Below, piece by piece: positions 1-64,000 of a stretch of DNA of 64,000 nt. A model generated the notes under the pieces. The model saw only the letters and a program-made list of their open reading frames with translations. It was not told where the DNA came from and did not search any database. Numbering within the stretch: position 1 is the first letter of the stretch; each line of letters opens with the position of its first letter. The DNA comes from an uncultured beta proteobacterium (lineage in GTDB: Bacteria; Pseudomonadota; Gammaproteobacteria; Burkholderiales; Nitrosomonadaceae): contig CAWKMH010000033.1 of the NCBI GenBank assembly GCA_963850515.1, positions 3,665 through 67,664 of the forward strand, read 5' to 3'. The position numbers and the translations under genes are program-made.

Positions 1-228
1 TTGAAGCGGCTTACACCCAAACTCGCGGAAAGCGTCTGCACCTTACGCCCTTTTTCTTCCTATCGGAATTACGGCGCCTGCTCGCTGGAATGGTGTTACA
101 CCGCTGCCGGCCGGTTTGACCTGTACCTGCACGGTGGACAAAAACTGTGGGATTACGCCGCAGGCAGCCTTATTCTGCAAGAGGCCGGGGGACATATGTG
201 CGGTCTTGATCAGGATGATTTCTGGGCC
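1..228 (+). repeat. Diverged inverted copy of the 3' part of the inositol-monophosphatase (suhB-family) gene; pairs with 271-497 on the minus strand
   Basis: The + frame encodes LEWCYTAAGRFDLYLHGGQKLWDYAAGSLILQEAGG, nearly the same peptide as the minus-strand gene. The nucleotide differences are mostly synonymous. Confidence 0.85.
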
Positions 229-964
229 CGGATCAAGCGCAGCAATGGCTGAGCGCTGCCAGAGCGGCTCGGCCCAGAAATCATCCTGATCAAAACCGCA
301 CATGTGACCGCCTGCCTCTTCCAGAATAAGGCTGCCAGCGGCGTAGTCCCATAGTTTTTGCCCGCCATGCAGATACAGGTCAAACCGGCCGGCAGCGGTG
401 TAACACCATTCCAGCGACAGGCGCCGAAGTTCCGATGGGAAGAAAAGGGCGCAAGGTGCAGACGCCTTCTGCAAGCTTGGCGACCAAGCCGCTTCAGATC
501 CACGTTCGCCATCGCTCCGCGCATAGCGGCGGTACATGCTCCTTCATCGGCAATTTTTCCCCATTCAGGAAGGCGCCTTTGCCTTTTTCGGCATAGAACA
601 TTTCGTCCGCAACTGGATTATAAACCACTCCCAGCACGCTTCTGCCTGGCGCATCAGTGCCACCGAAACGGCGAAATAGGGCAGTCCGTTGACGAAATTC
701 GAAGTGCCGTCTATCGGGTCCATGCACCAAAGTCCGGCATCACCTGCCTGCCAGTGATCGACCTGTTCGTGTTCCGTCATTTCTTCTCCCACCACCGGAC
801 CGGATAGATTTTTCGTAATTCCCGCGAAATGTTTCCTGCGTGGCAAGATCGGCTTCGGTAAACAGGCTGCCATCCGCCTTGCGTTGCCGCGCCACCTTCA
901 AATAGCGCGGCAGAATTTCCTGCTGTGCAACTGCTTTGACCGCAGCAATGACCGCATCGAGCAC
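229..964 (-). CDS. suhB: Inositol monophosphatase family protein (frameshifted; 3' end cut at the inverted junction)
   Basis: Fragments carry TEADLA, VVGEE, WCMDPIDGTSNF and WDYAAGSLILEEAGG motifs across several frames. Confidence 0.8.
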
Positions 965-967
965 CGG

Positions 968-1524
968 TTATTCCGCCCGCCATTTGATCGAACAGCCGAT
1001 GCTGGGAGTCTGTTCCTCGGGACCCGCGCCGGTTCGGGCAACCTGGAGCATTCCTTCGAAAAGGTCGCGTCGCGCGTCGGGAGGCGCGGCTTCCTTGCGG
1101 GAAGCGTCCAGGCGGCCACGATACTGCAATTCGAGCCGGTCATTGAAGCCGAAGAAGTCCGGCGTGCAGACCGCGCCATATGCCTTTGCCACTTCCTGGG
1201 TTTCGTCCCAGACATAGGGAAAAGGAAAATCACATTCCCTGGCTATCCGCGCCATGTTGTCGAATGATCCTCCGGGTAGTCGAGTGGATCGTTCGACATG
1301 ATTGCGATGGCGCCTATACCGTGCTGGCGCAATTCCGTTACATCGCGGACAATGCGTTCGCGCATCGCTTTCACATAAGGACAATGATTGCAGATGAACA
1401 TCACCAGCAATCCTTTTTCACCCTTGACGGAAGCCAGATTGTATCGTTTTCCGTCTACTCCCGGTAAGTCGAAATCCGTTGCCTTCCAGCCGAAATCGCA
1501 GACAGGTGTTTCCAGGCTCGCCAT
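968..1524 (-). CDS. Thioredoxin/AhpC-TSA family redoxin (one frameshift)
   Basis: MFICNHCPYV CxxC motif, YGAVCTPDFFG and PSIGCSIKW C-terminus. Confidence 0.85.
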
Positions 1525-1750
1525 ATTTTCCTCCGGAATTAATATCTATAACGAATTCCAGATGCCGTTTCCTGCACTATCAAGGGCAACGACTGCCGAG
1601 AATGTAATTTCGCATGAACTTGTCGTGCGGATATAATTGAAAGTAGCGCGGATAATCTCGACATCGCTTCTTCGAATACAGGACTGTTGATACGACATAT
1701 ACTATCATGGACTGGATCCTTGATTTCTCCCCGCTCATCCTGAATAAGCG

Positions 1751-2531
1751 ATGACGCTCCCCCGTTTTTATTTCCTCTGAAAGATTCATTGTAGGACAGG
1801 TCATCGAATTGCCCTCAGCAGTTGCGCATCATGCCGCGCGCGTGTTAAGACTCCAGCACAGGCGATGAAGTGGTGTTATTCAATGGCGACGGTGGAGAAT
1901 ATCAGGTCTGATTATTGAGCGAATCAGCAAAAGCGGTGTTAGCGGTTGTGGTCGAAAGGTACGTGATAGTCGAGCGCGAATCCCCGACTCGACATACGCT
2001 TAGCTCAAACGGTGTGCACCGGCGAGAAGATGGACTGGATTGTCCAGAAAGCGGTCGAGTTGGGTGTAACCCGGATTCAGCCTCTGGCATACCAAAGCGG
2101 GGACGTGGTGAAACTCTCAGATGAACGCGGGGAAAAACGCATGAAGCCATTTGCAAAAAGTTATTATTGCCGCTTGTGAGCAGTGCGGCAGAAATCGTGT
2201 TCCGGCAATGATGCCGTTGATATCGATATCCAGAATGGCTGGGTAATCAAGCCGAACCAGTGCAAGAAGTCAAGCGGCGTATTATCCCCATGGCTCTGTT
2301 TCATGCTCTCGCCCGTTGCAAAAAAGGGTTTGCGGGATCTTCCCGCATCTCCCGATGGCAGCTCCGATAATGTTACTCGGTCGGGACCCGAAGGGGGTTT
2401 TGCCGCGGAGGAAGAGGCTGCGGCCCAGGTTGCGGGATTTATCCCGTTACGTCTGGGCGCGCATACTGCGTACCGAAACCGCTGCATTGGCGGCAGTGGG
2501 GGCAATGCAGGCGCTATGGGGTGATTATTGA
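1751..2531 (+). CDS. rsmE: 16S rRNA m3U1498 methyltransferase (multiple frameshifts)
   Basis: Pieces read HHAARVLRL, EKMDWIVQKAVELG, AACEQCGRNRVP, GPEGGF and ILRTETAALAA. Confidence 0.85.
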
Positions 2532-2655
2532 TCCCGGGATTCAATGGTAGCATGTGCATGCACATTCGGTTTTGAGGCTTTGGTTCAAGCTTGAAGTAAG
2601 ATTAGTGCAATACCCGCTTCATTTCTATTACATAATTGAACAGCGCATCTCCAAC

Positions 2656-4000
2656 ATGAGGCTAGACATGGATTTCGTAAGCCTGGTTCCGCTCGGTAGC
2701 GCCTTATGTCAATGCTTTCCGCCATAAAGTTTTTGTTGTCGCTTTCGGTGGGGAGGTCGTGGCGGACGGAAAATTCGTCGAGCTTGTTCATGATCTCAAT
2801 CTGCTGGCAAGCCTGGGCGTACGCCTGGTGCTGGTGCATGGTGCGCGCCCGCAGATCGAATCGCGGCTTGAACGAACATGACCTGCAGACGACATATGTC
2901 AGGGGGATGCGCGTTACCGACGCGCGGCGCTGCAGTGCGTAAAGGAATCAATAGGGCGGGTCCGGGTCGAAATCGAGGCGCTGTTGTCAATGGGATTGCC
3001 GAATTCGCCGATGGCCAATGCCGCTATTCGCGTCGCCAGCGGAAATTTCGTCACTGCTCGGCCGATCGGCGTAATAGAAGGCATTGACCTGATGCATACC
3101 GGTGAAGTACGCAAGGTGGATACTCGCGGCTATCCGTTCGCGGCTGGAACAAGGGGAGTTGACATTGCTTTCGCCGCTGGGCTATTCGCCTACCGGCGAG
3201 ATTTTTAATCTGACACTGGAAAATGTTGCGGCAGAAGCAGCGATTGCGCTCAAAGCAGAAAAACTGATTTTTCTGATGGATGCCGGAAGGCATAGAAAAG
3301 AATGCTCTTGATAGTCGCGAGACATTGCTGCTGCGTGAACTGACTGTGGCCGAAGGCAAGGGCTCCTGAAGAGATCTGCCGACAGCAAAACCGCGAAGCT
3401 TGCGACGATGCCCGATTGTATCTGCCGTTTGCGGTACAGGCATGTGAAGGAGGGGTGTCCCGTGTTCACCTCATCAGCCGGCACGTGGATGGCGCAATAT
3501 TGCAGGAGCTATTCACGCACGGCGGCATAGGAAGCATGATATCGGAAGGTCCATTGCAAAATTTACGGGACGCGAGGATAGAGGATGTCGGCGCTATCCT
3601 GCAATTGATCGGGCCTCTCGAAGCGGATGGGACACTGGTACGGCGGAACCGCGAATTGCTGGAGATGGAAATTGACCGCTTCGTAGTGGTCGAACATGAT
3701 CGAATGATAGTCGGTTGCGCCGCACTCTATCCTTTTCCGGACGACAAGGCGGGCGAGCTCGCCTGTCTTACGGTGCATCCGGATTATCGTAGTGCGGGGT
3801 GTGGCGATGCATTGCTCAAGCGTATTGAAGCCAAGGCGAGGTCTCAGGGAAGTAAAAAATTGTTCGTTCTCACCACCCGAACCGCCCACTGGTTTGTCGA
3901 GCGAGGTTTCCTTGAGACCGATGTGGAGGAATTACCCAAGGCAAAACAGGGGCTATACAATTACCGGCGCCGCTCCAAGGTATTTGTAAAAAATATATAA
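2656..4000 (+). CDS. argA: Amino-acid N-acetyltransferase (N-acetylglutamate synthase), frameshifted
   Basis: AAK domain (FVVAFGGE, LVHGARPQIE, LSPLGYSPTGEIFNL) plus GNAT domain (ELFTHGGIG, LFVLTTRTAHWF, YNYRRRSKV). Confidence 0.9.
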
Positions 4001-4131
4001 GCGGTAGTTTGATCGACTGCTGTGCCAATTCACCGTCACGAACCTGCGCCTTTGATTAATGGGGCGAGTACGGTTAAGATTGATGTAACGGATTACAAAT
4101 TACCTGCTTGTCATACCTGGAGAAGAGCTCA

Positions 4132-4404
4132 ATGGCAAAATTCGTTAAATGCATCAAACTCGGACGTGAAATGGAAGGATTGGATTTTCAACCTTATCCG
4201 GGGGAGTTGGGGAAGCGTATATTCGAGAACGTATCGAAAGAGGCATGGGCCGGATGGATCAGGCATCAAACCATGCTGGTCAATGAGAACCGCTTGAATC
4301 TGTCGGACATCAAGGCACGCAAGTATCTGGCTGAACAACTCGAGGCATATTTCTTTGGGGCAGGGGCCGAGCAGCCTGTGGGCTATGTACCTCCGAGGAA
4401 ATAA
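4132..4404 (+). CDS. yggX: Fe(II)-trafficking / oxidative damage protection protein
   Basis: VKCIKLG...[27 protein letters not shown] signature. Confidence 0.92.
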
Positions 4405-4484
4405 TAAATTCGGGAGTACGTCTTTCGTGAAAGATTCGATTTATCCACTACTGCCAAACCTGTGCAGGCAGAAGCTGCTTTTCC

Positions 4485-6566
4485 ATGACAAATTCCCAAA
4501 CTGTTAGTCCATTTCTCAACCGCGAACTGGGCCTGATAGAGTTCAACCGGCGAGTTCTTGCTCAGGCTGGAAACAAGGACACGCCGCTTCTGGAACGCTT
4601 GAAATTTCTGTGCATAGTCAGCAGTAATTTGGACGAATTTTTTGAGGTGCGCATTGCCGGGCTAAAGGAACAGATCAAGCTGGATACGCCTGGCTTCGGG
4701 CCGGACGGGATGTTGCCGCGCCAGGTATTCAAGCTCGTTTCCGAGCAGGCACATGCACTCGTGGCGCGGCAGTACCAATTATTGAATCAGGACGTTCTGC
4801 CGGGGCTTGCAAGCGAAGGCATCCGGTTTCTGCGCCGCGCCGCCTGGAACGAGGTTCAGCGCGACTGGATCAAGGCTTATTTCTTTCGTGAGATGATGCC
4901 GGTTCTGACTCCTATAGGTCTTGATATTTCGCATCCTTTTCCACGGGTGCTCAACAAGAGTTTGAATTTTGCAGTTGAACTGGAAGGCAAGGATGCTTTT
5001 GGGCGCGGCTCTGGAACGGCTATCGTGCAAGCCCCGCGTGTATTGCCGCGTGTGATTCCGCTGCCACCCGAACTCAGCAGCAGCGAGTATAACTTCGTGT
5101 TTCTGTCCTCTATCTTGCATGCGCACGTGGGTGAATTATTCTCCGGTATGAGCGTCCTCGGCTGCTATCAATTCCGCGCAACCCGCAATAGCAATCTGTT
5201 TGTGGACGAAGAAGAAGTCAAGAACCTGCGTATTGCGCTGCAGGGCGAGCTGCCCCAGCGACATTTCGGCAACGCGGTACGGCTGGAAGTGGCGGACAAT
5301 TGCCCACCACACATGTCGGATTTTTTGCTGGAGCAACTTGGTCTTTCCCAAGACGATTTTTATCAGGTGGAAGGACCAGTGAATCTGGTACGGTTGATGC
5401 AGGTTCCGATCGGATCGAGCGTCCCGACCTGAAATACCCGCCTTTCATTCCCGGTCTGCCGCTAACGCTGCAAAAGAAAAAAGCCGTGGATATTTTTCAG
5501 ATGATTCGCAAGAACGATATCCTGTTGCATCATCCCTATCAATCATTTCAGCCGGTAATTCATTTCATTCAGCAGGCTGCGGCTGATCCTGACGTCGTGG
5601 CGATAAAACAGACTGTATATCGTACCGGAACGGATTCGCTGGTCATGACAGCGCTTATCGCTGCCGCCAGCAGCGGCAAGGAAGTAACGGTAGCGGTGGA
5701 GTTGCTGGCGCGTTTCGATGAGGAAGCCAACATCAACTGGGCCAGCCGGCTGGAGGAAGTCGGCGCGCATGTCGTGTATGGGGTGGTCGGCTACAAAACT
5801 CACGCCAAGATGGCAATGGTAGTTCGGCGTGAGGAGGGCAAGCTGCGGCGTTACGTACACCTGGGTACGGGTAATTACCACGCCGGCACTGCCCGGCTCT
5901 ATACCGATTTCGGATTATTTACTTCCAATGAGGACGTCTGCGCGGACGTGAATGAAGTATTCACGCAGTTGACCGGCCTCGGCAAGGCAGGGAAATTAAG
6001 GCATCTGTGGCAATCTCCGTTTAGCTTCCACAGCCAGATGCTGGCGGCCATCGATAGCGAGATTCAGAATGCGAAAGCGGGGAAGCCTGCACGTATCATC
6101 GCCAAAATGAATGCCTTGCTCGAGCCGGAAATCATCAAGGCGCTATATGCCGCTTCCGGCGCCGGGGTAAAAATCGATCTAATCGTTCGCGGCGTCTGCG
6201 CTCTGCGACCCGGCATTAAGGGCTTATCAGATAACATCCGGGTGCGTTCGGTCATCGGACGGTTTCTCGAGCATACCCGGATTTTCTATTTTCGTAGCGG
6301 CGGCGCCCACGACCATTTATCTTTCCAGCGCCGACTGGATGGATCGGAATTTTTTTCGCCGTATCGAGATATGCTTTCCGGTTCTGGACGCAAGACTGAA
6401 AAAGCGTGTGCTTGCCGAAGGCCTTAATATATATCTCAAGGACAACAGGCAGGCATGGGAAATGGACGGTGATGGTAATTATCGTCTCAAGACGACCCGC
6501 AGAGGCAAGCGACTTTGCGCTCAGGAGATGCTGCTTGCGGAGTTGGCGGCATCGAAACCAGGTTGA
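4485..6566 (+). CDS. ppk1: Polyphosphate kinase 1 (two frameshifts)
   Basis: FLNREL, SSNLDEFFEVR, LLHHPYQSF, KTHAKM, GTGNY, GRFLEH and SSADWMDRN motifs. Confidence 0.95.
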
Positions 6567-6600
6567 GATCAGCCATGGAGCAAACCTGCAAAACCACAGT

Positions 6601-8163
6601 ATGGCTAACGAAATCGAGCTGAAATTACGCCTGCCCTCAAACTGCGTTGCCCGAGTGCAGCGGAGTCCGTTATTGAAATCCCTGAGTATTTCGCCTTCAG
6701 TTACGCAAAATCTTTACACCGTTTATTACGATACTTCTAATTTGGATCTTAGAGGTAATGACGTGGCATTCCGATTGCGTCGTTCCGGTAGACGCTGGAT
6801 ACAGAGCATCAAGGGCGGAGGCAGTGTGGCAGCGGGATTGCATCAGCGATATGAATGGGAAGCTCCAGTACCAAAGCCACAACCTGATTTCACCAAAATC
6901 TCCGATCCCTCTCTTATCAGGTTGTTCGATAACGCCGACCTGCGCGAGCAAATGCGTCCGTTGTTTATCACGGAGTGTAAACGTAGGATCCGTACGTTGC
7001 GCTTATCGGGTGGCGGTGAGGCAGAGTTTTGCCTCGATCAGGGCAGGATCCTCGCTGGCGAGGCCAGCATGCCTTTTTGCGAAATCGAGCTGGAATTGAA
7101 ATCGGGCAGTCCATTACCGTTGTTTCAGCTTGCGCTGGATCTGCTGCATACCATTCCCCTCAGGCTGGAAAATATGAGCAAGGCGGAGCGTGGCTATACG
7201 CTTGCTTCCGGCATCAAGTCTCCGCCGCTTAAAGCGACATCAGTTCAGCTCGTTGCCGAAATGAATGTAAATGAAGCGTTCAAGGCAATCGCCTGGAACT
7301 GCCTTGGCCATTTGCACAGCAACGAAGCCGGCATGCTGCACGGTGGCGATATCGAATATCTGCACCAGATGCGTGTTGCTTTGCGTAGATTGCGTTCGGC
7401 TTTGAATGTTTTTTCCAGGGCGTTCTCCAAGGCCGCGTTTGCGCCGATGGCACAAGAGTTAAGGTGGCTTGCCGGGCAATTTGGACCAGCCCGGGATTGG
7501 GATGTATTCGTGACGGAGACATTAGCCGATATTCTCCCGCATTTTCCCCACCATCCCGGCATCCTGCCGCTACAGGAGAAATGTGAGCAAATACGCCGCC
7601 GTCACAACGATGAGGCGCGCAGAGTGGTGGAATCGACGCATTATACGGAACTGATGCTGAAGCTGGGCGCATGGCTGAGTGCGGACTCCTGGGTCACTCC
7701 GTCTGATCTGATGGGCTTGGATAATCGGGCGGGGGTTGATGGGCTTGGTGGTTCTGGCGGATCGGTGAAAGAATTCGCTGGAACATTGCTGGCACATCGG
7801 CACCGGCAACTGAAAAAGTACGGGAAAAAATTGGCGAAACTGAGTTCGCCGGAATTGCATGCGGTGCGTATCCTCGCCAAGAAGCAACGGTACGCGGGCG
7901 AATTTTTCGCCGGACTCTATCCCCCCAAAAAAGTTAAAGCCTACATTAAGTCCTTAGCGGAAGTTCAAGGTGTTCTGGGCGTGGTGAACGACACGGCAGT
8001 TATCGAGCATTTGCTGAGCGAAGTACCTGAAACCGGCGATGAAAGAGGTGAGTATGAAGCAGTCGGTATTATCCGGGGCTGGGTCGCAAGCAAGGCATTG
8101 ACGAAAAAGCTGGAATTGACAAATGCATGGGTGGATTTCGATAAAAGTAACTCGTTTTGGTAA
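6601..8163 (+). CDS. CYTH (triphosphate tunnel) + CHAD domain protein
   Basis: N-terminal EIELK, YYDT, EIELELK and SKAERGY; CHAD motifs LHQMRVALRRLRS, ARDWDV and HAVRILAKKQRY. Confidence 0.9.
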   Translation: MANEIELKLRLPSNCVARVQRSPLLKSLSISPSVTQNLYTVYYDTSNLDLRGNDVAFRLRRSGRRWIQSIKGGGSVAAGLHQRYEWEAPVPKPQPDFTKISDPSLIRLFDNADLREQMRPLFITECKRRIRTLRLSGGGEAEFCLDQGRILAGEASMPFCEIELELKSGSPLPLFQLALDLLHTIPLRLENMSKAERGYTLASGIKSPPLKATSVQLVAEMNVNEAFKAIAWNCLGHLHSNEAGMLHGGDIEYLHQMRVALRRLRSALNVFSRAFSKAAFAPMAQELRWLAGQFGPARDWDVFVTETLADILPHFPHHPGILPLQEKCEQIRRRHNDEARRVVESTHYTELMLKLGAWLSADSWVTPSDLMGLDNRAGVDGLGGSGGSVKEFAGTLLAHRHRQLKKYGKKLAKLSSPELHAVRILAKKQRYAGEFFAGLYPPKKVKAYIKSLAEVQGVLGVVNDTAVIEHLLSEVPETGDERGEYEAVGIIRGWVASKALTKKLELTNAWVDFDKSNSFW

Positions 8164-8265
8164 GAGTTCCCAAGGTCCGGGTGGCGCCTGAGCCATATCG
8201 AGAGGATAGAAATAGACGGACGGCGAACTCGCCCACTTTTTAGCAGCCCTGCATTTTTGCCAGAC

Positions 8266-8294
8266 AAAAAAAGGCGGTCAATACTGACCGCCTT
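8266..8294 (-). terminator. Intrinsic terminator downstream of fba
   Basis: Hairpin AAGGCGGTCA-ATAC-TGACCGCCTT with an adjacent A run (U tract on the minus strand). Confidence 0.75.
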
Positions 8295-8375
8295 GATAGC
8301 CTTGTTATCCATTCGCTCCATCTTCCACGCCCAAAAGATGAGGGCGTGTTTCTGGATAGATAATATATTGCTGCG

Positions 8376-9440
8376 CTACTTGATAACGGCTTTCAACTCA
8401 CCTTTAGCATATTTATTTGCCATATTATCCAGCATGACGGGTTTTATCTTGCCTGCCTGACCGGCGCAACCAAACGCCTCAAACCGCGCCTTGCAAATAT
8501 CCTTTGCCGCGGCGGTTGCATCCTTGAGGAATTTCCGCGGGTCGAATTCACTTTTGTTCTTGGCAAGATGACGGCGGATTGCGCCGGTCATGGCGAGGCG
8601 AATATCGGTATCGATATTTATCTTGCGCACCCCATGCTTGATGCCCTCCTGGATTTCCTCTACCGGCACGCCATAAGTTTCCTTCATTTCTCCGCCGTAT
8701 TCCCGGATGATGTCCAGCCATTCCTGCGGCACGGAGCTGGATCCGTGCATGACAAGATGCGTATTGGGAATGCGCTGGTGGATTTCCTTCACTCGCTCGA
8801 TGGCGAGAATGTCGCCGGTCGGCTTGCGGGTGAATTTATACGCGCCATGGGAGGTTCCGATGGCAATCGCCAAGGCATCCACTCCTGTTTGCTTGACAAA
8901 GTCAGCAGCCTGCTCCGGATCGGTCAGCAATTGATCATGAGATAGTTTACCCTCCGCTCCATGGCCGTCTTCCGCCTCCCCCATGCCCGATTCAAGTGAG
9001 CCCAGGCATCCCAGCTCTCCCTCGACAGAAACGCCAACCGCGTGCGCCATCTCCACCACCTTGGCGGTGACCGCGACGTTGTATTCATAGGATGAGGGTG
9101 TCTTTGCGTCCGCCTCCAGCGAGCCATCCATCATGACGCTGGAAAAGCCGCTGCGGATCGCATTAATGCATACCGCCGGGGATGCGCCATGATCCTGATG
9201 CATGACGATGGGAATATGCGGATAGGCCTCCACCGCCGCCGCGATGAGATGGCGCAAAAAAGCTTCGCCCGCATATTTGCGCGCGCCAGCGGAACCCTGC
9301 ATGATTACCGGGCTGTCGCATTCGTCGGCCGCCTGCATGATGGCCTGAATTTGCTCCAGGTTATTTACGTTGAAAGCGGGCAGCCCATAGCCATTTTCCG
9401 CTGCATGATCCAAAAGTTGACGCAGTGATACGAGTGCCAT
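8376..9440 (-). CDS. fba: Class II fructose-bisphosphate aldolase
   Basis: [30 protein letters not shown] and VMHGSSS; intact ORF. Confidence 0.96.
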
Positions 9441-9533
9441 TTGAGCCTCCTCCAAGTTAAAATCGGTTTATCGTGTGTCGTAATGATGAGCTGTCAGCAA
9501 TGAAAGGCAGAAAATATCATTACCGCCCGGCGC

Positions 9534-10992
9534 TCAGGATCCCGGCTTTCGTTCATGCTTTCTGTATTCGCCTACCTTGACGATCTTCATCGTGTTGGTC
9601 CCGCCTGCTTTGCCCACCGGTTCGCCAATAGTCATGATAATCAGGTCGCCGTTGCGCACAGCGCCCCGCTTGAGCAATTCGTTTTCGGCATGATTCAGGA
9701 TAATCTCGGGATCGTTCGAGCCGCCACCGAATTTTAACGGGGTAGACGCCACGAAATAAAGTCATTTTGCGACGGGTATCCTCCTGCGGGCTAAGCGCAA
9801 ATATAGGAACGTTGGAGCTTCTGCGCGACATCAGCAATACCGTCCTACCGCTCTGCGTGAGCGCGGCAATGGCGCGAATTTTCAAGCCGCCGGCAGTAAA
9901 CATGGTCGCGCGTGCAATCGCCTCCTCTATCGTTTCCGGAAGACCGCCCTGAAGCCGGCGGAGTTCGCTGCTCACCAGATACTCCTTTTCTGCCTCAAGG
10001 CAGACTCTCGCCATGGCTGCGACCGATTCGACGGGATACTGTCCCGCTAGCGGATTCCGCCGACAGCATTACCGCGTCGGTGCCATCCAGTACCGCATTC
10101 GCCACATCGGATACTTCCGCACGGGTTGGAATGGGACTGTTGACCATTGATTCCATCATCTGCGTCGCAGTCACCACGAGCTTGTTGTTGGCGCGTGCCG
10201 TGCGGATCATTCGTTTCTGTAGAGCCGGCACCACCGCGTCCCCTACTTCCACCGCGAGATCTCCCCGTGCCACCATGATGCATCAGAGGCCTCCAAAATA
10301 TCATCCAACGCCAAAATTGCCTCGGAGCGCTCGATCTTTGCCATCAGCAGGCTTTTGCCGCCAGCATCGCGCATTACGTCTCGCGCCCAGCGCATATCAT
10401 CACCGGAGCGTGGGAAGGATACTGCAAGATAATCCGCTTTAAGCGCTGCGGCGGTTCTGATATCTTCTACGTCCTTGCCTGTAAGCGCGGGTGCGCTAAG
10501 TCCGCCGCCCTTGCGGTTGATACCCTTGTTATTGGACAGGACTCCGCCCTGCTCAACCACGCAATATACCTGGCTTCCCTTGACCTCTGAAACGCCCAGC
10601 ACGATGCGTCCATCGTCCAGCATCAGCGTCGGCACCGGTTTCTACATCATTTGGCAGCTCTTTATAATCCAGTCCCACCCGCTCCTGATCGCCCAGCGCA
10701 CATTCGGCGTCAAGTATGAATTTATCACCGGTCTTTAAGCAGAATATTGCCCTTTTCAAATCTGCCGATACGGATTTTCGGTCCTTGCAAGTCCGCCAGA
10801 ACGCCCACAGCATGTCCTGCGGCACGTGCCAGCGAACGGGTCAATTCGGCGCTATTCGATATGCTCTTCCCTTGTGCCATGAGAAAAATTGATACGCACC
10901 ACATCCACCCCGGCATTTATCATTCGCTCGAGTACCTTAGGGTCTCTGGATGCTGGACCGAGCGTTGCTACGATTTTTGTTCTTCGAATCAT
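9534..10992 (-). CDS. pyk: Pyruvate kinase (multiple frameshifts)
   Basis: [41 protein letters not shown] and [12 protein letters not shown] motifs. Confidence 0.93.
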
Positions 10993-11034
10993 TTTGAGAT
11001 AGGAGCGTAGCGTAGTGAGCGTTCAACGTATGAA

Positions 11035-12212
11035 TCACTGCGCGCGCTGTTCAAGTATCTCCACAGCAGGTAGTTTTTTACCTTCCAGAAACTCCAGAAA
11101 AGCACCGCCAGCGGTGGAAATGTAGGAAACCTTGTCATAGATATCATATTTCTGTATTGCGGCGATGGTGTCGCCGCCGCCAGCCAGGGTGAAGGCCTTC
11201 GTATGGGCAATGGCCATGGCGATGGTCCTGGTGCCGGCGCCAAATTGATCGAATTCAAACACGCCAACTGGCCCATTCCATACAACAGTACCGGCTTTCA
11301 TGATAATGTCCGCCAATTCCTGCGCACTCTTCGGGCCAATATCGAAAATCATCTCGTCGTCGGCAACCATATCGGCATCCTTTAATACCGCAGGTTCATT
11401 GGATCGAATTTTTTTCCGACCACGACATCTACGGCAATAGGGATGGAAGCTTGACGTTCTGCCATTTTATCCATCAGCATTTTTGCGGTAGGAACCAGAT
11501 CGTCTTCACACAAGGATTTGCCGATATTTTTCCCGGCGGCTTTCAGAAAAGTATTGGCAATGCCGCCGCCAACGACCATTTGATCAACCTTCTCCGAAAG
11601 GGATTCCAGTACGGTAAGCTTTGTCGAGACCTTCGAACCGCCAACAATCGCAACCATAGGACGTGCCGGGTTCAGGAGTGCCTTGGTGAGTGCATCCAAC
11701 TCTTCCGTCAGCAGAATCCCGGCACACGCAACCGGAGCATATTTGGCGATACCATAAGTCGAAGCTTGAGCGCGGTGCGCTGTGCCGAAAGCATCCATCA
11801 CAAACACGTCGCATAGACGTGCATATTTTTGGGCGGTTTCGTCCGAATTTTTCTTTTCGCCTTTATTGATGCGGCAGTTTTCCAGAACGACCAGTTCGCC
11901 TTCGGCAACCTCAAAATTCGTGTCTACCCAATCCCGGATCAAACGCACGGGTTTGCCCAGGCGTGCGGCAATATTGTCGGCGACCGGCTTGAGTGAATTC
12001 TCTTCGGACCAGACGCCTTCTTCCGGCCGGCCCAGATGGGATGTCACCATCACTTTTGCGCCCTGCTCGAGGCAGTAGTTAATGGTAGCCATCGAGGCGG
12101 TTATTCGCGCATCCGATGTAACTTTGCCGTCCTTTACCGGGACATTGAGGTCAGCGCGGATGAATACGCGCTTGCCTTTAAGATCAAGGTCGGTGACTTT
12201 AATGACAGACAC
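11035..12212 (-). CDS. pgk: Phosphoglycerate kinase (one frameshift)
   Basis: [31 protein letters not shown] and STAGGAFLE. Confidence 0.95.
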
Positions 12213-12354
12213 TGGGAACTCCAATTTGTGCGGTGGAGGGAGGGCTCATGGAAATCCCTTCGATAAACCATCGAAGGGCAGAGCGGGAGGTCGGGAAGAA
12301 GAGCCTGAAAATGAAGCTGTATCCAGAACTCTTCATGATGCCGCGACTATCTAT

Positions 12355-13360
<1,006 letters not shown>

Positions 13361-13437
13361 TTATATACTCCTTGGATAAAAAAAGGGGCCAGGCGAGCAA
13401 TTTTCTCCGCCTTGTTGTTGGTCACGACTGATTAGAA

Positions 13438-15452
13438 TTAAATAACGCTGTTCACCGCTTTTACCACGTTCTCGACGGTGAAACCGAAGTGCTTGAACAG
13501 ATCGCCCGCGGGAGCGGATTCGCCAAATGTATCCATGCCGACCACTGCGCCTTCGAGTCCGACATATTTACGCCAGTAATCGGTAACGCCCGCCTCCACC
13601 GCAACGCGGCCCACGCCCTTCGGCAATACGCTGTTTTTGTAGGACGGATCCTGGCGATCAAAAAGATTCGTGCATGGCATCGAGACCACGCGCACGTGGA
13701 TACTCGTTTCGGCCAACGCCTTTTGTGCCATCATCGCCAATCCCACTTCGGAGCCGGTAGCGATAATGATTGCCCGTGGCTTGCCGTCCGCAGCTTCGGA
13801 CAGGATATAACCGCCCTTGTCGATCAATTTGATGGTGGCGGCATCACGTTTCTGGAATGGCAGATTCTGGCGGCTGAAAATAAGTATTGATGGACCGTCC
13901 CTGCGTTCAATCGCTCGCGCCCAGGATACGGTTGATTCAACCGTATCGCATGGCCGCCATACATCCATGTTGGGAATATAACGTAACGTCGCCGTCTGCT
14001 CTACCGGCTGGTGCGTGGGGCCATCTTCGCCTAACCCGATCGAATCGTGCGTGTATACGAACAGATTGCGAATTTTCATCAGGGCCGCCATGCGGAGCGC
14101 ATTGCGAGCATATTCCGAAAACATGAGGAAAGTGGCGCCGTAAGGGATGATGCCCCCATGCAGCGACAGCCCGTTCATTATCGCGCTCATGCCGAATTCA
14201 CGAACGCCGTAATAGATATAGTTGCCTCCGGCATCGCGGCCGATACCTTTCGAATTCGACCAGAGGGTAAGGTTGGATCCGGCCAGATCTGCGGAACCTC
14301 CAACCAGTTCGGGCAATTGCGGTGCCAGACCTTCAATGGCGTTCTGCGAAGCCTTACGGCTGGCGATAGTTTCTTCCTTGGCGTTCACGCGCGCGATCAG
14401 CGCGTCCACATGTTTACCCCAATCTTCAGGTAATTGACCCGATATCCGTCGTGTAAACTCGGCGGCCTCGGCAGGGTATTTCTCGGCATACTCGGCAAAC
14501 TTGCGATTCCATGCCTCCTCCAGCTTTGCACCTTTCGCGCGGGCGTCCCACATTTCATAAACATCCTGGGGGATTTCGAATGGCGGATGGTTCCATCCGA
14601 TATGAGGACGGGCTGCGGCTATTTCCGCGGTCCCCAGTGCGGCACCGTGAACCTCGTGAGTATCGGCTTTATTGGGGGAACCCATGCCGATCACTGTTTT
14701 ACAGCAGATCATCGAGGGCCGGTCACCTGCCTGCTTGGCGGCCTCTATGGCGGCCTCTATGGCCACCGGATCGTGACCGTTGACGTTGGGCACCACGTGC
14801 CAGCCGTAAGCCTCGAACCGCTTCGGTGTATCATCGGTGAACCAGCCTTCCACATGCCCGTCTATGGAAATGCCGTTATCGTCGTAAAAACAGATCAGCT
14901 TGCCCAGCCCCAGCGTACCGGCCAATGAGCAGGCTTCATGGGAAATACCTTCCATCAGGCAACCGTCGCCCAGAAATACGTAGGTGTGGTGGTTGACAAT
15001 GTCAAAACCGGGACGGTTGAAATCAGCGGCAAGTATTTTTTCTGCCAGCGCCATGCCCACTGCATTGGTGAGTCCCTGTCCCAGAGGACCGGTGGTGGTT
15101 TCCACCCCCGGTGTGTACCCATACTCGGGATGCCCGGGGTTTTGGAGTGGAGCTGGCGGAAGTGCTTGATTTCCTCCATCGGCAAGTCATAGCCGGTGAG
15201 GTGCAGCAAGGCGTAAATCAACATCGAGCCGTGCCCGTTGGATAACACGAACCGATCTCTGTCAGACCATTTGGGATTCGCAGGATTGTGACGCAGATGA
15301 TGAATCCATAATACCTCAGCTATTTCAGCCATGCCCATGGGCATGCCAGGGTGGCCCGAATTGGCTTTTTGCACAGCATCCATGGCCAATGCACGGATGG
15401 CGCTGGTCAGGTCTTTGAACACCGGCGCGTCAAAATCTCTAAATGCTCCCAT
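13438..15452 (-). CDS. tkt: Transketolase (one frameshift)
   Basis: [32 protein letters not shown] and [15 protein letters not shown]. Confidence 0.96.
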
Positions 15453-15708
15453 GAATACGGACTCCCTCGCTCAACAGATATATGTAGGATACAAAAACAC
15501 CGCTCCCCTAACCCGGGTAGCGGTGCGGGTCGGCAAAACCAATATTATCGCTTAAGATACGATGTCAGACAACATGACAAATCTCGGGCTGTCCATATCG
15601 GATGTGTTCGCGCTCCAGTAATCAGGAAATGAGGCCGGATGATCCTGGCTTGGTCGCATTATCAAGTTGCTGATTACGGAAATACCGGCACCTCATCATT
15701 TTTCGGTA

Positions 15709-16959
15709 TCAGTTATTCCGCAGTTTTATGCCCAGCAGTTTAAGTTTGCGGTAAAGATGCGTGCGCTCCAGCCCGGCTCGCTCGGCAACCCGGGTCATAT
15801 TGCCATTTTCCTGATCGATGAGTTGTTCAAAATACACTTTCTCGAACATATCGCGTGCTTCCCGTAACGGCATATTCAACGGGACACCAGCGACCGATTG
15901 TGCCGGCGATGACGATGCCAGTATTTGCTTCACATCATCTGCCGATATTTCATCGCCGGCACTGGTTAACGCAAGGGAATGCACTGCGCCGGTCAGTTGC
16001 GCAAGATTGCCGGGCCAGTCGTGGTTCCGTAAGCAGTTGAGCGCAGCGGTGCTGAATTGCCGCAAGGGCACTTCGCCTGATTCAATATAGCGCGAGAGTA
16101 TCTGGGCCGCGAGCTCGGGGATGTCTTCCCGATGTTCCCTCAGCGCGGGAACATTGATGCAAAGACCGCTCAATTGCTCATACAACCTCGGCTCATAGAC
16201 ACCTTGCGCGGCGAGCCCCGCCAATGGTGTTGTGGTAACGCATACGAGCCGGACACTATATTTTTCGAGTTTGCCCAACAGTAGAAGCAGTCCTTTTTGC
16301 GACAACCTGTTGAGGTCTCCTATCTCCTTGAGAAACAGCAATCCGCCTTTTGCCTGTTCAAGCAAATCCAACGGAGCATTCGCCAGAGCGGAGAGCGTAT
16401 CGGGCTCCACCCAGGGCGTGTTGGGACGATGCAAAAAGCGGGCGCATAGATCCACCCCAGTTCCGGGTTCACTGGTGAGCAGCAGCGGTGCGCGCAAGTT
16501 GACGACCTGTTCCAGCCGTTTTTTCAGATCTGCGATCAAAGGTCCCCTGCCTAAGCTGGCGAGGGGAAGCATTATGCTCGGTTTGACCTGCCCTCCGCGC
16601 AGCGCGCGCCCCACTGTGCTCAAAAGTTTTTGCAGCGGCACCGGTTTCTCGAGGTAGCCGGCTGCGCCCATGCGCGTGGCCTCTACCGCGGTGTCTATGG
16701 TCCCGTGCCCGGACATCATCACTACCGGCATGGTGAGCAGCCCGCCGCTGGCCCATTCTTTCAGCAGGGTGATCCCATCGGTATCCGGCATCCATATATC
16801 CAGCAGTACGAGGTCGGGCCGTGTTTGTTTGCGCCAGTTGCGCGCTTGACCTGCATTTTCCGCGAGGGCCACGCGATAACCTTCGTCCCGTAAAATTTCG
16901 GACAAGAGCTCGCGTATGCCGATTTCATCATCAACAACAAGTATGGTGTTATTGCTCAT
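15709..16959 (-). CDS. ntrX: NtrX-like response regulator (REC + degenerate AAA+ + Fis HTH)
   Basis: ILVVDDE, LLDIWMP, WPGN and ERTHLYRKL; lies downstream of ntrY. Confidence 0.88.
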   Translation of the reverse strand: MSNNTILVVDDEIGIRELLSEILRDEGYRVALAENAGQARNWRKQTRPDLVLLDIWMPDTDGITLLKEWASGGLLTMPVVMMSGHGTIDTAVEATRMGAAGYLEKPVPLQKLLSTVGRALRGGQVKPSIMLPLASLGRGPLIADLKKRLEQVVNLRAPLLLTSEPGTGVDLCARFLHRPNTPWVEPDTLSALANAPLDLLEQAKGGLLFLKEIGDLNRLSQKGLLLLLGKLEKYSVRLVCVTTTPLAGLAAQGVYEPRLYEQLSGLCINVPALREHREDIPELAAQILSRYIESGEVPLRQFSTAALNCLRNHDWPGNLAQLTGAVHSLALTSAGDEISADDVKQILASSSPAQSVAGVPLNMPLREARDMFEKVYFEQLIDQENGNMTRVAERAGLERTHLYRKLKLLGIKLRNN

Positions 16960-17064
16960 AATTCAGAAAATCAATAATACGTCGATTGTGGTGGAATTCA
17001 GAGCTGCCGATGTCCAGGTTACGAATTATCAATGGATACTCGTCGGCATGTTCGGTTCCTTTAT

Positions 17065-17195
17065 CCTAAATCCGGTAGTTGGACGGATTCACCCCGTAGC
17101 GCCCTCACCCGGAAGGTGAGCGTCAAATAATATGGAATATTGTTATTAATCATAACACTGATCTACTAAATGAGCGGTCAACTACCGGATTTAGG
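17065..17195. mobile_element. 131-bp MITE with IS1380-like termini and 5-bp target duplication
   Basis: Perfect 17-bp TIR CCTAAATCCGGTAGTTG / CAACTACCGGATTTAGG, flanked on both sides by TTTAT. Confidence 0.8.
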
Positions 17196-17210
17196 TTTAT
17201 GGCTGGTTAA

Positions 17211-19382
17211 TCATGTGGCTGTTCGATAAGCCCTCAAATTGTCTTTCCCCGCAATCGGCAGAATCAGTGATATGCATGCCCCATGGGGTCGAATATTTTC
17301 AATTTGAATGATGCCGCTGTGTTCCTCGACTATTTTTTTGACAATGGGCAGCCCCAGCCCTGTGCCTTTGGACTTGGTGGTAACGTATGGCTCGAACGCT
17401 CGAGCCCTGACTTGTTCGGGAAAGCCTCCGCCGTTATCGCTTACGCTAAACCGTACACCGCCGGATGCGATTTCAGTACGTACCATGATCGCAGGTTCTG
17501 CAACACCGATCAGCGTATCCAGCGCGTTCTGCAGCAGATTATGGATAACCTGGCGAAGCCGGGCGGAATCACCTCTCACCATCGGCAAGTCAGGAGCCAG
17601 GGCCAGATAAATATGTGGTTGGGGATTATCGGGTGCTGCGGCGCTTGCGGCTTCATATAGTGCGAGCACTTCCCGCACCAGTCCGTTAAAGTCCAGCAGA
17701 TGAAATTCCAGTTCGGGCGCTCTTGCATACTCACTGAATTCATTGACCATTTTTTTTAATGCTTCCACCTGGTTGACGATAGTCTCAGTGGATCGTCGCA
17801 AGATTTGCGCATCATCGTTATCCAGCTTCCGGGCGAGTTTGTGCTGCATGCGTTCGGCGGAAAGTTGTATCGGCGTCAGCGGGTTTTTGATTTCATGGGC
17901 CAGACGCCGTGCTACTTCTCCCCAAGCGGCCGTGCGCTGAGCCTGCAATAAATTGGTTACGTCGTCAAAGACGACGACACCTCCACCGCCCGAAACAGAT
18001 GGCAGGCGTGTGCCGCGTAACAGCAGAACCTGGTTGGCCCCATCCCTCGATCGTTCCAGTTGGCACTGCCACTCGCCCTTTTTACCCGAACGAAATCCTT
18101 CAAGAATCTCGTTTTTGAAAGAACTCAATTGAGGTTCACGCGTTGCGCATTCTTCAATGGTCAACCCCTCGAGACCCGATAGCGAAACATTCAGGATTTG
18201 TCCCGCGCTCAGATTTGCCGTACGCATGCGCAAGTTTTCGTCAAACACCAGAACGCCGGACGAAAGATTGGACAGTACGTTTTCCAGGTAAGCCCTGGCG
18301 CTCTCGACTTCTTGCTGATGACGGTGAGCGGTCGTGCGGGCTTCTTCCAACTGCTGAGTCATGAGATTGAACGATTCGGTCAGTACGCCCAATTCATCCC
18401 GGCTCTGTACTGGGTGGCGTCTGCTGAAGTCACCCTGGGCCACGGCGCGGGTACCTTCAGCCAGCATGCCCAATGGCGCACTCAGCCGTTCGCTGATAAG
18501 AAACGCGGCAGCCAAAGCAGAGAAAAGCGAGAGCAACAGCGCGATTGTAAGCGTTACACCGTATAGACTTTTCAATCCTTCACGAGATAGCAGCAGTTCC
18601 TGGTAATCGCGATACGCAGCCTGCACTATTTCCGCATCATCACCCAGTTGTTTCGGTACCTGCTGCAGCAGTTGCAAGATTTGGATATCTCCTTCCATGC
18701 CTGGTGCGTCAATCGATACTAGTGCCTTCAAATACAAACCTTTGCCGGGAATAGACTCAACCGTGCCGTACCATTTCTCCGCTTTCACCTGGGACATCAC
18801 GGCTGCACTAGGCGTTTCGGGAACCGGCCCCGTTCCATCAGTCCGTAAAAAAGCGATCACGCTGCCGTCGTGATTAAACAGCGTCGCTTCCTGCACCTGT
18901 GATTGCTTCACGAGGTGGTCTAGCGTCGGCAATGGGGAATCGGGCTGCTCGGATAATGCAAGTGCAGCTGCGTGGGCCTTGCTGCGGAGATCCTCAAGAA
19001 GATTGTCGAGGATCGTGCGCCCCAGATTCAAGCCGCCTTCGAGCGCTCGATCCACTTTGACGTCGAACCAGGATTCGATGCTTTTCCCCAGAAATTGTAC
19101 CGATATGCCATACACCAGCGCACCCGGAAGAATCGCCATCAGCGAGAAAATCAGCAACAGGCGCAGTGCTAATCTGGAGCCGAACACGCCGGCGTTAAGC
19201 CGGCGCCGGAGTCTCCATAGCAGATACCCCACCACCGCCATGAGAAACAGGAGGAAACCGACATTGAGCCTGATCAGAAGCCGGTATTTGCGGTCAAAAA
19301 GCCCGGTATCGGCGCCTGCAGTCGCAAGCAGGAACAGCATGACTGCGCCTAGCGCCGCAGCGATGAAAATAACGTATTTCAC
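17211..19382 (-). CDS. ntrY: NtrY-like sensor histidine kinase (HAMP-PAS-HisKA-HATPase)
   Basis: AWGEVARRLAHEIKNPLTPIQLSAER and TTKSKGTGLGL. Confidence 0.9.
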   Translation of the reverse strand: MKYVIFIAAALGAVMLFLLATAGADTGLFDRKYRLLIRLNVGFLLFLMAVVGYLLWRLRRRLNAGVFGSRLALRLLLIFSLMAILPGALVYGISVQFLGKSIESWFDVKVDRALEGGLNLGRTILDNLLEDLRSKAHAAALALSEQPDSPLPTLDHLVKQSQVQEATLFNHDGSVIAFLRTDGTGPVPETPSAAVMSQVKAEKWYGTVESIPGKGLYLKALVSIDAPGMEGDIQILQLLQQVPKQLGDDAEIVQAAYRDYQELLLSREGLKSLYGVTLTIALLLSLFSALAAAFLISERLSAPLGMLAEGTRAVAQGDFSRRHPVQSRDELGVLTESFNLMTQQLEEARTTAHRHQQEVESARAYLENVLSNLSSGVLVFDENLRMRTANLSAGQILNVSLSGLEGLTIEECATREPQLSSFKNEILEGFRSGKKGEWQCQLERSRDGANQVLLLRGTRLPSVSGGGGVVVFDDVTNLLQAQRTAAWGEVARRLAHEIKNPLTPIQLSAERMQHKLARKLDNDDAQILRRSTETIVNQVEALKKMVNEFSEYARAPELEFHLLDFNGLVREVLALYEAASAAAPDNPQPHIYLALAPDLPMVRGDSARLRQVIHNLLQNALDTLIGVAEPAIMVRTEIASGGVRFSVSDNGGGFPEQVRARAFEPYVTTKSKGTGLGLPIVKKIVEEHSGIIQIENIRPHGACISLILPIAGKDNLRAYRTAT

Positions 19383-20005
19383 GGCCTGCTGTTATCTTGA
19401 AGCTTTGGCATGGGCAGTTTCGTATTCCATCGCAGCAGGCCGGAGCTCAGATCCCACTCTCTCGACCCGAGCGTCTCTACCTGAAACGGTTTAGGCAAAG
19501 CCGATATGTCGAGCCGCATGCGCAATTCCACTGTATATTCCACATCGTGCCTTAATTCGGAACTGGCAATGATGGGTCGGTCGCGCACTCGACTCAAGGC
19601 CTGCAAGGCTTCCCTCAGCGTGCCGAAATTCTGCGATAACGTACCGCGACTCAAACGGTATTGACGAGTGAGCGCATAATAACTCAGCCCTTCACGAACC
19701 CTGCTCTGGGCAATTCGCTCGTCCAGCCAGTACCAGCGTGAATTCACCAGGTTAAGCTCCGTTACAAAATAAAGCACGATGCCTTTCTCGAGTGCATTTT
19801 CCAGCTTATGATTGAGCGTTATCTCGAAATCGGCGTCAAACTGATAACCTTCCTCAGTGGCTTCGAGCGTTACCGACGTTATCTGTATGCCACCGTCCGC
19901 ATGCGCTGCAGCCGCCGGCAGCAGCGCCGCAGTCAGCAGTGCCATTGCGGTCACGCACACGCACAGCAGCCGCGCAAATAGATCAGGCTTTGTGAAGCAG
20001 GGCAT
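19379..20005 (-). CDS. DUF4390 domain exported protein
   Basis: Signal peptide, RWYWLDE, LSYYALTRQYRL and LPKPFQV; sits in the conserved rsmB-DUF4390-ntrY order. Confidence 0.85.
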   Translation of the reverse strand: MPCFTKPDLFARLLCVCVTAMALLTAALLPAAAAHADGGIQITSVTLEATEEGYQFDADFEITLNHKLENALEKGIVLYFVTELNLVNSRWYWLDERIAQSRVREGLSYYALTRQYRLSRGTLSQNFGTLREALQALSRVRDRPIIASSELRHDVEYTVELRMRLDISALPKPFQVETLGSREWDLSSGLLRWNTKLPMPKLQDNSRP

Positions 20006-21266
20006 AAAAAAAACCGTCGTGATGGGAATCCGGCAATAATTGCCCGTCAATTGCTTCAACCCCCGAAATAGGTACCAGGCGGGCATCTGCGTGGTGGCGC
20101 AAGAAATTTTCTACCTGCAGTTCATTTTCCTCGGTAAATACCGAACAGGTGGCGTAGAGCAATTTACCACCCCTAGCCAGAATCTGCCAAAGGGCATCCA
20201 GAATTTCCCTCTGCTTCGCAACAAATTGAAAAAGATCGCTTTCACGCCTCAGCCATTTAATGTCCGGGTGACGTCGCGTCACGCCCGAAGCAGAGCAGGG
20301 AACGTCAGCCAGAATGCGGTCGAACAGCCTTTCGTCCCACCACTCCGCCGGCTGAGATGCGTTGCCATGAATGATATGATTGGCCTTGAGATCCAGTCGT
20401 GTAAAATTTTGTGTTATGCGCGCGACGCGCACGATGTCATTGTCGACCGCGGTCAATTCTATGTCCGCCAGCTCCAGCAAATGTGCGCTTTTGCCGCCGG
20501 GCGCTGCACAGGCATCCAAAACACGCATGCGATCGTGTACATCCAGTAACCGCGCCGCCAGTTGCGCGCCCGCGTCCTGAACCGATATCAAACCCTCGGC
20601 AAATCCGGGCAATCGGTCCACCGCCACCGGTTGCCTCAGCTCGAGCGCATCATTTCCTGCCGGACATGCGTCCATGCCACTTTGGCTGAGGAGATCTTGA
20701 TATTCCGCCATCATGATCCTTCGCCGATTGACTCTCAGAGTCATGGGGGGCCGTTTATTACTGTTCTCCAATACCGCCTCGTAGTTTTGAGGATATTGCG
20801 CGCGAAGTTTATCTATCCACCATTGCGGGTGGGAATACCGCCCTACCTCATTTTCAGCTACACGCTCGAGCAGAGCTGAGCGGTTACGTATGAAGTTGCG
20901 CAATACGGCATTGACAAGCCCTTGTACCCCCCGAGCACCCTTGCCACTGAGGGTGCGAGAAACTGACACAGCATTATCCACAACCGCATGCGGGGCGGTC
21001 TTGCTGTATTCCAGTTGATATAATCCCACCAGTAATAAACAACGCAGATTCTGGTCCTTCAGCGGCTTTTTCAGCAATAAGCCAAGCAATACGTCGAGTT
21101 GGCCATAAAAGCGCAGTACGCCATAGCTTAAATCCTGAATTGCTCCACGCTGTTGAGCAGAGAGATCGGCATGGTTACGCCAGACATCCTGCAGCATGGC
21201 TGTCAGGCTCGAGCCTGACAGTACCTTTGCCACAATTGCGGCAGCCAAACGCTGAGTTTTGGTCAT
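19983..21266 (-). CDS. rsmB: 16S rRNA m5C967 methyltransferase
   Basis: NusB-like N-terminus, VLDACAAPGGKS, DVPCSASG..RRHPDIKW and YATCS. Confidence 0.95.
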   Translation of the reverse strand: MTKTQRLAAAIVAKVLSGSSLTAMLQDVWRNHADLSAQQRGAIQDLSYGVLRFYGQLDVLLGLLLKKPLKDQNLRCLLLVGLYQLEYSKTAPHAVVDNAVSVSRTLSGKGARGVQGLVNAVLRNFIRNRSALLERVAENEVGRYSHPQWWIDKLRAQYPQNYEAVLENSNKRPPMTLRVNRRRIMMAEYQDLLSQSGMDACPAGNDALELRQPVAVDRLPGFAEGLISVQDAGAQLAARLLDVHDRMRVLDACAAPGGKSAHLLELADIELTAVDNDIVRVARITQNFTRLDLKANHIIHGNASQPAEWWDERLFDRILADVPCSASGVTRRHPDIKWLRRESDLFQFVAKQREILDALWQILARGGKLLYATCSVFTEENELQVENFLRHHADARLVPISGVEAIDGQLLPDSHHDGFFYALLHKA

Positions 21267-22198
21267 TCGCAGCTTTCAAAGCGATCGCCTGGCCGCAATG
21301 AATGACCCGAGAGAAATTCCGGGGACGCTCAGCTTTTTTCCACCCGATTTCTGCACGATTTCCAGTACGAGCGAACCCTTGCCACATCCCACCACAATGC
21401 CGTCGCGTCTTACTGCAACAATTTCACCTGGTTTGCCGGACACATCCGCGGCCACAGCGGCACGCCATATTTTCAAGGGCATTCCACACACCCGGGAATG
21501 TGCGCCAGGACGGGGATTGAATGCCCGCACTGTACGGCTGATATTTTCGGCGCTCAAGCACCAGTTAATTTCAGTTTCGTCTTTTTCCAGTTTGGGTGCG
21601 TAGGTGACGTCAGCTTCATTCTGAGGAATGGCAAAAAGTTTTTTCTGGTCCAGACAGCCCAGCGCCTCTACGATGCAGCGTGCCCCCAGCAGGGAGAGCC
21701 TGTCGTGCAGAGTCTGGGTGGTGTCATCCTGTTCGATTGCGATACCTCTCCGCAATAAAATGGCACCGGTATCCAGGCCCCGGTCCATTTGCATGATCGT
21801 GATTCCAGTTTCGCGATCGCCTGCCAATATTGCCCGCTGGATAGGCGCAGCACCTCGCCATCTCGGCAGTAACGAGGCGTGGATGTTCAGACAGCCAAAC
21901 CTTGGAATGCTCAACACAGAAAAGGGCAGGATCAGGCCATAAGCCGCAACAACCAGATATCGGCATCGATGGCTTCCAGTTGTGCTTGCAACTCGGGTTG
22001 CTTGAGCGAGTGTGGCTGCAACAAGGCAAGGTTTCGCTGCTGCGCCAGCGACTTGATTATGCCTGAGGTGGTTTTCATGCCGCGTCCCGCGGGACGATCA
22101 GGTTGGGTCAATACCAATGCAATTTCATGCCCGGCGTCTGCCAGGGCTTCAAGAGCAGGGGCGGCAAACGAGGGCGTGCCGGCAAAAATAATTCTCAT
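21263..22198 (-). CDS. fmt: Methionyl-tRNA formyltransferase (frameshifted)
   Basis: MRIIFAGTPSFA, TQPDRPAGRG and NIHASLLPRWRGAAPIQRA. Confidence 0.94.
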
Positions 22199-22301
22199 CG
22201 AAAATACACGAATTTACCCGGCGAAAGGCTGTTATCGCTTCGCTTCCTGATCCAGAGATTCCTTGGTTTTCCACGTATTTGCCGATAATGGAAACTCGAT
22301 G

Positions 22302-22805
22302 TCACATCACTTTTCGACGCTGCTTCTTGAATTTGGACTGAATACGCAATTGCTTCATTCGCGACCAGTACTCGACAAATACTTTGCCTGACAAATGATC
22401 CATCTCATGCTGAATGCACACGGCCAGCAAGCCGTCTGCCTCAAGCGTAAATGGATTTCCATCTCGATTCAGCGCCTCGATGGTGACCTGCTCCGCACGT
22501 TGTACCTTTCCAAATACGCCCGGTACCGACAGGCAACCTTCTTCATAGTCAGACTCACCACTATGCGCGATGATTTCAGGATTGATCAGCACATGCAACT
22601 GATCATGTGTATCGGAAATATCGATCACGATGATACGCTGATGCACATCAACCTGGGTCGCCGCAAGGCCAATGCCGGGGGCTGCATACATGGTTTCCGC
22701 CATATCCTGCACAAAAGCACGAGTTTCCTCAGTAACTTCCGATACACGGCCGGCAACTGTATGCAATCGCTCATCCGGATACTGCAATATTTTTAGAAGT
22801 GCCAT
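22302..22805 (-). CDS. def: Peptide deformylase
   Basis: [13 protein letters not shown] and QHEMDH motifs. Confidence 0.97.
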
Positions 22806-23321
22806 AAACGGGGCGAATCTTGAACGTTAACAGTCGAAATGCAAATTCAACCATATTGTTGCGATGTCGCATCACAACCTCTATAGGTAAGAGAAGGGTT
22901 TCCCGAATTCGATGCAGAGGTGCATTATATCCTGATTTGGGTAGGAAATTCGGTTTCCAGCGCTTGACCGCTTTCCGATGGCAATATGAGGAACATCGGC
23001 GATAATCTGTCTCCCTTTCAAAAGATGATCTGACGGGAGCGCTGCCATCTCAGCTCGGAAACCATGGTTTTTCAGCATGCAGAAATACGGTCAACTCGCT
23101 AATCGCGGACGAGAAACGGTACACTGATGCGATGCGTCAAAAATGACGGGGTTGTCGCCGTATCGGGTTGCTCGAGTGTATACGAATAACTATGCACGCC
23201 TCGTGCCTCGTGCTTCGCCTGACCTCAATTAGTCATTTTTAACGTTCCGCCATGGTTTATTATTTAAATCTGCTATACAACGCAACGGTATCTCTGTCTT
23301 ATCACGTTCAAAAATGATGAA

Positions 23322-24402
23322 ATGAAACCCATGCAGGAAATAGAGTCATGGCTCGCCCTTGGATTGGTTGATGGCCTCGGCGGCGAATCGATGCGGCGCT
23401 TGTTGAGAGCGTTCAGTACTCCTGCTGAAATCTTTTCCGCAAATATCACCGCGCTGGAGCGCGTGGTAAAAAGAAAGGTGGCGTATAACATTGTTCAGGG
23501 GGTAGACCAAAAAAGAATAGCTGCCACCCTCAAATGGCTGGAGGAGCCAGGCGAATTCGATTATTACACTGGCAGATCGCGATTATCCGTCGCTGCTACT
23601 GAACATACCGGATCCTCCCCCGCTTCTCTATTTCAAGGGAAGGCGTGAATTGCTGAATTCGCATACCTTGGCCATTGTGGGTAGCCGCAATGCGACGCCT
23701 CAAGGTCTTGCCAACGCCGAGGCTTTTGCCGAAGCGCAAGTAACGCCGGTCTGTGCATTGCAAGCGGCATGGCATCCGGAGTGGACGCTGCGGCACACCG
23801 TGGCGGGTTACGTGGTAGCGCCGCCAGCATTGCGGTAGTGGGAACCGGCCTGGATATCGTGTATCCAGCCCGTAATCGCGAACTCGCTCATGAATTGGCG
23901 GAAAAGGGCGCACTTATTTCCGAGTTTCCATTGGGCACGCCTGCCATTGGCAGCAATTTTCCGCGCCGCAATCGCATTATCAGCGGCATGAGTCGCGGCT
24001 GCCTCGTGGTGGAGGCCGCGTTGCGAAGTGGCTCGCTCATTACCGCGAGGCAGGCATTGGAGCAGGGTCGAGAGGTATTCGCCGTTCCCGGTTCGATTCA
24101 TTCGCCTCTATCGAAAGGTTGTCACGCACTCATCAAGGAAGGCGCGAAACTGGTCGAAAGCGCCGATGACATTCTGTGTGAGTTCGGTTTTGGCTCATAC
24201 AAAGTGCCATGCTTGATGCTGATGGACCGAAGGGCGAAGAATCGGTGCTACTGGCGCATCTCGGCCATGACATCACCAACATCGATACCTTGTGGTTCGG
24301 AGCGGCTTGACGGTAGAAATGGTATCAGCGATGCTATTGGCGTTTGAATTGGATGGCGTTGTTGCGAGTCTGCCGGGTGGGCGCTACCAGCGGCTTCGGT
24401 AG
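23322..24402 (+). CDS. dprA: DNA-processing protein DprA (frameshifted)
   Basis: AIVGSR, NFPRRNRIISG, VVEAALRSGSLITA and GREVFAVPGSIHSP. Confidence 0.92.
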
Positions 24403-24655
24403 ATCGCCGCGACATGTGGCCATATAGTTATCTATAATAAAAAAACAACTGAGCCGCAGACGATGATAGAAGAGATAATTTGTAACGTCAGCAAAAGTAG
24501 GCTGGTACACAGGTGGCGGCAGGTGTTATGTCACGGCTGAGCTTTCCTGCTATCCGGCAGGTTTATTATCATACGTGTTGATCGCGCAGTGGCCCAGGGG
24601 TTTATCCCCACCTGTCGCACTTGCTAAATAATTCGCGAATGTTCACTGGAGTTTC

Positions 24656-27193
24656 ATGGGTAAAACATTAATGATCGCCGAAAAGCCTTCTGTCGCCGCC
24701 GATATTGCACGTGTCCTGGGCGGATTCAGCAACATACCGACTATTTCGAGAGCGATAAATATGTGTTGTCTTCAGCTGTGGGGCACCTGCTTGAGCTGGT
24801 CGGTTCCGGAACAATACGAGGTAAAACGCGGAAAGTGGAGTTTTGCCAATTTGCCTATTATCCCGCCGCATTTTGATCTCAATCCCATCGAGAAAACGGA
24901 ATCGCGGCTAAAGCTCTTAACCAAGCTTATCAGGCGCAAAGATGTAGATTCCCTTATCAACGCATGCGACGCAGGGCGTGAAGGGAGCTGATCTTCCATT
25001 ATATTGCCCGCCATGCTGGAAACAAAAAACCGGTAAAGCGACTTTGGTTACAATCCATGACACCGGCCTCGATTTCGGGAAGGGTTTACCAAATTACTCG
25101 ATGATGAAGCCGTACAGCCGCTGGCGGAGGCAGCTGTAAGTCGCTCCGAAGCCGACTGGCTAGTAGGCATCAATGGTACTCGCGCGATGACCGCATTCAA
25201 TTCGCAGGAAGGCGGGTTCCATAAAACCACCGTAGGCCGGGTACAAACGCCTACATTGGCAATTATCATCGAACGGGAAGATATCATTAAGAAATTCGTT
25301 TCCCGCGATTATTGGGAGATCCATGCCACGTTTGCCGCAAGCGCGGGAAAATATAACGGGCGCTGGCTGGACGAGAAGTTTACCAAAGACAAAAAGGATA
25401 GTGAGCAAAAAGCCGAGCGGTTATGGGATCAGGAAAGTGCCGAGATTATTCGCGCCAAATGCCAGGGTAAACCCGGTGTCGTCAGCGAAGAAAGCAAGCC
25501 CACTACGGAAATCTGCCCGCTGCTGTATGATCTTACCAGTTTGCAGCGCGACGCCAACGGGCGCTTCGGTTTTTCTGCCAAAACAACACTTGGGCTGGCT
25601 CAGGCGTTATACGAAAAGCATAAAGCGCTCACATATCCGCGTACTGACTCGCGAGCATTGCCGGAAGACTACGTCATGACCGTCAAGGATGTGCTCGGTT
25701 CGCTTGAGAAAACCCGCTATGGTATTTTTGCCAAGCAGATTCTCAAAGCGGACTGGGTGAAGCCCAACAAGCGAATATTCAACAACGGAAAGATTTCCGA
25801 TCATTTCGCCATCATCCCGACTTCCCTCGAGCCCAGCGGGCTGAATGAAGCCGAAGCAAAGATTTACGACCTCGTCACTAAGCGTTTCCTCGCAATTTTT
25901 TTCCCTGCTGCCGAATTTCTCGTGACTACCCGCATTACGCGTGTCGAGAACGAGCCGTTCAAAACAGAAGGTAAGGTAATGGTCAATCCCGGTTGGCAGG
26001 CGGTTTACGGCAAAGACGTGCAAGCTGCCGGCGCGGAGGGTGACTCGACATTGGTTAAACTGAATCCGGGTGAGGCGGTTCTTGCCGAAGAGGTTAGGGT
26101 TATTTCCAATCACACTCGGCCGCCGGCGAGATTCAATGAAGCGACGCTGCTGTCAGCCATGGAGGGTGCCGGTAAACTTGTGGAAGACGAGGAACTGCGA
26201 GAAGCCATGAGTGCAAAAGGCCTGGGTACGCCCGCAACCCGCGCATCGATCATAGAAGGTCTGGTATCGGAAAATTACATGCAGCGTGTGGGGCGGGAAC
26301 TGCATCCCACGGCCAAGGCGTTTTCGTTGATCACCTTATTGCGTGGATTGAAGGTACCAGAACTCACCTCACCGGAACTGACTGGCAATTGGGAATTCAA
26401 ACTACGCCAGATCGAGCAGGGCAAACTCAAGCGTAACAATTTCATGGAAGAGATCGCCGGCATGACGAGCCATATCGTGGAACAGGCGAAGAGTCATCGC
26501 GGGGAAACCATCAGCGGCGACTTTTCCACGCTTGAATCGCCTTGTCCAAAATGTGGTGGTATCGTGCAGGAAACCTACAAAAAATTTCAGTGCCGGAAAT
26601 GTGATTTTGCATTATGGAAAATTCTTGCAGGGCGGCAATTTGAAACAGCTGAAATGGAACAACTGATCACCCGGCGCGAGGTGGGTCCACTACAGGGGTT
26701 TCGAAGCAAGATGGGGCGGTTGTTCAATGCCAACGTCAAACTTACTGATGAGTTTGAAATGAAATTCGACTTTGGCGAGGATACGGAAGAGGATGCGGAG
26801 GAGCTTGATTTTACCGGACAGGAACCGTTGGGAAAATGCCCCCGCTGTGGCGGCAGGGTATTCGACCACGGGATGAGTTATGCATGCGAGAAGGCTTTGG
26901 GCTCAGCGCGTACTTGCAATTTCAAGACAGGTAAAATAATCCTCACTCGTCCTATTGAACGCGAACAAGTCGTCAAGCTGTTGCACAGCGGTAAAACAGA
27001 TTTGCTATCAAAGTTCATTTCAAAGAAGGGAAGACCCTTTTCGGCTTACCTGGTCATCGGTGCGGGCGGAAAAGTGGGGTTCGAGTTTGAGCCGAGAAAT
27101 ACAAAGCAAAAAACCGCAACACCCACTATGGAAGCAAAAATCGCAAAACCGAAAACCCGTGGCCGTTCGTCAAAAGATTCTCTCGCCGGGTAA
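24656..27193 (+). CDS. topB: DNA topoisomerase III (frameshifts near 5' end)
   Basis: IAEKPSVA, NACDAGREG, GRVQTPTL, TYPRTDSR, GLGTPATRA and C-terminal zinc-ribbon repeats. Confidence 0.93.
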
Positions 27194-27311
27194 AAATGAG
27201 TCTTGGGATGTGGATAGGGTGGATTTTGGCCCCGTCATCGTACACTTACGCTTTCGGTTTTCTCATTTGTCAGAGCGATTCTCCTGGCGGTCATACCTTG
27301 GAGCGCCGCCT

Positions 27312-27563
27312 TTAAGGCGCCGTAGCCTGGTGTTTTTCGATATAGGAAATAATATCTCCGACACTGCTGAATCCCTTTGCTTCCTCACTGTCGAAATTGA
27401 TCCCGAAAGCATCTTCAGCATCGAACAAAAGCTGAATCGTATCCATGGAGTCAAGCCCGAGCTCTTCAAATTTTGAAGACCTGTTTATCGTGGATGCATC
27501 CAGATTCTCAGCTTTTGTAGCGATAAACTGTATGACCTTCGTTTCGATATCTGCTGTGTCCAT
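27312..27563 (-). CDS. Acyl carrier protein (stand-alone paralogue)
   Basis: Acidic 83-aa protein with LGLDSMD phosphopantetheine site, EDAFGI and SVGDII. Confidence 0.9.
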   Translation of the reverse strand: MDTADIETKVIQFIATKAENLDASTINRSSKFEELGLDSMDTIQLLFDAEDAFGINFDSEEAKGFSSVGDIISYIEKHQATAP

Positions 27564-27580
27564 CTAATCTCTTCCTTCGT

Positions 27581-28798
27581 TCACGGGTTTGTGAAAATGA
27601 TGCTCGCATTGTTGCCCCCAAATCCGAAAGCATTGCATAGGCCGGTACGGGGGTTTTTTTGTTGTGCGCGGTTTGGCGTGTAATCGAGATCACACTCCGG
27701 ATCAGCCTCGTCAAGATTGATGGTCGGATGTATCGTGCCAGTGTGAAGCGCCATGATGGTGGCAATGCTGCCGATAGCCGCCGAAGCGCCAATCGAATGC
27801 CCAACCATTGACTTGGTTGCGCTAATGGCAATATCCCCGGCCCGGTTTCCAAAAACATGTTTAATAGCCCGGGTTTCCACGATATCTCCAAGCGGGGTGG
27901 ACGTTGCGTGCGCATTGATATGGTCGATGGAATCAGGTTTTAGGCCGGCGTCCTGGATAGCCGCTTGCATCGTCGATATCTGACCCTCGATGTCAGGCAT
28001 TACAATATGCTTGGCGTCGCATGCTTGCCCAAAACCAGCGAGTTGCGCGTATATTTTTGCCCCCCGGCGTATGGCCTGTTCTTCCCTCTCCAGAATGAGT
28101 ATCCCGGCACCCTCGGACATGACGAAACCTGCCCGGCTCCTGGCGAAAGGCCGTGATGCGCCCTCCGGGTCGTTATTGGAACTGGTAGTTAACGCATGCA
28201 ATATTTCAAAGCTCGTCATGGTCAACGGCAATACGCAGGCTTCCGCACCGCCGGCAACGACGGCGTCGGCTCTCCCGGCACGCAAGAGATCGAGTGCCAT
28301 GCCGATCGCATTGGCTCCGGATGAGCACGCTGTGCTGCAAGTCAGATTGACTCCTTTCAGCCCATGTTTGATTGCGACCCACGCAGCCGCGGAGTTTGCC
28401 ATCGTTCGAGGTACCGTGAAAGGAGGTACCGGCTGATTCTGGAACCTGCGCGTGGCAGAAGATTCAAACGTGCCGAACCCGCCCATTCCCGACCCTATGC
28501 TTACCGCCACTCGTTGTGGTGCATAGGTATCGAGTTTACCCGCATCTTCAAGAGCGAGATTGGCAGCAAGCAGCGCCAGTTGCGCAAATCTGTCCGTTTG
28601 ATCTATGTATTTGGCCGAGAGAAAGGTCGCGGGATCAAAACCGGCCACTTCCCCGGCTATTTGCGAACGCTGCTTGGACGCATCGAAGGCGCTGATTCTT
28701 TTAATCCCGCTCACGCCATTGACCGCTGCCGACCAAAACTGGTCAGTGCCTATGCCAATCGGAGAAACAATCCCCATTCCCGTAACGACTATACGCAT
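27581..28798 (-). CDS. fabF: Beta-ketoacyl-ACP synthase II (FabF-like)
   Basis: Cys-His-His triad TACSSG, INAHATST, KSMVGH; C-terminal NAFGFGGNN. Confidence 0.88.
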   Translation of the reverse strand: MRIVVTGMGIVSPIGIGTDQFWSAAVNGVSGIKRISAFDASKQRSQIAGEVAGFDPATFLSAKYIDQTDRFAQLALLAANLALEDAGKLDTYAPQRVAVSIGSGMGGFGTFESSATRRFQNQPVPPFTVPRTMANSAAAWVAIKHGLKGVNLTCSTACSSGANAIGMALDLLRAGRADAVVAGGAEACVLPLTMTSFEILHALTTSSNNDPEGASRPFARSRAGFVMSEGAGILILEREEQAIRRGAKIYAQLAGFGQACDAKHIVMPDIEGQISTMQAAIQDAGLKPDSIDHINAHATSTPLGDIVETRAIKHVFGNRAGDIAISATKSMVGHSIGASAAIGSIATIMALHTGTIHPTINLDEADPECDLDYTPNRAQQKNPRTGLCNAFGFGGNNASIIFTNP

Positions 28799-28942
28799 AC
28801 GTAACCAGAATGACTCATAAAGAAATTCAGGAACACCAGGCTTTTCCGAAAACCTGAGGCGGTAGGAAGACTTGCTTTGGCAGCGGTCAGCTTTTCCTGT
28901 CTGCTCGCCCCGGCATTCTTCAGTCCGAGCGTAAATCTGGCC

Positions 28943-29197
28943 TTACTGTGCATTAAACATCATGGGGAACAGGTATCTCAATATGCCTCCCATGATCCAG
29001 ATAAGAAGTATTAAACTTGAGATTACAGCCCCTCCTTCGATAAGTGCCGAAAGGAGTGTCCCTCCCAGGCTGTCGAATTCCTGCTGCCCATCTTCATTAC
29101 GCCGGCCCAGGCGGCGCTTTTTCACCCATACCTGCATTCCGATGACAACCGGAATAAGGGCGAGGGCAATTAGCAGATTATATTCAGGAGTGCCCAT
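28943..29197 (-). CDS. Small two-TM hypothetical membrane protein
   Basis: Two hydrophobic stretches around a basic loop (KKRR); GGAAGG RBS-like sequence upstream; co-oriented with fabF. Confidence 0.6.
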   Translation of the reverse strand: MGTPEYNLLIALALIPVVIGMQVWVKKRRLGRRNEDGQQEFDSLGGTLLSALIEGGAVISSLILLIWIMGGILRYLFPMMFNAQ

Positions 29198-29698
29198 TAA
29201 TAATTAACCTTCCATAAATTATTGCTACAGAAATCTTCAGGTGGGTAGCGTTCCTTTTCTGTCCATGCATCGGCAAAAACCGATGACGCATCAACAGCGC
29301 TTCTTTGACGCTGCTCGCCGGCTAATCAAGCTGTTGCCACAAATGATGGTAAATCCCATAATGGTAACGTTCGCTATTTATATCGCCTAACGACCTTATC
29401 CATAATCAGAGTCCATTATGTCTAATGCGTACTCCGCCACGCAGTAAATTATTGAAATCCGTGCCACGTTTCAAACCAGCAATTATAATATGATACGACA
29501 TCAACGTGTCGAGTTAACGAACTTTTGCCTTGGCCTGTCACTCAACTTGACACCGCGCGCTGAGGTTCAGCGGATTTCATCCAAATACGATTACAACAAA
29601 AGGGATATTGCCACATTCCGTGCAGAGTGAATCAAATTTGTTTTCTCTTGGGCTGGACATTATTTTAGCGAACTACTCGCATCCGTCGACGCTATCTC

Positions 29699-30849
29699 AT
29701 GGATGATTCCTCCCAGCCAGCCTGCCTGGCGGTCATCGCCCGTCCGGTTAAGAGTCAAATGACATTGGCGTATTTATTGATGTTCCTTGGCGCATTTACA
29801 TCGATGACCCCATGTGGGTGCCGCCATTACGCCTGGAGCGACGGTTTCATTTTTCAAGATTCAACCCATTCTTCAAGCATGGTGAATGGCAGGCGTGGAT
29901 CGCATACCGGAATAACCAGCCCGTGGGAAGGATCAGTGCTCAAATTGATCAGCTTCATCGGCAGCGCTATGGCCCAGAAACGGGTCATTTCGGATTGTTC
30001 GAGTGTATAGATGATGTGGAAGTGGCCGCAGTATTGATGCGTGCTGCTGAGGAATGGTTGGCTGCGCGACATACCAGGCACGTAACCGGGCCATTCAATT
30101 TATCCATTAATCAGGAGTGCGGCGTCCTGGTGGATGGTTTCGATACACCCCCGATGGTCATGATGCCGCATTCGCGTCGGTGGTATGGCCGGTTACTCGA
30201 AGAACAGGGCTACCAGCCAGTAAAAGATCTGCTTGCCTACTGGGTGGAGGTGGACTTTAAAGTGCCCCGCTTGATGAGCGCCTTGATCGCAAAGTTTTCG
30301 GATCAGGTACGCTTGAGGCCACTACGCCGCGACAAATTTAGCGAGGAAATGGAAATACTGCGTGATATATTCAACGATGCCTGGTCGGAAAACTGGGGAT
30401 TCGTTCCTTTCACCAAGGCTGAGTTTGCCGAACTCGGTACCAGCCTTCGCTTGCTCGTACCCGATGATTGCATTCAGATTGCCGAGGTAGATGGCGTTCC
30501 ATCCGCATTCATGGTGGCATTGCCGAACCTTAACGAAATTTTCGCCGAGCTTGACGGAAGCCTGTTCCCGTTTGGCTGGGTCAAGCTGAGCAGGATAAAA
30601 TCCAGAGGGGCGGTACGCACGGGCCGGATACCTTTGATGGGGGTGCGCAAGCAGTTCCATAATACGCCGCTCGGCATGGCGCTGGCTTTTATGGTAATCG
30701 ACGCGCCCAAGAAGCTGGCGCGCGCAGTGGGCGTTCAGGCGGTTGAATTGTCATGGATACTCGAGGATAACAAACCCATGCGCGCGGTTCTGGATAGCTT
30801 GGGCTGCCGGGAGTATAAGCGTTATCGCATCTATGGAAAAACGTTGTGA
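29699..30849 (+). CDS. GNAT (YghO-like) acyltransferase; probable bacterial ceramide synthase bCerS (one frameshift near 5' end)
   Basis: PWRIY.DDP.WVPPL, GRISAQID, GHFG, GPFNLSINQECG, FNDAWSENWGFVP and ELSWILEDN; clustered with cpgABC-like genes. Confidence 0.78.
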
Positions 30850-30883
30850 TGAACGCACCCCAACGGCAAATCAGGGACTCAAG

Positions 30884-31723
30884 ATGAAAACGGATCAGTT
30901 TATCGCGCTGGTGCTGGCGGCGGATCGCGCTGCCAATGATCCCGTCGCGGGTAAAACCGGCGTGGCCTGCAAGGCAATCGCACCCATTTGCGGCACGCCA
31001 ATGATCATCCGCGTATTGGATGCGCTGGAAGCCAGCGATATGGTGAAAACAATCGTCATACTGGGTCCGCCGGCATCTATTCTCCCCGACTGCCCTGAGC
31101 TGGAGGACCGGATTAAATGCGGGCGCGTTATCTGGCTGCCGAATCTTGATTCCCCCAGTCGAAGCGCGAACAGCGGTCTCGAACAGATTGATCAGGATGC
31201 GCCGGTCTTGCTGACGACAGCGGATCACGCATTACTGACGCCTTCTATCGTGCAGTATTTTTTAAGCAAATCGCTAACGGCACACAGCGATGCAACGGTA
31301 GGCGTGGTCAAGCATGAAGATGTCGCGGCCGCATTTCCCGGCGTAAAACGAACCGTAATACGACTGCAGGATGGCGGGGTCTGTGGTTGCAACCTTTATG
31401 CGTTTCTCAATCATCGGGGAAGGGGCCTGGTTTCGTTCTGGCAGCGTGCGGAAGAGTTGCGCAAACGCCCGTGGCTACTCATCTCCCGCACTTTTGGGTT
31501 CATGACGGTCCTTTCCTATTTGCTGGGGATATTGACAGTTGATAAGGGATTGAAAGCGGTTTTAGCAAAAACCGGCATCAAAGTGCGGCCGGTGTTTTTG
31601 CCGTACCCGCAGGCTGGCGTTGATGTCGATAAGGTTGAAGATATGCTGCTTGTGGAATCCGTTCTGGCGGGAGCGGCACCGCTTGCTCAAGAGCAGGCAG
31701 ATTCGCATGACCTTATCCCCTAG
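30884..31723 (+). CDS. MobA-like NTP transferase of the type found beside bCerS
   Basis: ALVLAADR, KAIAPI, LLTTADHALL, GCNLY, RKRPW and DVDKVED. Confidence 0.75.
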   Translation: MKTDQFIALVLAADRAANDPVAGKTGVACKAIAPICGTPMIIRVLDALEASDMVKTIVILGPPASILPDCPELEDRIKCGRVIWLPNLDSPSRSANSGLEQIDQDAPVLLTTADHALLTPSIVQYFLSKSLTAHSDATVGVVKHEDVAAAFPGVKRTVIRLQDGGVCGCNLYAFLNHRGRGLVSFWQRAEELRKRPWLLISRTFGFMTVLSYLLGILTVDKGLKAVLAKTGIKVRPVFLPYPQAGVDVDKVEDMLLVESVLAGAAPLAQEQADSHDLIP

Positions 31724-31762
31724 CCTTAAAGGCTGTCTCATTACATAGCGGCAAAGAAATCC

Positions 31763-32847
31763 GTGAAGATAATCGATCGATACATCACGCGGGAATTGTT
31801 GATGCCGTTTACGGTAATAGCCGTGATCCTGTCGACATTGTTTTCGAGTTTCAGCAGTGCCAATTTTCTGGCCGGGGCAATGTCGGAGTCGCTCGGCGTT
31901 GGCGCCATGCTGAAGGTCGTGCTGCTTAAGACGGTGATCGCATTGGAAGTGCTGATGCCGATTTCCTTGTATGTCGCGGTAGTCATGGGGCTTGGGCGTT
32001 TATATAGAGACCAGGAAATCAGCGTCTTACGTTCCGCCGGTGTCAGCGAAAATCGCATAATCTTTGCTGTTCTTATCGTTGCCATTCCTGTGGGAATTGC
32101 CAGCGGACTTTTTTCCGTATTCGTGCGTCCATGGGCATATGAAGAAAGTTACATGATGAGTGCCCAGGCAGAGGCGGAATTGAACATGGATCGATTCCAG
32201 GCTGGGCGTTTTTACGGGAGCGAGGGCAAAGCAAGAATGGCAGAGTGGTTTACATTCAGTCCAAGGATAGCGCCGGTAAGCAAATGAAAGATGTATTCCA
32301 CTACATGAATAAAGATGGAATCAGCGAGATTATAGTGGCCAAGGAGGCCTATCAGCAGGAGCCCATAGCGGGCCAACGGCCCCAGATACATTTGCTGGAC
32401 GGTTCCATTTACCGGCTCATGCATTCAGGAACGAAGGATACTGTCGTCCACTTCGAAAAATTGGTCTATTTTACCGATAGCGGAAATAACTGAATTACAG
32501 ACGAAAGGCGACGCCACGGCGACGTTGATGGAATCCGATCAGCCGCGTGATATTGCCGAATTCCAATGGCGGATTTCGCGTCCTATGGCTACGATTCTCC
32601 TGGCCCTTATCGCGGTGCCATTCAGCCGTACTTCCCCTCGTCAGGGAAAAAGTGAAAGGTCTTTTTATGGCGCAGCCGCCGTTTTCGCGATCTACTATAT
32701 CCTGAGTGGATTAGCCCAGACATGGGTCGAGCAGGGTACTATCAGCAGAGTACCCGGTGTCTGGTGGCTTTATATATTGATGGCCTGCTGTTTGCGTTCA
32801 GCCTGCTATCCACCGGGTTCCGGCAGAAGTTATTTCTGCGCAGATGA
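31763..32847 (+). CDS. lptF: LptF/YjgP-family permease (frameshifted)
   Basis: IIDRYITRE, GRLYRDQEISVLRSAGVS and AEFQWRISRP. Confidence 0.85.
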
Positions 32848-33911
32848 CGATAATCAATCGCTATCTGGCGTTCCAGATCGTCATGGGTCTGGGAATCGCT
32901 ACGGTGATACTCCTGCCGCTATTTGGTTTTCTTGACTTGCTGGATCAGCTTGGATGATGTCGGCAAGGGCACCTATCAGGTCAAGGACGCCTTCCTGAAT
33001 ACGGCCTTACTGTTGCCGCGCAGATTTATCCAGCTTGCGCCTTTCATCGTGTTGCTGGGTAATGTTGTCGCATTGGGTCGGCTGGCGGTCGGGTCAGAGT
33101 TGACAGCGTTGCGCGTGGCAGGTCTATCCCCAACCGGTATCAGCCTTGCTCCAGTTGCGGTTGGGTTGGTCTCTTTTATTGGTTACTATGGTACTGGATC
33201 AATTTGTCGCTCCCCAATTGCAGCAGAAGGCTATTTCGTCGCGGGCCGTTGCGCTTGAGAAGAGCGCCGCGCTTGGCAAGCAACTGGGTATCTGGACCCG
33301 GGACAAACGAAATATATTGCGTATCGGTGAAATGCTGCATGCGGGGAAAGCAGCAGATGTCGAGCTAATGCATTTTGACGACAATGGCTTTCTGCTAACC
33401 TATACCTACGCTAAATATGCAGTTTTCATCGATGGTGATCTGTGGGAATTTAACGACGTCACCACCAAAACTTTTACCGGAAACCAGATAAAATCCGCAA
33501 GCACAGAATTCGATGCAGTGGAAACCATTTCTGAATCCGGATGATATTTCGACGCTGACGAAGCCCCCGGAGAGTCTCTCGCCGATCGAGTTGTTTCTGC
33601 ATGTCCGTTTTTTACGCGCCACCGGTCAGGAGGCTGATGCTTATGCACTTGCCTTATGGCGGAAGGTCGGCGGCGCATTGACGACAATTGCAATGTTATT
33701 GCTTTCGATACCGTTTGTTTTCGGATCGGTACGGGCGGGCCTTGCCAACAGGCTTGTCGTTGCGTCCATGCTCGGTATCAGCGTCTACCTGTTCGATCAG
33801 ATTATTGCCAATGCGGGTTTGCTGCTGCACCTGAACCCGGCGCTAACCGCGCTATTGCCCGGGTTGGTGCTGATCGCTCTTGCGAGTTTCTGGTTGCGGC
33901 GAATTTTTTAA
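32844..33911 (+). CDS. lptG: LptG/YjgQ-family permease (frameshifted)
   Basis: MTIINRYL, LDDVGKGTY, GRLAVGSELTALRVAGLS and PFVFGSVR; ATGA overlap with lptF. Confidence 0.85.
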
Positions 33912-34141
33912 CCAAAATCTGGCAGTTGGACGGGGTGAAGTGAGCGGTTTTTGGGGTGCAGAGCAAGGCGGACGACGCGGAATGGTCATCACATTCAAAA
34001 AGTTGCAACGCAGCGCTGTGCCGCAAAAAACTGTTCAATCGCCCCGTAGCGAGCTCAAAAAGGTGATGCCCACGCGTATGAAAAATACTTTTCCGTTATA
34101 GCACCTAACCGACAAATAAGCGGTCAACTGCCGGATTTAGG
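33912..34141. mobile_element. 230-bp MITE of the same family as 17065-17195, with a long internal hairpin
   Basis: CCAAAATCTGGCAGTTGGACGG ... GCGGTCAACTGCCGGATTTAGG; flanks TTTAA / TTTAG; shares the internal CCCCGTAGCG motif. Confidence 0.72.
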
Positions 34142-34581
34142 TTTAGGGGTTTCTTGCTTATTTTCCGTCATTAGGTTAAAAGACCGCATCCATTTCTGAT
34201 CATCGCCGTGTTACCGATGCCGCAATCTGCGCAATTTCCCCAGCCAAACAAATATGAAAGATTTTAAGCAAGTCCCTCCTGGGCGCGAGGATGTCTCAGC
34301 GGCATCGTGAGAATAATGTCATCTTCAGGCAAGAGACGTAAATAGTGTCAGCCTGCCTCGCCTGGAGCCTGATCGAGCGTATCCCATTGCGCTAGTCTTC
34401 CTTCGGGTTTCGCTATCGGGCGTTCATTGCGTTTCACGTCTGGGCTTCTCAGGCCGATCCGCCGCCTTCATGTACGCTTTACGGTCTTTCCAGTTTTGGC
34501 CTGCTCGGTTGCGACTAAGCGCTCCGCAGAGGCTGTTCAAAATTTATAAAACAAGACCACAATCAGACAAATACCCGAAAT

Positions 34582-35815
34582 ATGTCAAAGCCAGTTTACA
34601 TCTATATCGTCGGCGATAGTGAGACGAATATCTGGGGCTTGAGCGGCCGCGAGCGCTTGCAGCGCATGTTAAAGCCCTCTTCGCAGACCCGGTTGGTCGA
34701 TGACCCCGAGCAGATTCCGGTGCATGCATCGGCATTGTTGCTTCGCGCGGATCATCTATTCGATGCCAGGGTATTGGCGGCGTTGATTAACGCAAAAACA
34801 AACCTTGTGCTCGGCAGCAACCAGGGTCAATCCGTCGCGATCCGGGTTATAGATGGTGATGTGCATCAGGTACTGGCGAATTTCGTGGAGGGTGGAGATG
34901 AGCGAACTTTTTCCGATTTTCCTCTTTATGCGCTGAAGGATCTCGATTTATCAAGCCTCCGGCAAAACCTCAAGAAAAGAGATCCTCCTTACGTTTTGCC
35001 GATCAACAATGATAACCGGCAAATGCTCGAATCCGAACTGTTTACAGAGATCTTACAAGGGGGTGACCGATCTCGTGACAAAATGGCTCTGGCCGGTTCC
35101 CGCATTCTGGACGGTACGCTTTTGCGTACGCTTCGGCATACGGCCCAATCACATTACACTGCTCAGTCTTGTGTTTGCCGTACTGGCCGGGGTTGCGTTC
35201 TGGCATAGCTACTATGGACTGGGTCTGGTGATGGGATGGCTGATGACCTTTCTGGACACCGTCGACGGAAAATTGGCGCGAGTCACTGTCACCTCAAGCC
35301 GCTTGGGGGATGTGCTCGATCACGGCCTGGATATCATTCATCCGCCGCTCTGGTATATTGCCTGGGGTGTGGGGTTGACCACAGCGATTAACGCCGCCAT
35401 TCACATCTGGCGGTATTGTTCTGGTTGATACTTATCGGTTATATTGGCGGCCGCTTGTGTGAAGGAGCATTCCAATTCTGGGTCGCGATCGTTTGATATC
35501 TTCATCTGGCGACCACTGGATTCTTTTAGTCGGCTCATCACTGCCCGGCGTAATCCCAACCTCATCCTGCTGACGTTCGGCTGGTTCATGGACAGGCCTG
35601 ATATTGGTCTCTGGTCGGTGGTTGCCTGGCATCTGGTCTCGACGGCATTTCTTGCTGTCCGGTTAGTGATGGGCTGGCAAGCACGGCGGTTTCAGGGTCC
35701 GTTACGATCATGGTTTGAGGAAATCGTGCCAGGGCGGGATGACGGAAAACTCGCTGTTCGTATTTTTGCCCCTTTAACGGTTAAGGTAAATGATAGAAAA
35801 GTCACGCATGGATAG
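34582..35815 (+). CDS. CDP-alcohol phosphotransferase with N-terminal extension (CpgA-like; frameshifted)
   Basis: YKGVTDLVTKWLWP, IRPNHIT, DTVDGKLAR..., LDHGLDIIHPPLWY and ITARRNPN. Confidence 0.8.
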
Positions 35816-36806
35816 ATTGAAGTCTGGAGCACCCGCGGTCGGGTTGCTTTTCAATCCTCTTAGCGGACGTATTCGCAAGCGCAAAGATGCAATAAGGCAA
35901 GCGCTTGCGGCGATTCCAGGCGCGGTCTGCAGGGAAGTGACCAACGCACCGGAGATTAATGCATCAGTGGATGCCTTTATGGATGCCGGTATCGATTTGC
36001 TGGTAATTGTTGGCGGAGACGGTACGGTGCAGGGCGTGTTATGCCACTTATTTGCCACGCAACCTCTTGCGAAGTGGCCCGCGTTAACGGTTGTGCCGGG
36101 GGGAACAACCAACATGACCGCTCTGGATCTTGGCATTTGCGGCAGCCCGGAGTCCATTCTTCAGCAGTTGAGGAACTATCTGCTGAAGCAGACACCTCCA
36201 TTGCTGTTGGAGCGCCATGTACTGTGCATTGAACAAAGCGGCGCGGCGAAGGTTTATGGAATGTTCTTCGGCGTCGGGACTTATTGCCCGGGCAGTAATA
36301 TTCTCCCAGAGCAAGATAAAACAATTAGGTATTACTGGCGAAATTTATTCAGCTATCATCACCGTTGGATACGTTAGCGGCTTGATTTTAGGGCGGCGGC
36401 AGCGGAGCATGGGCGCCGGTTCAGATGTCGATTATTGACAAGGATATTGAGTTGTACCGCGGAACCTTCGCGTTTCTCTTCGCAAGTACCCTCGATCGAT
36501 TGCTGTTCGGCATGCGTCCGTACTGGGGACAGGAGCAGGAACCGTTGCATGTCACGTTTGTCCGGCAGCAGCCAAAGCGCCCCTTACGCTCATTGTTTCA
36601 ATTACTTTCGGGTCGCGGAGACCTCCTCAAGGAAAAAAACGGCTATCACAGCTCCAATACCAAGGTGTTGGAGCTGCGGATGGATGACGTTTATATCGTC
36701 GATGGCGAATCCTACCGTGCGACGAGTCAAGATGGACCGTTGCGTATTACGCGCGGCGGGTCCGATCAGCTTTTTGGTGGCGGATAGCGCAAACGCAGAC
36801 TCATGA
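35808..36806 (+). CDS. Diacylglycerol/sphingosine kinase-family lipid kinase (CpgB-like ceramide kinase; frameshifted)
   Basis: FNPLSG, VGGDGT, PGGTTN, GMFFG and DGE motifs; coupled to the cpgA-like gene. Confidence 0.8.
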
Positions 36807-36807
36807 T

Positions 36808-37786
36808 ATGACAAGCAACACCTCAGTACCCGATCGGCAGCTCCCGGACGATTTGATCTCGGAGATGGCCTCGCTGAGTTCAAAAGTTGTATCAGCGGAT
36901 TTTCTTATTCTCGTTGACGCGTTGAAATCCCGGTTCGGGTCATCGCTGCGAAGCGGTGCTTCTTTATGGATCTTGCCTGCGCTCTCACGAGATCGGTGAC
37001 GGGGTGGTGGATTTCTACGCTGTAGTGAACAGCTACAGCGAAGCTTATCCAGAGCATTATCTAGCTGTTCTCAACGCATGGCTGCCGCCAAACGTATTTT
37101 TTCTCGAGGTATCCGCGCAGGAAAAGAAGTTCCGCGCCAAGTATGCGGTGGTTTCGATGGCGGATTTCGAGCAGGGCACCCAACACTGGTTTCACCCCTA
37201 TCTATGGGCGCGCTTTCGCTCAGCCCTCCCGGTTGCTGTATGCGCGTGACGAAACTGGTTCGCACGCGGGTCAACCAGGCGCTGGCCCATGCGGTGCGTA
37301 ACATTTCTCGAATCCAGCCTTCCCTTATTGCCGGGGCCATCCGCAGTGAGTGCCGAGACAATCTGGACCAACGGATTGACCCAGACCTATGCGGCGGAAT
37401 TGCGGCCTGAGCGGTCGACGCGCGCCCGCCAGCTCGTCGAGCTCAATCTGGATGACTACGCACGCTTGACCCGATGCGCCGTACCGGCATTAGCAGGAAA
37501 CGCTGAGGTATTGCCGGATGGGAATTATCGATGTTTAACGGGTGTGGCAGAACGGCGCCACTCGTTATGGCGTTGGCGATTACGCCGCTGGCAGGGAAAA
37601 ATCCTGTCTGTGCTGCGGCTTTCAAAGGCGGCGTTTACTTTCCATGACAGCATCAATTATGCCGCCTGGAAAATCGAGCGTCATACCGGGGTCCGTGTCG
37701 AGGTAACCCCCTTGTTGCGGCGCCATCCGCTGCTTTGGGGCCTGAAGGTTTCGTGGAGATTGTTGCGGCGAGGCGTAATGCGCTAG
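36808..37786 (+). CDS. Conserved protein, nucleotidyltransferase-like (CpgC-like; frameshifted)
   Basis: LLYGSCLR, VDFYAVV, WLPPNVF, AKYAV, YLWARF, TYAAELRPE and YAAWKIERHTG; directly follows the kinase. Confidence 0.72.
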
Positions 37787-37838
37787 CAGCGCTCACACGT
37801 CGACGTCGGGATTGGGCATTGTATAAGCGAACCAGAGA

Positions 37839-39038
37839 TCATGAGTATGCCTCTGCTTCAGCAGACGTGTATGGTATCGTTTCGCTTGATTGGAGAATCA
37901 GATCGCAAACTTCGCGGACCGCACCATGGCCGCCGGAGTGCTTACAAACGTAGTGAACTTGCCGCAGAATTTCCGGAACGGCATCCGCTGGGCAAAACGC
38001 ACTACCCACCCGACTCAAACACTTCAGATCGCTGAGGTCGTCGCCGACGTAGCCAATATTTTGCAGGGAAATTCCCCAGCGTTGTGCCAACTCCAGCAGA
38101 AGCGGGAGTTTATTCTGTACACCTGGATAATATTCATCAATGCGCAGTTTCTTCATTCTGGCTGCGACGGCAGGGCTGTCCTCGGTGCTGATAACGCACA
38201 CGCTGATGCCATTTTCCCGCAACAATTGCAAGCCATGGGCATCGCGCGTATTGAATTTCTTCAGTGCTTCACCGGCGGGTCCATAATACATTCCGGCGTC
38301 GGTCAGTGTACCGTCTACATCGAGCACCAACACTTTAACCTGTGAGGCGCGAGCTTTCGCCGATATCAGTTTTTGTTTCAACAAAAGCTGCTCTACAGCC
38401 GTCCAGCCCGCTTCATCGATCACTTCGATTGCGGTCTCGGCAGCCATTTCATGGATGCCGATGTGGCCACCTAAACGGCAGCCGTGATCTCTGAGCGATT
38501 TCGCTCCGGTTAGATAGAAAGCACCATTTTCCACCAGATACCCTTCAATATCTTTGGGCACAGGGCGTTTCCGGGGGTCATGGTCAACCGGCGCACCTGC
38601 CGGGGTCCAAAAGAAGCGTTTGGACTGCACGGCAGTTAGAAGGGAATCCAGGTTTTCAGAAAGAAACTTATGCTTGGCGGCACGAAAGTCTTCCGCCCGC
38701 GTGAGGGGCGAAGCGGCCCGAACCAGACATACGACATCAAAAAGAATCTTCTGTTGAAACTCAAGCAGCGCGCTGTCCATGCTGCCGTCATCCTTCACGG
38801 CGGAGTAATCCAGAACCTTTATCGTCTTATCAGACGCCGGAAATTCATCGGATATTTTCTTGCGAATCTCCACCGATGAGTCAGTAATGACATAAATGGT
38901 GTCGAAACACCCGGATGCGATGGCCTGCTCCAGGACCCAGGCGAATAACGGCCGTCCCGCAATATGGCGCGTAGCATTTCGGAGAATCGGAATCGATTCG
39001 AAATTTCCATGCAGAGGTATGAGAGCTACCCAACGCAT
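37839..39038 (-). CDS. Fused CMP-sialic-acid-synthetase-like domain (degenerate) + KdsC-like C0 HAD phosphatase
   Basis: NeuA-fold N-terminus (ENGAFY). HAD motifs DVDGTLTD, FNTRD, GDDLSD, PADA and GGHGAVRE. Confidence 0.88.
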   Translation of the reverse strand: MRWVALIPLHGNFESIPILRNATRHIAGRPLFAWVLEQAIASGCFDTIYVITDSSVEIRKKISDEFPASDKTIKVLDYSAVKDDGSMDSALLEFQQKILFDVVCLVRAASPLTRAEDFRAAKHKFLSENLDSLLTAVQSKRFFWTPAGAPVDHDPRKRPVPKDIEGYLVENGAFYLTGAKSLRDHGCRLGGHIGIHEMAAETAIEVIDEAGWTAVEQLLLKQKLISAKARASQVKVLVLDVDGTLTDAGMYYGPAGEALKKFNTRDAHGLQLLRENGISVCVISTEDSPAVAARMKKLRIDEYYPGVQNKLPLLLELAQRWGISLQNIGYVGDDLSDLKCLSRVGSAFCPADAVPEILRQVHYVCKHSGGHGAVREVCDLILQSSETIPYTSAEAEAYS

Positions 39039-39916
39039 CAGTTGAAGTGAACTCCCTGCACGCGTTTGAGCTTGTCGCGCTGCGAAAGCTCGATCTCTGT
39101 CATTTCATTTTCCTTGACCCGTAATGTCTTGCAGACGTTGCGAACATCCCGAACCAGCCTGCGCAGCCCGTCCGGTTCCAGCGACGCGGCATGGTCGGTT
39201 CCCTTCCAGGTCCGGTCCAATGTGAAATGCCGTTCAATCCAGGATGCGCCTAAAACCACGGTTGCAATATCAACGGCAATGCCAAGATGGTGACCGGAGA
39301 ATCCGATTTCCTTGACGCGGGAGCCAAACTTATCATTGAGGATCTGTATTTCCAGCAGGCAGACCTGATCAAAAGGAACGGGATATCCGGACGTGCATGC
39401 GTACAGAACAACTCGGTCGGCGGCGCCGCACTTCTCCATCAATTGCACGATCTGCTCTTGTTCAGCAGGGGTCGTCATGCCGACGGATATGTGAATGTCA
39501 CCGCCATAATGGTCAGCAAGATACCGCAGCATGGGAAAATTGAGATTACATGCCGAGGGTATCTTGATGAATTCCGGGTTAAGGCTGGCAATTTCTTTTG
39601 CTGAGGTAAGATCCCAGACCGACGTCGAGTAGCCGATCCCGACCTCCTGGCACCATTGCTGTAATTGCCGATGCTGATCCATGTCGAATTCGAGAAATTC
39701 ACGGTGCGCGCCATAGCTTTCCCCATAACTGTTTTGGGGGTTCGGATGGCGTGCACCATATTCTTCAGGGGTAAGTAATTCCCTGTTCGAACGCTTTTGA
39801 AATTTTACGAAATCGCATTTCGCAAATGTTGCCGCGATCCCTATCATTTCGCGGGCGATCTCCATGTCCCCCTTATGATTACAGCCTATTTCAGCAATGA
39901 TTTTTGGTGTCTTCAT
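39038..39916 (-). CDS. neuB: Nonulosonate(-9-phosphate) synthase, NeuB family, without C-terminal SAF domain
   Basis: IAEIGCNHKG, KFQKR, KIPSA, GFSGHH and ERHFTLDRTWKGTDHAASLEP. Confidence 0.88.
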   Translation of the reverse strand: MKTPKIIAEIGCNHKGDMEIAREMIGIAATFAKCDFVKFQKRSNRELLTPEEYGARHPNPQNSYGESYGAHREFLEFDMDQHRQLQQWCQEVGIGYSTSVWDLTSAKEIASLNPEFIKIPSACNLNFPMLRYLADHYGGDIHISVGMTTPAEQEQIVQLMEKCGAADRVVLYACTSGYPVPFDQVCLLEIQILNDKFGSRVKEIGFSGHHLGIAVDIATVVLGASWIERHFTLDRTWKGTDHAASLEPDGLRRLVRDVRNVCKTLRVKENEMTEIELSQRDKLKRVQGVHFN

Positions 39917-40056
39917 AAATGATTTAAGATTATCCTTTGATTACAAATGAAATGAATATAAAACCCGAGCCCATCTTTGGCGAGTGCCGCCACTATATCA
40001 GACGGATCCGGAAAGCTTTTTTGGAAAGAGATTGTGAGGTTTAATTCGAAGATTTG

Positions 40057-41458
40057 CTAACCCTGGATTCTGAACAGGTGTCTTGAATGTTGTTTGACTC
40101 TGATATTGCCGAAACGATTCAATAAGTGACCAAAACGCGCGATCTTCTGCTCGATCTCCGCAACCGGGATCTCGGGGAAGCGATGGTCATGGTACGAAAG
40201 CCGGTTGGGGCCAGGACGGCGCATGTTCAAGTTTGTGACCGAAGCCTTTAACTTGGCGAGCGCCCAGCCCTGAACAAACGTTCCGACCGGGGGTGAGGGC
40301 GGCTGCTTTCTACCATAGCCATTTTCCTCAAGGATATCGACGATGCGCTCGCAAGCCAAACGCCCATTTTGAGCCGCCAGGTAATAATCGATGAGTGCCT
40401 TGCGTTCCTCACCTCCCGCGACGCCCAGTTTGCCTTCAAGAATTCCGGTCAAGGTATGCTGCAATTCTTCAAAATTGAAGGACTGATAGCTTAGCTTGGT
40501 GGGCAGGCCCTGAAACTCATAGTCATAATACTCGTTGAATGTCGCAAGGTAAGATATAGCAGGCACCCCAAGCGCATAAGCCTCCAGTCCCGTCGTGCAA
40601 CCATTGTGCACCATTGTCTTCGCAGCCAGAAGCCAGGGGATGACATTGCCCTCATTGATGACTTTCACTCGCCGGCACTTGGCGGCGATCTCATTGTATA
40701 CCTTGAAATTTTCGCTCGGATGTGGCCGGACGACAATCGTCAGATCAGGAAAAGCCCGTTCGAGAGCGGGAATGAGTTGCTTGAAATCCTCCAGTATTGC
40801 CTGCTTATGATCCCATAATCCATCGGCAAATTCGCGGCTCATCCCAATCCCGGCTTGGCCGCGCCGGGACTTCTTCTGCCCATCTTTCGATGGCACAAAC
40901 AAACCAACATTCGGAATGAAGGGGTTTACCTCGGTAAAGTTCGTGTTGATGAGAATGAAATTACCGTAAAGTTTACGCAATTTCTCTACTTCTGTATCAA
41001 AATAGGGTCGCATTTCGGGCCGCAATATATCCCCGCGAGGATTTCCGGTAATATGGATAGGCATATTTGCAGGCAGTTGCGGATACTGCTGAAGCAAGTC
41101 GACATTTTCCTGACCCCAGGCAAATATGTGGGACACATTCCTGATTGTCGTCGGCGACAGTCGAACGGTGAAATAGGTGTCGGGGGGCGGGTGAACCAGC
41201 GCCTCTTCTTCCCATGCGACGATCTCATGTCCAGAGCAAACGCAGGATTCTGAACATCGAATTGCTCAGGCTGCGCATGCTTTTTGCCAGATACACCCCC
41301 CGTGGAAGCGACGCTACCTCGAAATGGACAAACGCGCGCGAACCGAGAATAACCGGAAAACCGCGCTCCGCCGCTACGCAGGACAGCAGGAGTTTCGCGT
41401 CCAATTCACGCACCTGATTTTCAACGGGAATAATGAGGGTCGAAGCGGGATTTGACAT
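40057..41458 (-). CDS. Surface carbohydrate biosynthesis protein (GT-B-like; one frameshift)
   Basis: PVENQVRELDAKLLL, WEEEALV, FAWG, TGNPR, ILINTNF, VRPHPSE and HNGCTTGLEA. Confidence 0.75.
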
Positions 41459-41764
41459 ATTTTCTAAAATTCAAGTTAGCAAGTCCAAGTTTTCTATTAT
41501 CGCATTGACGCGAGGTGCAAGGTACATCATTCGTACGTAAACGAAGCGCACGGTACGCCAAGGCCGCGCTGGCTACAAGGATAGAAAGATATTGTGTACT
41601 GTCGCAACATCGATTCGGTCGGATTTATGATTCGAGATATCCAGTACTGGCTGAATTTGGACGGTGGTTCCGGCTGAAATGTGGATCTAGTAGAGAAAAT
41701 ACTAATTCTGGTCTTGACTACAAGAACCTGGGCTTGCCAGCAAGCCAGTGGCATTATGAAATAA

Positions 41765-42700
41765 ATGAGCATTTCCACTGAACCGATGAGAGAATATCTG
41801 ATGTCTATAGCCCCCCCCGCTAACACTTCCGATGTCTTTCTATCTCCTTCGTTTCAGGCTGTTAATGATTCGTTAAAAAGATTTTCACTCACGTGTTTTC
41901 ATGATCCAGTAAAAGTTGAAGAATATGTTGATTTATTCTCTCTGCGAGCGTTGTGTAGGACGTTGGAAGCAGATCGAGGGGCAAGCAAAAACTCTGCGCT
42001 CGGAAAATCCGTCTCGGCGTTTGAGGAAAAACCGTTTGAACCCGAATACGATGATTTGTGTCGTCTTCATTGGATCGCATTAAATCGTAAAGTCATCAAC
42101 GCTCTCGAGTTTGGCAGTGGCTACAGCACAGTAATCCTCACCGACGCGATGCGCACGCTTAACGGACACTTCGGTGAGTGGGCAAGAAAATCCATTCGTA
42201 GTGACAATCCATTTCACGTGTATACGGTTGAGGAGGACCAGCGTTTTTTAGAAATCACCAGATCAAGACTTGGATCAAAGCTTCAAGCATTCGCCACCAT
42301 TTCTCATAGCTCTGTTGATGTTTTGATTCACGACAATAGAATCGCAAGCGTTTATTCAAAACTACCCAATATATCCCCCGACTTTATCTATCTCGACGGT
42401 CCCTCGCAATTTGCTACTACACAAGAGATAAACGGCTTCTCGTTCAACAGCAAAGCAAGAATGCCGATGTCGGCGGATATTTTGAGAGTTGAGTTTTTTC
42501 TTGAACCGGGCACGCTTATTCTGGTGGATGGTAGAACCGCCAATGCTCGTTTTTTGAAATCCTATCTGCGTCGAAACTGGATCTACCTACACGACCCGAT
42601 TGGGGATATTCATTATTTTGAATTACAGGAAGAACCGTTCGGGCCCTTTAATAAGTTGAAGCTCGAGTTTTGCTTGAATGAAAACTGGCTTATTGCCTAA
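41765..42700 (+). CDS. Class I SAM-methyltransferase-like hypothetical protein
   Basis: Intact 311-aa ORF with ALEFGSGYST, PDFIYLDGP and ILVDGR. Confidence 0.65.
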   Translation: MSISTEPMREYLMSIAPPANTSDVFLSPSFQAVNDSLKRFSLTCFHDPVKVEEYVDLFSLRALCRTLEADRGASKNSALGKSVSAFEEKPFEPEYDDLCRLHWIALNRKVINALEFGSGYSTVILTDAMRTLNGHFGEWARKSIRSDNPFHVYTVEEDQRFLEITRSRLGSKLQAFATISHSSVDVLIHDNRIASVYSKLPNISPDFIYLDGPSQFATTQEINGFSFNSKARMPMSADILRVEFFLEPGTLILVDGRTANARFLKSYLRRNWIYLHDPIGDIHYFELQEEPFGPFNKLKLEFCLNENWLIA

Positions 42701-42887
42701 TTCAACTCCACCGTAGCCTGAACGGCTGATTGCGCGCAGGTCTGTGTCGTTGTGGCGCACACATGTTTAGTTGCCCCATGGCTCCTCCCTTCGGAACATC
42801 GCTTGACAACCACTTACCCCAAGCGCATCATTTCGCCCGAAACGGGCTATCGAGCCTACCGAATTAAAGCAGTGCAGACTGTAGTCG

Positions 42888-43604
42888 ATGTTGATTTATT
42901 CGCTCATTCCCGCGCGGGGAGGATCAAAGGCCGTACCCCATAAAAATATCCGGCTTTTGCGGGGAAAACCTCTTATCGCCCATTCGATTGAGATTTCCCT
43001 CAAATGCCCTTCCATCCAGCGAACTTTTGTCAGCACGGACTCGGAGGAAATTGCCAACGTCGCGAGAAATGCCGGCGCCGAGGTACCTTTCTTAAGGCCC
43101 AGTGAACTCGCGCAGGACGATACGCGGGACTTGCCCGTATTTCATCATTTTTTGGGATGGTTGGAGCAAAATCGAGTTCCACTTCCCGATGCCATCTTTC
43201 AATTCCGTCCAACTTCTCCCTCGCGTAGCGTTTCGAAAATAGAAGAGGCTGCTGAGCTCCTGAAAAAAAATCCGGAAGCCGATTCGGTTCGAGGAATCAT
43301 CGAGCCGGGGCAAAATCCCTACAAAATGTGGACCATCGGAGCGGATGGTTTTATGCAAGCGCTATTGAGCATTCCCGGCATTCCCGAGCCCTTTAACGAG
43401 CCGAGGCAAAGTTTGCCCAAGGTGTATTGGCAAATCGGTTATCTGGATTTGATTCGTACCCGGACCATTCTGGAAAAAAATTCCCTCACAGGCACACATG
43501 TCTTACCGCTTAAAATCGACAGCAACGACTCCATCGATATCGACGATGAATTCTCGTTTCAACTGGCCGAGTTCCTGATGGAAAGACGAGGAAGCACCAT
43601 TTGA
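42888..43604 (+). CDS. neuA: CMP-nonulosonate synthetase (acylneuraminate cytidylyltransferase)
   Basis: IPARGGSKAVPHKN, VSTDS, FLRP.ELA.D, RPTSP and SIDIDD. Confidence 0.88.
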   Translation: MLIYSLIPARGGSKAVPHKNIRLLRGKPLIAHSIEISLKCPSIQRTFVSTDSEEIANVARNAGAEVPFLRPSELAQDDTRDLPVFHHFLGWLEQNRVPLPDAIFQFRPTSPSRSVSKIEEAAELLKKNPEADSVRGIIEPGQNPYKMWTIGADGFMQALLSIPGIPEPFNEPRQSLPKVYWQIGYLDLIRTRTILEKNSLTGTHVLPLKIDSNDSIDIDDEFSFQLAEFLMERRGSTI

Positions 43605-44587
43605 AAGCTCTGGTGGTTGGCCTTGGATCCATTGGAGTCAGGCACCTCAACAATTTACATACGCTCGGAATTCGCGAACTCGGCGTGGTGCGAAGCCGGA
43701 ATCTTCCGCCTCCCATGGAGATCATCCCCGAAGGTATTGCTGTCTTTCAAGATATCGACCTCGCACTCAGCCACAAATTCGACCTCGTGGTGGTGGCCAA
43801 CCCTACCTCCCTTCATCTGGAAACGCTCATCAAAGCCCTCAAGGCAGGGTCCCACGTTTATGTTGAAAAACCCATTGCCCATGAAAAACGGCGGCTGCCC
43901 GAACTGGCTCACTACCTCACTCTGAATGGGCCTAAAGTTTTGGTGGGGTGTCAGCTCCGGATGCACCCGGGGCTGCAGAAAATCGAAGAATGGATCAAAC
44001 AGGATAAACTCGGAAAGATCTATTCGGTGCAAGTGGATCTTGGAGAATACCTGCCCGACTGGCACCCTTGGGAAGATTATCGGCAGAGTTATGCAGCGCG
44101 TGCGGATCAGGGGGGAGGTGTTGTTCTGACACTTATCCATGAGCTGGACTATTTGCATTGGCTTTTCGGAAAACCCAAGGAGGTCTTTGCTATCGGAGGG
44201 CATCGAACGTCTCTCGAAATCACAGCGGAAGATACCGCGCTCATCACGTTCGAAACCGAGCGAAACATCTGTGTTCAGCTCCGGATGGATTATTGGCGAA
44301 AGCCGCCTGTCCGCCGTATGAATATCGTGGCTGAAAAGGCCATCGTAGACTGGGACTATCCCGCTCGCCGCACTACCCTGAAACATAATGGGCAAATCCT
44401 GGATGAAATAGAATTACCTTCAGGCTGGGACCGGAATGCGTTATTTCTATCCATGATGGGGGAATTTATTGAGACGTTTTCCCGAGGATCGACTCCCCGA
44501 GTCACCTTGCAGGACGGCATCGATGTCCTGAACACCGCTCTAGCAGTCAAAAAATCCCTTCAAACCCATCAGAAGGTTGCTCTATGA
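43601..44587 (+). CDS. Gfo/Idh/MocA-family oxidoreductase
   Basis: GLGSIG, VEKP, YLPDWHPWEDYR and GGGVVLTLIHELD. Confidence 0.88.
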   Translation: MKALVVGLGSIGVRHLNNLHTLGIRELGVVRSRNLPPPMEIIPEGIAVFQDIDLALSHKFDLVVVANPTSLHLETLIKALKAGSHVYVEKPIAHEKRRLPELAHYLTLNGPKVLVGCQLRMHPGLQKIEEWIKQDKLGKIYSVQVDLGEYLPDWHPWEDYRQSYAARADQGGGVVLTLIHELDYLHWLFGKPKEVFAIGGHRTSLEITAEDTALITFETERNICVQLRMDYWRKPPVRRMNIVAEKAIVDWDYPARRTTLKHNGQILDEIELPSGWDRNALFLSMMGEFIETFSRGSTPRVTLQDGIDVLNTALAVKKSLQTHQKVAL

Positions 44588-45420
44588 ATCAACCGTACAA
44601 AGATACGCCCTTTGATCTTACCGACCGCGTGGTGCTCATCAGTGGAGCCACTGGTCTGCTCGGAAAAGAATTCGCTCTGGCTGCCGCTTCGGCTGGCGCC
44701 CATTTAGTACTGGGAGATTTAAAGAGAGATAATCTCGAATCTCTAAAAAGCGAAATTGCTTCTGTTTATCCAAATACGAAAACATGGATCCAGGCCCTGG
44801 ATGTGACCGACACCAATTCTTGCCGATCCATTGTCCAGTTATGCGAAATTCAGTTCAATCGACTTGATGCTGTTATCCACAGCGCCGCCATTGATCCGAA
44901 ATTTGAACGGGGTTCCGACACCACCTCTTTTTCCAAATTCACTAAGTTTCCAAAAGAACTTTGGCAATCCTCTCTGGATGTCAATTTGACGGGTGCTTTT
45001 TTATTCACCCAGGCCGCATGCGAAGTAATGGAAAAATCAGGAAGGGGATCTATTATTTTTCTGGGATCCAACTACGGACTTGTGGGGCCAGATCAACGTA
45101 TTTATAAAAAAGCAGGTCAAGAGAACCAGACATACAAGCCCGCCGTTTATTCCGTTTGCAAAGCGGGCCTGTTGGGATTGACGAAGTTTTTAGCGGCTTA
45201 TTATATGAATACCGCCATACGGGTAAACCTTCTCACGCCCAGTGGGGTTTGGAATCAACATGATGATGAGTTTATTAAAAACTATTCATCCCGGACTATC
45301 CTTGGCCGCATGTCAGAAAAAAACGAATACCGCGGAGCCGCTATTTTTCTAGCCTCGGATGCTTCGAGCTATATGACCGGAGCAAACCTGGTCATGGATG
45401 GAGGATGGACTGCATTATGA
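44584..45420 (+). CDS. SDR oxidoreductase (PtmA-like)
   Basis: GATGLLG, YSVCK catalytic motif, IRVN.L.P.G and SSYMTGANLVMDGGWT. Confidence 0.88.
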   Translation: MNQPYKDTPFDLTDRVVLISGATGLLGKEFALAAASAGAHLVLGDLKRDNLESLKSEIASVYPNTKTWIQALDVTDTNSCRSIVQLCEIQFNRLDAVIHSAAIDPKFERGSDTTSFSKFTKFPKELWQSSLDVNLTGAFLFTQAACEVMEKSGRGSIIFLGSNYGLVGPDQRIYKKAGQENQTYKPAVYSVCKAGLLGLTKFLAAYYMNTAIRVNLLTPSGVWNQHDDEFIKNYSSRTILGRMSEKNEYRGAAIFLASDASSYMTGANLVMDGGWTAL

Positions 45421-45531
45421 ATACCTCAAGACGTGATCCTTACCGAGGTGAGCTACACTGCAAAAGGTGATTTCTGGTTAAAGTCGAGTTTTGGGTATTA
45501 CAATTTCGGATTTTCAAGTTGTCGGCGCTAG

Positions 45532-45688
45532 CAGCCTGTCGGACTTAAAGGAAATCGGCTGCAAAAGCGTCTGGCCGGTTCATACTTCGCGGCTTTTTCG
45601 GCCAATAGAATAGCTATTGGTCTTCAAAATCCGCGGAATCTGTCCCCCCGTTACTTTTTCGCTGCGATTCTTCAAGTCCGACAGGCGG
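45532..45688. mobile_element. 157-bp MITE-like element
   Basis: TIR CAGCCTGTCGGACTT / AAGTCCGACAGGCGG; flanks CTAG / CCAG; internal hairpin around GCCAATAG-AATAG-CTATTGGT. Confidence 0.65.
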
Positions 45689-45716
45689 CCAGAATTTCCG
45701 TTCATGTCCACCTTTT

Positions 45717-46838
45717 TCATTCCAACATATTACATCGATCGGCAAAAGCCTTGAAAAGTATAGGGTCGCTTGAAATAGCGGCAATTTCATGGTTGAGCCA
45801 GAATGATGGTTTTGTCCAATTGAAACTACCAAAAAAGGACCATACCTTCTCATGCTCTTCTACCAGCACGAACTTGAGGTGCATCGGAAGATGCTCGGGA
45901 TTTTTGATTCGCTTGAACTGGATCCTGGCGGCCGAAAGCCGTTGTTCTACCTTTGCAGTGACGCGCCTGAAGGTTGAATCTGCAAATATCTCCAGTGCCG
46001 CACCTCGATTGGCGAGCTCAATCATAACATCGGCGGCGCTCTCTGTTCTGATGTGCGATGCGACTATGCGGACACGCGCATTGCAGCCAACCTGGCTCAA
46101 GAACTCCACCACCGGATGCGTGCGCATCCGGGGCCAGAAGTAAATAGTTGTGTCAACGCTGCTGATCGCCAGATTTGCATTGGCAGAGAACCGGTAAAGT
46201 AACCCTGGCGGTACCCGATTCAGCTGTCGAGCATGTTTTACCAATCCCTCAACAAGATGTGGGTCGACGAGTCCGACAAGCACATTGTGTCCCCGGTCCT
46301 GGTCACCTATTTTCCGGATGATCTCCGGCTTTTCCTCTGGCATGTTTCCTGATGGATTGAAAGAGCCGATAAACGCTATGGGCTTCGGGTGCGAAAAGCA
46401 GTAGAGTTTTTCGTGTAATTGCGGTTTCCACGATTTCCCTGGCGGTGCGGGTACACCAGGGAGGGTAACAACGCGAAGTCCTTCGGCCAGTCCATCAGGT
46501 GCGGAAAGCCTTGCTATTACGGCGTCATTGGCATCGGGAACCCGCGGTTTGCCTGCTAGCGTCACGGTAACCTTGACTCCGCGTTTATAAGCTTGAATGA
46601 TCGCTTCCGCAAGCCGCAGGTCACGAAAATAATAGGTAACCCAGTCGATGGATCCGCCGGACGGAACCGCGGCAATATGCTCTTCCAATATATCGCGCAG
46701 GTAACCTGGAGGCTGGTCAGGGCCGCCAAAATATATCTCGAAAGAAGGCCTTTTCTCCACAGTTAATCCCGAGCAGGATCTGGTTATTGCTGTCGAGGCG
46801 AAATAATTGAATGGCTCTGCCAATTTATTGATCCGCAT
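45717..46838 (-). CDS. Phospholipase D-fold protein with two non-canonical HxK motifs
   Basis: LHEKLYCF...IGSFN and MHLKFVLVE...FGSFNW. Confidence 0.78.
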   Translation of the reverse strand: MRINKLAEPFNYFASTAITRSCSGLTVEKRPSFEIYFGGPDQPPGYLRDILEEHIAAVPSGGSIDWVTYYFRDLRLAEAIIQAYKRGVKVTVTLAGKPRVPDANDAVIARLSAPDGLAEGLRVVTLPGVPAPPGKSWKPQLHEKLYCFSHPKPIAFIGSFNPSGNMPEEKPEIIRKIGDQDRGHNVLVGLVDPHLVEGLVKHARQLNRVPPGLLYRFSANANLAISSVDTTIYFWPRMRTHPVVEFLSQVGCNARVRIVASHIRTESAADVMIELANRGAALEIFADSTFRRVTAKVEQRLSAARIQFKRIKNPEHLPMHLKFVLVEEHEKVWSFFGSFNWTKPSFWLNHEIAAISSDPILFKAFADRCNMLE

Positions 46839-46859
46839 GGCTTGATGATTTATTTAATG

Positions 46860-48155
46860 CTAAAGACTCGATTGAGCATTTGCTCCGGGTCTTCCCTTCA
46901 CCTGCGCTTCAAGCAAAGCCACATAACGGGATAATACATCCGGCCCTCCGGCGTGAAGCATCTCATTGATGAATCGCAGCCGATGTTCCTCCACATAGAA
47001 GGAATCGCAACCGCCGGTAAGAAACTCGTCAATTCTTTTATACACATCATCCCGGCATTTCAGTTCCGTCTCGGGCATAAAACAGGCTAGCGCAGAACGT
47101 CCGGCATGCAGGTAATCGGCGGCTAGCACCGGTTTTTTCGCCTTGACTGCTTCAAAAACTACCGAAGTGGCAAGGTCGATAATAACATCCGCCCAATTCA
47201 TCAAATGAATGGAATGGGTGTCATCGCTTGCCACGCTTACATTCGGCAGGCGATGCAGGGACGAATCTTTTGTCAGGGGTTGTCGCCGGCCGCCGCGCGT
47301 ATGTGGCTTGATCACCAATTCTACTTCGGGAAAAGCGGCGATCATCCCGATCACCTCGCTGACTTCTTCCCAGAACGTCGTAAAATTGCTCTTCCTCAAG
47401 AACATCACGACTTTAAGCCGGTTACCGGAGCGGGCCGTCAGCAAAGATGGAGAGATTTTTGTCAATTTCTCCAACCATTCGTCACAGTAGCGTGGGGAAC
47501 CCAGCACAGCAATCGCCTGGTCATCCAGGAACGGACGGAAGCGCTTTGCGCACAATTCATTGGGTACCACAAGCTTATCAAATATCCTTGCCGCAGAAAA
47601 CAGGCTATCCGGCTCGAGGCTCCACTCATGGTGTCGTATCAGTTGACTGGCATGAGGACTATCTCCATGCGGCAGCGATGCTGTACCAAAACCCATGGTT
47701 CGTGCCGTAGACACAACCGTCTCGACCCACTCCACGGAAATAGGCGAATCTCTGGTGATCCAGTCAAATACGATCACACCCTCATCAATACCATTGAAAC
47801 TCCGCTGCAATAAGCGGTTAGTGGTGCTCCGCCAGATCAGCTCGCGCCGTTTGGCACCGTACATCCGGGCCAATGCGCCGATAAGAGGGCCTATAAACAG
47901 GCGCCTCAAACTGCTGACCAGGAGGAGCATCTGCATCTGCCATCTCAAGAATTCGAGAGGTGGCAACAGATTACGAATATGGGCAATTCGCACACCATCG
48001 AGCTTGCTCAGAAATTCAATACGGTAGTCACTGAGAAATTTTGGACTGCCGACCAGGACGATATCGCAGATATGGCCCGCCTCGATCCATTTCGAGATGA
48101 CCGGAGTGATGTGATCTATGTCATTGTAATGGCGTAGAAAAAAAAGCGCTTTCAT
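46860..48155 (-). CDS. Uncharacterised GT-B-like protein, paralogue A
   Basis: Intact ORF starting MKALFFLRHYNDIDH; SLPHG, VLGSPRY, IKPHTR and TSVVFEA..KKPVL. Confidence 0.75.
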   Translation of the reverse strand: MKALFFLRHYNDIDHITPVISKWIEAGHICDIVLVGSPKFLSDYRIEFLSKLDGVRIAHIRNLLPPLEFLRWQMQMLLLVSSLRRLFIGPLIGALARMYGAKRRELIWRSTTNRLLQRSFNGIDEGVIVFDWITRDSPISVEWVETVVSTARTMGFGTASLPHGDSPHASQLIRHHEWSLEPDSLFSAARIFDKLVVPNELCAKRFRPFLDDQAIAVLGSPRYCDEWLEKLTKISPSLLTARSGNRLKVVMFLRKSNFTTFWEEVSEVIGMIAAFPEVELVIKPHTRGGRRQPLTKDSSLHRLPNVSVASDDTHSIHLMNWADVIIDLATSVVFEAVKAKKPVLAADYLHAGRSALACFMPETELKCRDDVYKRIDEFLTGGCDSFYVEEHRLRFINEMLHAGGPDVLSRYVALLEAQVKGRPGANAQSSL

Positions 48156-48620
48156 ATGAGCCATCGCACAACGTTTGCGCCAGACAGAATTATTTTCGAC
48201 CTGACAGTTAAAAAACGGATCAAATGGGTCCATTGCTGGCAAATTTGAGAATATAAGGACTATATTTCATTCGAGATGATTATCACGAAGCACATAGGAT
48301 TATTGCAGCGACGCAAGGTATTCCTAAGAGGAGTACGCCGCAATTTCATCCCATCGCAATATATGCATAATTTGAGCTTATAATAAAACTGATTTTCACG
48401 GTGGCTCAAGCCTGTTCAAGGTCAGCCGAGCGTTCAAAAATAGCGCTTCATATCTAAATGTACCTGCAACAGGGCCCTTGACTGGGGTGGAATTCTGAGT
48501 CGGCTGACCATGAAATATCAACTTATTTGACGTGTTCGGGAAGATCATAGGGTACGAAATAGCTTGGAGATTATAGGTCGAGTGTCCGATGTATGAGCAA
48601 TCAATCATGCTTCCAGCCTG

Positions 48621-49825
48621 ATGAAAGACGCTCAGGTGTGGCACAACACGCTGGTAAAGTTTGTGCTGTTCTTTTTCGGCATAGCCCTATGGAGCAAATG
48701 GCTGAGCTTGAATGTAGGTATTCTCGTAACCTTGCTCTGGATTCTGGATAACGGCCTTCGCAGGTTCGGACAGGTAATCAAAGAACCTTTCGTATTGGCA
48801 ATACTCATCTTTTGCGCTGTGTTGGCGCTGGGAATTCTTTGGGGCGACTTTCCCGAATCTGGACGTTTGAAATGGAGAAGATATTTCGGATTTCTGGTCT
48901 TTGTGCCATTTTTATCGCTTTTGAATAAAGATCGTTTGCCTTGGGCGATTAGTGGTCTGCTTGCAGGTTATTTTGGTGTTTTACTTATCGGGATTTACCA
49001 GTGGGCTATTGTCGGGGTGCAAGGCATTCCGCCCCTTGATATAAGCTATCTAACCTTCTCATCGATGCTTGGGATAGGAATTATACTATCACTTTATATT
49101 GCCAGCGTGAAGCACCGGTAAAAAAATAAAATCAGCGTTATGGCTTCTTGCGACATTTCTATTTTTTATTCAGTTAAACCAGAATGGACGCGGACCTCTT
49201 CTGGCCACATTGCTTGCATCTGTATTTTTAATTTATCTTCGCTATAAAACAGAAAAAAAAATACTTCTGAGTATTGTCGCATCGTTCGACTATTATGGTC
49301 GTGTTTTTCGCATACAATAATGGCAACCTGCATGAAAGGCTGATTCAGGCTCAGGCCGATATCGAGCTGTCCAAGCAAGGAAAATATGATACCAGCCTGG
49401 GATATCGCCTCGCCGTTTGGGATGTGGGACTGCATGGTATCGCTCAAAAGCCCTTGTTTGGCCATGGCACAGGCGTACCAGAAAGCTATTTCGAAAAAAC
49501 GGTGGTCACATACAAAGATGGTCGGTACAAGGATTTGCCAAAATTCCTTGAAACCTCTAATTACCACAACGACTGGATTGAAATTGGGATGCATGTTGGC
49601 GCGCTTGGCATTCTTGCATTTGCATTTCTCCTGTGGAGCTGGTATCAGACCCTGAAGGTTTATCAGGCCCCCATTCTGGGAGCGGCTTTGGTATGCTTTA
49701 TTTTTATATCAGGGTTGACGGATGCCTTTGTTCTTTATGGAAAAATTCCCACTTTGCTTCTGGTCATAACTGCTGTTGCAATTGGCTTGCAGAAAGAAAA
49801 TCATGGTCTCAAGGTGAATCAATAA
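48621..49825 (+). CDS. O-antigen ligase (WaaL/Wzy_C) family membrane protein (frameshifted)
   Basis: Multiple TM segments, SLGYRLAVW, KPLFGHGTG and YHNDWIE...GALG. Confidence 0.8.
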
Positions 49826-49844
49826 ATTCACTTTCTGCTGAAGA

Positions 49845-52437
49845 TTAGGGATTTTTACCCAAATACCCCTGCGCAATGCGGTAATGCACCTGCCGCAGCG
49901 GCTTGCCTTCGCGCATGACTACTCGCTCCTGTACCGGACCGGGTTGCAGGAGCATCCGGTCAATGTCATGTATTTTCGTGGTATGCTCGAGATCGTGGCG
50001 CCATATGCCCACCATGATGATGGGCCGGGTCGTGGGTGATTCCGATGGATACCAGAAATCGTACATGGCACCGCTATCGCCAAACATATTGCGCGAGCGT
50101 ATCTCCATAGGCTCATCGCCGCGATTGTAAAAAGACAAGGGCGCAGCCACCGACCATTTGCTCATGCCTATCACAATGGGCTCTTGCCCAGTCCGTTGTC
50201 GAACCTCCGCTACAATCTGCTCGACCTCACTTGTGGCCTCGCGCCAGAAATAACGTTCGGACAAAAACTTGTAGGGAATTCCAGGGATGCCGAGCACCAC
50301 ATAGTGCAGTACGAATCCATAGAGAAACAGGCAAATCATGATGGTCGGCTTCCAGGCTGCTCTCACACGGCGTGCGGTGGCGCTGAGATCGCCCGCTTGG
50401 CCCATCATCCACGCCATCGTTGGCAGCACCGCGAGCCATAATGGACCGGCCCAGTGAAACCGTTGTGAATCGAAAATACTGAGAATCAAGAACACTGACA
50501 GTGGCACGCCGGTGAATACTCCCACGAATAGGCGGCGCCTGCGTGCATAGGTGCTTAAGTCACGTTCGGTCCTCGGCCACAACGCCATGGCTGCGGCAAG
50601 CAAGCCCACCGGCGTCAACAGGACCATAAGATGCAGAAATAATTCGTGCACCGAGAATTGATTATCGCCCACCCCCTTGACCCGGCTTGACTGAAAGCGT
50701 AATCGACGCCCAGTCGTGCTGGAAATTCCAGATGATTACGGGCGAAAACAACAGTAGTGCAAGCGCGGCGGCCAGATATGCATGCGGACGGCGCAGCCAG
50801 CGGCGCGAAGCGGGATCCAGGATCACAAACAGCAGCGCCGCCGGACCCAGCAGCCCCAGCGTATATTTCGACAGGATACCCAGGCCGAATGCAATGCCCA
50901 TGCCCAGCCAAGCCCAGTTGCGATCGGCCAGCAATGCCCGTTCCATGTAGTAGAGCGTGGCAGCCCAGGCGGCCACCAGCGGCGCATCCGCTGTCGCCAC
51001 CATGCCAGTGGCAAAGTAAAACGGCAACACCGCCAGCAGCAGCACCGCGCGCATCGCGGTCGACTTATCGTACAGATTGCGCGCCAGCGCATACAAGTAA
51101 GCCATCGTTATCAGGCCACAGCAGAACGAGCCGATCCGAACCCCGAACTCGCTGTTGCCAAAGATCGCGGTACCAAGCCAGATCAGCCATGCCACCATGG
51201 GCGGGTGATCATAAAAGCTCAGGTCCATGTGCTGGGCATAGGTCCAGTAGTAAGCTTCGTCGGGAATCAGTTCGGCTGTGCCCAGGTAGATCAGGCGCAG
51301 CAGGACGGCAAAGGCGACGATGCCGACTGAGGCGACCCGCCAGCGCACGTCCGGCGAGGGCGGGTTCACGGTAACGGGAAACACGTAGAATGCGGCGCCG
51401 AAGTAGTTGATGGCGGCCGTTGCGGCAATGGCCGGGAAGATGGCCAGAAACGAGGGCATGTGCCAGCCATCGATCAGCAGGGCCAGTACGCCGCCGCGCA
51501 TGCAGTAACGCGAATATGCCGACAGTTAAGAAGCGGCCAACTGATCCCGTCGCAGGTCGCCTGCAAGATTTTGGAATGACCTTCTGGAATTGAGCGAATA
51601 ATTTATTACCGCCGCGGCGAAGAAACTCGTGATGTGCGCCAGAGCGAGTCCGAAGCCGCGGCTCATGAGGAATTGAAACAGCAGCGCGTCAATGGCGAGG
51701 CCAAACAACCCGACCGCGGCAAAGCGGCCGGCGGTACCGACGGAGACGGTGCCGCCGGCTAAGGTCATGAGGCGTTGCAGGTAGGTCCACTGCGGGCGGA
51801 ATGATAATTTGGAGGTGCCATGGGGGCGATGGCGAAAGCAGACGGGCACTTCCACGACCCTGGGTTTGCCTTGGCCGGCCATGAGCAGTTCGAGCAGGAT
51901 TTCATGGCCGTGTGCGGGTTCGGCAATGGTGGCGGCCAGTTCCCGCCGGAAGGCGAAAAATCCCGAGGTGGCGTCGTTTACGTCGCAAAGGGGGCGGGCA
52001 AGCCCGTTGGCGAGGCGCGAGAGCCAGCGGCGCGGCAGGGGCTCTCCTTCGGTGCCGCCGCCGGGTACGTAGCGGCTGCCGATGGCGATGTCGCAGCTTC
52101 CGTCCAGCACGGGGGCAACCAGGGCAGGCAATCGTTCAGGCGGATGGCTCAGGTCTGCATCCATCACGACGATGACCTCCCCGTGCGCCGCGGCCGCGCC
52201 GGCCAGGACGGACCGGGTGAGATCGGGCTTGTCCGGGCGTTCGATCAGCCGTACATTTGCCCGCTTTTCCCAGGCGCGCACTTTGGCGCGTGTACCATCG
52301 CTTGAGCTGTCGTCTACAAAGATAATCTCGAAACTTTCTGGCGACAGGCCAAGCTCGCACAGGCGCCTCAGCAGGGGGTCGATGTTGTCGGCCTCGTTCA
52401 GCGTGGGGATTACTATGGAAACTTGCGTCAAGGGCAT
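49845..52437 (-). CDS. GT2 (DPM1-like) - GtrA - GT39/ArnT-like fusion glycosyltransferase (frameshifted)
   Basis: IPTLNE, VDDSSSDGT and MDADLSHPP; then RFAAVG...NYSLN (GtrA); then PDEAYYW, YDHPPMVAW and LSKY. Confidence 0.8.
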
Positions 52438-52732
52438 CTCTAGAAATTGATTAGCAAATTGGTCTTATCCGCAATCCGATTGCGCTGGCATTCGACAAAA
52501 ATATGACGCGCTTCAATCGAGGCATTTACTGCGCTGCGTCTTTTGGGAGTCGAACCAGACAAGAGCTTTCTCTCCCGACTTGTGAGCCTGCGGATTTTAC
52601 TCCAGGCCCATCAGTCAGGGTGATGTGAATTAATGACGAGTAAGCTTTGGAACCGCTCTACTTTTTACCTGAACGGCGTGACGTCCGCTTCGCAGCACTT
52701 TTTTGAAATTAAAAGTCTGGGAGTGATACAAG

Positions 52733-53005
52733 ATGGAGCAAATACAAGAACAAGATGAAAGAGGCAGTGACGGGATGAAAGAGGCGGCGCGCGGGGTCGA
52801 CCATTTGGCAATAGCTGGCGAACCCAAGAAAGCATTCAAGAAAGCAGGCGGCTTTTCCATTAAACCGGGCCCGCTCCATTTTGTGCGGAACGGGGCGCGT
52901 TACGTCAACAGACCGGTAGGTATCGCGACCATCGTAGAAACCCCAAAGAGGCGACCTGTCATGCGCTACTTGGCAATTTGCCATCCGATTTCACCGGCCC
53001 GATGA
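52733..53005 (+). CDS. Small hypothetical protein
   Basis: 90-aa ORF with GGGAG RBS-like sequence upstream; no recognisable motif. Confidence 0.3.
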   Translation: MEQIQEQDERGSDGMKEAARGVDHLAIAGEPKKAFKKAGGFSIKPGPLHFVRNGARYVNRPVGIATIVETPKRRPVMRYLAICHPISPAR

Positions 53006-53058
53006 GCGTTAGATTGTCAATGAATGCCTTAAGAGCTGTTCAGGTTCCTTGATATGAT

Positions 53059-53769
53059 CTATTTTACAAGGCCGGTCTGGTGATCAGCGTAATAATGCCG
53101 GACGGGGCTCAGCTTATCGTCAAGTTCGTATACCAGCGGCCGGCCTGTGGCTATGGATAGCTTTATTAGCTGGACAATGGACAAATCGTCCAGTTGCATC
53201 ACCAGTGCACGCAAAATATGCTTGTGGGCTACGATGAGAACCCGCTTTCCCTGTCGAATTTCCGGCAGGATTACCTCCTCCCAGTAGGGCAGCACCCGCA
53301 AGAGGGCTTGCTGCATACTCTCAGTAAGGGGCAATTCCTGCTTATCGATATTCGAGTAGCGCAGCTGATTTCCCGGGAATCGCGCGTCACAGGGGTCGAG
53401 CGGCGGCGGCCGTGCATCAAATCGCAACTGGGAGCCAAGGATGGGCCAGACGCCGAATTTCCTGATTGCCTTCAGGGGATCGATCCCTTCCAGGGCACCA
53501 TAGTGGCGTTCGTTCAAACGCCAACTCCGCCGTACGGCCGATTCATCGACTCCCATCGCTTTTAATACGATACGCAGCGTTTCAGTAGCCCGTTGGAGTT
53601 CCGAGGTAAAGCATACATCGAACTTATATCCCGTCTCCCTGAGCAGGCGGCCAGCTTGCTCGGCCTCCTGCTCACCTCGTGGTGTCAGGGCAACATCATT
53701 CCAGCCGGTAAAACATCCATCCCGGTTCGAGATACTTTCCCCGTGGCGCAATAGGACGAGTTGTGTCAT
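53059..53769 (-). CDS. gpmA: 2,3-BPG-dependent phosphoglycerate mutase family protein (divergent)
   Basis: [21 protein letters not shown] and LIVAH. Confidence 0.82.
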
Positions 53770-54020
53770 GTGCTGACTTACCTGCCTAAGCGAGATAAGT
53801 GGTAATTGACGCTCGGGCTTTGAGTATCAAAAGGGCACATGCTCTCTATTTTTTCGTTCTTGGACGTCCGGTATGAAGCCGTCGCTGAGTATATACAATC
53901 TCAATATAGACAACCATAGATAAAACGCGGTCAAAAAGCCAATCCCAGATGAAATATTGATAAAAAAAATCGAACCGTCGAGTCAAAGGTCCGGACGTTC
54001 TGCCTGCTCGCCAGCCGGAT

Positions 54021-54080
54021 AGAATATCCGGTAGCAGATACAGAATATCCGGTAGCAGATTAGAATATCCGGTAGCAGAT
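54021..54080. repeat. Three tandem copies of the 19-bp unit AGAATATCCGGTAGCAGAT
   Basis: Exact copies at 54021, 54042 and 54062. Confidence 0.92.
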
Positions 54081-54142
54081 AACACTGATACCGGTTGGTT
54101 CAGGAGGCGTGAGTAGCTTACGGTTCAGGCAAGATGAGCGTC

Positions 54143-54170
54143 GACAGACAGAGTATGACAGACAGAGTAT
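54143..54170. repeat. Two tandem copies of GACAGACAGAGTAT
   Basis: Exact 14-bp duplication. Confidence 0.85.
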
Positions 54171-54263
54171 CTTCGCAGGAAGGCGATACTGAAAGAATGG
54201 TGTGTGACAGGTTTTCAGAATGGCCGGTAACCTGGACAAAGCGATGAAAGCCGGAGCCGCGTA

Positions 54264-54740
54264 TTACTTTATGCCCCAGTAGGAAGCGATATGATCGATG
54301 ATAAGACGGTTGGTTTCAGCATCGATCTCATAAGTCCGCTTGAAGTCCGGAGGTCCCGGCCAGCCCGAATCCGTAAATTCCCTGGCGTTGAAATACTTTG
54401 TTTTCGCATAACGAGGGATGACATGGAAGTGCACATCCGGATCAACCATCATCAACATCAGGTAATTCAGCCGATCGTAATTGAAAGCCTTGGCCAAAGC
54501 GAACTCTAGCTGCGTTATCACCTGATGAAGCTCAGTAAAGCTTTCCTGGCCAAGTTCCGAAAGTGAGCGAGCTGGCTCATGAGCGGCCAGAATCAGGGAA
54601 CCAAGCGTTAGCTGGGCGGGACGCAACATGACGCTCCAGTATTGGTATTGATGAATTATTGTCTGTGGCGCGCCAAACTTCCGCATGGTTGCGTTAAAGG
54701 CGGGGATATCCGGCGAGACATTGGTCATCGAAGAATCCAT
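54264..54740 (-). CDS. HIT family nucleotide hydrolase
   Basis: RPAQLTLGSL and NYLMLMMVDPDVHFHVIPRY. Confidence 0.85.
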   Translation of the reverse strand: MDSSMTNVSPDIPAFNATMRKFGAPQTIIHQYQYWSVMLRPAQLTLGSLILAAHEPARSLSELGQESFTELHQVITQLEFALAKAFNYDRLNYLMLMMVDPDVHFHVIPRYAKTKYFNAREFTDSGWPGPPDFKRTYEIDAETNRLIIDHIASYWGIK

Positions 54741-55149
54741 GAGATTTGGTAGCTGATGAGTTTGTCTTGCGAGGCTGGAGCCGATATTGAGTATTACTCG
54801 CAGGATACTATGCAAAACATTTCGGCACAATCGCCTGTCTTGCGCCCGGTGCAGGGTAACGTTAAGGAGCTGTGTTATACAGGGAAAGTTAAGGAGCTGT
54901 TATCGAGGAGGCGGCGTTTTTCAATATATAGTCCGAAGGGACTATATGCGCCGCCGTAGCAAGGCGCTATTTTATTAGAGGCGCTTATTTTATTATTTTG
55001 AGGTTACCGATGGGGCGACATTTTGTAATTGAAACTTAAGAAGGCTTCTTGACAAATGCGGTAACTGATCAACAAGCTGGAAAAATAATAAAAGCGCGGA
55101 CAGATGTTCTGCTATCTTTCCTGACATGCTGCAGCGAATGCGAGGGTTC

Positions 55150-56471
55150 ATGAAAATTATTAATGGCTTCAGCATTGACAGGATTACCCGGGACTTGAGT
55201 GGCGCGATGTGGATTCTTGCGCGACTACCGGAGGATAACTCGGCGGCGACGGCCATCCACCGGTGCTTCCAGCGCGAGGTCTGGCGTGAAATCAGCTTCC
55301 GCGAGCGTCTTTTAGCGTGTGTGGCTCTGCCGTTCGTCCCATTCGTGGTTGCTGCGCTGGTAATCGTGTTTACCACGCTCAACGGGAGCGCCATAAAGAA
55401 GCGGACAGGAAAGGGAATCACTCGGCAAATGTGGGAGCAGATCGGTCTTGCGGCCCGGTTTGCGATCCTGTCTCCCTGGTACTATATCTTCGAACTGCAC
55501 GACGACGACAAGAGAAAGCATGCTGGTGAGTACCTGAATCGGCTTGAAACAAAAGCCGGGCTGTATCTTTTTTTGCGCGACTACAATGGTGGACTTTCCA
55601 TCCCCACCGAGCGGAGCACAATATGTATAAAAGACAAAGCACGTTTCATGGCCCGCTGCCGCGAGTTCGGAATCAAGACTGCGCCCATCCTCCTGAGCGT
55701 GGAGAAAGGAGAGGTCACCGCAGTCGATTGGAACGGACCGGGGCTGCCCGAGATCGATCTCTTCGTGAAACCGCTGTATGGACAAGGGGAAAAAATGCCA
55801 CGCGCTGGGATTACCTGGGCTCGGGGAAGTTCCGGCGCAACGATGGCGAAGTTGCTACTGAGGATCAAGTACTTGATGGTCTGCGGAAGGCCTCTTGGCA
55901 GAATATTTTTCTGGTGCAACCGCGGCTCGTAAATCACCATGAGATTGCCGACCTCGCCAATGGTACGCTGGCGACTGTTCGTGTGATGAGCTGTCGTAAC
56001 GAGCAAGGCGGATTCGAAGTCACCAACGCGGTTTTTCGCATGGCGCGGAATAGTGCCGTCATTGTCGACAATTTCCACGCCGGAGGAATCGCTGCCAACG
56101 TGGATATCCACACCGGTGAACTAGGAAGAGGAGCTTGCGGGGCATGGGGAGCAACTGCGGATGGCTGGTATGAGCGGCATTACGAAACGCACGCTCAGAT
56201 ACTGCAGCGCAAGCTTCCGTGCTGGCCTGAGCTGATAGAGCTGGTGCAATATGCCCACGCCAGCGCCTTTTCCGATCAGGTAGTGATTGGTTGGGACGTC
56301 GCCCTGCTCGATAGCGGTCCGTGCCTGATCGAAGCTAACAAAGCACCGGACCTGGACATTATCCAACGGATCGGTAATGGTCCCGTAGGTAACGAACGGC
56401 TTGGGAAACTTTTGGCGTTTAATTTGAGACGGACTGTTGAGACCAAGTATGCCCGCGCAGAAGTATGCTGA
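55150..56471 (+). CDS. Sugar-transfer-associated ATP-grasp protein (one frameshift)
   Basis: DKARF, FVKP, TLATVRV, VDNFHAGG and IGWDVA...LIEAN. Confidence 0.78.
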
Positions 56472-56534
56472 CATTCGCCTTAGGATGTGGCGAGGACTAC
56501 CACCGTATCGCTTTCCCGCATCGAATGACGCAGA

Positions 56535-56558
56535 GAAAACTCACGCGCGTGAGTTTTC
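56535..56558. terminator. Perfect 24-bp palindrome between convergent genes; probable terminator
   Basis: GAAAACTCACGCGCGTGAGTTTTC followed by a T run. Confidence 0.6.
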
Positions 56559-56589
56559 GTTTTTCCCAGGCGCCAACGGTCGTGCCTGG

Positions 56590-57379
56590 CTATTCATCTG
56601 TAATAAGTTCAGCTTGTATAGATGGGCTCTGCGGGATTCCATTCTCCTTCGTTTCGGCGAAAAGCGCTTCAGCCCGTGCCAGATCCGCGGCGAAATCAAT
56701 TTCACACCAAACGATGCCCGGATACGGAACAAGCATTGACCACTTGTTTATCAGCCAGCCCGTCAATGATGTTTAGATACCAGAATTTAAGCGCTGCTTG
56801 ATGCCGAAGTGCATTCTCGACTGCGCTGCGGAACAATTGCGGTCCGCGATCCCGGAAAAAAATAAGACCGATAGACTCGGCATCGGTTTGAGCCGCGGAT
56901 AAAGTTTTGCTTACGTGCTTGACCCATCCTTTTTCATCCAGCTGGACTTTCATGTCGTCCGTATCATAAGTGGACTTGTAATCTACCCCCAGGGTAATAG
57001 GGGCGGGATCCGAGTTCAGCATCTTCGCCAGCACAGCCGCGTCAAAAACGGTATCCCCGTTCAGAAGCAGAAAATCGCTATCCATTACAGAACGCGCAAT
57101 CCAGCAACTAGCCAGGTTATCGGCAACCTCAAAGAACGGATTAAAAATCGTACTGATCTGAGCGTGATTTGCATAACGCTGTTGCAATCGAGCTTCAACC
57201 AGGCTGGACTGAAAACCGGTCACGACAGTGATTTCGTCTATGCCTGCTGCCAGCAAGGTATCGATCTGCCGCTCAATGATTGGTTTGCCCGAAACCGGCA
57301 AAAGACACTTTGGCATGTTTTCAGTTAGCGACAGCAGCCGCCGTCCCTGGCCAGCGCCGAGAATAACCGTTTTAGGCAT
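56590..57379 (-). CDS. LicC-like cytidylyltransferase (CpgD-like; frameshift near 3' end)
   Basis: ILGAGQGRRL..LT..PKCL, FNPFFEVADNLASCW, LNGDT, YDTDDMKV, AESIG, WYL and WCEIDF. Confidence 0.8.
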
Positions 57380-57679
57380 TTTTTCTTTACTGCCCATCAT
57401 ATCCGCTGGTTTTGGAAATGCTTCAAAAATGTCGTTAAAGTTTGACGCTTCTAAGTCATTATCGCCATTCATCCACTCAAATTCAGAGGGAGGGGAACCG
57501 AGTCGGCTTCGCAGGCTGCTGAGTGCGCTAGAGTGGATATTGCGATAGGAACCTCAAGTACGCCTTGGGAACTGTCCATATTGTACTCGTCCCGTTAAGC
57601 TTAGGGAGTATCTCGATAAGCTTCTTCGCGGAATTCGCATTGGGGGCTGCCGCCCTCTCGTGAGGATCTTTCGTATTAT

Positions 57680-57755
57680 GCTGAATCAGGCAGTTGGCCC
57701 CCCGTAGCGAACTTACAAAGAAGGTGAAGCTCACGGAGTAGGAAAAATCTTTTCG
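57680..57755. mobile_element. Degenerate remnant of the IS1380-like MITE family
   Basis: GCTGAATCAGGCAGTTGG, CCCCGTAGCGA...AAGGTGAAGCTCACG...GAAAAATCTTTTC resemble 33912-34095. Confidence 0.5.
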
Positions 57756-57772
57756 GTCGGTCAGTCAGGATA

Positions 57773-58414
57773 TCAGGTGAGCAACGGGCTCAGATCAGGC
57801 AATATGTCCACGTGCGCAGGAAAGGGGTTTTTATCCCCGGGCCGCACGCGGCCCAGGAATGCGACATTGTTAAGCTGTGCGCTTTGATAGTCGATCAACG
57901 CGTCGCCTATCATCAGCACACGCTCAGGCAAGAGCGTGTGATTCGATAAAATATCCGCGATCAGCTTCTGTTTTGGCGTGGGGGAGCCGCACACAGCGGT
58001 AAAATAGGAGGCCAGGCCACGGCGAACGACAATTGTTTTAAGTTCCGCTTCCGGTGTGCCGGAAGCGACAAATAAAGGAATGCGTGTCGCTTCTTTACGG
58101 ATCAGCTCCGTTGCACCAGGTACCGCGTCACTGGCAATCACGGCCTCAACGACCAATTCGGAAAAACGACGATCCAACTCCTGTTCTTCATCCGGAGTCA
58201 GCGGGGGTTTTTCTAAAAGATGCTCCTGAAAATAACGAAATTTGTGATAGCGCGACATGCCTCCGTGCAAGCTGTGATACTGCATCACCGCAGCCATCAC
58301 TGTTTCCCCATAGCTTCGATAGAGATCGCCGAAAGCTTGTGTCTTGATTTCCCCAGATTCGACCACCACGCCATCGAAATCGAAAATGATGGCTTGCCAC
58401 GCCGTTGTGTTCAT
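57773..58414 (-). CDS. HAD-family phosphatase
   Basis: FDFDGVV, VASGTP, PK and MIGDA..D. Confidence 0.88.
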   Translation of the reverse strand: MNTTAWQAIIFDFDGVVVESGEIKTQAFGDLYRSYGETVMAAVMQYHSLHGGMSRYHKFRYFQEHLLEKPPLTPDEEQELDRRFSELVVEAVIASDAVPGATELIRKEATRIPLFVASGTPEAELKTIVVRRGLASYFTAVCGSPTPKQKLIADILSNHTLLPERVLMIGDALIDYQSAQLNNVAFLGRVRPGDKNPFPAHVDILPDLSPLLT

Positions 58415-59342
58415 GCTTTATTGTCGGACGCCAAGGGCGTCGCCTCGTCATCTTCACCTGAGTGGTGCATGGTCCTGTGGATATCCCGCAGACAATCCAG
58501 TAAACCCTGACCCAGATCGACATGTTCGTTAAGTACCAATTTGCGGCCAATACGGGGTTGAAATGCATAAGGAGTAACCTCATAATGGTGCCCCGCATCG
58601 CGCCTCGTCGAAATGTAATTCGATTTTCCACGGCATGATTTCCGAAATCATGGTCATGACATCCTTGATGCGTAACCGCTCCTGTCCGGTCAAGATCAAA
58701 TGGCGATTGGCAAACTCTGGCGCCAGCACCTGAACACTCATGCGCGCCGCATCCTCGACATGGATGTATTCGCGGATCGCCTCACCGCTACCATGGTACG
58801 TTATCGAATGACGTGTCCACCGCTTCGTGCAGCATACGGTAGATACCATTACGTGCGTCAGCACGCCTGCCGTACAATGATCCATAGCGTAAAATACTAT
58901 AGTCCAGCCCGTAGCGCTCATGATAAGTCTCGATGAAGCGTTCTGCCGCCTGCTTGCTGGCACGATAAAAAGAACCGGACTCGGAATAGACATAAATAGT
59001 GCTGGCAAAAACAAATCGGCGCGCTCCAGCAAGACGCGCTGCTTCCAGTGCGTGCATATTACCTAATACATTAATTGTAGCGGTCGCCAGGGGCTTATCG
59101 TGGGCTTCATCAATATCCGCAATGGCAGCAAAATTATAAACAACATGAGCGCCCTTAGCCGCTTCCGTCACTTGATCCAGATTCATGATGTCACCGATGA
59201 TCATCTCCTGATCGGGACGCTGATAAGGCGATGGGCGGCGATCAAACAAGCGCACACGATAGCCGGCGTCAGACAATGCATCGGCCACATGGCTTCCAAG
59301 GAAGCCGCTGGCGCCATACACAATCGCAATTTCGTTAGGCAT
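58411..59342 (-). CDS. NAD-dependent epimerase/dehydratase (frameshifted)
   Basis: GASGFLG, YRASK, LRYGSLYG and REYIHVEDAA. Confidence 0.85.
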
Positions 59343-60290
59343 TTCCGTGTTGCCTGTCTTTCATTACATCCGCTTTAATCAGACCCTGAAGCAGATTCTC
59401 CGCGGCTTCCACCTCCATGCGCTGACGTGCTTCCTTGGCGTGGGAGCCAATATGTGAGGTAAGAATTGCCGTTTCACATTTTAGCAGCGGACCGTGATAC
59501 GGTTCCTGCTCGAAAACATCGAGTGCGGCCGCAGCCAGGTGACCAGAAATCAAGGCCTCCGCAAGGTCGGTTTCATCGATAAGGCCGCCGCGGGCCGTAT
59601 TTATCACTACCGCACCTGGTTTCATGCGAGCGAAAGCCGCCTTATCCAGCAAGTGGTGCGTGTCGGCGCCATAAGGCAAGTGCAGGCTGATGATATCCGC
59701 TTCCGCCAGAAGATCTTCCAATGGTACCAATCGTACTCCTTGCGGCGACTGGTCCACATATGAATCATGCGCCACAATCTCGGCCTCAAAAGCCTGGCAC
59801 AGACGCGCGACACGCCGCGCCGACGCGGCCCAGTCCGATGATGCCTACCCGCTGGGCAGCGAGCAGACGTCCCTGCGTTCGCGGCCATTTGCCCGCACGG
59901 AGCAATCGATCAGTCTGGCATATCTGCCTCAAGGCGGCCAGTATCAGACCCATGGTGAGTTCAGCAACTGCCTGCGCCGGGGCCTCTGGCGTATTAAGAA
60001 CAGTGATACCGTGACGTTTTGCTGCGGCAAGATCGACACTATCCAGCGCCGCTTCCGCAGCGAGACACTACTTTCAGGCTTTTGGCGGAGGCAAAAACGC
60101 GTTCTGTCAGGGGTTCTATGCCTGCGATCATCCCGACGGTATCCGTACCCAGCAATGCGATGGTTTCGTCTTCCGTAAGTTTGCGCCCATGGCTGTTTCT
60201 GGTGATATGCATGCCCTCTTTCAGCAAATGCTGAAGAGGGGGATTGTTGTCCACATCAAACGATGAAGTGGAGATGACGAGTTTATTCAT
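59335..60290 (-). CDS. D-2-hydroxyacid (phosphoglycerate-like) dehydrogenase (frameshifted)
   Basis: SRCG.G, NTP, AVAEL, ISLHLP, INTARGG, ALDVFEQEP and TSHIGS. Confidence 0.85.
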
Positions 60291-61048
60291 AGAGCTTCCC
60301 TTATATTCTGCATATGACTGCGGCAAACGGTGTCCAGGATACGAATATCCAGACCATAACCAAGAAAATTGAAGCCGGCCTCGATATATGCGCCGTAACT
60401 GGTCCGGATCCGGCTCAACCACATGGATGCCTCCCGGTTTGCCTAGGCGGCGCCCAGCTTCATGTACCTGTTCTATCGCGGACTGAACTTCAGGATAATC
60501 CAGTTCGCCGGGACGCCCCATGGAACCGGACAGATCGTAAGGGCCAATGATATAGGCATCAATTCCGGGAACGGAAAGAATGGAATCGATGGCATTGACG
60601 CATCAATATGCTCTATCATGGCTACTATGACTGCATTATCCTCCAGCCAGCGCCGATATTGCTGAAATCGTGCGCCATAACCTTGCGCGCGGGCCAGACC
60701 CACTCCCCGCTGACCCCGAGGCGGATAATAGACAGCTTGTACCGCAGCTTCGGCATCCGCGGCGGTTTTGACCATGGGAACCATTACACCCGTTGCGCCG
60801 GCATCCATGACACGCTTGATCTGGTCAGGATGATTTGAAGTCAGCCGCACGATAGCTGGGCATCGTTGGCCGTCGAGCACCTGGATCAGCATCTGAACGT
60901 CGCTTAGTTCCAGGACGCTGTGCTCTGTATCCAGTACCAGCCAGTCAAAACCGGCCGCAGCCATGATCTCGGCGATCGCTGGATGCCCCAGGGTGATCCA
61001 TGAGCCAATGGTCAATGCATTTCGGGCCAGTTTCGATTTTAATTGCAT
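60287..61048 (-). CDS. HpcH/HpaI class II pyruvate aldolase (frameshifted)
   Basis: GFDWLVLDTEH, YYPPRGQRGVG, MIEH and GPYDLSGSMG. Confidence 0.88.
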
Positions 61049-61101
61049 AGCTATTCCTTGAGGAGAGTTGCAGAACAGGCCTGTGTTTGTGAGTATTTGA
61101 T

Positions 61102-61858
61102 TCAATATGAGGCCAGCAGTGGGTCGGCCTCCATCAATCTGGCGACACGCTCCAGATCGGCCTGAGTATCCACCGCCTGCGTGTTGAACTGGGTTCTCAC
61201 CATCTTCACCCGATAACCGTGCTCCAGCAACCGCAGCATGTCCACGGACTCCAGTTGCTCCAACGGAGTGGCGGCAACCGGGCGAAATCGAGCAATGTTT
61301 CACGCCGGAATGGAATAATGCATACCTGCTTATAGGCGAGTGCATGCGGAAAATCCGACTGGGATGAGGCCGGAGCGGTCGGTATCGGTTGTCGCGACAT
61401 ATAAAGAGCGTCACCCTGCTGATTCATCACCACTTTAATGGTGTTGAATCGTAGAAGTCAGCTTTGTTATCGATAGCGCGCACCAGATTAACGCAGCCCA
61501 GCTCGGGGATCGTGCCGAAATGGTTCTACCGCGGCATCGATCATTTCTGGGTGGGTCATCGGTTCGTCGCCTTGTACCATCACGATAAGTTCAGCATCAA
61601 TTCCGGCCACGGCCTCGGCAACCCGATCACTCGCGCGCTCATGGGTGTCAGCAGTCATTATTACGGCAGCGCCAAAATCCTCCGCGGCTCGCCGGATTTC
61701 CTCGTCGCAAGTTGCTATATAAGTAGCATCAAGGGATTGCTCAGGGCAACACGTTTGTAGACATGCTCCAGCATGGTACGCCCCAACAGTTTTGCAACCG
61801 GTTTTCCGGGAAAACGCGATGAACCCATGCGCGCCGGTATTACAGCAATTGTTTTCAT
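61102..61858 (-). CDS. kdsB: KdsB-like CMP-ulosonate cytidylyltransferase (frameshifted)
   Basis: [35 protein letters not shown] and QAVDT..DL. Confidence 0.82.
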
Positions 61859-62226
61859 TGGTAAATCATGTTAATTGATGTCTATCAGATAATAGGTGCA
61901 TTTCATTATTGGCTGTCGATTATCGGCCCTGTACATTAGTATCGGGAACGGATCGGCCTAGAATGGCTTTTTTGAAAGCTCGTTTTTATCGTGTCCATTC
62001 CTGTCGCCAGGAAAAATACCTTGCCGGAACTTGAACCTGAACCGGAATCAGCTTTCTATATTAACAGAAGTCTGTGGGAGTAAAAATACCGGCTGTGCTA
62101 GTAAACGAATATCGCCCCGTGTACAATTACGCGCATTTTTCGTCGCAAGAAACAAATCGGAATAATCAATGAAATGATGGATATACTGCTTTTTGCCATC
62201 AGCACGCAAAGAATGAAAACGCGAGT

Positions 62227-63551
62227 ATGAAGGCCCTTTTTTTTCTACGCCATTATAACGACATAGATCATATTACACCGGTAATTTCCAGATGGATCGA
62301 TTCTGGTCATACCTGTGACATTGTCCTGATAGGCAACTCGCGGTTTCGCAATGATTACCGCATTAAATTTCTGAAGGGAGCTCAATGGCGTGCGCATGGC
62401 CTATATTGCCGACGTGTTGCCGCCGATCGAATTTGTGCGGTGGTTTCTGCAAACACTGATACTCATCCGCAGCTTGCGCCGCCCCTTCCTGGCGCCGCTC
62501 ATGGCGGCACTGGCGGAGGTATATGATGCCAGGCGGCGCGCGCCGGTCTGGCACAGCACCGCGCAGCGCCTGCTGACCCGCAGCTTCGGCGGCACGCATG
62601 AAGGCGTCGTCGTATTTGACTGGATAGAAAGAAATTCCTCCATCTGCGTGGAATGGGTCGAGATAGTGCTATCGACGGCGCGCGCCATGGGTCTGGGCAC
62701 GGTATCGCTGCCGCATGGAGACAGCCCGCATGCCAGCCAGTTGATCCGGCGCCGTGAACTGCGCCTGGAACCCGACACCACATTTGCCAATGCGGGAATT
62801 TTCGATAAAGTTGTCGTACCGAACGAATTCTGCTCCGTGCGCTTTCGCCCTTTCATGGATAACCAGAAGCTTGCCGTCCTGGGTTCGCCGCGCTATTGCG
62901 ACGAATGGCTTGCCAAAGTGGCCAGAATTGATGCCGCCTTCGCCCCTGACCCGCTCCGATAGCCGGCTCAAAGTCGTCATGTTTTTCAGAAAGAGCAACT
63001 TTTCCACGTTCTGGGAAGAAGTAGGCGAAGTCGTGCGCATCGTGGCCGGCTTTCCCGGGCGTGGAGCTGATAATCAAGCCGCACACCCGCGGCGGATGGC
63101 AGCAATCCCTGACCAAGGACATGTCTCCCTGCGGCGCCTGCCTAACGTGAGCGTGGCGGGAGATATTCATTCCATTTACCTCATGAATTGGGCGGACGTA
63201 ATAATCGACCTGGCCACCTCGGTTGTATTTGAAGCGGTAAAGGGAAGAAGCCAGTACTGGCGGCCGACTACCTTCATGCCGGGCGTTCCGCACTGGCTGA
63301 ATACCATGCCTGAGGCAGAGCTGCGCTGCCGGGATGACGTATATAGACAAATTGAAAGGTTTCTTACCCACGGCTGCGACTCTTTTTATATAGAAGAGCA
63401 TCGCCAACGCTTCGTGAGGGAAATGATCGATGTTGGTGATCCCGACGTATTGTCCCGTTATGTTGCATTGCTGGAAGGGCAAGTACGGTCAAAAACCAGC
63501 CAGAACCGGGATCATCCGCATGATCGTGCCGCTAAACTCGCTTTCGCTTGA
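62227..63551 (+). CDS. Uncharacterised GT-B-like protein, paralogue B (frameshifted)
   Basis: MKALFFLRHYNDIDHITPVIS, SLPHGDSPHASQLIR, VLGSPRYCDEWL and ADVIIDLATSVVFEAVK, all shared with 46860-48155. Confidence 0.75.
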
Positions 63552-63593
63552 TTGGCCTCTGCCGGCCGACGTTCCAAGGGGATTACTGACCGT

Positions 63594-64000
63594 ATGTCGG
63601 CAAAGCCATCCATTGATGTGGTAATCCCGGTCTATAATGCGCAGGAGCTGACGCGGCATTGCATCGATTCTGTCGTTGCATGCCTCAGCGAATCGATCCG
63701 GCATATTTATATCCAGGATCATGCGTCCGATGTCGAGACGCGCATGATGCTCGATCAATTGCCGTATGAACAGGTCTACGTTCATCACGCACAGAAAAAT
63801 CAGGGCTTCGGTGTGTCGGTAAACGAGGCAGTCGGTCGCTCCGACGCGTCTTTCATATTGATACTCAACTCGGACACGACGTCAAGCGAGGATTTTCTGC
63901 CGACGCTGTGCGCAGCGATGGCGGCAGACCCGCAGCTAGCGGTCATTATTCCCGCGGCAACGACTATGCCAGAGACAATCTGGACCGGTATGTGCGCGCC
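63594..64000 (+). CDS. Family 2 glycosyltransferase (partial, runs off the window)
   Basis: MSAKPSIDVVIPVYNA, QDHASD, NQGFG..VN and LNSDT. Confidence 0.82.
   Translation, partial: MSAKPSIDVVIPVYNAQELTRHCIDSVVACLSESIRHIYIQDHASDVETRMMLDQLPYEQVYVHHAQKNQGFGVSVNEAVGRSDASFILILNSDTTSSEDFLPTLCAAMAADPQLAVIIPAATTMPETIWTGMCA

Follow-up and report, generated by a model that had tools for sequence, protein, structure and literature searches.

Our analysis indicates, with a probability of about three in four, that seven co-oriented genes on the + strand between positions 29699 and 37786 of the window (the whole 64,000-nucleotide stretch of DNA that was analysed) constitute the Nitrosospira version of the locus for the anionic sphingolipids ceramide-phosphoglycerate CPG and CPG2, the same locus as Neut_1100-1106 of Nitrosomonas eutropha C91. 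Sequence comparisons support the view that the cluster is homologous to the sphingolipid locus of Caulobacter and that synteny with it is conserved, and this part of the initial annotation is upheld against four named Caulobacter loci for the bCerS, CC_1153-type, CpgA, CpgB and CpgC genes. The host, in which it had seen an apparent ammonia oxidiser, indeed belongs to Nitrosospira, a genus of soil ammonia oxidisers. [quoted passage not shown]

A Pfam search of the window confirmed the seven families, their strand and their coordinates as initially annotated. The first gene encodes a bCerS-like GNAT, a homologue of bacterial ceramide synthase with a weak Acetyltransf_1 match (29699-30849), and is followed by a MobA-like NTP transferase (30743-31723; NTP_transf_3, E 2e-12). 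Next come lptF (31763-32847; Pfam LptF_LptG and TIGR04407, matched by pieces) and lptG (32853-33911; LptF_LptG and TIGR04408). A spacer of 670 bp, where a multi-copy, MITE-like repeat of about 240 bp is found (33907-34145, no strand assigned), separates lptG from the gene of a CpgA-like CDP-alcohol phosphotransferase (34582-35815; CDP-OH_P_transf). The last two genes encode a CpgB-like lipid kinase of the DAGK family, a candidate ceramide kinase (35790-36806; DAGK_cat, E 1.6e-16), and a CpgC-like protein with LYGS and LPPNV motifs, which has no assigned family and a Tam41-like nucleotidyltransferase fold (36808-37786). Counting partial copies, the repeat occurs about 15-20 times in its own genome, and dozens of times across the genus. 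The order of the seven genes is kept in all 18 same-genus genomes searched and in a Nitrosomonas genome (G197), and the juxtaposition is therefore not due to chance; protein identity to a Nitrosomonas genome is about 59-63%. The window is also rich in nonulosonate and ulosonate genes.

The comparison set consisted of the four named Caulobacter loci, where the neighbouring genes are aasR-cerR-acpR-spt, cpgC-B-A and cerS-NTP. The bCerS-like GNAT is 45% identical, over its full length, to the cerS-position gene (E 1e-97 to 1e-102), and at E<=1e-30 its family comprises 1221 clusters, among them one named 'associated with serine palmitoyltransferase'. The NTP transferase, whose best PDB match is TTHA0179, is 31-36% identical to the NTP_transf_3 gene adjoining cerS (E 1e-28 to 1e-39); it corresponds to CC_1153 (CCNA_01211) and not to CpgD. 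A CpgD-like gene, a candidate for CTP:phosphoglycerate cytidylyltransferase, is instead located 19 kb away, on the - strand, as an intact ORF (56702-57472; Pfam NTP_transferase), and its product is 43% identical over 223 aa to that of the cpgD-position gene of Caulobacter sp. UC70_42 (E 6e-60), values close to those published for Neut_0268 and CC_1152 (44%, 5e-62; PMC11324152).

The CpgA-like protein is 39% identical to the product of the cpgA-position gene (E 1e-70 to 1e-75), has relatives in at least 593 GTDB species, and carries the motif D217/D220-G-x2-A-R...G234-x3-D238-x3-D242, which is invariant in a 10-sequence alignment. The identity of the CpgB-like protein to its Caulobacter counterparts is low (29-32%; 29-30% for the four named loci); it is the reciprocal best hit of the cpgB-position gene of Caulobacter sp. 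UC70_42, with E 6.7e-26 in the forward search of this complete genome (next best 0.0018) and 2e-25, as the only hit, in the search back. The search back covered two Nitrosospira genomes (G015, G009) and Nitrosomonas G197, and in these the cluster gene is the sole match (E 1e-20 to 1e-26). The CpgC-like protein, finally, is 32-37% identical to the product of the Caulobacter cpgC-position gene (E 1e-30) and gives a sub-threshold match to Pfam Tam41_Mmp37, and the best PDB folds for its AlphaFold model (pLDDT 86.7) are the Tam41 CDP-DAG synthases 6ig4, 6ig2 and 7ecd (E 7e-9).

The genes for the earlier steps would lie elsewhere in the genome. aasR-cerR-acpR-spt form one operon in the four complete genomes of the genus that were searched (G015, G009, G011, G018); Spt is 54% identical to Spt of the named Caulobacter loci, and the best structure matches of the sister-genome Spt are Sphingomonas SPT (E 6e-123). 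None of spt, acpR, cerR and aasR was found in the source assembly, a draft that is 67.65% complete and in which the operon is expected beyond a contig end, as contig C71 stops 143 bp short of the end of spt as placed in G015. In Caulobacter crescentus, the corresponding genes form one contiguous locus of 17 genes including spt (CCNA_01210-01226; Zik 2022; Dhakephalkar 2023, 2025; Uchendu 2026 preprint), whereas they are found in at least three places in Nitrosospira. Homologues of bCerS, CC_1153, CpgA, CpgB, CpgC and CpgD are nevertheless all shared, as is the position of an LptF/G pair between the cerS and cpgABC blocks. N. eutropha C91, of the same family of ammonia oxidisers and of another genus, is closer: cerS, the CC_1153 homologue, lptF, lptG, cpgA, cpgB and cpgC are in the same order, and its spt operon and cpgD are also at separate loci, although the cpgD-like gene is less distant from the cluster in the window.

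From the roles of the Caulobacter genes (PMC12275187), among which CpgB is proven to be a ceramide kinase and CpgD a CTP:phosphoglycerate cytidylyltransferase, and the roles of CpgA, CpgC and CC_1153 are provisional, a pathway can be proposed for Nitrosospira. Ceramide would arise through the joint action of the bCerS-like GNAT of the cluster and of Spt, AcpR, AasR and CerR, whose genes would be at another site, and could then be phosphorylated to ceramide-1-phosphate by the CpgB-like candidate kinase. The Tam41-like CpgC homologue might activate ceramide-1-phosphate or convert it towards CPG, possibly through a CDP-ceramide-like intermediate. A second phosphoglycerate could be added by the CpgA-like CDP-alcohol transferase, with the putative help of the CC_1153-like enzyme and of the CpgD-like nucleotidyltransferase, which would provide CDP-glycerate. 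The LptF/LptG pair of the cluster would most likely extract the resulting anionic sphingolipid, rather than LPS, from the inner membrane for transfer to the outer membrane. While gene content, homology, synteny, copy number, tree position and the lack of lipid A genes are observed, the enzymatic steps are predicted from Caulobacter genetics and biochemistry, and the exported substrate and the production of the lipid are predictions as well; no lipid analysis showing ceramides in any ammonia-oxidising bacterium was found in the searchable literature.

The product could alternatively be an anionic lipid different from CPG and CPG2, either a ceramide with another phospho-head group, for example phosphoglycerol or phosphoinositol, or a modified non-sphingoid lipid. 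Among curated models, those nearest to the CDP-alcohol transferase describe inositol-phosphate lipid synthases, with scores that are all far below the cut-off, the Caulobacter enzymes are matched at an identity of only 29-45%, and the nonulosonate and ulosonate genes of the window could serve to decorate a lipid. Furthermore, N. eutropha has no counterpart of CC_1158 and LptC2 (PMC11324152). Nitrosospira, unlike C. crescentus, has none of LptC2, CC_1158 and CC_1166, as reported for N. eutropha. However, CPG2 formation in Caulobacter genetically requires cpgA, cpgB, cpgC, cpgD, CC_1153 and cerS, all of which have syntenic homologues here, and the CpgD-like enzyme and its N. eutropha counterpart are equally close to that of Caulobacter. 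We thus consider a different lipid unlikely.

The initial annotation had overlooked that, of the seven cluster genes, only that of the NTP transferase has an open frame, whereas each of the other six is divided among 2-4 frames. Compared to the 96%-identical Nitrosospira sp. Nsp11 (G015), in which all seven ORFs are intact (383, 326, 362, 394, 409, 337 and 364 aa), the cluster has about 19 frame-disrupting indels of 1-4 bases each. The bCerS-like gene has one frameshift near 29755 and is open from the ATG at 29812 (345 aa, compared to 383 aa in G015), while the NTP transferase gene, with a likely start near 30893, is the sole one free of indels. lptF lies in three frames (indels at 32236, 32489, 32513 and 32787) and lptG is broken by one-base insertions at 32954, 33172 and 33506. 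One-base insertions are also found in the CpgA-like gene (35047, 35387, 35405 and 35486), in the CpgB-like gene (36279, 36401 and 36751) and, four in number and accompanied by one three-base insertion, in the CpgC-like gene.

These breaks are most likely errors of the draft assembly and not biology, since the indels are non-homopolymer and mostly one-base insertions, since housekeeping genes are affected too and hisC, pheA, serC and topA-like genes elsewhere are broken by the same kind of indel, and since dN/dS, with indels masked, is 0.07-0.17 over the cluster genes (bCerS-like 0.16; NTP transferase 0.10). A true decay of the cluster, in a strain that would no longer make the lipid or a working LptFG, could be suggested by the accumulation of indels in the cluster while its flanks (27581-28798 and 37839-39916) have none, and by the many pseudogenes of ammonia-oxidiser genomes (Opiyo et al.). 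The indels are nevertheless scattered over 19 of the 29 ORFs of the aligned 39 kb, random one-base insertions fit read error, and the dN/dS values reveal no relaxation. Moreover, the cluster differs from G015 by substitutions at 1.5-4%, which is less than the 5-8% of the intact flanks, and loss of the only LptF/LptG pair of the genus should be lethal or severely harmful. Decay is therefore very unlikely.

The LptF/LptG pair had been annotated as an 'extra' one, which our results contradict. It is the only pair of the source genome, and 21 of the 22 near-complete Nitrosospira genomes have a single pair, without a second, sphingolipid-specific LptF2/LptG2 pair. In quick tree searches of 24-30 rows, cluster LptF falls within the clade of canonical LptF of the same order (SH-aLRT 98-99) and LptG within that of canonical LptG (99), apart from the LptG2 clade; both are outside the LptF2 (99) and LptG2 (97) clades, and each has a long stem branch of about 1 change per site. 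Judged from its sequences, the pair is the sole, vertically inherited Lpt permease of the organism, of canonical type, even though Neut_1102/1103 have been given as LptF2/G2 orthologues (PMC11324152). In other proteobacteria, LptF2/G2 paralogues travel with the sphingolipid locus.

What this permease transports can be approached from the lipid A genes. LpxC is absent from all 40 Nitrosomonadaceae genomes searched, and present in 37/39 genomes from other families of the order; LpxB is found in none of 24 Nitrosomonadaceae genomes and WaaA in one of 24, in agreement with the loss of lipid A genes published in 2010 (PMC3087551). LptD, in contrast, has been retained. It is therefore probable that the cargo of the only Lpt permease is the sphingolipid. 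C. crescentus differs in having LptF2/G2/C2 besides its LPS machinery and lipid A, while Nitrosospira lacks a second LptFG, LpxC, LpxB and WaaA. The pair could alternatively be an ordinary envelope transporter, a chance neighbour of lipid genes, the sphingolipid leaving by another route. Its descent from canonical LptF/LptG would be in line with this, and a different exporter is presumed for Myxococcus. The canonical substrate is however missing in a family without a lipid A pathway, in which LptD and LptFG are retained nevertheless, and the pair fills the LptF2/G2 slot of Caulobacter-type loci, a placement kept in Nitrosospira and Nitrosomonas. The long stem branches are also consistent with a change of substrate. 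We hence regard an ordinary transporter as rather unlikely, and export of the sphingolipid by the cluster pair as the preferred reading.

Such an arrangement has a parallel in LPS-less sphingolipid producers such as Sphingomonas wittichii, which have no lipid A genes and retain the Lpt machinery; a single LptFG pair adjoins their sphingolipid genes and has been put forward as a dedicated exporter of sphingolipids. In S. wittichii, however, this pair is described as an LptF2/G2 homologue, whereas that of Nitrosomonadaceae groups with the canonical pairs of the order to which the family belongs, and Nitrosomonadaceae would thus have arrived at the same end independently. A tentative proposal, to which we give slightly less than even chances, is that Nitrosomonadaceae, family-wide, gave up lipid A and have an outer leaflet made of an anionic, ceramide-phosphoglycerate-type sphingolipid, exported by the re-tooled, ancestral and sole LptFG and not by LptF2/G2 paralogues. 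If true, an outer membrane free of LPS and based on sphingolipid would have been reached by a second, independent route, and bacteria of global importance for nitrification would have such a membrane.

The seven co-oriented genes that the initial annotation had placed at window positions 29699-37786 are recovered, with the families named for them, by Pfam and NCBIfam models. All on the + strand, they encode a GNAT-like protein resembling the ceramide synthase bCerS (29699-30849), a MobA-like NTP transferase (30743-31723), LptF (31763-32847), LptG (32853-33911), a CDP-alcohol phosphotransferase (34582-35815), a DAGK-family kinase (35790-36806), these six being assigned with Pfam/NCBIfam, and a protein without family that carries LYGS and LPPNV motifs (36808-37786). 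This gene set is real and non-random, the initial annotation having left out its broken frames. The spacer between lptG and the cpgA-like gene contains a MITE-like repeat of about 240 bp (33907-34145). The repeat occurs about 15-20 times in this genome, whole or split, and has many further copies in the genus; it often comes as two halves, one of about 80 bp and the other of about 150 bp.

Reading this cluster as an anionic sphingolipid locus is mostly correct, and it is already in print for the sister genus. In Nitrosomonas eutropha C91, Neut_1100 and Neut_1101 have been described as orthologues of cerS (CC_1154) and CC_1153, Neut_1102/1103 are listed as those of lptF2/lptG2, Neut_1104/1105/1106 are those of cpgA/cpgB/cpgC, Neut_0458-0461 correspond to aasR-cerR-acpR-spt and Neut_0268 to CC_1152 (cpgD), from which the authors concluded that N. 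eutropha should produce ceramide-phosphoglycerate, in the forms CPG and CPG2 (Olea-Ozuna et al., 2024; PMC11324152). The order of Neut_1100-1106 is exactly that of the cluster in the window. The gene set alone therefore adds one more genus to a published list, and its context weighs more.

Six of the seven cluster genes are cut into two to four frames each, only the NTP transferase having an open frame, which raises the question of whether the locus is decaying. In Nitrosospira sp. Nsp11, the closest relative among the genomes compared (96% identity over the whole cluster stretch), all seven ORFs are intact. Alignment with this genome reveals about 19 frame-disrupting indels in the six broken genes, almost all of them one-base insertions and none in homopolymers. 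Indels are not confined to the cluster: they affect 19 of the 29 Nsp11 ORFs in the alignable 39 kb of the window, with clean patches between. Within single genes, dense patches of one-base indels are found at 1756-2516 (23 indels), 2637-3985 (15), 9562-11024 (10) and 23279-24384 (6), while 15713-21271, 27584-28805 and 37842-39668 are free of them; this alternation suggests an uneven consensus quality of the assembly, which comprises 2.25 Mb in 105 contigs, the window lying on contig C33, and is rated 67.65% complete. Furthermore, elsewhere in the genome (locus L041, contig C8, 4421-8955), the housekeeping genes hisC, pheA and serC are broken up, each into two or three frames. When indels are masked, dN/dS relative to Nsp11 is 0.07-0.17 for all seven cluster genes, and their substitution divergence (1.5-4%) is below that of the intact flanks. 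As essential genes are broken at random and the signature of purifying selection is clean, the frame breaks point to assembly error, with decay unlikely. The record also serves as a caution: because of its frameshifts, an annotation pipeline would mark all of the pathway, along with an essential transporter, as pseudogenes.

Named Caulobacter and Phenylobacterium loci were found by scanning one genome per GTDB species with a CpgA-homologue alignment, and the intact Nitrosospira proteins were compared with four of the Caulobacter loci, gene by gene. The proposed homology to Caulobacter bCerS and CpgA/B/C holds, at 29-45% identity and with every match at the position expected for it: bCerS reaches 45%, CpgA 39%, CpgB 29-30% and CpgC 32-37%, and CpgB and its Caulobacter counterpart are reciprocal best hits. 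The CC_1153-type NTP transferase is 31-36% identical, and the backbone proteins Spt, AcpR, CerR and AasR are 54, 40, 33-36 and 42% identical, respectively. The CDP-alcohol transferase motif is invariant across the CpgA alignment. The confidently predicted model of the CpgC homologue (pLDDT 86.7) has Tam41 CDP-diacylglycerol synthases as its best PDB matches, its Pfam Tam41 match being below threshold. Consistently, a CDP-DAG-synthase domain has been described in Caulobacter CC_1161 (Olea-Ozuna et al., PMC11324152), so that the link between CpgC and Tam41 is not a novelty. The MobA-like enzyme of the cluster corresponds to CC_1153 rather than to CpgD. The window also contains a CpgD-like gene, at 56702-57472 on the - strand, which shares 43% identity (E 6e-60) with the Caulobacter gene in the cpgD position. 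When solved relatives of CpgD or CC_1153 were searched for in the PDB, the sole match was the hypothetical protein TTHA0179, and a cluster look-up of distant GNAT homologues returned mostly unnamed metagenome proteins and none from Caulobacter. Six-frame searches hold a trap here: in one Caulobacter locus of high GC content (L110, 2899-3771), cpgD also has an open frame on its antisense strand, which gave spurious antisense-to-antisense matches to the CpgD-like gene of the window.

Divergent from the bCerS-like gene, a group on the - strand (27312-29197) encodes a small unknown protein, a FabF-type KAS II (497 bits, barely above the fabF cut-off) and an ACP scoring under the acpP cut-offs; the group may provide a dedicated acyl supply for the cluster lipid. 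An envelope island around the cluster (37839-41136 and 53059-58414) includes NeuB, a CMP-synthetase/HAD fusion, a histidine-phosphatase-family (phosphoglycerate-mutase-like) gene and an ATP-grasp sugar-transfer protein, and a HAD hydrolase adjoins the CpgD-like gene.

The ceramide backbone genes are encoded away from the cluster. Four complete Nitrosospira genomes contain a second alpha-oxoamine synthase besides BioF, which in Nsp11 sits in an operon of AMP-ligase, epimerase-family reductase, ACP and Spt, and which matches the solved Sphingomonas serine palmitoyltransferases (E 6e-123) far better than KBL or BioF. In our 67.65%-complete assembly, the bioF model found neither BioF nor Spt, and the best matches to Pfam Aminotran_1_2 were aspartate or alanine aminotransferases and the frameshifted hisC. 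The DNA downstream of the spt operon aligns to contig C71 of this assembly. Because C71 stops 143 bp from the expected end of spt, the gene is considered as probably unassembled, and not as demonstrated to be missing.

The pathway occurs in a family that has lost lipid A genes, as known from genomes of betaproteobacterial ammonia oxidisers since 2010, N. europaea retaining only lpxK and N. multiformis only lpxA (Opiyo et al., 2010; PMC3087551). LpxC is found in none of 40 Nitrosomonadaceae genomes (four genera, all at least 95% complete) vs 37 of 39 genomes from other families of the order, and no LpxB scores above cut-off in 24 Nitrosomonadaceae genomes. LptD is present in all five genomes tested, ours among them. 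Remnants of the lipid A pathway are uneven in Nitrosomonas (genome G215, contig C72, 4308-4838; genome G197, contig C1, 1543192-1544142): a WaaA-like N-domain occurs in one of 24 family genomes, and LpxK, within the family, in two Nitrosomonas genomes and none of Nitrosospira.

The LptFG pair had been annotated as an extra one, a claim that did not survive. LptF and LptG matches in our genome are confined to the pair of the window, and 21 of 22 near-complete Nitrosospira genomes have exactly two such matches, the cluster pair; this location of the sole LptFG is shared by all Nitrosospira and Nitrosomonas genomes examined. Canonical pairs from other families of the order match the Nitrosospira proteins better (E 1e-27 to 1e-54) than the locus-borne LptF2/G2 do (E 1e-5 to 1e-24). 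In two trees, of 24 and 30 sequences, built by a quick method, LptF2 and LptG2 each form one supported clade (99 and 97), containing Caulobacter, a Phenylobacterium-like genome, Azospirillum, Hydrocarboniphaga and also Variovorax, of the same order as Nitrosomonadaceae. The Nitrosomonadaceae proteins group with the canonical ones of their order (99 and 99), on long stem branches of about one change per site. Both the BLAST comparison and the two trees thus reject the cluster pair as an orthologue of LptF2/G2. Sphingomonas likewise lacks LPS, keeps the Lpt machinery and has a single LptFG beside its sphingolipid genes, but that pair has been described as an LptF2/G2 homologue, whereas the Nitrosomonadaceae pair is of canonical type.

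CpgA homologues were found in both other Nitrosomonadaceae genomes of a 400-genome sample of the phylum, in none of its other same-order genomes and in eight of the remaining ones. A wider GTDB scan extends CpgA relatives to at least 593 species, among which are some members of the Burkholderiales, for instance Variovorax and Piscinibacter. The locus is not restricted to nitrifiers but patchy and mobile. AmoA (PF02461) had no match in our assembly, although the organism is a Nitrosospira; the result is uninformative on absence, as control genomes also lacked it and assemblies often miss amo operons, which occur in several copies.

In Caulobacter, CpgB is the ceramide kinase and CpgD produces CDP-glycerate; CPG requires cpgB and cpgC, CPG2 requires cpgA, cpgD and CC_1153, and LptF2/G2, which bind LptB, are required when CPG2 is produced. 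Our observations concern the gene content with its homology and synteny, the number of LptFG copies and their place in the trees, and the lack of lipid A genes where LptD is kept. On this genomic basis, we infer that Nitrosospira would produce the same lipid as Caulobacter, or a similar one, and that its sole LptFG would export it. What is most noteworthy is that an LPS-less family combines an anionic sphingolipid pathway that looks complete with a canonical LptFG encoded inside the cluster of this pathway; in the searchable literature, we found no publication joining lipid A loss, sphingolipid genes and the position of the sole LptFG. Together, these three facts provide a specific and testable answer to the question of which lipid occupies the outer leaflet in these nitrifiers, and make Nitrosomonadaceae a natural system for how a canonical LPS permease can switch substrate. 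How sensitive cells are to polymyxins, detergents and phages depends on their envelope lipids, which could also be lipid biomarkers of nitrifiers.

What the first reader, a model, noticed from the sequence alone, without database searches (positions are those of the whole stretch)
29699..64000. Sphingolipid genes interleaved with two ulosonic-acid pathways: candidate ulosonate-decorated (ganglioside-like) bacterial sphingolipid system
Seen: the ceramide head-group genes are split in two halves (29.7-37.8 kb and 53-57.4 kb). Between them lie NeuB + phosphatase, CMP-synthetase + two oxidoreductases, a PLD, GT-B proteins, a WaaL-like ligase and a GT2-GtrA-GT39 fusion. The cpgD-like gene is co-oriented downstream of a kdsB-aldolase operon. 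Five or six nucleotidyltransferase-type domains occur within about 32 kb. No wzx, wzm/wzt, wzz or kps genes are seen in the window. Inference: CMP-ulosonates might be transferred onto ceramide-based lipids, forming an LPS-like or ganglioside-like surface glycolipid. I know of no description of this in nitrifiers. The simpler alternative is that LPS-core or O-glycan genes merely cluster here.
Basis: inference. Interest (0 to 1): 0.82.

Follow-up and report, generated by a model that had tools for sequence, protein, structure and literature searches.

The report
Sphingolipid-glycan island in LPS-free nitrifier
In a Nitrosospira ammonia oxidiser, whose whole family has no genes for the usual outer-membrane lipid (lipid A), the genes for an acidic ceramide lipid, the cell's only LPS-type exporter genes, its only Kdo-activating enzyme and a swappable set of sialic-acid-like sugar genes sit together, which suggests, but does not prove, a sugar-decorated sphingolipid standing in for LPS.

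Summary
This MAG copy has many frameshifts, topA included, so I read them as assembly errors. A closed relative, G009 (88-95% identical), has every gene intact and in the same order.

New context changes the reading:
- The whole family (Nitrosomonadaceae) lacks LpxC (0/137). No LpxB, WaaA, KdsA or KdsD was found in the Nitrosospira genomes searched. Spt is in 107/108 good genomes.
- lptF/lptG inside the ceramide operon are the only pair in the genome.
- The 'kdsB' is the only KdsB homologue, in an operon conserved family-wide.
- The NeuB/CMP-synthetase genes belong to a variable cassette. It occurs only with cpgA/cpgD and moved with them as one block in G022.

So 'LPS-core genes merely cluster here' is effectively excluded. 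An ulosonate-bearing sphingolipid that replaces LPS is the best reading (about 0.45). No acceptor is shown, and the co-variation rests on 2-3 evolutionary events.

Already published: CPG2 genes in Nitrosomonas eutropha (PMC11324152) and loss of lipid A genes in ammonia oxidisers (PMC3087551).

Earlier scan notes came only from this same window.

The parts
29758..30849 (+). bCerS-like ceramide synthase (CC_1154/Neut_1100 type)
   Evidence: Weak GNAT match. 97-98% identical to the intact G009 gene. Present in 41/43 genus genomes. Orthology to CC_1154 rests on PMC11324152 Table S2D.
30725..31723 (+). CC_1153-like MobA-type nucleotidyltransferase
   Evidence: PF12804, E 2e-12. Same position as Neut_1101.
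31763..33911 (+). lptF and lptG, the only pair in the genome; split by frameshifts here
   Evidence: PF03739 on five ORF pieces. Exactly two PF03739 genes in each of 5 complete genomes, both in this operon.
33911..34150 (.). Multicopy MITE-like repeat between lptG and cpgA
   Evidence: Dozens of copies at 73-90% identity across the genus (query 4209-4447).
34582..35815 (+). CpgA-like CDP-alcohol phosphotransferase (CC_1159 type), frameshifted
   Evidence: PF01066. In the maps, a CpgA-like gene is present where cpgD-like is present in Nitrosospira, G022 included.
35790..36806 (+). Ceramide kinase-like (CpgB/CC_1160 type), frameshifted
   Evidence: DAGK_cat, E 1.6e-16. Lipid kinase family matches.
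36808..37786 (+). CpgC-like protein (CC_1161 type)
   Evidence: Only a weak Tam41 match. Conserved in 21/21 locus maps. Same position as Neut_1106.
37839..39038 (-). Fusion of a cytidylyltransferase (N-terminal) and a KdsC/KDN-9-P-type phosphatase (C-terminal)
   Evidence: PF02348 plus HAD. TIGR01670 at 144 bits, above its cut-off; KdsC and KDN-9-P phosphatase equivalogs below theirs.
39038..39940 (-). NeuB-family nonulosonate synthase, about 300 aa
   Evidence: PF03102, E 2e-71. Matches only positions 3-274 of the 329-position NeuB model, i.e. it lacks the C-terminal part, and scores below the NeuB and PseI equivalog cut-offs.
40057..41458 (-). TIGR04396 'surface carbohydrate biosynthesis protein'; candidate nonulosonate transferase
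   Evidence: TIGR04396 at 428 bits (cut-off 125). Weak match to the BFO_1060 glycosyltransferase family. BFO_1060 is a homologue of the Tannerella Pse/Leg transferases.
41765..42700 (+). Unknown protein with a weak methyltransferase-like match
   Evidence: PF13578, E 1e-3; nothing in NCBIfam.
42888..45420 (+). CMP-nonulosonate synthetase (PseF-like), Gfo/Idh/MocA oxidoreductase and SDR (PtmA-like), with overlapping stop/start codons
   Evidence: Present only in type E cassettes.
45528..45700 (.). Second multicopy MITE-like repeat
   Evidence: Many copies in G009, G007 and G008 (query 7729-7893). Depth spike in laid contigs.
45717..46838 (-). PLD-superfamily protein with two PLDc_2 stretches
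46860..48242 (-). GT-B-like protein of unknown family, cassette paralogue
   Evidence: No Pfam or PDB sequence match. 70% identical to the paralogue beside kdsB. GT-B fold from Foldseek on a weak model.
48621..49825 (+). Wzy_C (WaaL/PglL/Wzy-type) membrane protein, frameshifted
   Evidence: PF04932. One of 2-5 Wzy_C genes per genome.
49845..52437 (-). GT2 - GtrA - PMT_2 (GT-C, ArnT-like) fusion, split by one frameshift here
   Evidence: A second paralogue lies elsewhere in each genome.
53059..53853 (-). dPGM-type phosphoglycerate mutase linked to cpgD
   Evidence: TIGR01258 at 265 bits. Next to cpgD in 13 mapped genomes including G022; G002 lacks it.
54264..54830 (-). HIT-like protein
   Evidence: Weak PF01230 match.
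55126..56471 (+). Sugar-transfer-associated ATP-grasp ligase, frameshifted
   Evidence: PF14397.
56593..57472 (-). CpgD-like cytidylyltransferase (CC_1152/Neut_0268 type)
   Evidence: PF00483 and PF12804. Inositol-P cytidylyltransferase-like match. CpgD function is taken from PMC12275187.
57773..61864 (-). Operon kdsB-like, HpcH aldolase, D-2-hydroxyacid dehydrogenase, SDR epimerase/dehydratase, HAD phosphatase (possibly CC_1157-like; orthology not tested)
   Evidence: The kdsB-like gene is the only KdsB homologue in the genome and is single-copy in 132/133 good family genomes. The operon is intact in all 31 locus maps that reach it.
62228..63551 (+). Second GT-B-like protein, divergent from kdsB, frameshifted
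   Evidence: A member of this family lies beside kdsB in 28 of 31 maps; G047, G050 and G147 lack it.
63552..64000 (+). GT2 glycosyltransferase, runs off the window
   Evidence: PF00535.

Best explanation
The stretch is the outer-membrane glycolipid island of a Nitrosospira. Its family has sphingolipid genes and no lipid A genes. I see three parts.

(1) Anchor operon: bCerS, a CC_1153-like transferase, CpgA, CerK/CpgB and CpgC. The genome's only lptF-lptG pair is built into this operon. By homology with Caulobacter it turns ceramide into ceramide-1-phosphate, ceramide phosphoglycerate (CPG) and CPG2.

(2) Conserved 'inner' module: the only KdsB homologue, co-transcribed with an HpcH pyruvate aldolase, a 2-hydroxyacid dehydrogenase, an SDR epimerase and a HAD phosphatase. 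A novel GT-B-like protein and a GT2 lie next to it. With KdsA, KdsD and WaaA absent, the aldolase most likely makes a 3-deoxy-2-ulosonic acid from pyruvate. KdsB then activates it with CMP and the GT-B-like enzyme transfers it.

(3) Strain-variable 'outer' cassette:
- cpgD, a dedicated phosphoglycerate mutase, a HIT-like protein and an ATP-grasp protein;
- a nonulosonate route through a phosphorylated intermediate (NeuB-like synthase, phosphatase/cytidylyltransferase fusion, a second CMP-synthetase with two oxidoreductases);
- a TIGR04396 protein related to nonulosonate transferases, a PLD, a GT-B-like paralogue, a Wzy_C ligase or polymerase, and a GT2-GtrA-GT-C fusion.

I propose that the ulosonates end up on the CPG/CPG2 anchor, or on a glycan that is later ligated to it, and that LptB2FG-LptD carries the product to the cell surface in place of LPS.

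Shown: gene content, the absences, synteny, and the cassette travelling together with cpgA/cpgD. Inferred: every substrate and the acceptor.
For: - No lipid A or Kdo route. LpxC: 0/137 in the family against 8/8 in sister families. WaaA: 0/13 against 8/8. LpxB: 0/5. KdsA: only DAHP-synthase-level matches. KdsD: none.
- Spt above its curated cut-off in 107/108 good family genomes and in 0/8 sister-family genomes. G009 has AasR-CerR-AcpR-Spt.
- The only LptF/LptG lie in the cerS operon, and LptD is present.
- There is a single KdsB homologue per genome. Its best PDB match is E. coli KpsU.
- The kdsB operon adjoins the cerS cluster in 21/21 Nitrosospira and 2/2 genomes of genus g10. In Nitrosomonas it often lies 16-47 kb from spt (coordinates).
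- The cassette types are nested. No mapped genome has NeuB without cpgA/cpgD nearby (for G025 and G033 only the NeuB-cerS distance was checked). In G022 the whole block, cpgA and cpgD included, moved together.
- A TIGR04396/BFO_1060-like protein lies beside NeuB.
- The GT-B-like family neighbours TagF, KpsS/C and epimerase clusters in the protein atlas.
- No KpsS/C gene was found.
- The CpgA/CpgD roles are published.
Against: - Nothing shows the acceptor. Nonulosonates are usually found on flagellins, pilins, S-layers, capsules or LPS, and Wzy_C proteins include protein O-oligosaccharyltransferases. Each genome has 2-5 Wzy_C paralogues.
- Caulobacter CPG2 is not known to be glycosylated.
- In Nitrosomonas the kdsB operon is not next to cerS (0/8). 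N. eutropha has three separate loci.
- 7 of 21 Nitrosospira lack the cassette and also lack cpgA/cpgD at this locus.
- On the locus tree the NeuB versus cpgA/D co-variation rests on 3 independent contrasts (2 in the same direction, 0 opposite, p 0.5).
- The GT-B-like model is weak (pLDDT 59), with no sequence match to any solved structure.
- The window copy is full of frameshifts.
Confidence: 0.45

Rival explanations
1. Neighbours only. The ceramide-phosphoglycerate genes make plain CPG/CPG2. The NeuB, CMP-synthetase, Wzy_C and GT-C genes glycosylate proteins (pili, flagella, S-layer) or build a polysaccharide on undecaprenyl phosphate. They share a recombination hot spot for envelope genes, flanked by MITEs.
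For: - Nonulosonates are typically protein- or polysaccharide-linked. The closest named relatives of the TIGR04396 protein are the Tannerella protein O-glycan Pse/Leg transferases.
- The Wzy_C family cannot separate WaaL from PglL or Wzy, and there are several paralogues.
- The cassette is variable and MITEs lie inside the region.
- There are few independent evolutionary events.
Against: - cpgA and cpgD, which are sphingolipid head-group genes in Caulobacter, travel with the NeuB block when it relocates in G022. NeuB was never seen without them in the mapped genomes.
- The universal kdsB operon keeps close to sphingolipid genes in three genera, in two different arrangements.
Confidence: 0.32
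2. The kdsB-like operon serves a different lipid-anchored polymer, such as a capsule on a glycerolipid with an ulosonate linker as in KpsS/KpsC systems. Alternatively it supplies an acidic head-group precursor and not a glycosyl donor. Only the Cpg genes would then act on ceramide.
For: - The best solved relative of the KdsB-like protein is the capsule enzyme KpsU.
- The operon's dehydrogenase is phosphoglycerate- or glycerate-dehydrogenase-like. From its position beside cpgD, its HAD may correspond to CC_1157, which lies inside the Caulobacter sphingolipid cluster; I did not compare the sequences.
- Atlas neighbours of the GT-B-like family include Capsule_synth and TagF clusters.
Against: - No Capsule_synth (KpsS/C) gene in 5 complete genomes.
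- No kps-type exporter in the locus.
- The operon is universal and single-copy in a family without LPS. That fits an essential envelope component better than an optional capsule.
Confidence: 0.12
3. One reading: ordinary LPS-core or O-antigen genes that happen to cluster beside sphingolipid genes.
For: KdsB-like, Wzy_C, LptF/G and glycosyltransferases are the usual LPS gene families.
Against: No LpxC in 137 family genomes. No LpxB, WaaA, KdsA or KdsD was found in the complete Nitrosospira genomes searched. Published genome surveys agree (PMC3087551).
Confidence: 0.03

Closest known systems
Caulobacter crescentus ceramide (di)phosphoglycerate pathway: bCerS, CpgA-D, CC_1153, LptF2/G2 (PMC9393093, PMC11324152, PMC12275187)
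   Same: Same gene families in nearly the same order: cerS, CC_1153-like, lptF, lptG, cpgA, cpgB, cpgC, with cpgD and possibly a CC_1157-like HAD nearby. N. eutropha orthologues are already tabulated in PMC11324152.
   Different: - The LptFG pair here is the only one, not a second copy.
- The host has no lipid A at all.
- cpgA/cpgD are optional within the genus.
- cpgD sits with a dedicated PGM, HIT-like and ATP-grasp proteins and nonulosonate genes, none of which is described for Caulobacter.
Glycosphingolipids that replace LPS in Sphingomonadaceae (GSL-1 to GSL-4); from my own knowledge
   Same: A Gram-negative lineage without lipid A whose outer leaflet is thought to be sphingolipid-based.
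   Different: Sphingomonad GSLs carry uronic acids and hexoses directly on ceramide. No phosphoglycerate anchor, Kdo-like sugar or nonulosonate is known there. The case here is betaproteobacterial and rests on genes only.
Kdo2-lipid A / LPS assembly (KdsA-D, WaaA, WaaL, LptB2FGC-A-DE)
   Same: KdsB-family CMP-synthetase, Wzy_C ligase-type protein, LptF/G and LptD. The layout is also alike: a conserved inner part and a strain-variable outer part.
   Different: LpxC, LpxB, WaaA, KdsA and KdsD were tested and not found. An HpcH aldolase operon stands where KdsA/KdsD would supply the sugar. The transferase candidates belong to an unnamed GT-B-like family.
Nonulosonic-acid transferases of Tannerella forsythia (Tanf_01245/BFO_1060; PMC5420450) and TIGR04396 proteins
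   Same: The protein beside NeuB is a full-length TIGR04396 member with a weak BFO_1060-family match. Both are TagB/GT-B-type proteins linked to nonulosonate loci.
   Different: The Tannerella enzymes act on a protein O-glycan. The match here is far below the BFO_1060 family cut-off (57 against 200 bits).
Animal gangliosides (sialylated glycosphingolipids)
   Same: Only the concept: a ceramide anchor plus a CMP-activated nonulosonate.
   Different: No homology of the transferases is shown. The bacterial anchor would be a phosphoglycerate-ceramide, and no chemistry is available.

Membership tests
Caulobacter-type CPG/CPG2 sphingolipid pathway | Ceramide synthesis set: Spt, AcpR, AasR, CerR, bCerS | tested here: met
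   In the syntenic closed genome G009: Spt NF047599 at 599 bits (cut-off 500), flanked by an ACP, an SDR and a fatty acyl-AMP ligase. cerS lies in the window. Spt itself was not found in this 68%-complete MAG.
Caulobacter-type CPG/CPG2 sphingolipid pathway | CPG formation genes: ceramide kinase CpgB plus CpgC | tested here: met
   A DAGK_cat kinase and a CC_1161-like gene in the same order as Neut_1105/1106. Enzyme activity was not tested.
Caulobacter-type CPG/CPG2 sphingolipid pathway | CPG2 formation genes: CpgA (CDP-alcohol phosphotransferase) plus CpgD (phosphoglycerate cytidylyltransferase) | tested here: met
   Both are present in the window. They occur or are missing together across the 21 Nitrosospira maps and G022. 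Substrates are inferred from PMC12275187.
Kdo2-lipid A / LPS | Lipid A synthesis (LpxC, LpxB) | tested here: not met
   LpxC: 0/137 family genomes against 8/8 in sister families. LpxB: 0/5.
Kdo2-lipid A / LPS | Canonical Kdo supply and transfer (KdsD, KdsA, WaaA) | tested here: not met
   WaaA: 0/13 and 0/5. KdsA: only matches of 107 bits or less against a cut-off of 314. KdsD: only CBS-domain fragments.
Kdo2-lipid A / LPS | CMP-Kdo synthetase KdsB and Lpt export parts | tested here: met
   KdsB subfamily NF009905 at 299 bits (cut-off 255). One LptF, one LptG and one LptD per genome.
Nonulosonic (sialic-acid-like) sugar pathway | NeuB-family condensing enzyme plus CMP-synthetase | tested here: met
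   PF03102, E 2e-71. PseF-like CMP-synthetase at 133 bits, below its equivalog cut-off. A second cytidylyltransferase domain is fused to the phosphatase.
Nonulosonic (sialic-acid-like) sugar pathway | Assignment to a named sugar (Neu5Ac, Pse, Leg, Kdn) through precursor enzymes | tested here: inconclusive
   NeuB scores below the NeuB and PseI equivalog cut-offs. A KdsC/KDN-9-P-type phosphatase is present. No NeuC, PseB/C or LegB/C-type gene was seen in the stretch.
Ganglioside-like glycosphingolipid | A ulosonate residue covalently carried by a ceramide lipid | not testable with these tools
   Needs lipid mass spectrometry. Only gene linkage is available.
KpsS/KpsC-type poly-Kdo lipid linker | Capsule_synth (PF05159) beta-Kdo transferases | tested here: not met
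   0/5 complete genomes. The only hint is from atlas neighbours.

The most novel reading that the evidence does not exclude
Nitrosomonadaceae build an LPS-like molecule on a ceramide-phosphoglycerate anchor. It would have a conserved inner 3-deoxy-ulosonate made by a PEP-independent aldolase route and activated by the lone KdsB homologue, plus a strain-variable outer part carrying a nonulosonate. Previously unnamed GT-B-like transferases would assemble it, and the Lpt machine, whose only LptFG is encoded in the ceramide operon, would export it.
Probability: 0.3. Interest if true: 0.9.

Novelty: new variant of a known kind. Interest (0 to 1): 0.72.

Why it matters
Betaproteobacterial ammonia oxidisers drive nitrification in soils and wastewater, yet what forms their outer leaflet is unknown. 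Their genomes lack lipid A genes, and this has been reported without an explanation since 2010.

This locus gives a concrete, testable answer: an anionic sphingolipid, probably glycosylated. It also names specific candidate genes:
- a lone KdsB with an aldolase operon;
- an unnamed GT-B-like family;
- a TIGR04396 protein;
- a PGM dedicated to CpgD.

If true, it would:
- extend the cargo range of the Lpt machine;
- reveal a second route to CMP-activated ulosonates;
- describe a new class of bacterial glycolipid;
- explain strain-level surface variation in nitrifiers, which bears on phage, grazer and serotype differences.

Tried and rejected
- Reading the frameshifted genes as pseudogenes: rejected. 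topA and all neighbours are hit alike, and relatives are intact.
- 'Extra LptFG pair' and 'second kdsB': rejected. Each is the only copy.
- Sequence-profile search of the GT-B-like family against PDB: no match.
- AlphaFold model of the GT-B-like protein: only pLDDT 59, with a poor C-terminal half. Foldseek gives generic GT-B folds at TM about 0.3, so no donor specificity can be read from it.
- hhalign of the GT-B-like family against the TIGR04396 protein: not significant (probability 2.6%).
- The first Spt candidate, taken as the best PF00155 match, turned out to be an aspartate aminotransferase beside uvrB.
- RNA evidence: only short contigs in one soil metatranscriptome and one doubtful RNA run touch cassette genes, at 90-98% identity. 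That shows neither transcription nor this strain.
- Statistical test of NeuB against cpgA/D co-variation: too few independent contrasts.
- I did not run a phylum-wide linkage test across other spt-positive bacteria. Random samples would hold too few positives, and the output could not be parsed in bulk.

Full report
**1. What is in the window**

The coordinates are in the parts list; maps them against intact relatives.

Many genes are broken into two to four frames. Against the closed genome G009, which is 88-95% identical and collinear over window 23.7-64 kb, there are 136 indels that are not multiples of three in about 40 kb. They are spread evenly and also hit topA. G009 and 20 other genomes have all these genes intact. 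I therefore treat the breaks as errors of this 68%-complete MAG, not as decay.

Protein names given by public sources place the genus as Nitrosospira/Nitrosovibrio.

**2. The sphingolipid half is a published kind**

The genes at 29.7-37.8 kb are cerS, a CC_1153-like transferase, lptF, lptG, cpgA-like, cerK and cpgC-like. They reproduce Neut_1100-1106 of Nitrosomonas eutropha. Olea-Ozuna et al. 2024 list those as orthologues of the Caulobacter CC_1154-1161 genes for ceramide phosphoglycerate (CPG) and CPG2 (PMC11324152).

CpgD makes CDP-glycerate, and CpgA is thought to use it (PMC12275187).

G009 has an AasR-CerR-AcpR-Spt locus elsewhere. Its Spt scores 599 bits on the betaproteobacterial Spt model, cut-off 500.

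**3. There is no lipid A to decorate**

| Gene family | Result |
|---|---|
| LpxC | 0 of 137 genomes of the family (four genera); 8 of 8 genomes from other families of the order |
| WaaA | 0 of 13 and 0 of 5; 8 of 8 in the other families |
| LpxB | 0 of 5 |
| KdsA | only DAHP-synthase-level matches |
| KdsD | only CBS-domain fragments |
| Spt above its curated cut-off | 107 of 108 good family genomes; 0 of 8 sister-family genomes |

Opiyo et al. 2010 already noted that N. europaea and Nitrosospira multiformis lack nearly all Kdo2-lipid A genes (PMC3087551).

**4. Two 'extra' genes are in fact the only copies**

Each of five complete genomes has exactly two LptF/LptG-family genes, and both lie in the cerS operon. 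LptD is present once.

The kdsB-like gene is the only strong CTP_transf_3/KdsB homologue in each genome. It is single-copy in 132 of 133 good family genomes at 67-100% identity. Its best solved relative is E. coli KpsU.

It always heads the operon kdsB, HpcH aldolase, 2-hydroxyacid dehydrogenase, SDR epimerase, HAD.

With no KdsA or KdsD, the aldolase is the obvious source of a 3-deoxy-2-ulosonate. This step is inference.

**5. Comparative maps**

I fetched 40 kb around cerS in 21 Nitrosospira genomes and around kdsB in 10 genomes of two other genera, then mapped the G009 proteins onto them.

The invariant frame in Nitrosospira is:
- KAS, then cerS ... cpgC;
- a variable slot;
- HAD, epimerase, dehydrogenase, aldolase, kdsB;
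- a GT-B-like protein and a GT2, followed by housekeeping genes (CorA, Ppx, PhoU, RpiA, IlvA).

The slot is filled in nested grades:

| Type | Content of the slot | Genomes |
|---|---|---|
| A | nothing, and no cpgA | 7 |
| B | cpgA plus (PGM, HIT) cpgD | 2 |
| C | B plus the GT2-GtrA-PMT_2 fusion | 2 |
| D | C plus phosphatase/CT fusion, NeuB, TIGR04396, PLD, GT-B-like, ATP-grasp, Wzy_C | 3 |
| E | D plus CMP-synthetase, Gfo, SDR | 7, including G009 and G008; this window is also type E |

(G044's contig ends inside NeuB, so it could not be typed fully; I labelled it 'E?'. The typed genomes therefore sum to 20, not 21.)

In genus g10 the cerS cluster also adjoins the kdsB operon (2/2).

In genus g11 (Nitrosomonas) the kdsB operon keeps a GT-B-like neighbour in 7 of 8 maps, a GT2 in 4 of 8 and a Wzy_C neighbour in 8 of 8. 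It is not beside cerS (0/8). From the coordinates, however, it lies 16-47 kb from spt in 17 of the 31 genomes where both are on one contig, and in 4 of 16 closed or nearly closed genomes.

**6. NeuB travels with cpgA and cpgD**

True NeuB genes occur in 14 of 30 good Nitrosospira genomes, and 13 of them lie 9-12 kb from cerS.

The exception is G022. There a 26 kb block lies 730 kb away. It holds NeuB, SDR, Gfo, CMP-synthetase, cpgD, GT2, PGM, HIT, ATP-grasp, the PMT fusion, an extra LptF-like gene, cpgA, the phosphatase fusion, TIGR04396, PLD and the GT-B-like gene.

So the nonulosonate genes and the CPG2 genes behave as one unit. This is the strongest support for a functional tie.

A caveat applies. 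On a tree of ten locus proteins, the full cassette sits in the deepest lineages and was lost at least two or three times. That gives only three independent contrasts: two in the same direction, none opposite, p 0.5.

**7. Candidate transferases**

The 466-aa protein beside NeuB is a full TIGR04396 'surface carbohydrate biosynthesis protein' (428 bits). It has a weak match to the BFO_1060 glycosyltransferase family. Members of that family are the Tannerella Pse/Leg-derivative transferases (PMC5420450).

The two paralogous 434/439-aa proteins are 70% identical to each other:
- They have no Pfam, NCBIfam or PDB sequence match.
- The 120 best matches are all, where a source names them, from Nitrosomonadaceae.
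- Their feature neighbours in the atlas carry TagF, Capsule_synth or epimerase_2 domains.
- A weak model finds GT-B folds.

These are leads, not assignments.

**8. Rival acceptors**

No KpsS/KpsC gene exists in the five complete genomes.

Each genome has 2-5 Wzy_C proteins, so the cassette's ligase-like gene could equally be a polymerase or a protein O-oligosaccharyltransferase. Nothing here excludes protein or polysaccharide as the home of the nonulosonate.

**9. Verdict**

The parts already known are the CPG2 gene set in a nitrifier and the absence of lipid A genes. I found nothing in the held literature on the following:
- the only LptFG sitting inside the ceramide operon;
- the lone KdsB in a family-wide aldolase operon beside sphingolipid genes;
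- the nested cassette in which nonulosonate genes co-travel with cpgA/cpgD;
- the unnamed GT-B-like family.

**Unpublished genomes.** The genome tallies include G005 and/or G030. No locus map or specific claim rests on them.

Noticed in passing
window 23700-64000 (whole stretch compared with G009): 136 indels that are not multiples of three against a 88-95% identical closed genome. Only about a quarter lie in homopolymer runs of 3 or more, and they are spread evenly, topA included. The MAG consensus looks error-prone or mixed from several strains.
   Followed up: partly
window 33911-34150 and 45528-45700: Two different short multicopy repeats (MITE-like), with dozens of copies across Nitrosospira genomes. 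One splits lptG from cpgA; the other follows the SDR gene. The second gives a depth of about 480 in one laid run.
   Followed up: partly
G022:C1:195137-221120 (L074-L076): The whole variable cassette is relocated 730 kb from cerS, and it includes an extra LptF-like gene (61% identical to LptF). This genome would then have three LptF/G-family genes.
   Followed up: partly
window 53059-53853 and relatives: A dPGM-type phosphoglycerate mutase lies beside cpgD in 13 mapped genomes, including the relocated cassette of G022; G002 lacks it. It is a candidate for the 'dedicated enzyme that supplies phosphoglycerate for CPG2' that the CpgD paper says is still unidentified.
   Followed up: partly
G009:C1:1363590-1366751 (L008:13641-16549): G009 carries an insertion that the window lacks, between the TIGR04396 gene and the methyltransferase-like gene. 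It holds a HAMP/HisKA histidine kinase and two further ORFs.
   Followed up: no
G002:C21:205372-212947: A second partial set in one genome: a cpgA-like paralogue, the PMT fusion, PGM, HIT, cpgD-like and a GT-B-like gene. This is in addition to the main locus on contig C15.
   Followed up: no
G009:C1:2915336-2917901 and equivalents in G007, G008, G011 and G002: A second paralogue of the GT2-GtrA-PMT_2 fusion (69-82% DNA identity) lies elsewhere in every genome checked, so the cassette copy is an extra one.
   Followed up: no
genus g11 genomes, coordinates: In many Nitrosomonas genomes the kdsB operon lies 16-47 kb from spt, for example in G092, G094, G077, G147, G076 and G122. This is a second kind of linkage between the ulosonate operon and sphingolipid genes.
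   Followed up: partly
G055, G056, G060 (genus g10), kdsB-like gene: The tool reports one in-frame TAA inside the otherwise conserved kdsB-like match in three small genomes of genus g10 (1.3-2.2 Mb).
   Followed up: no
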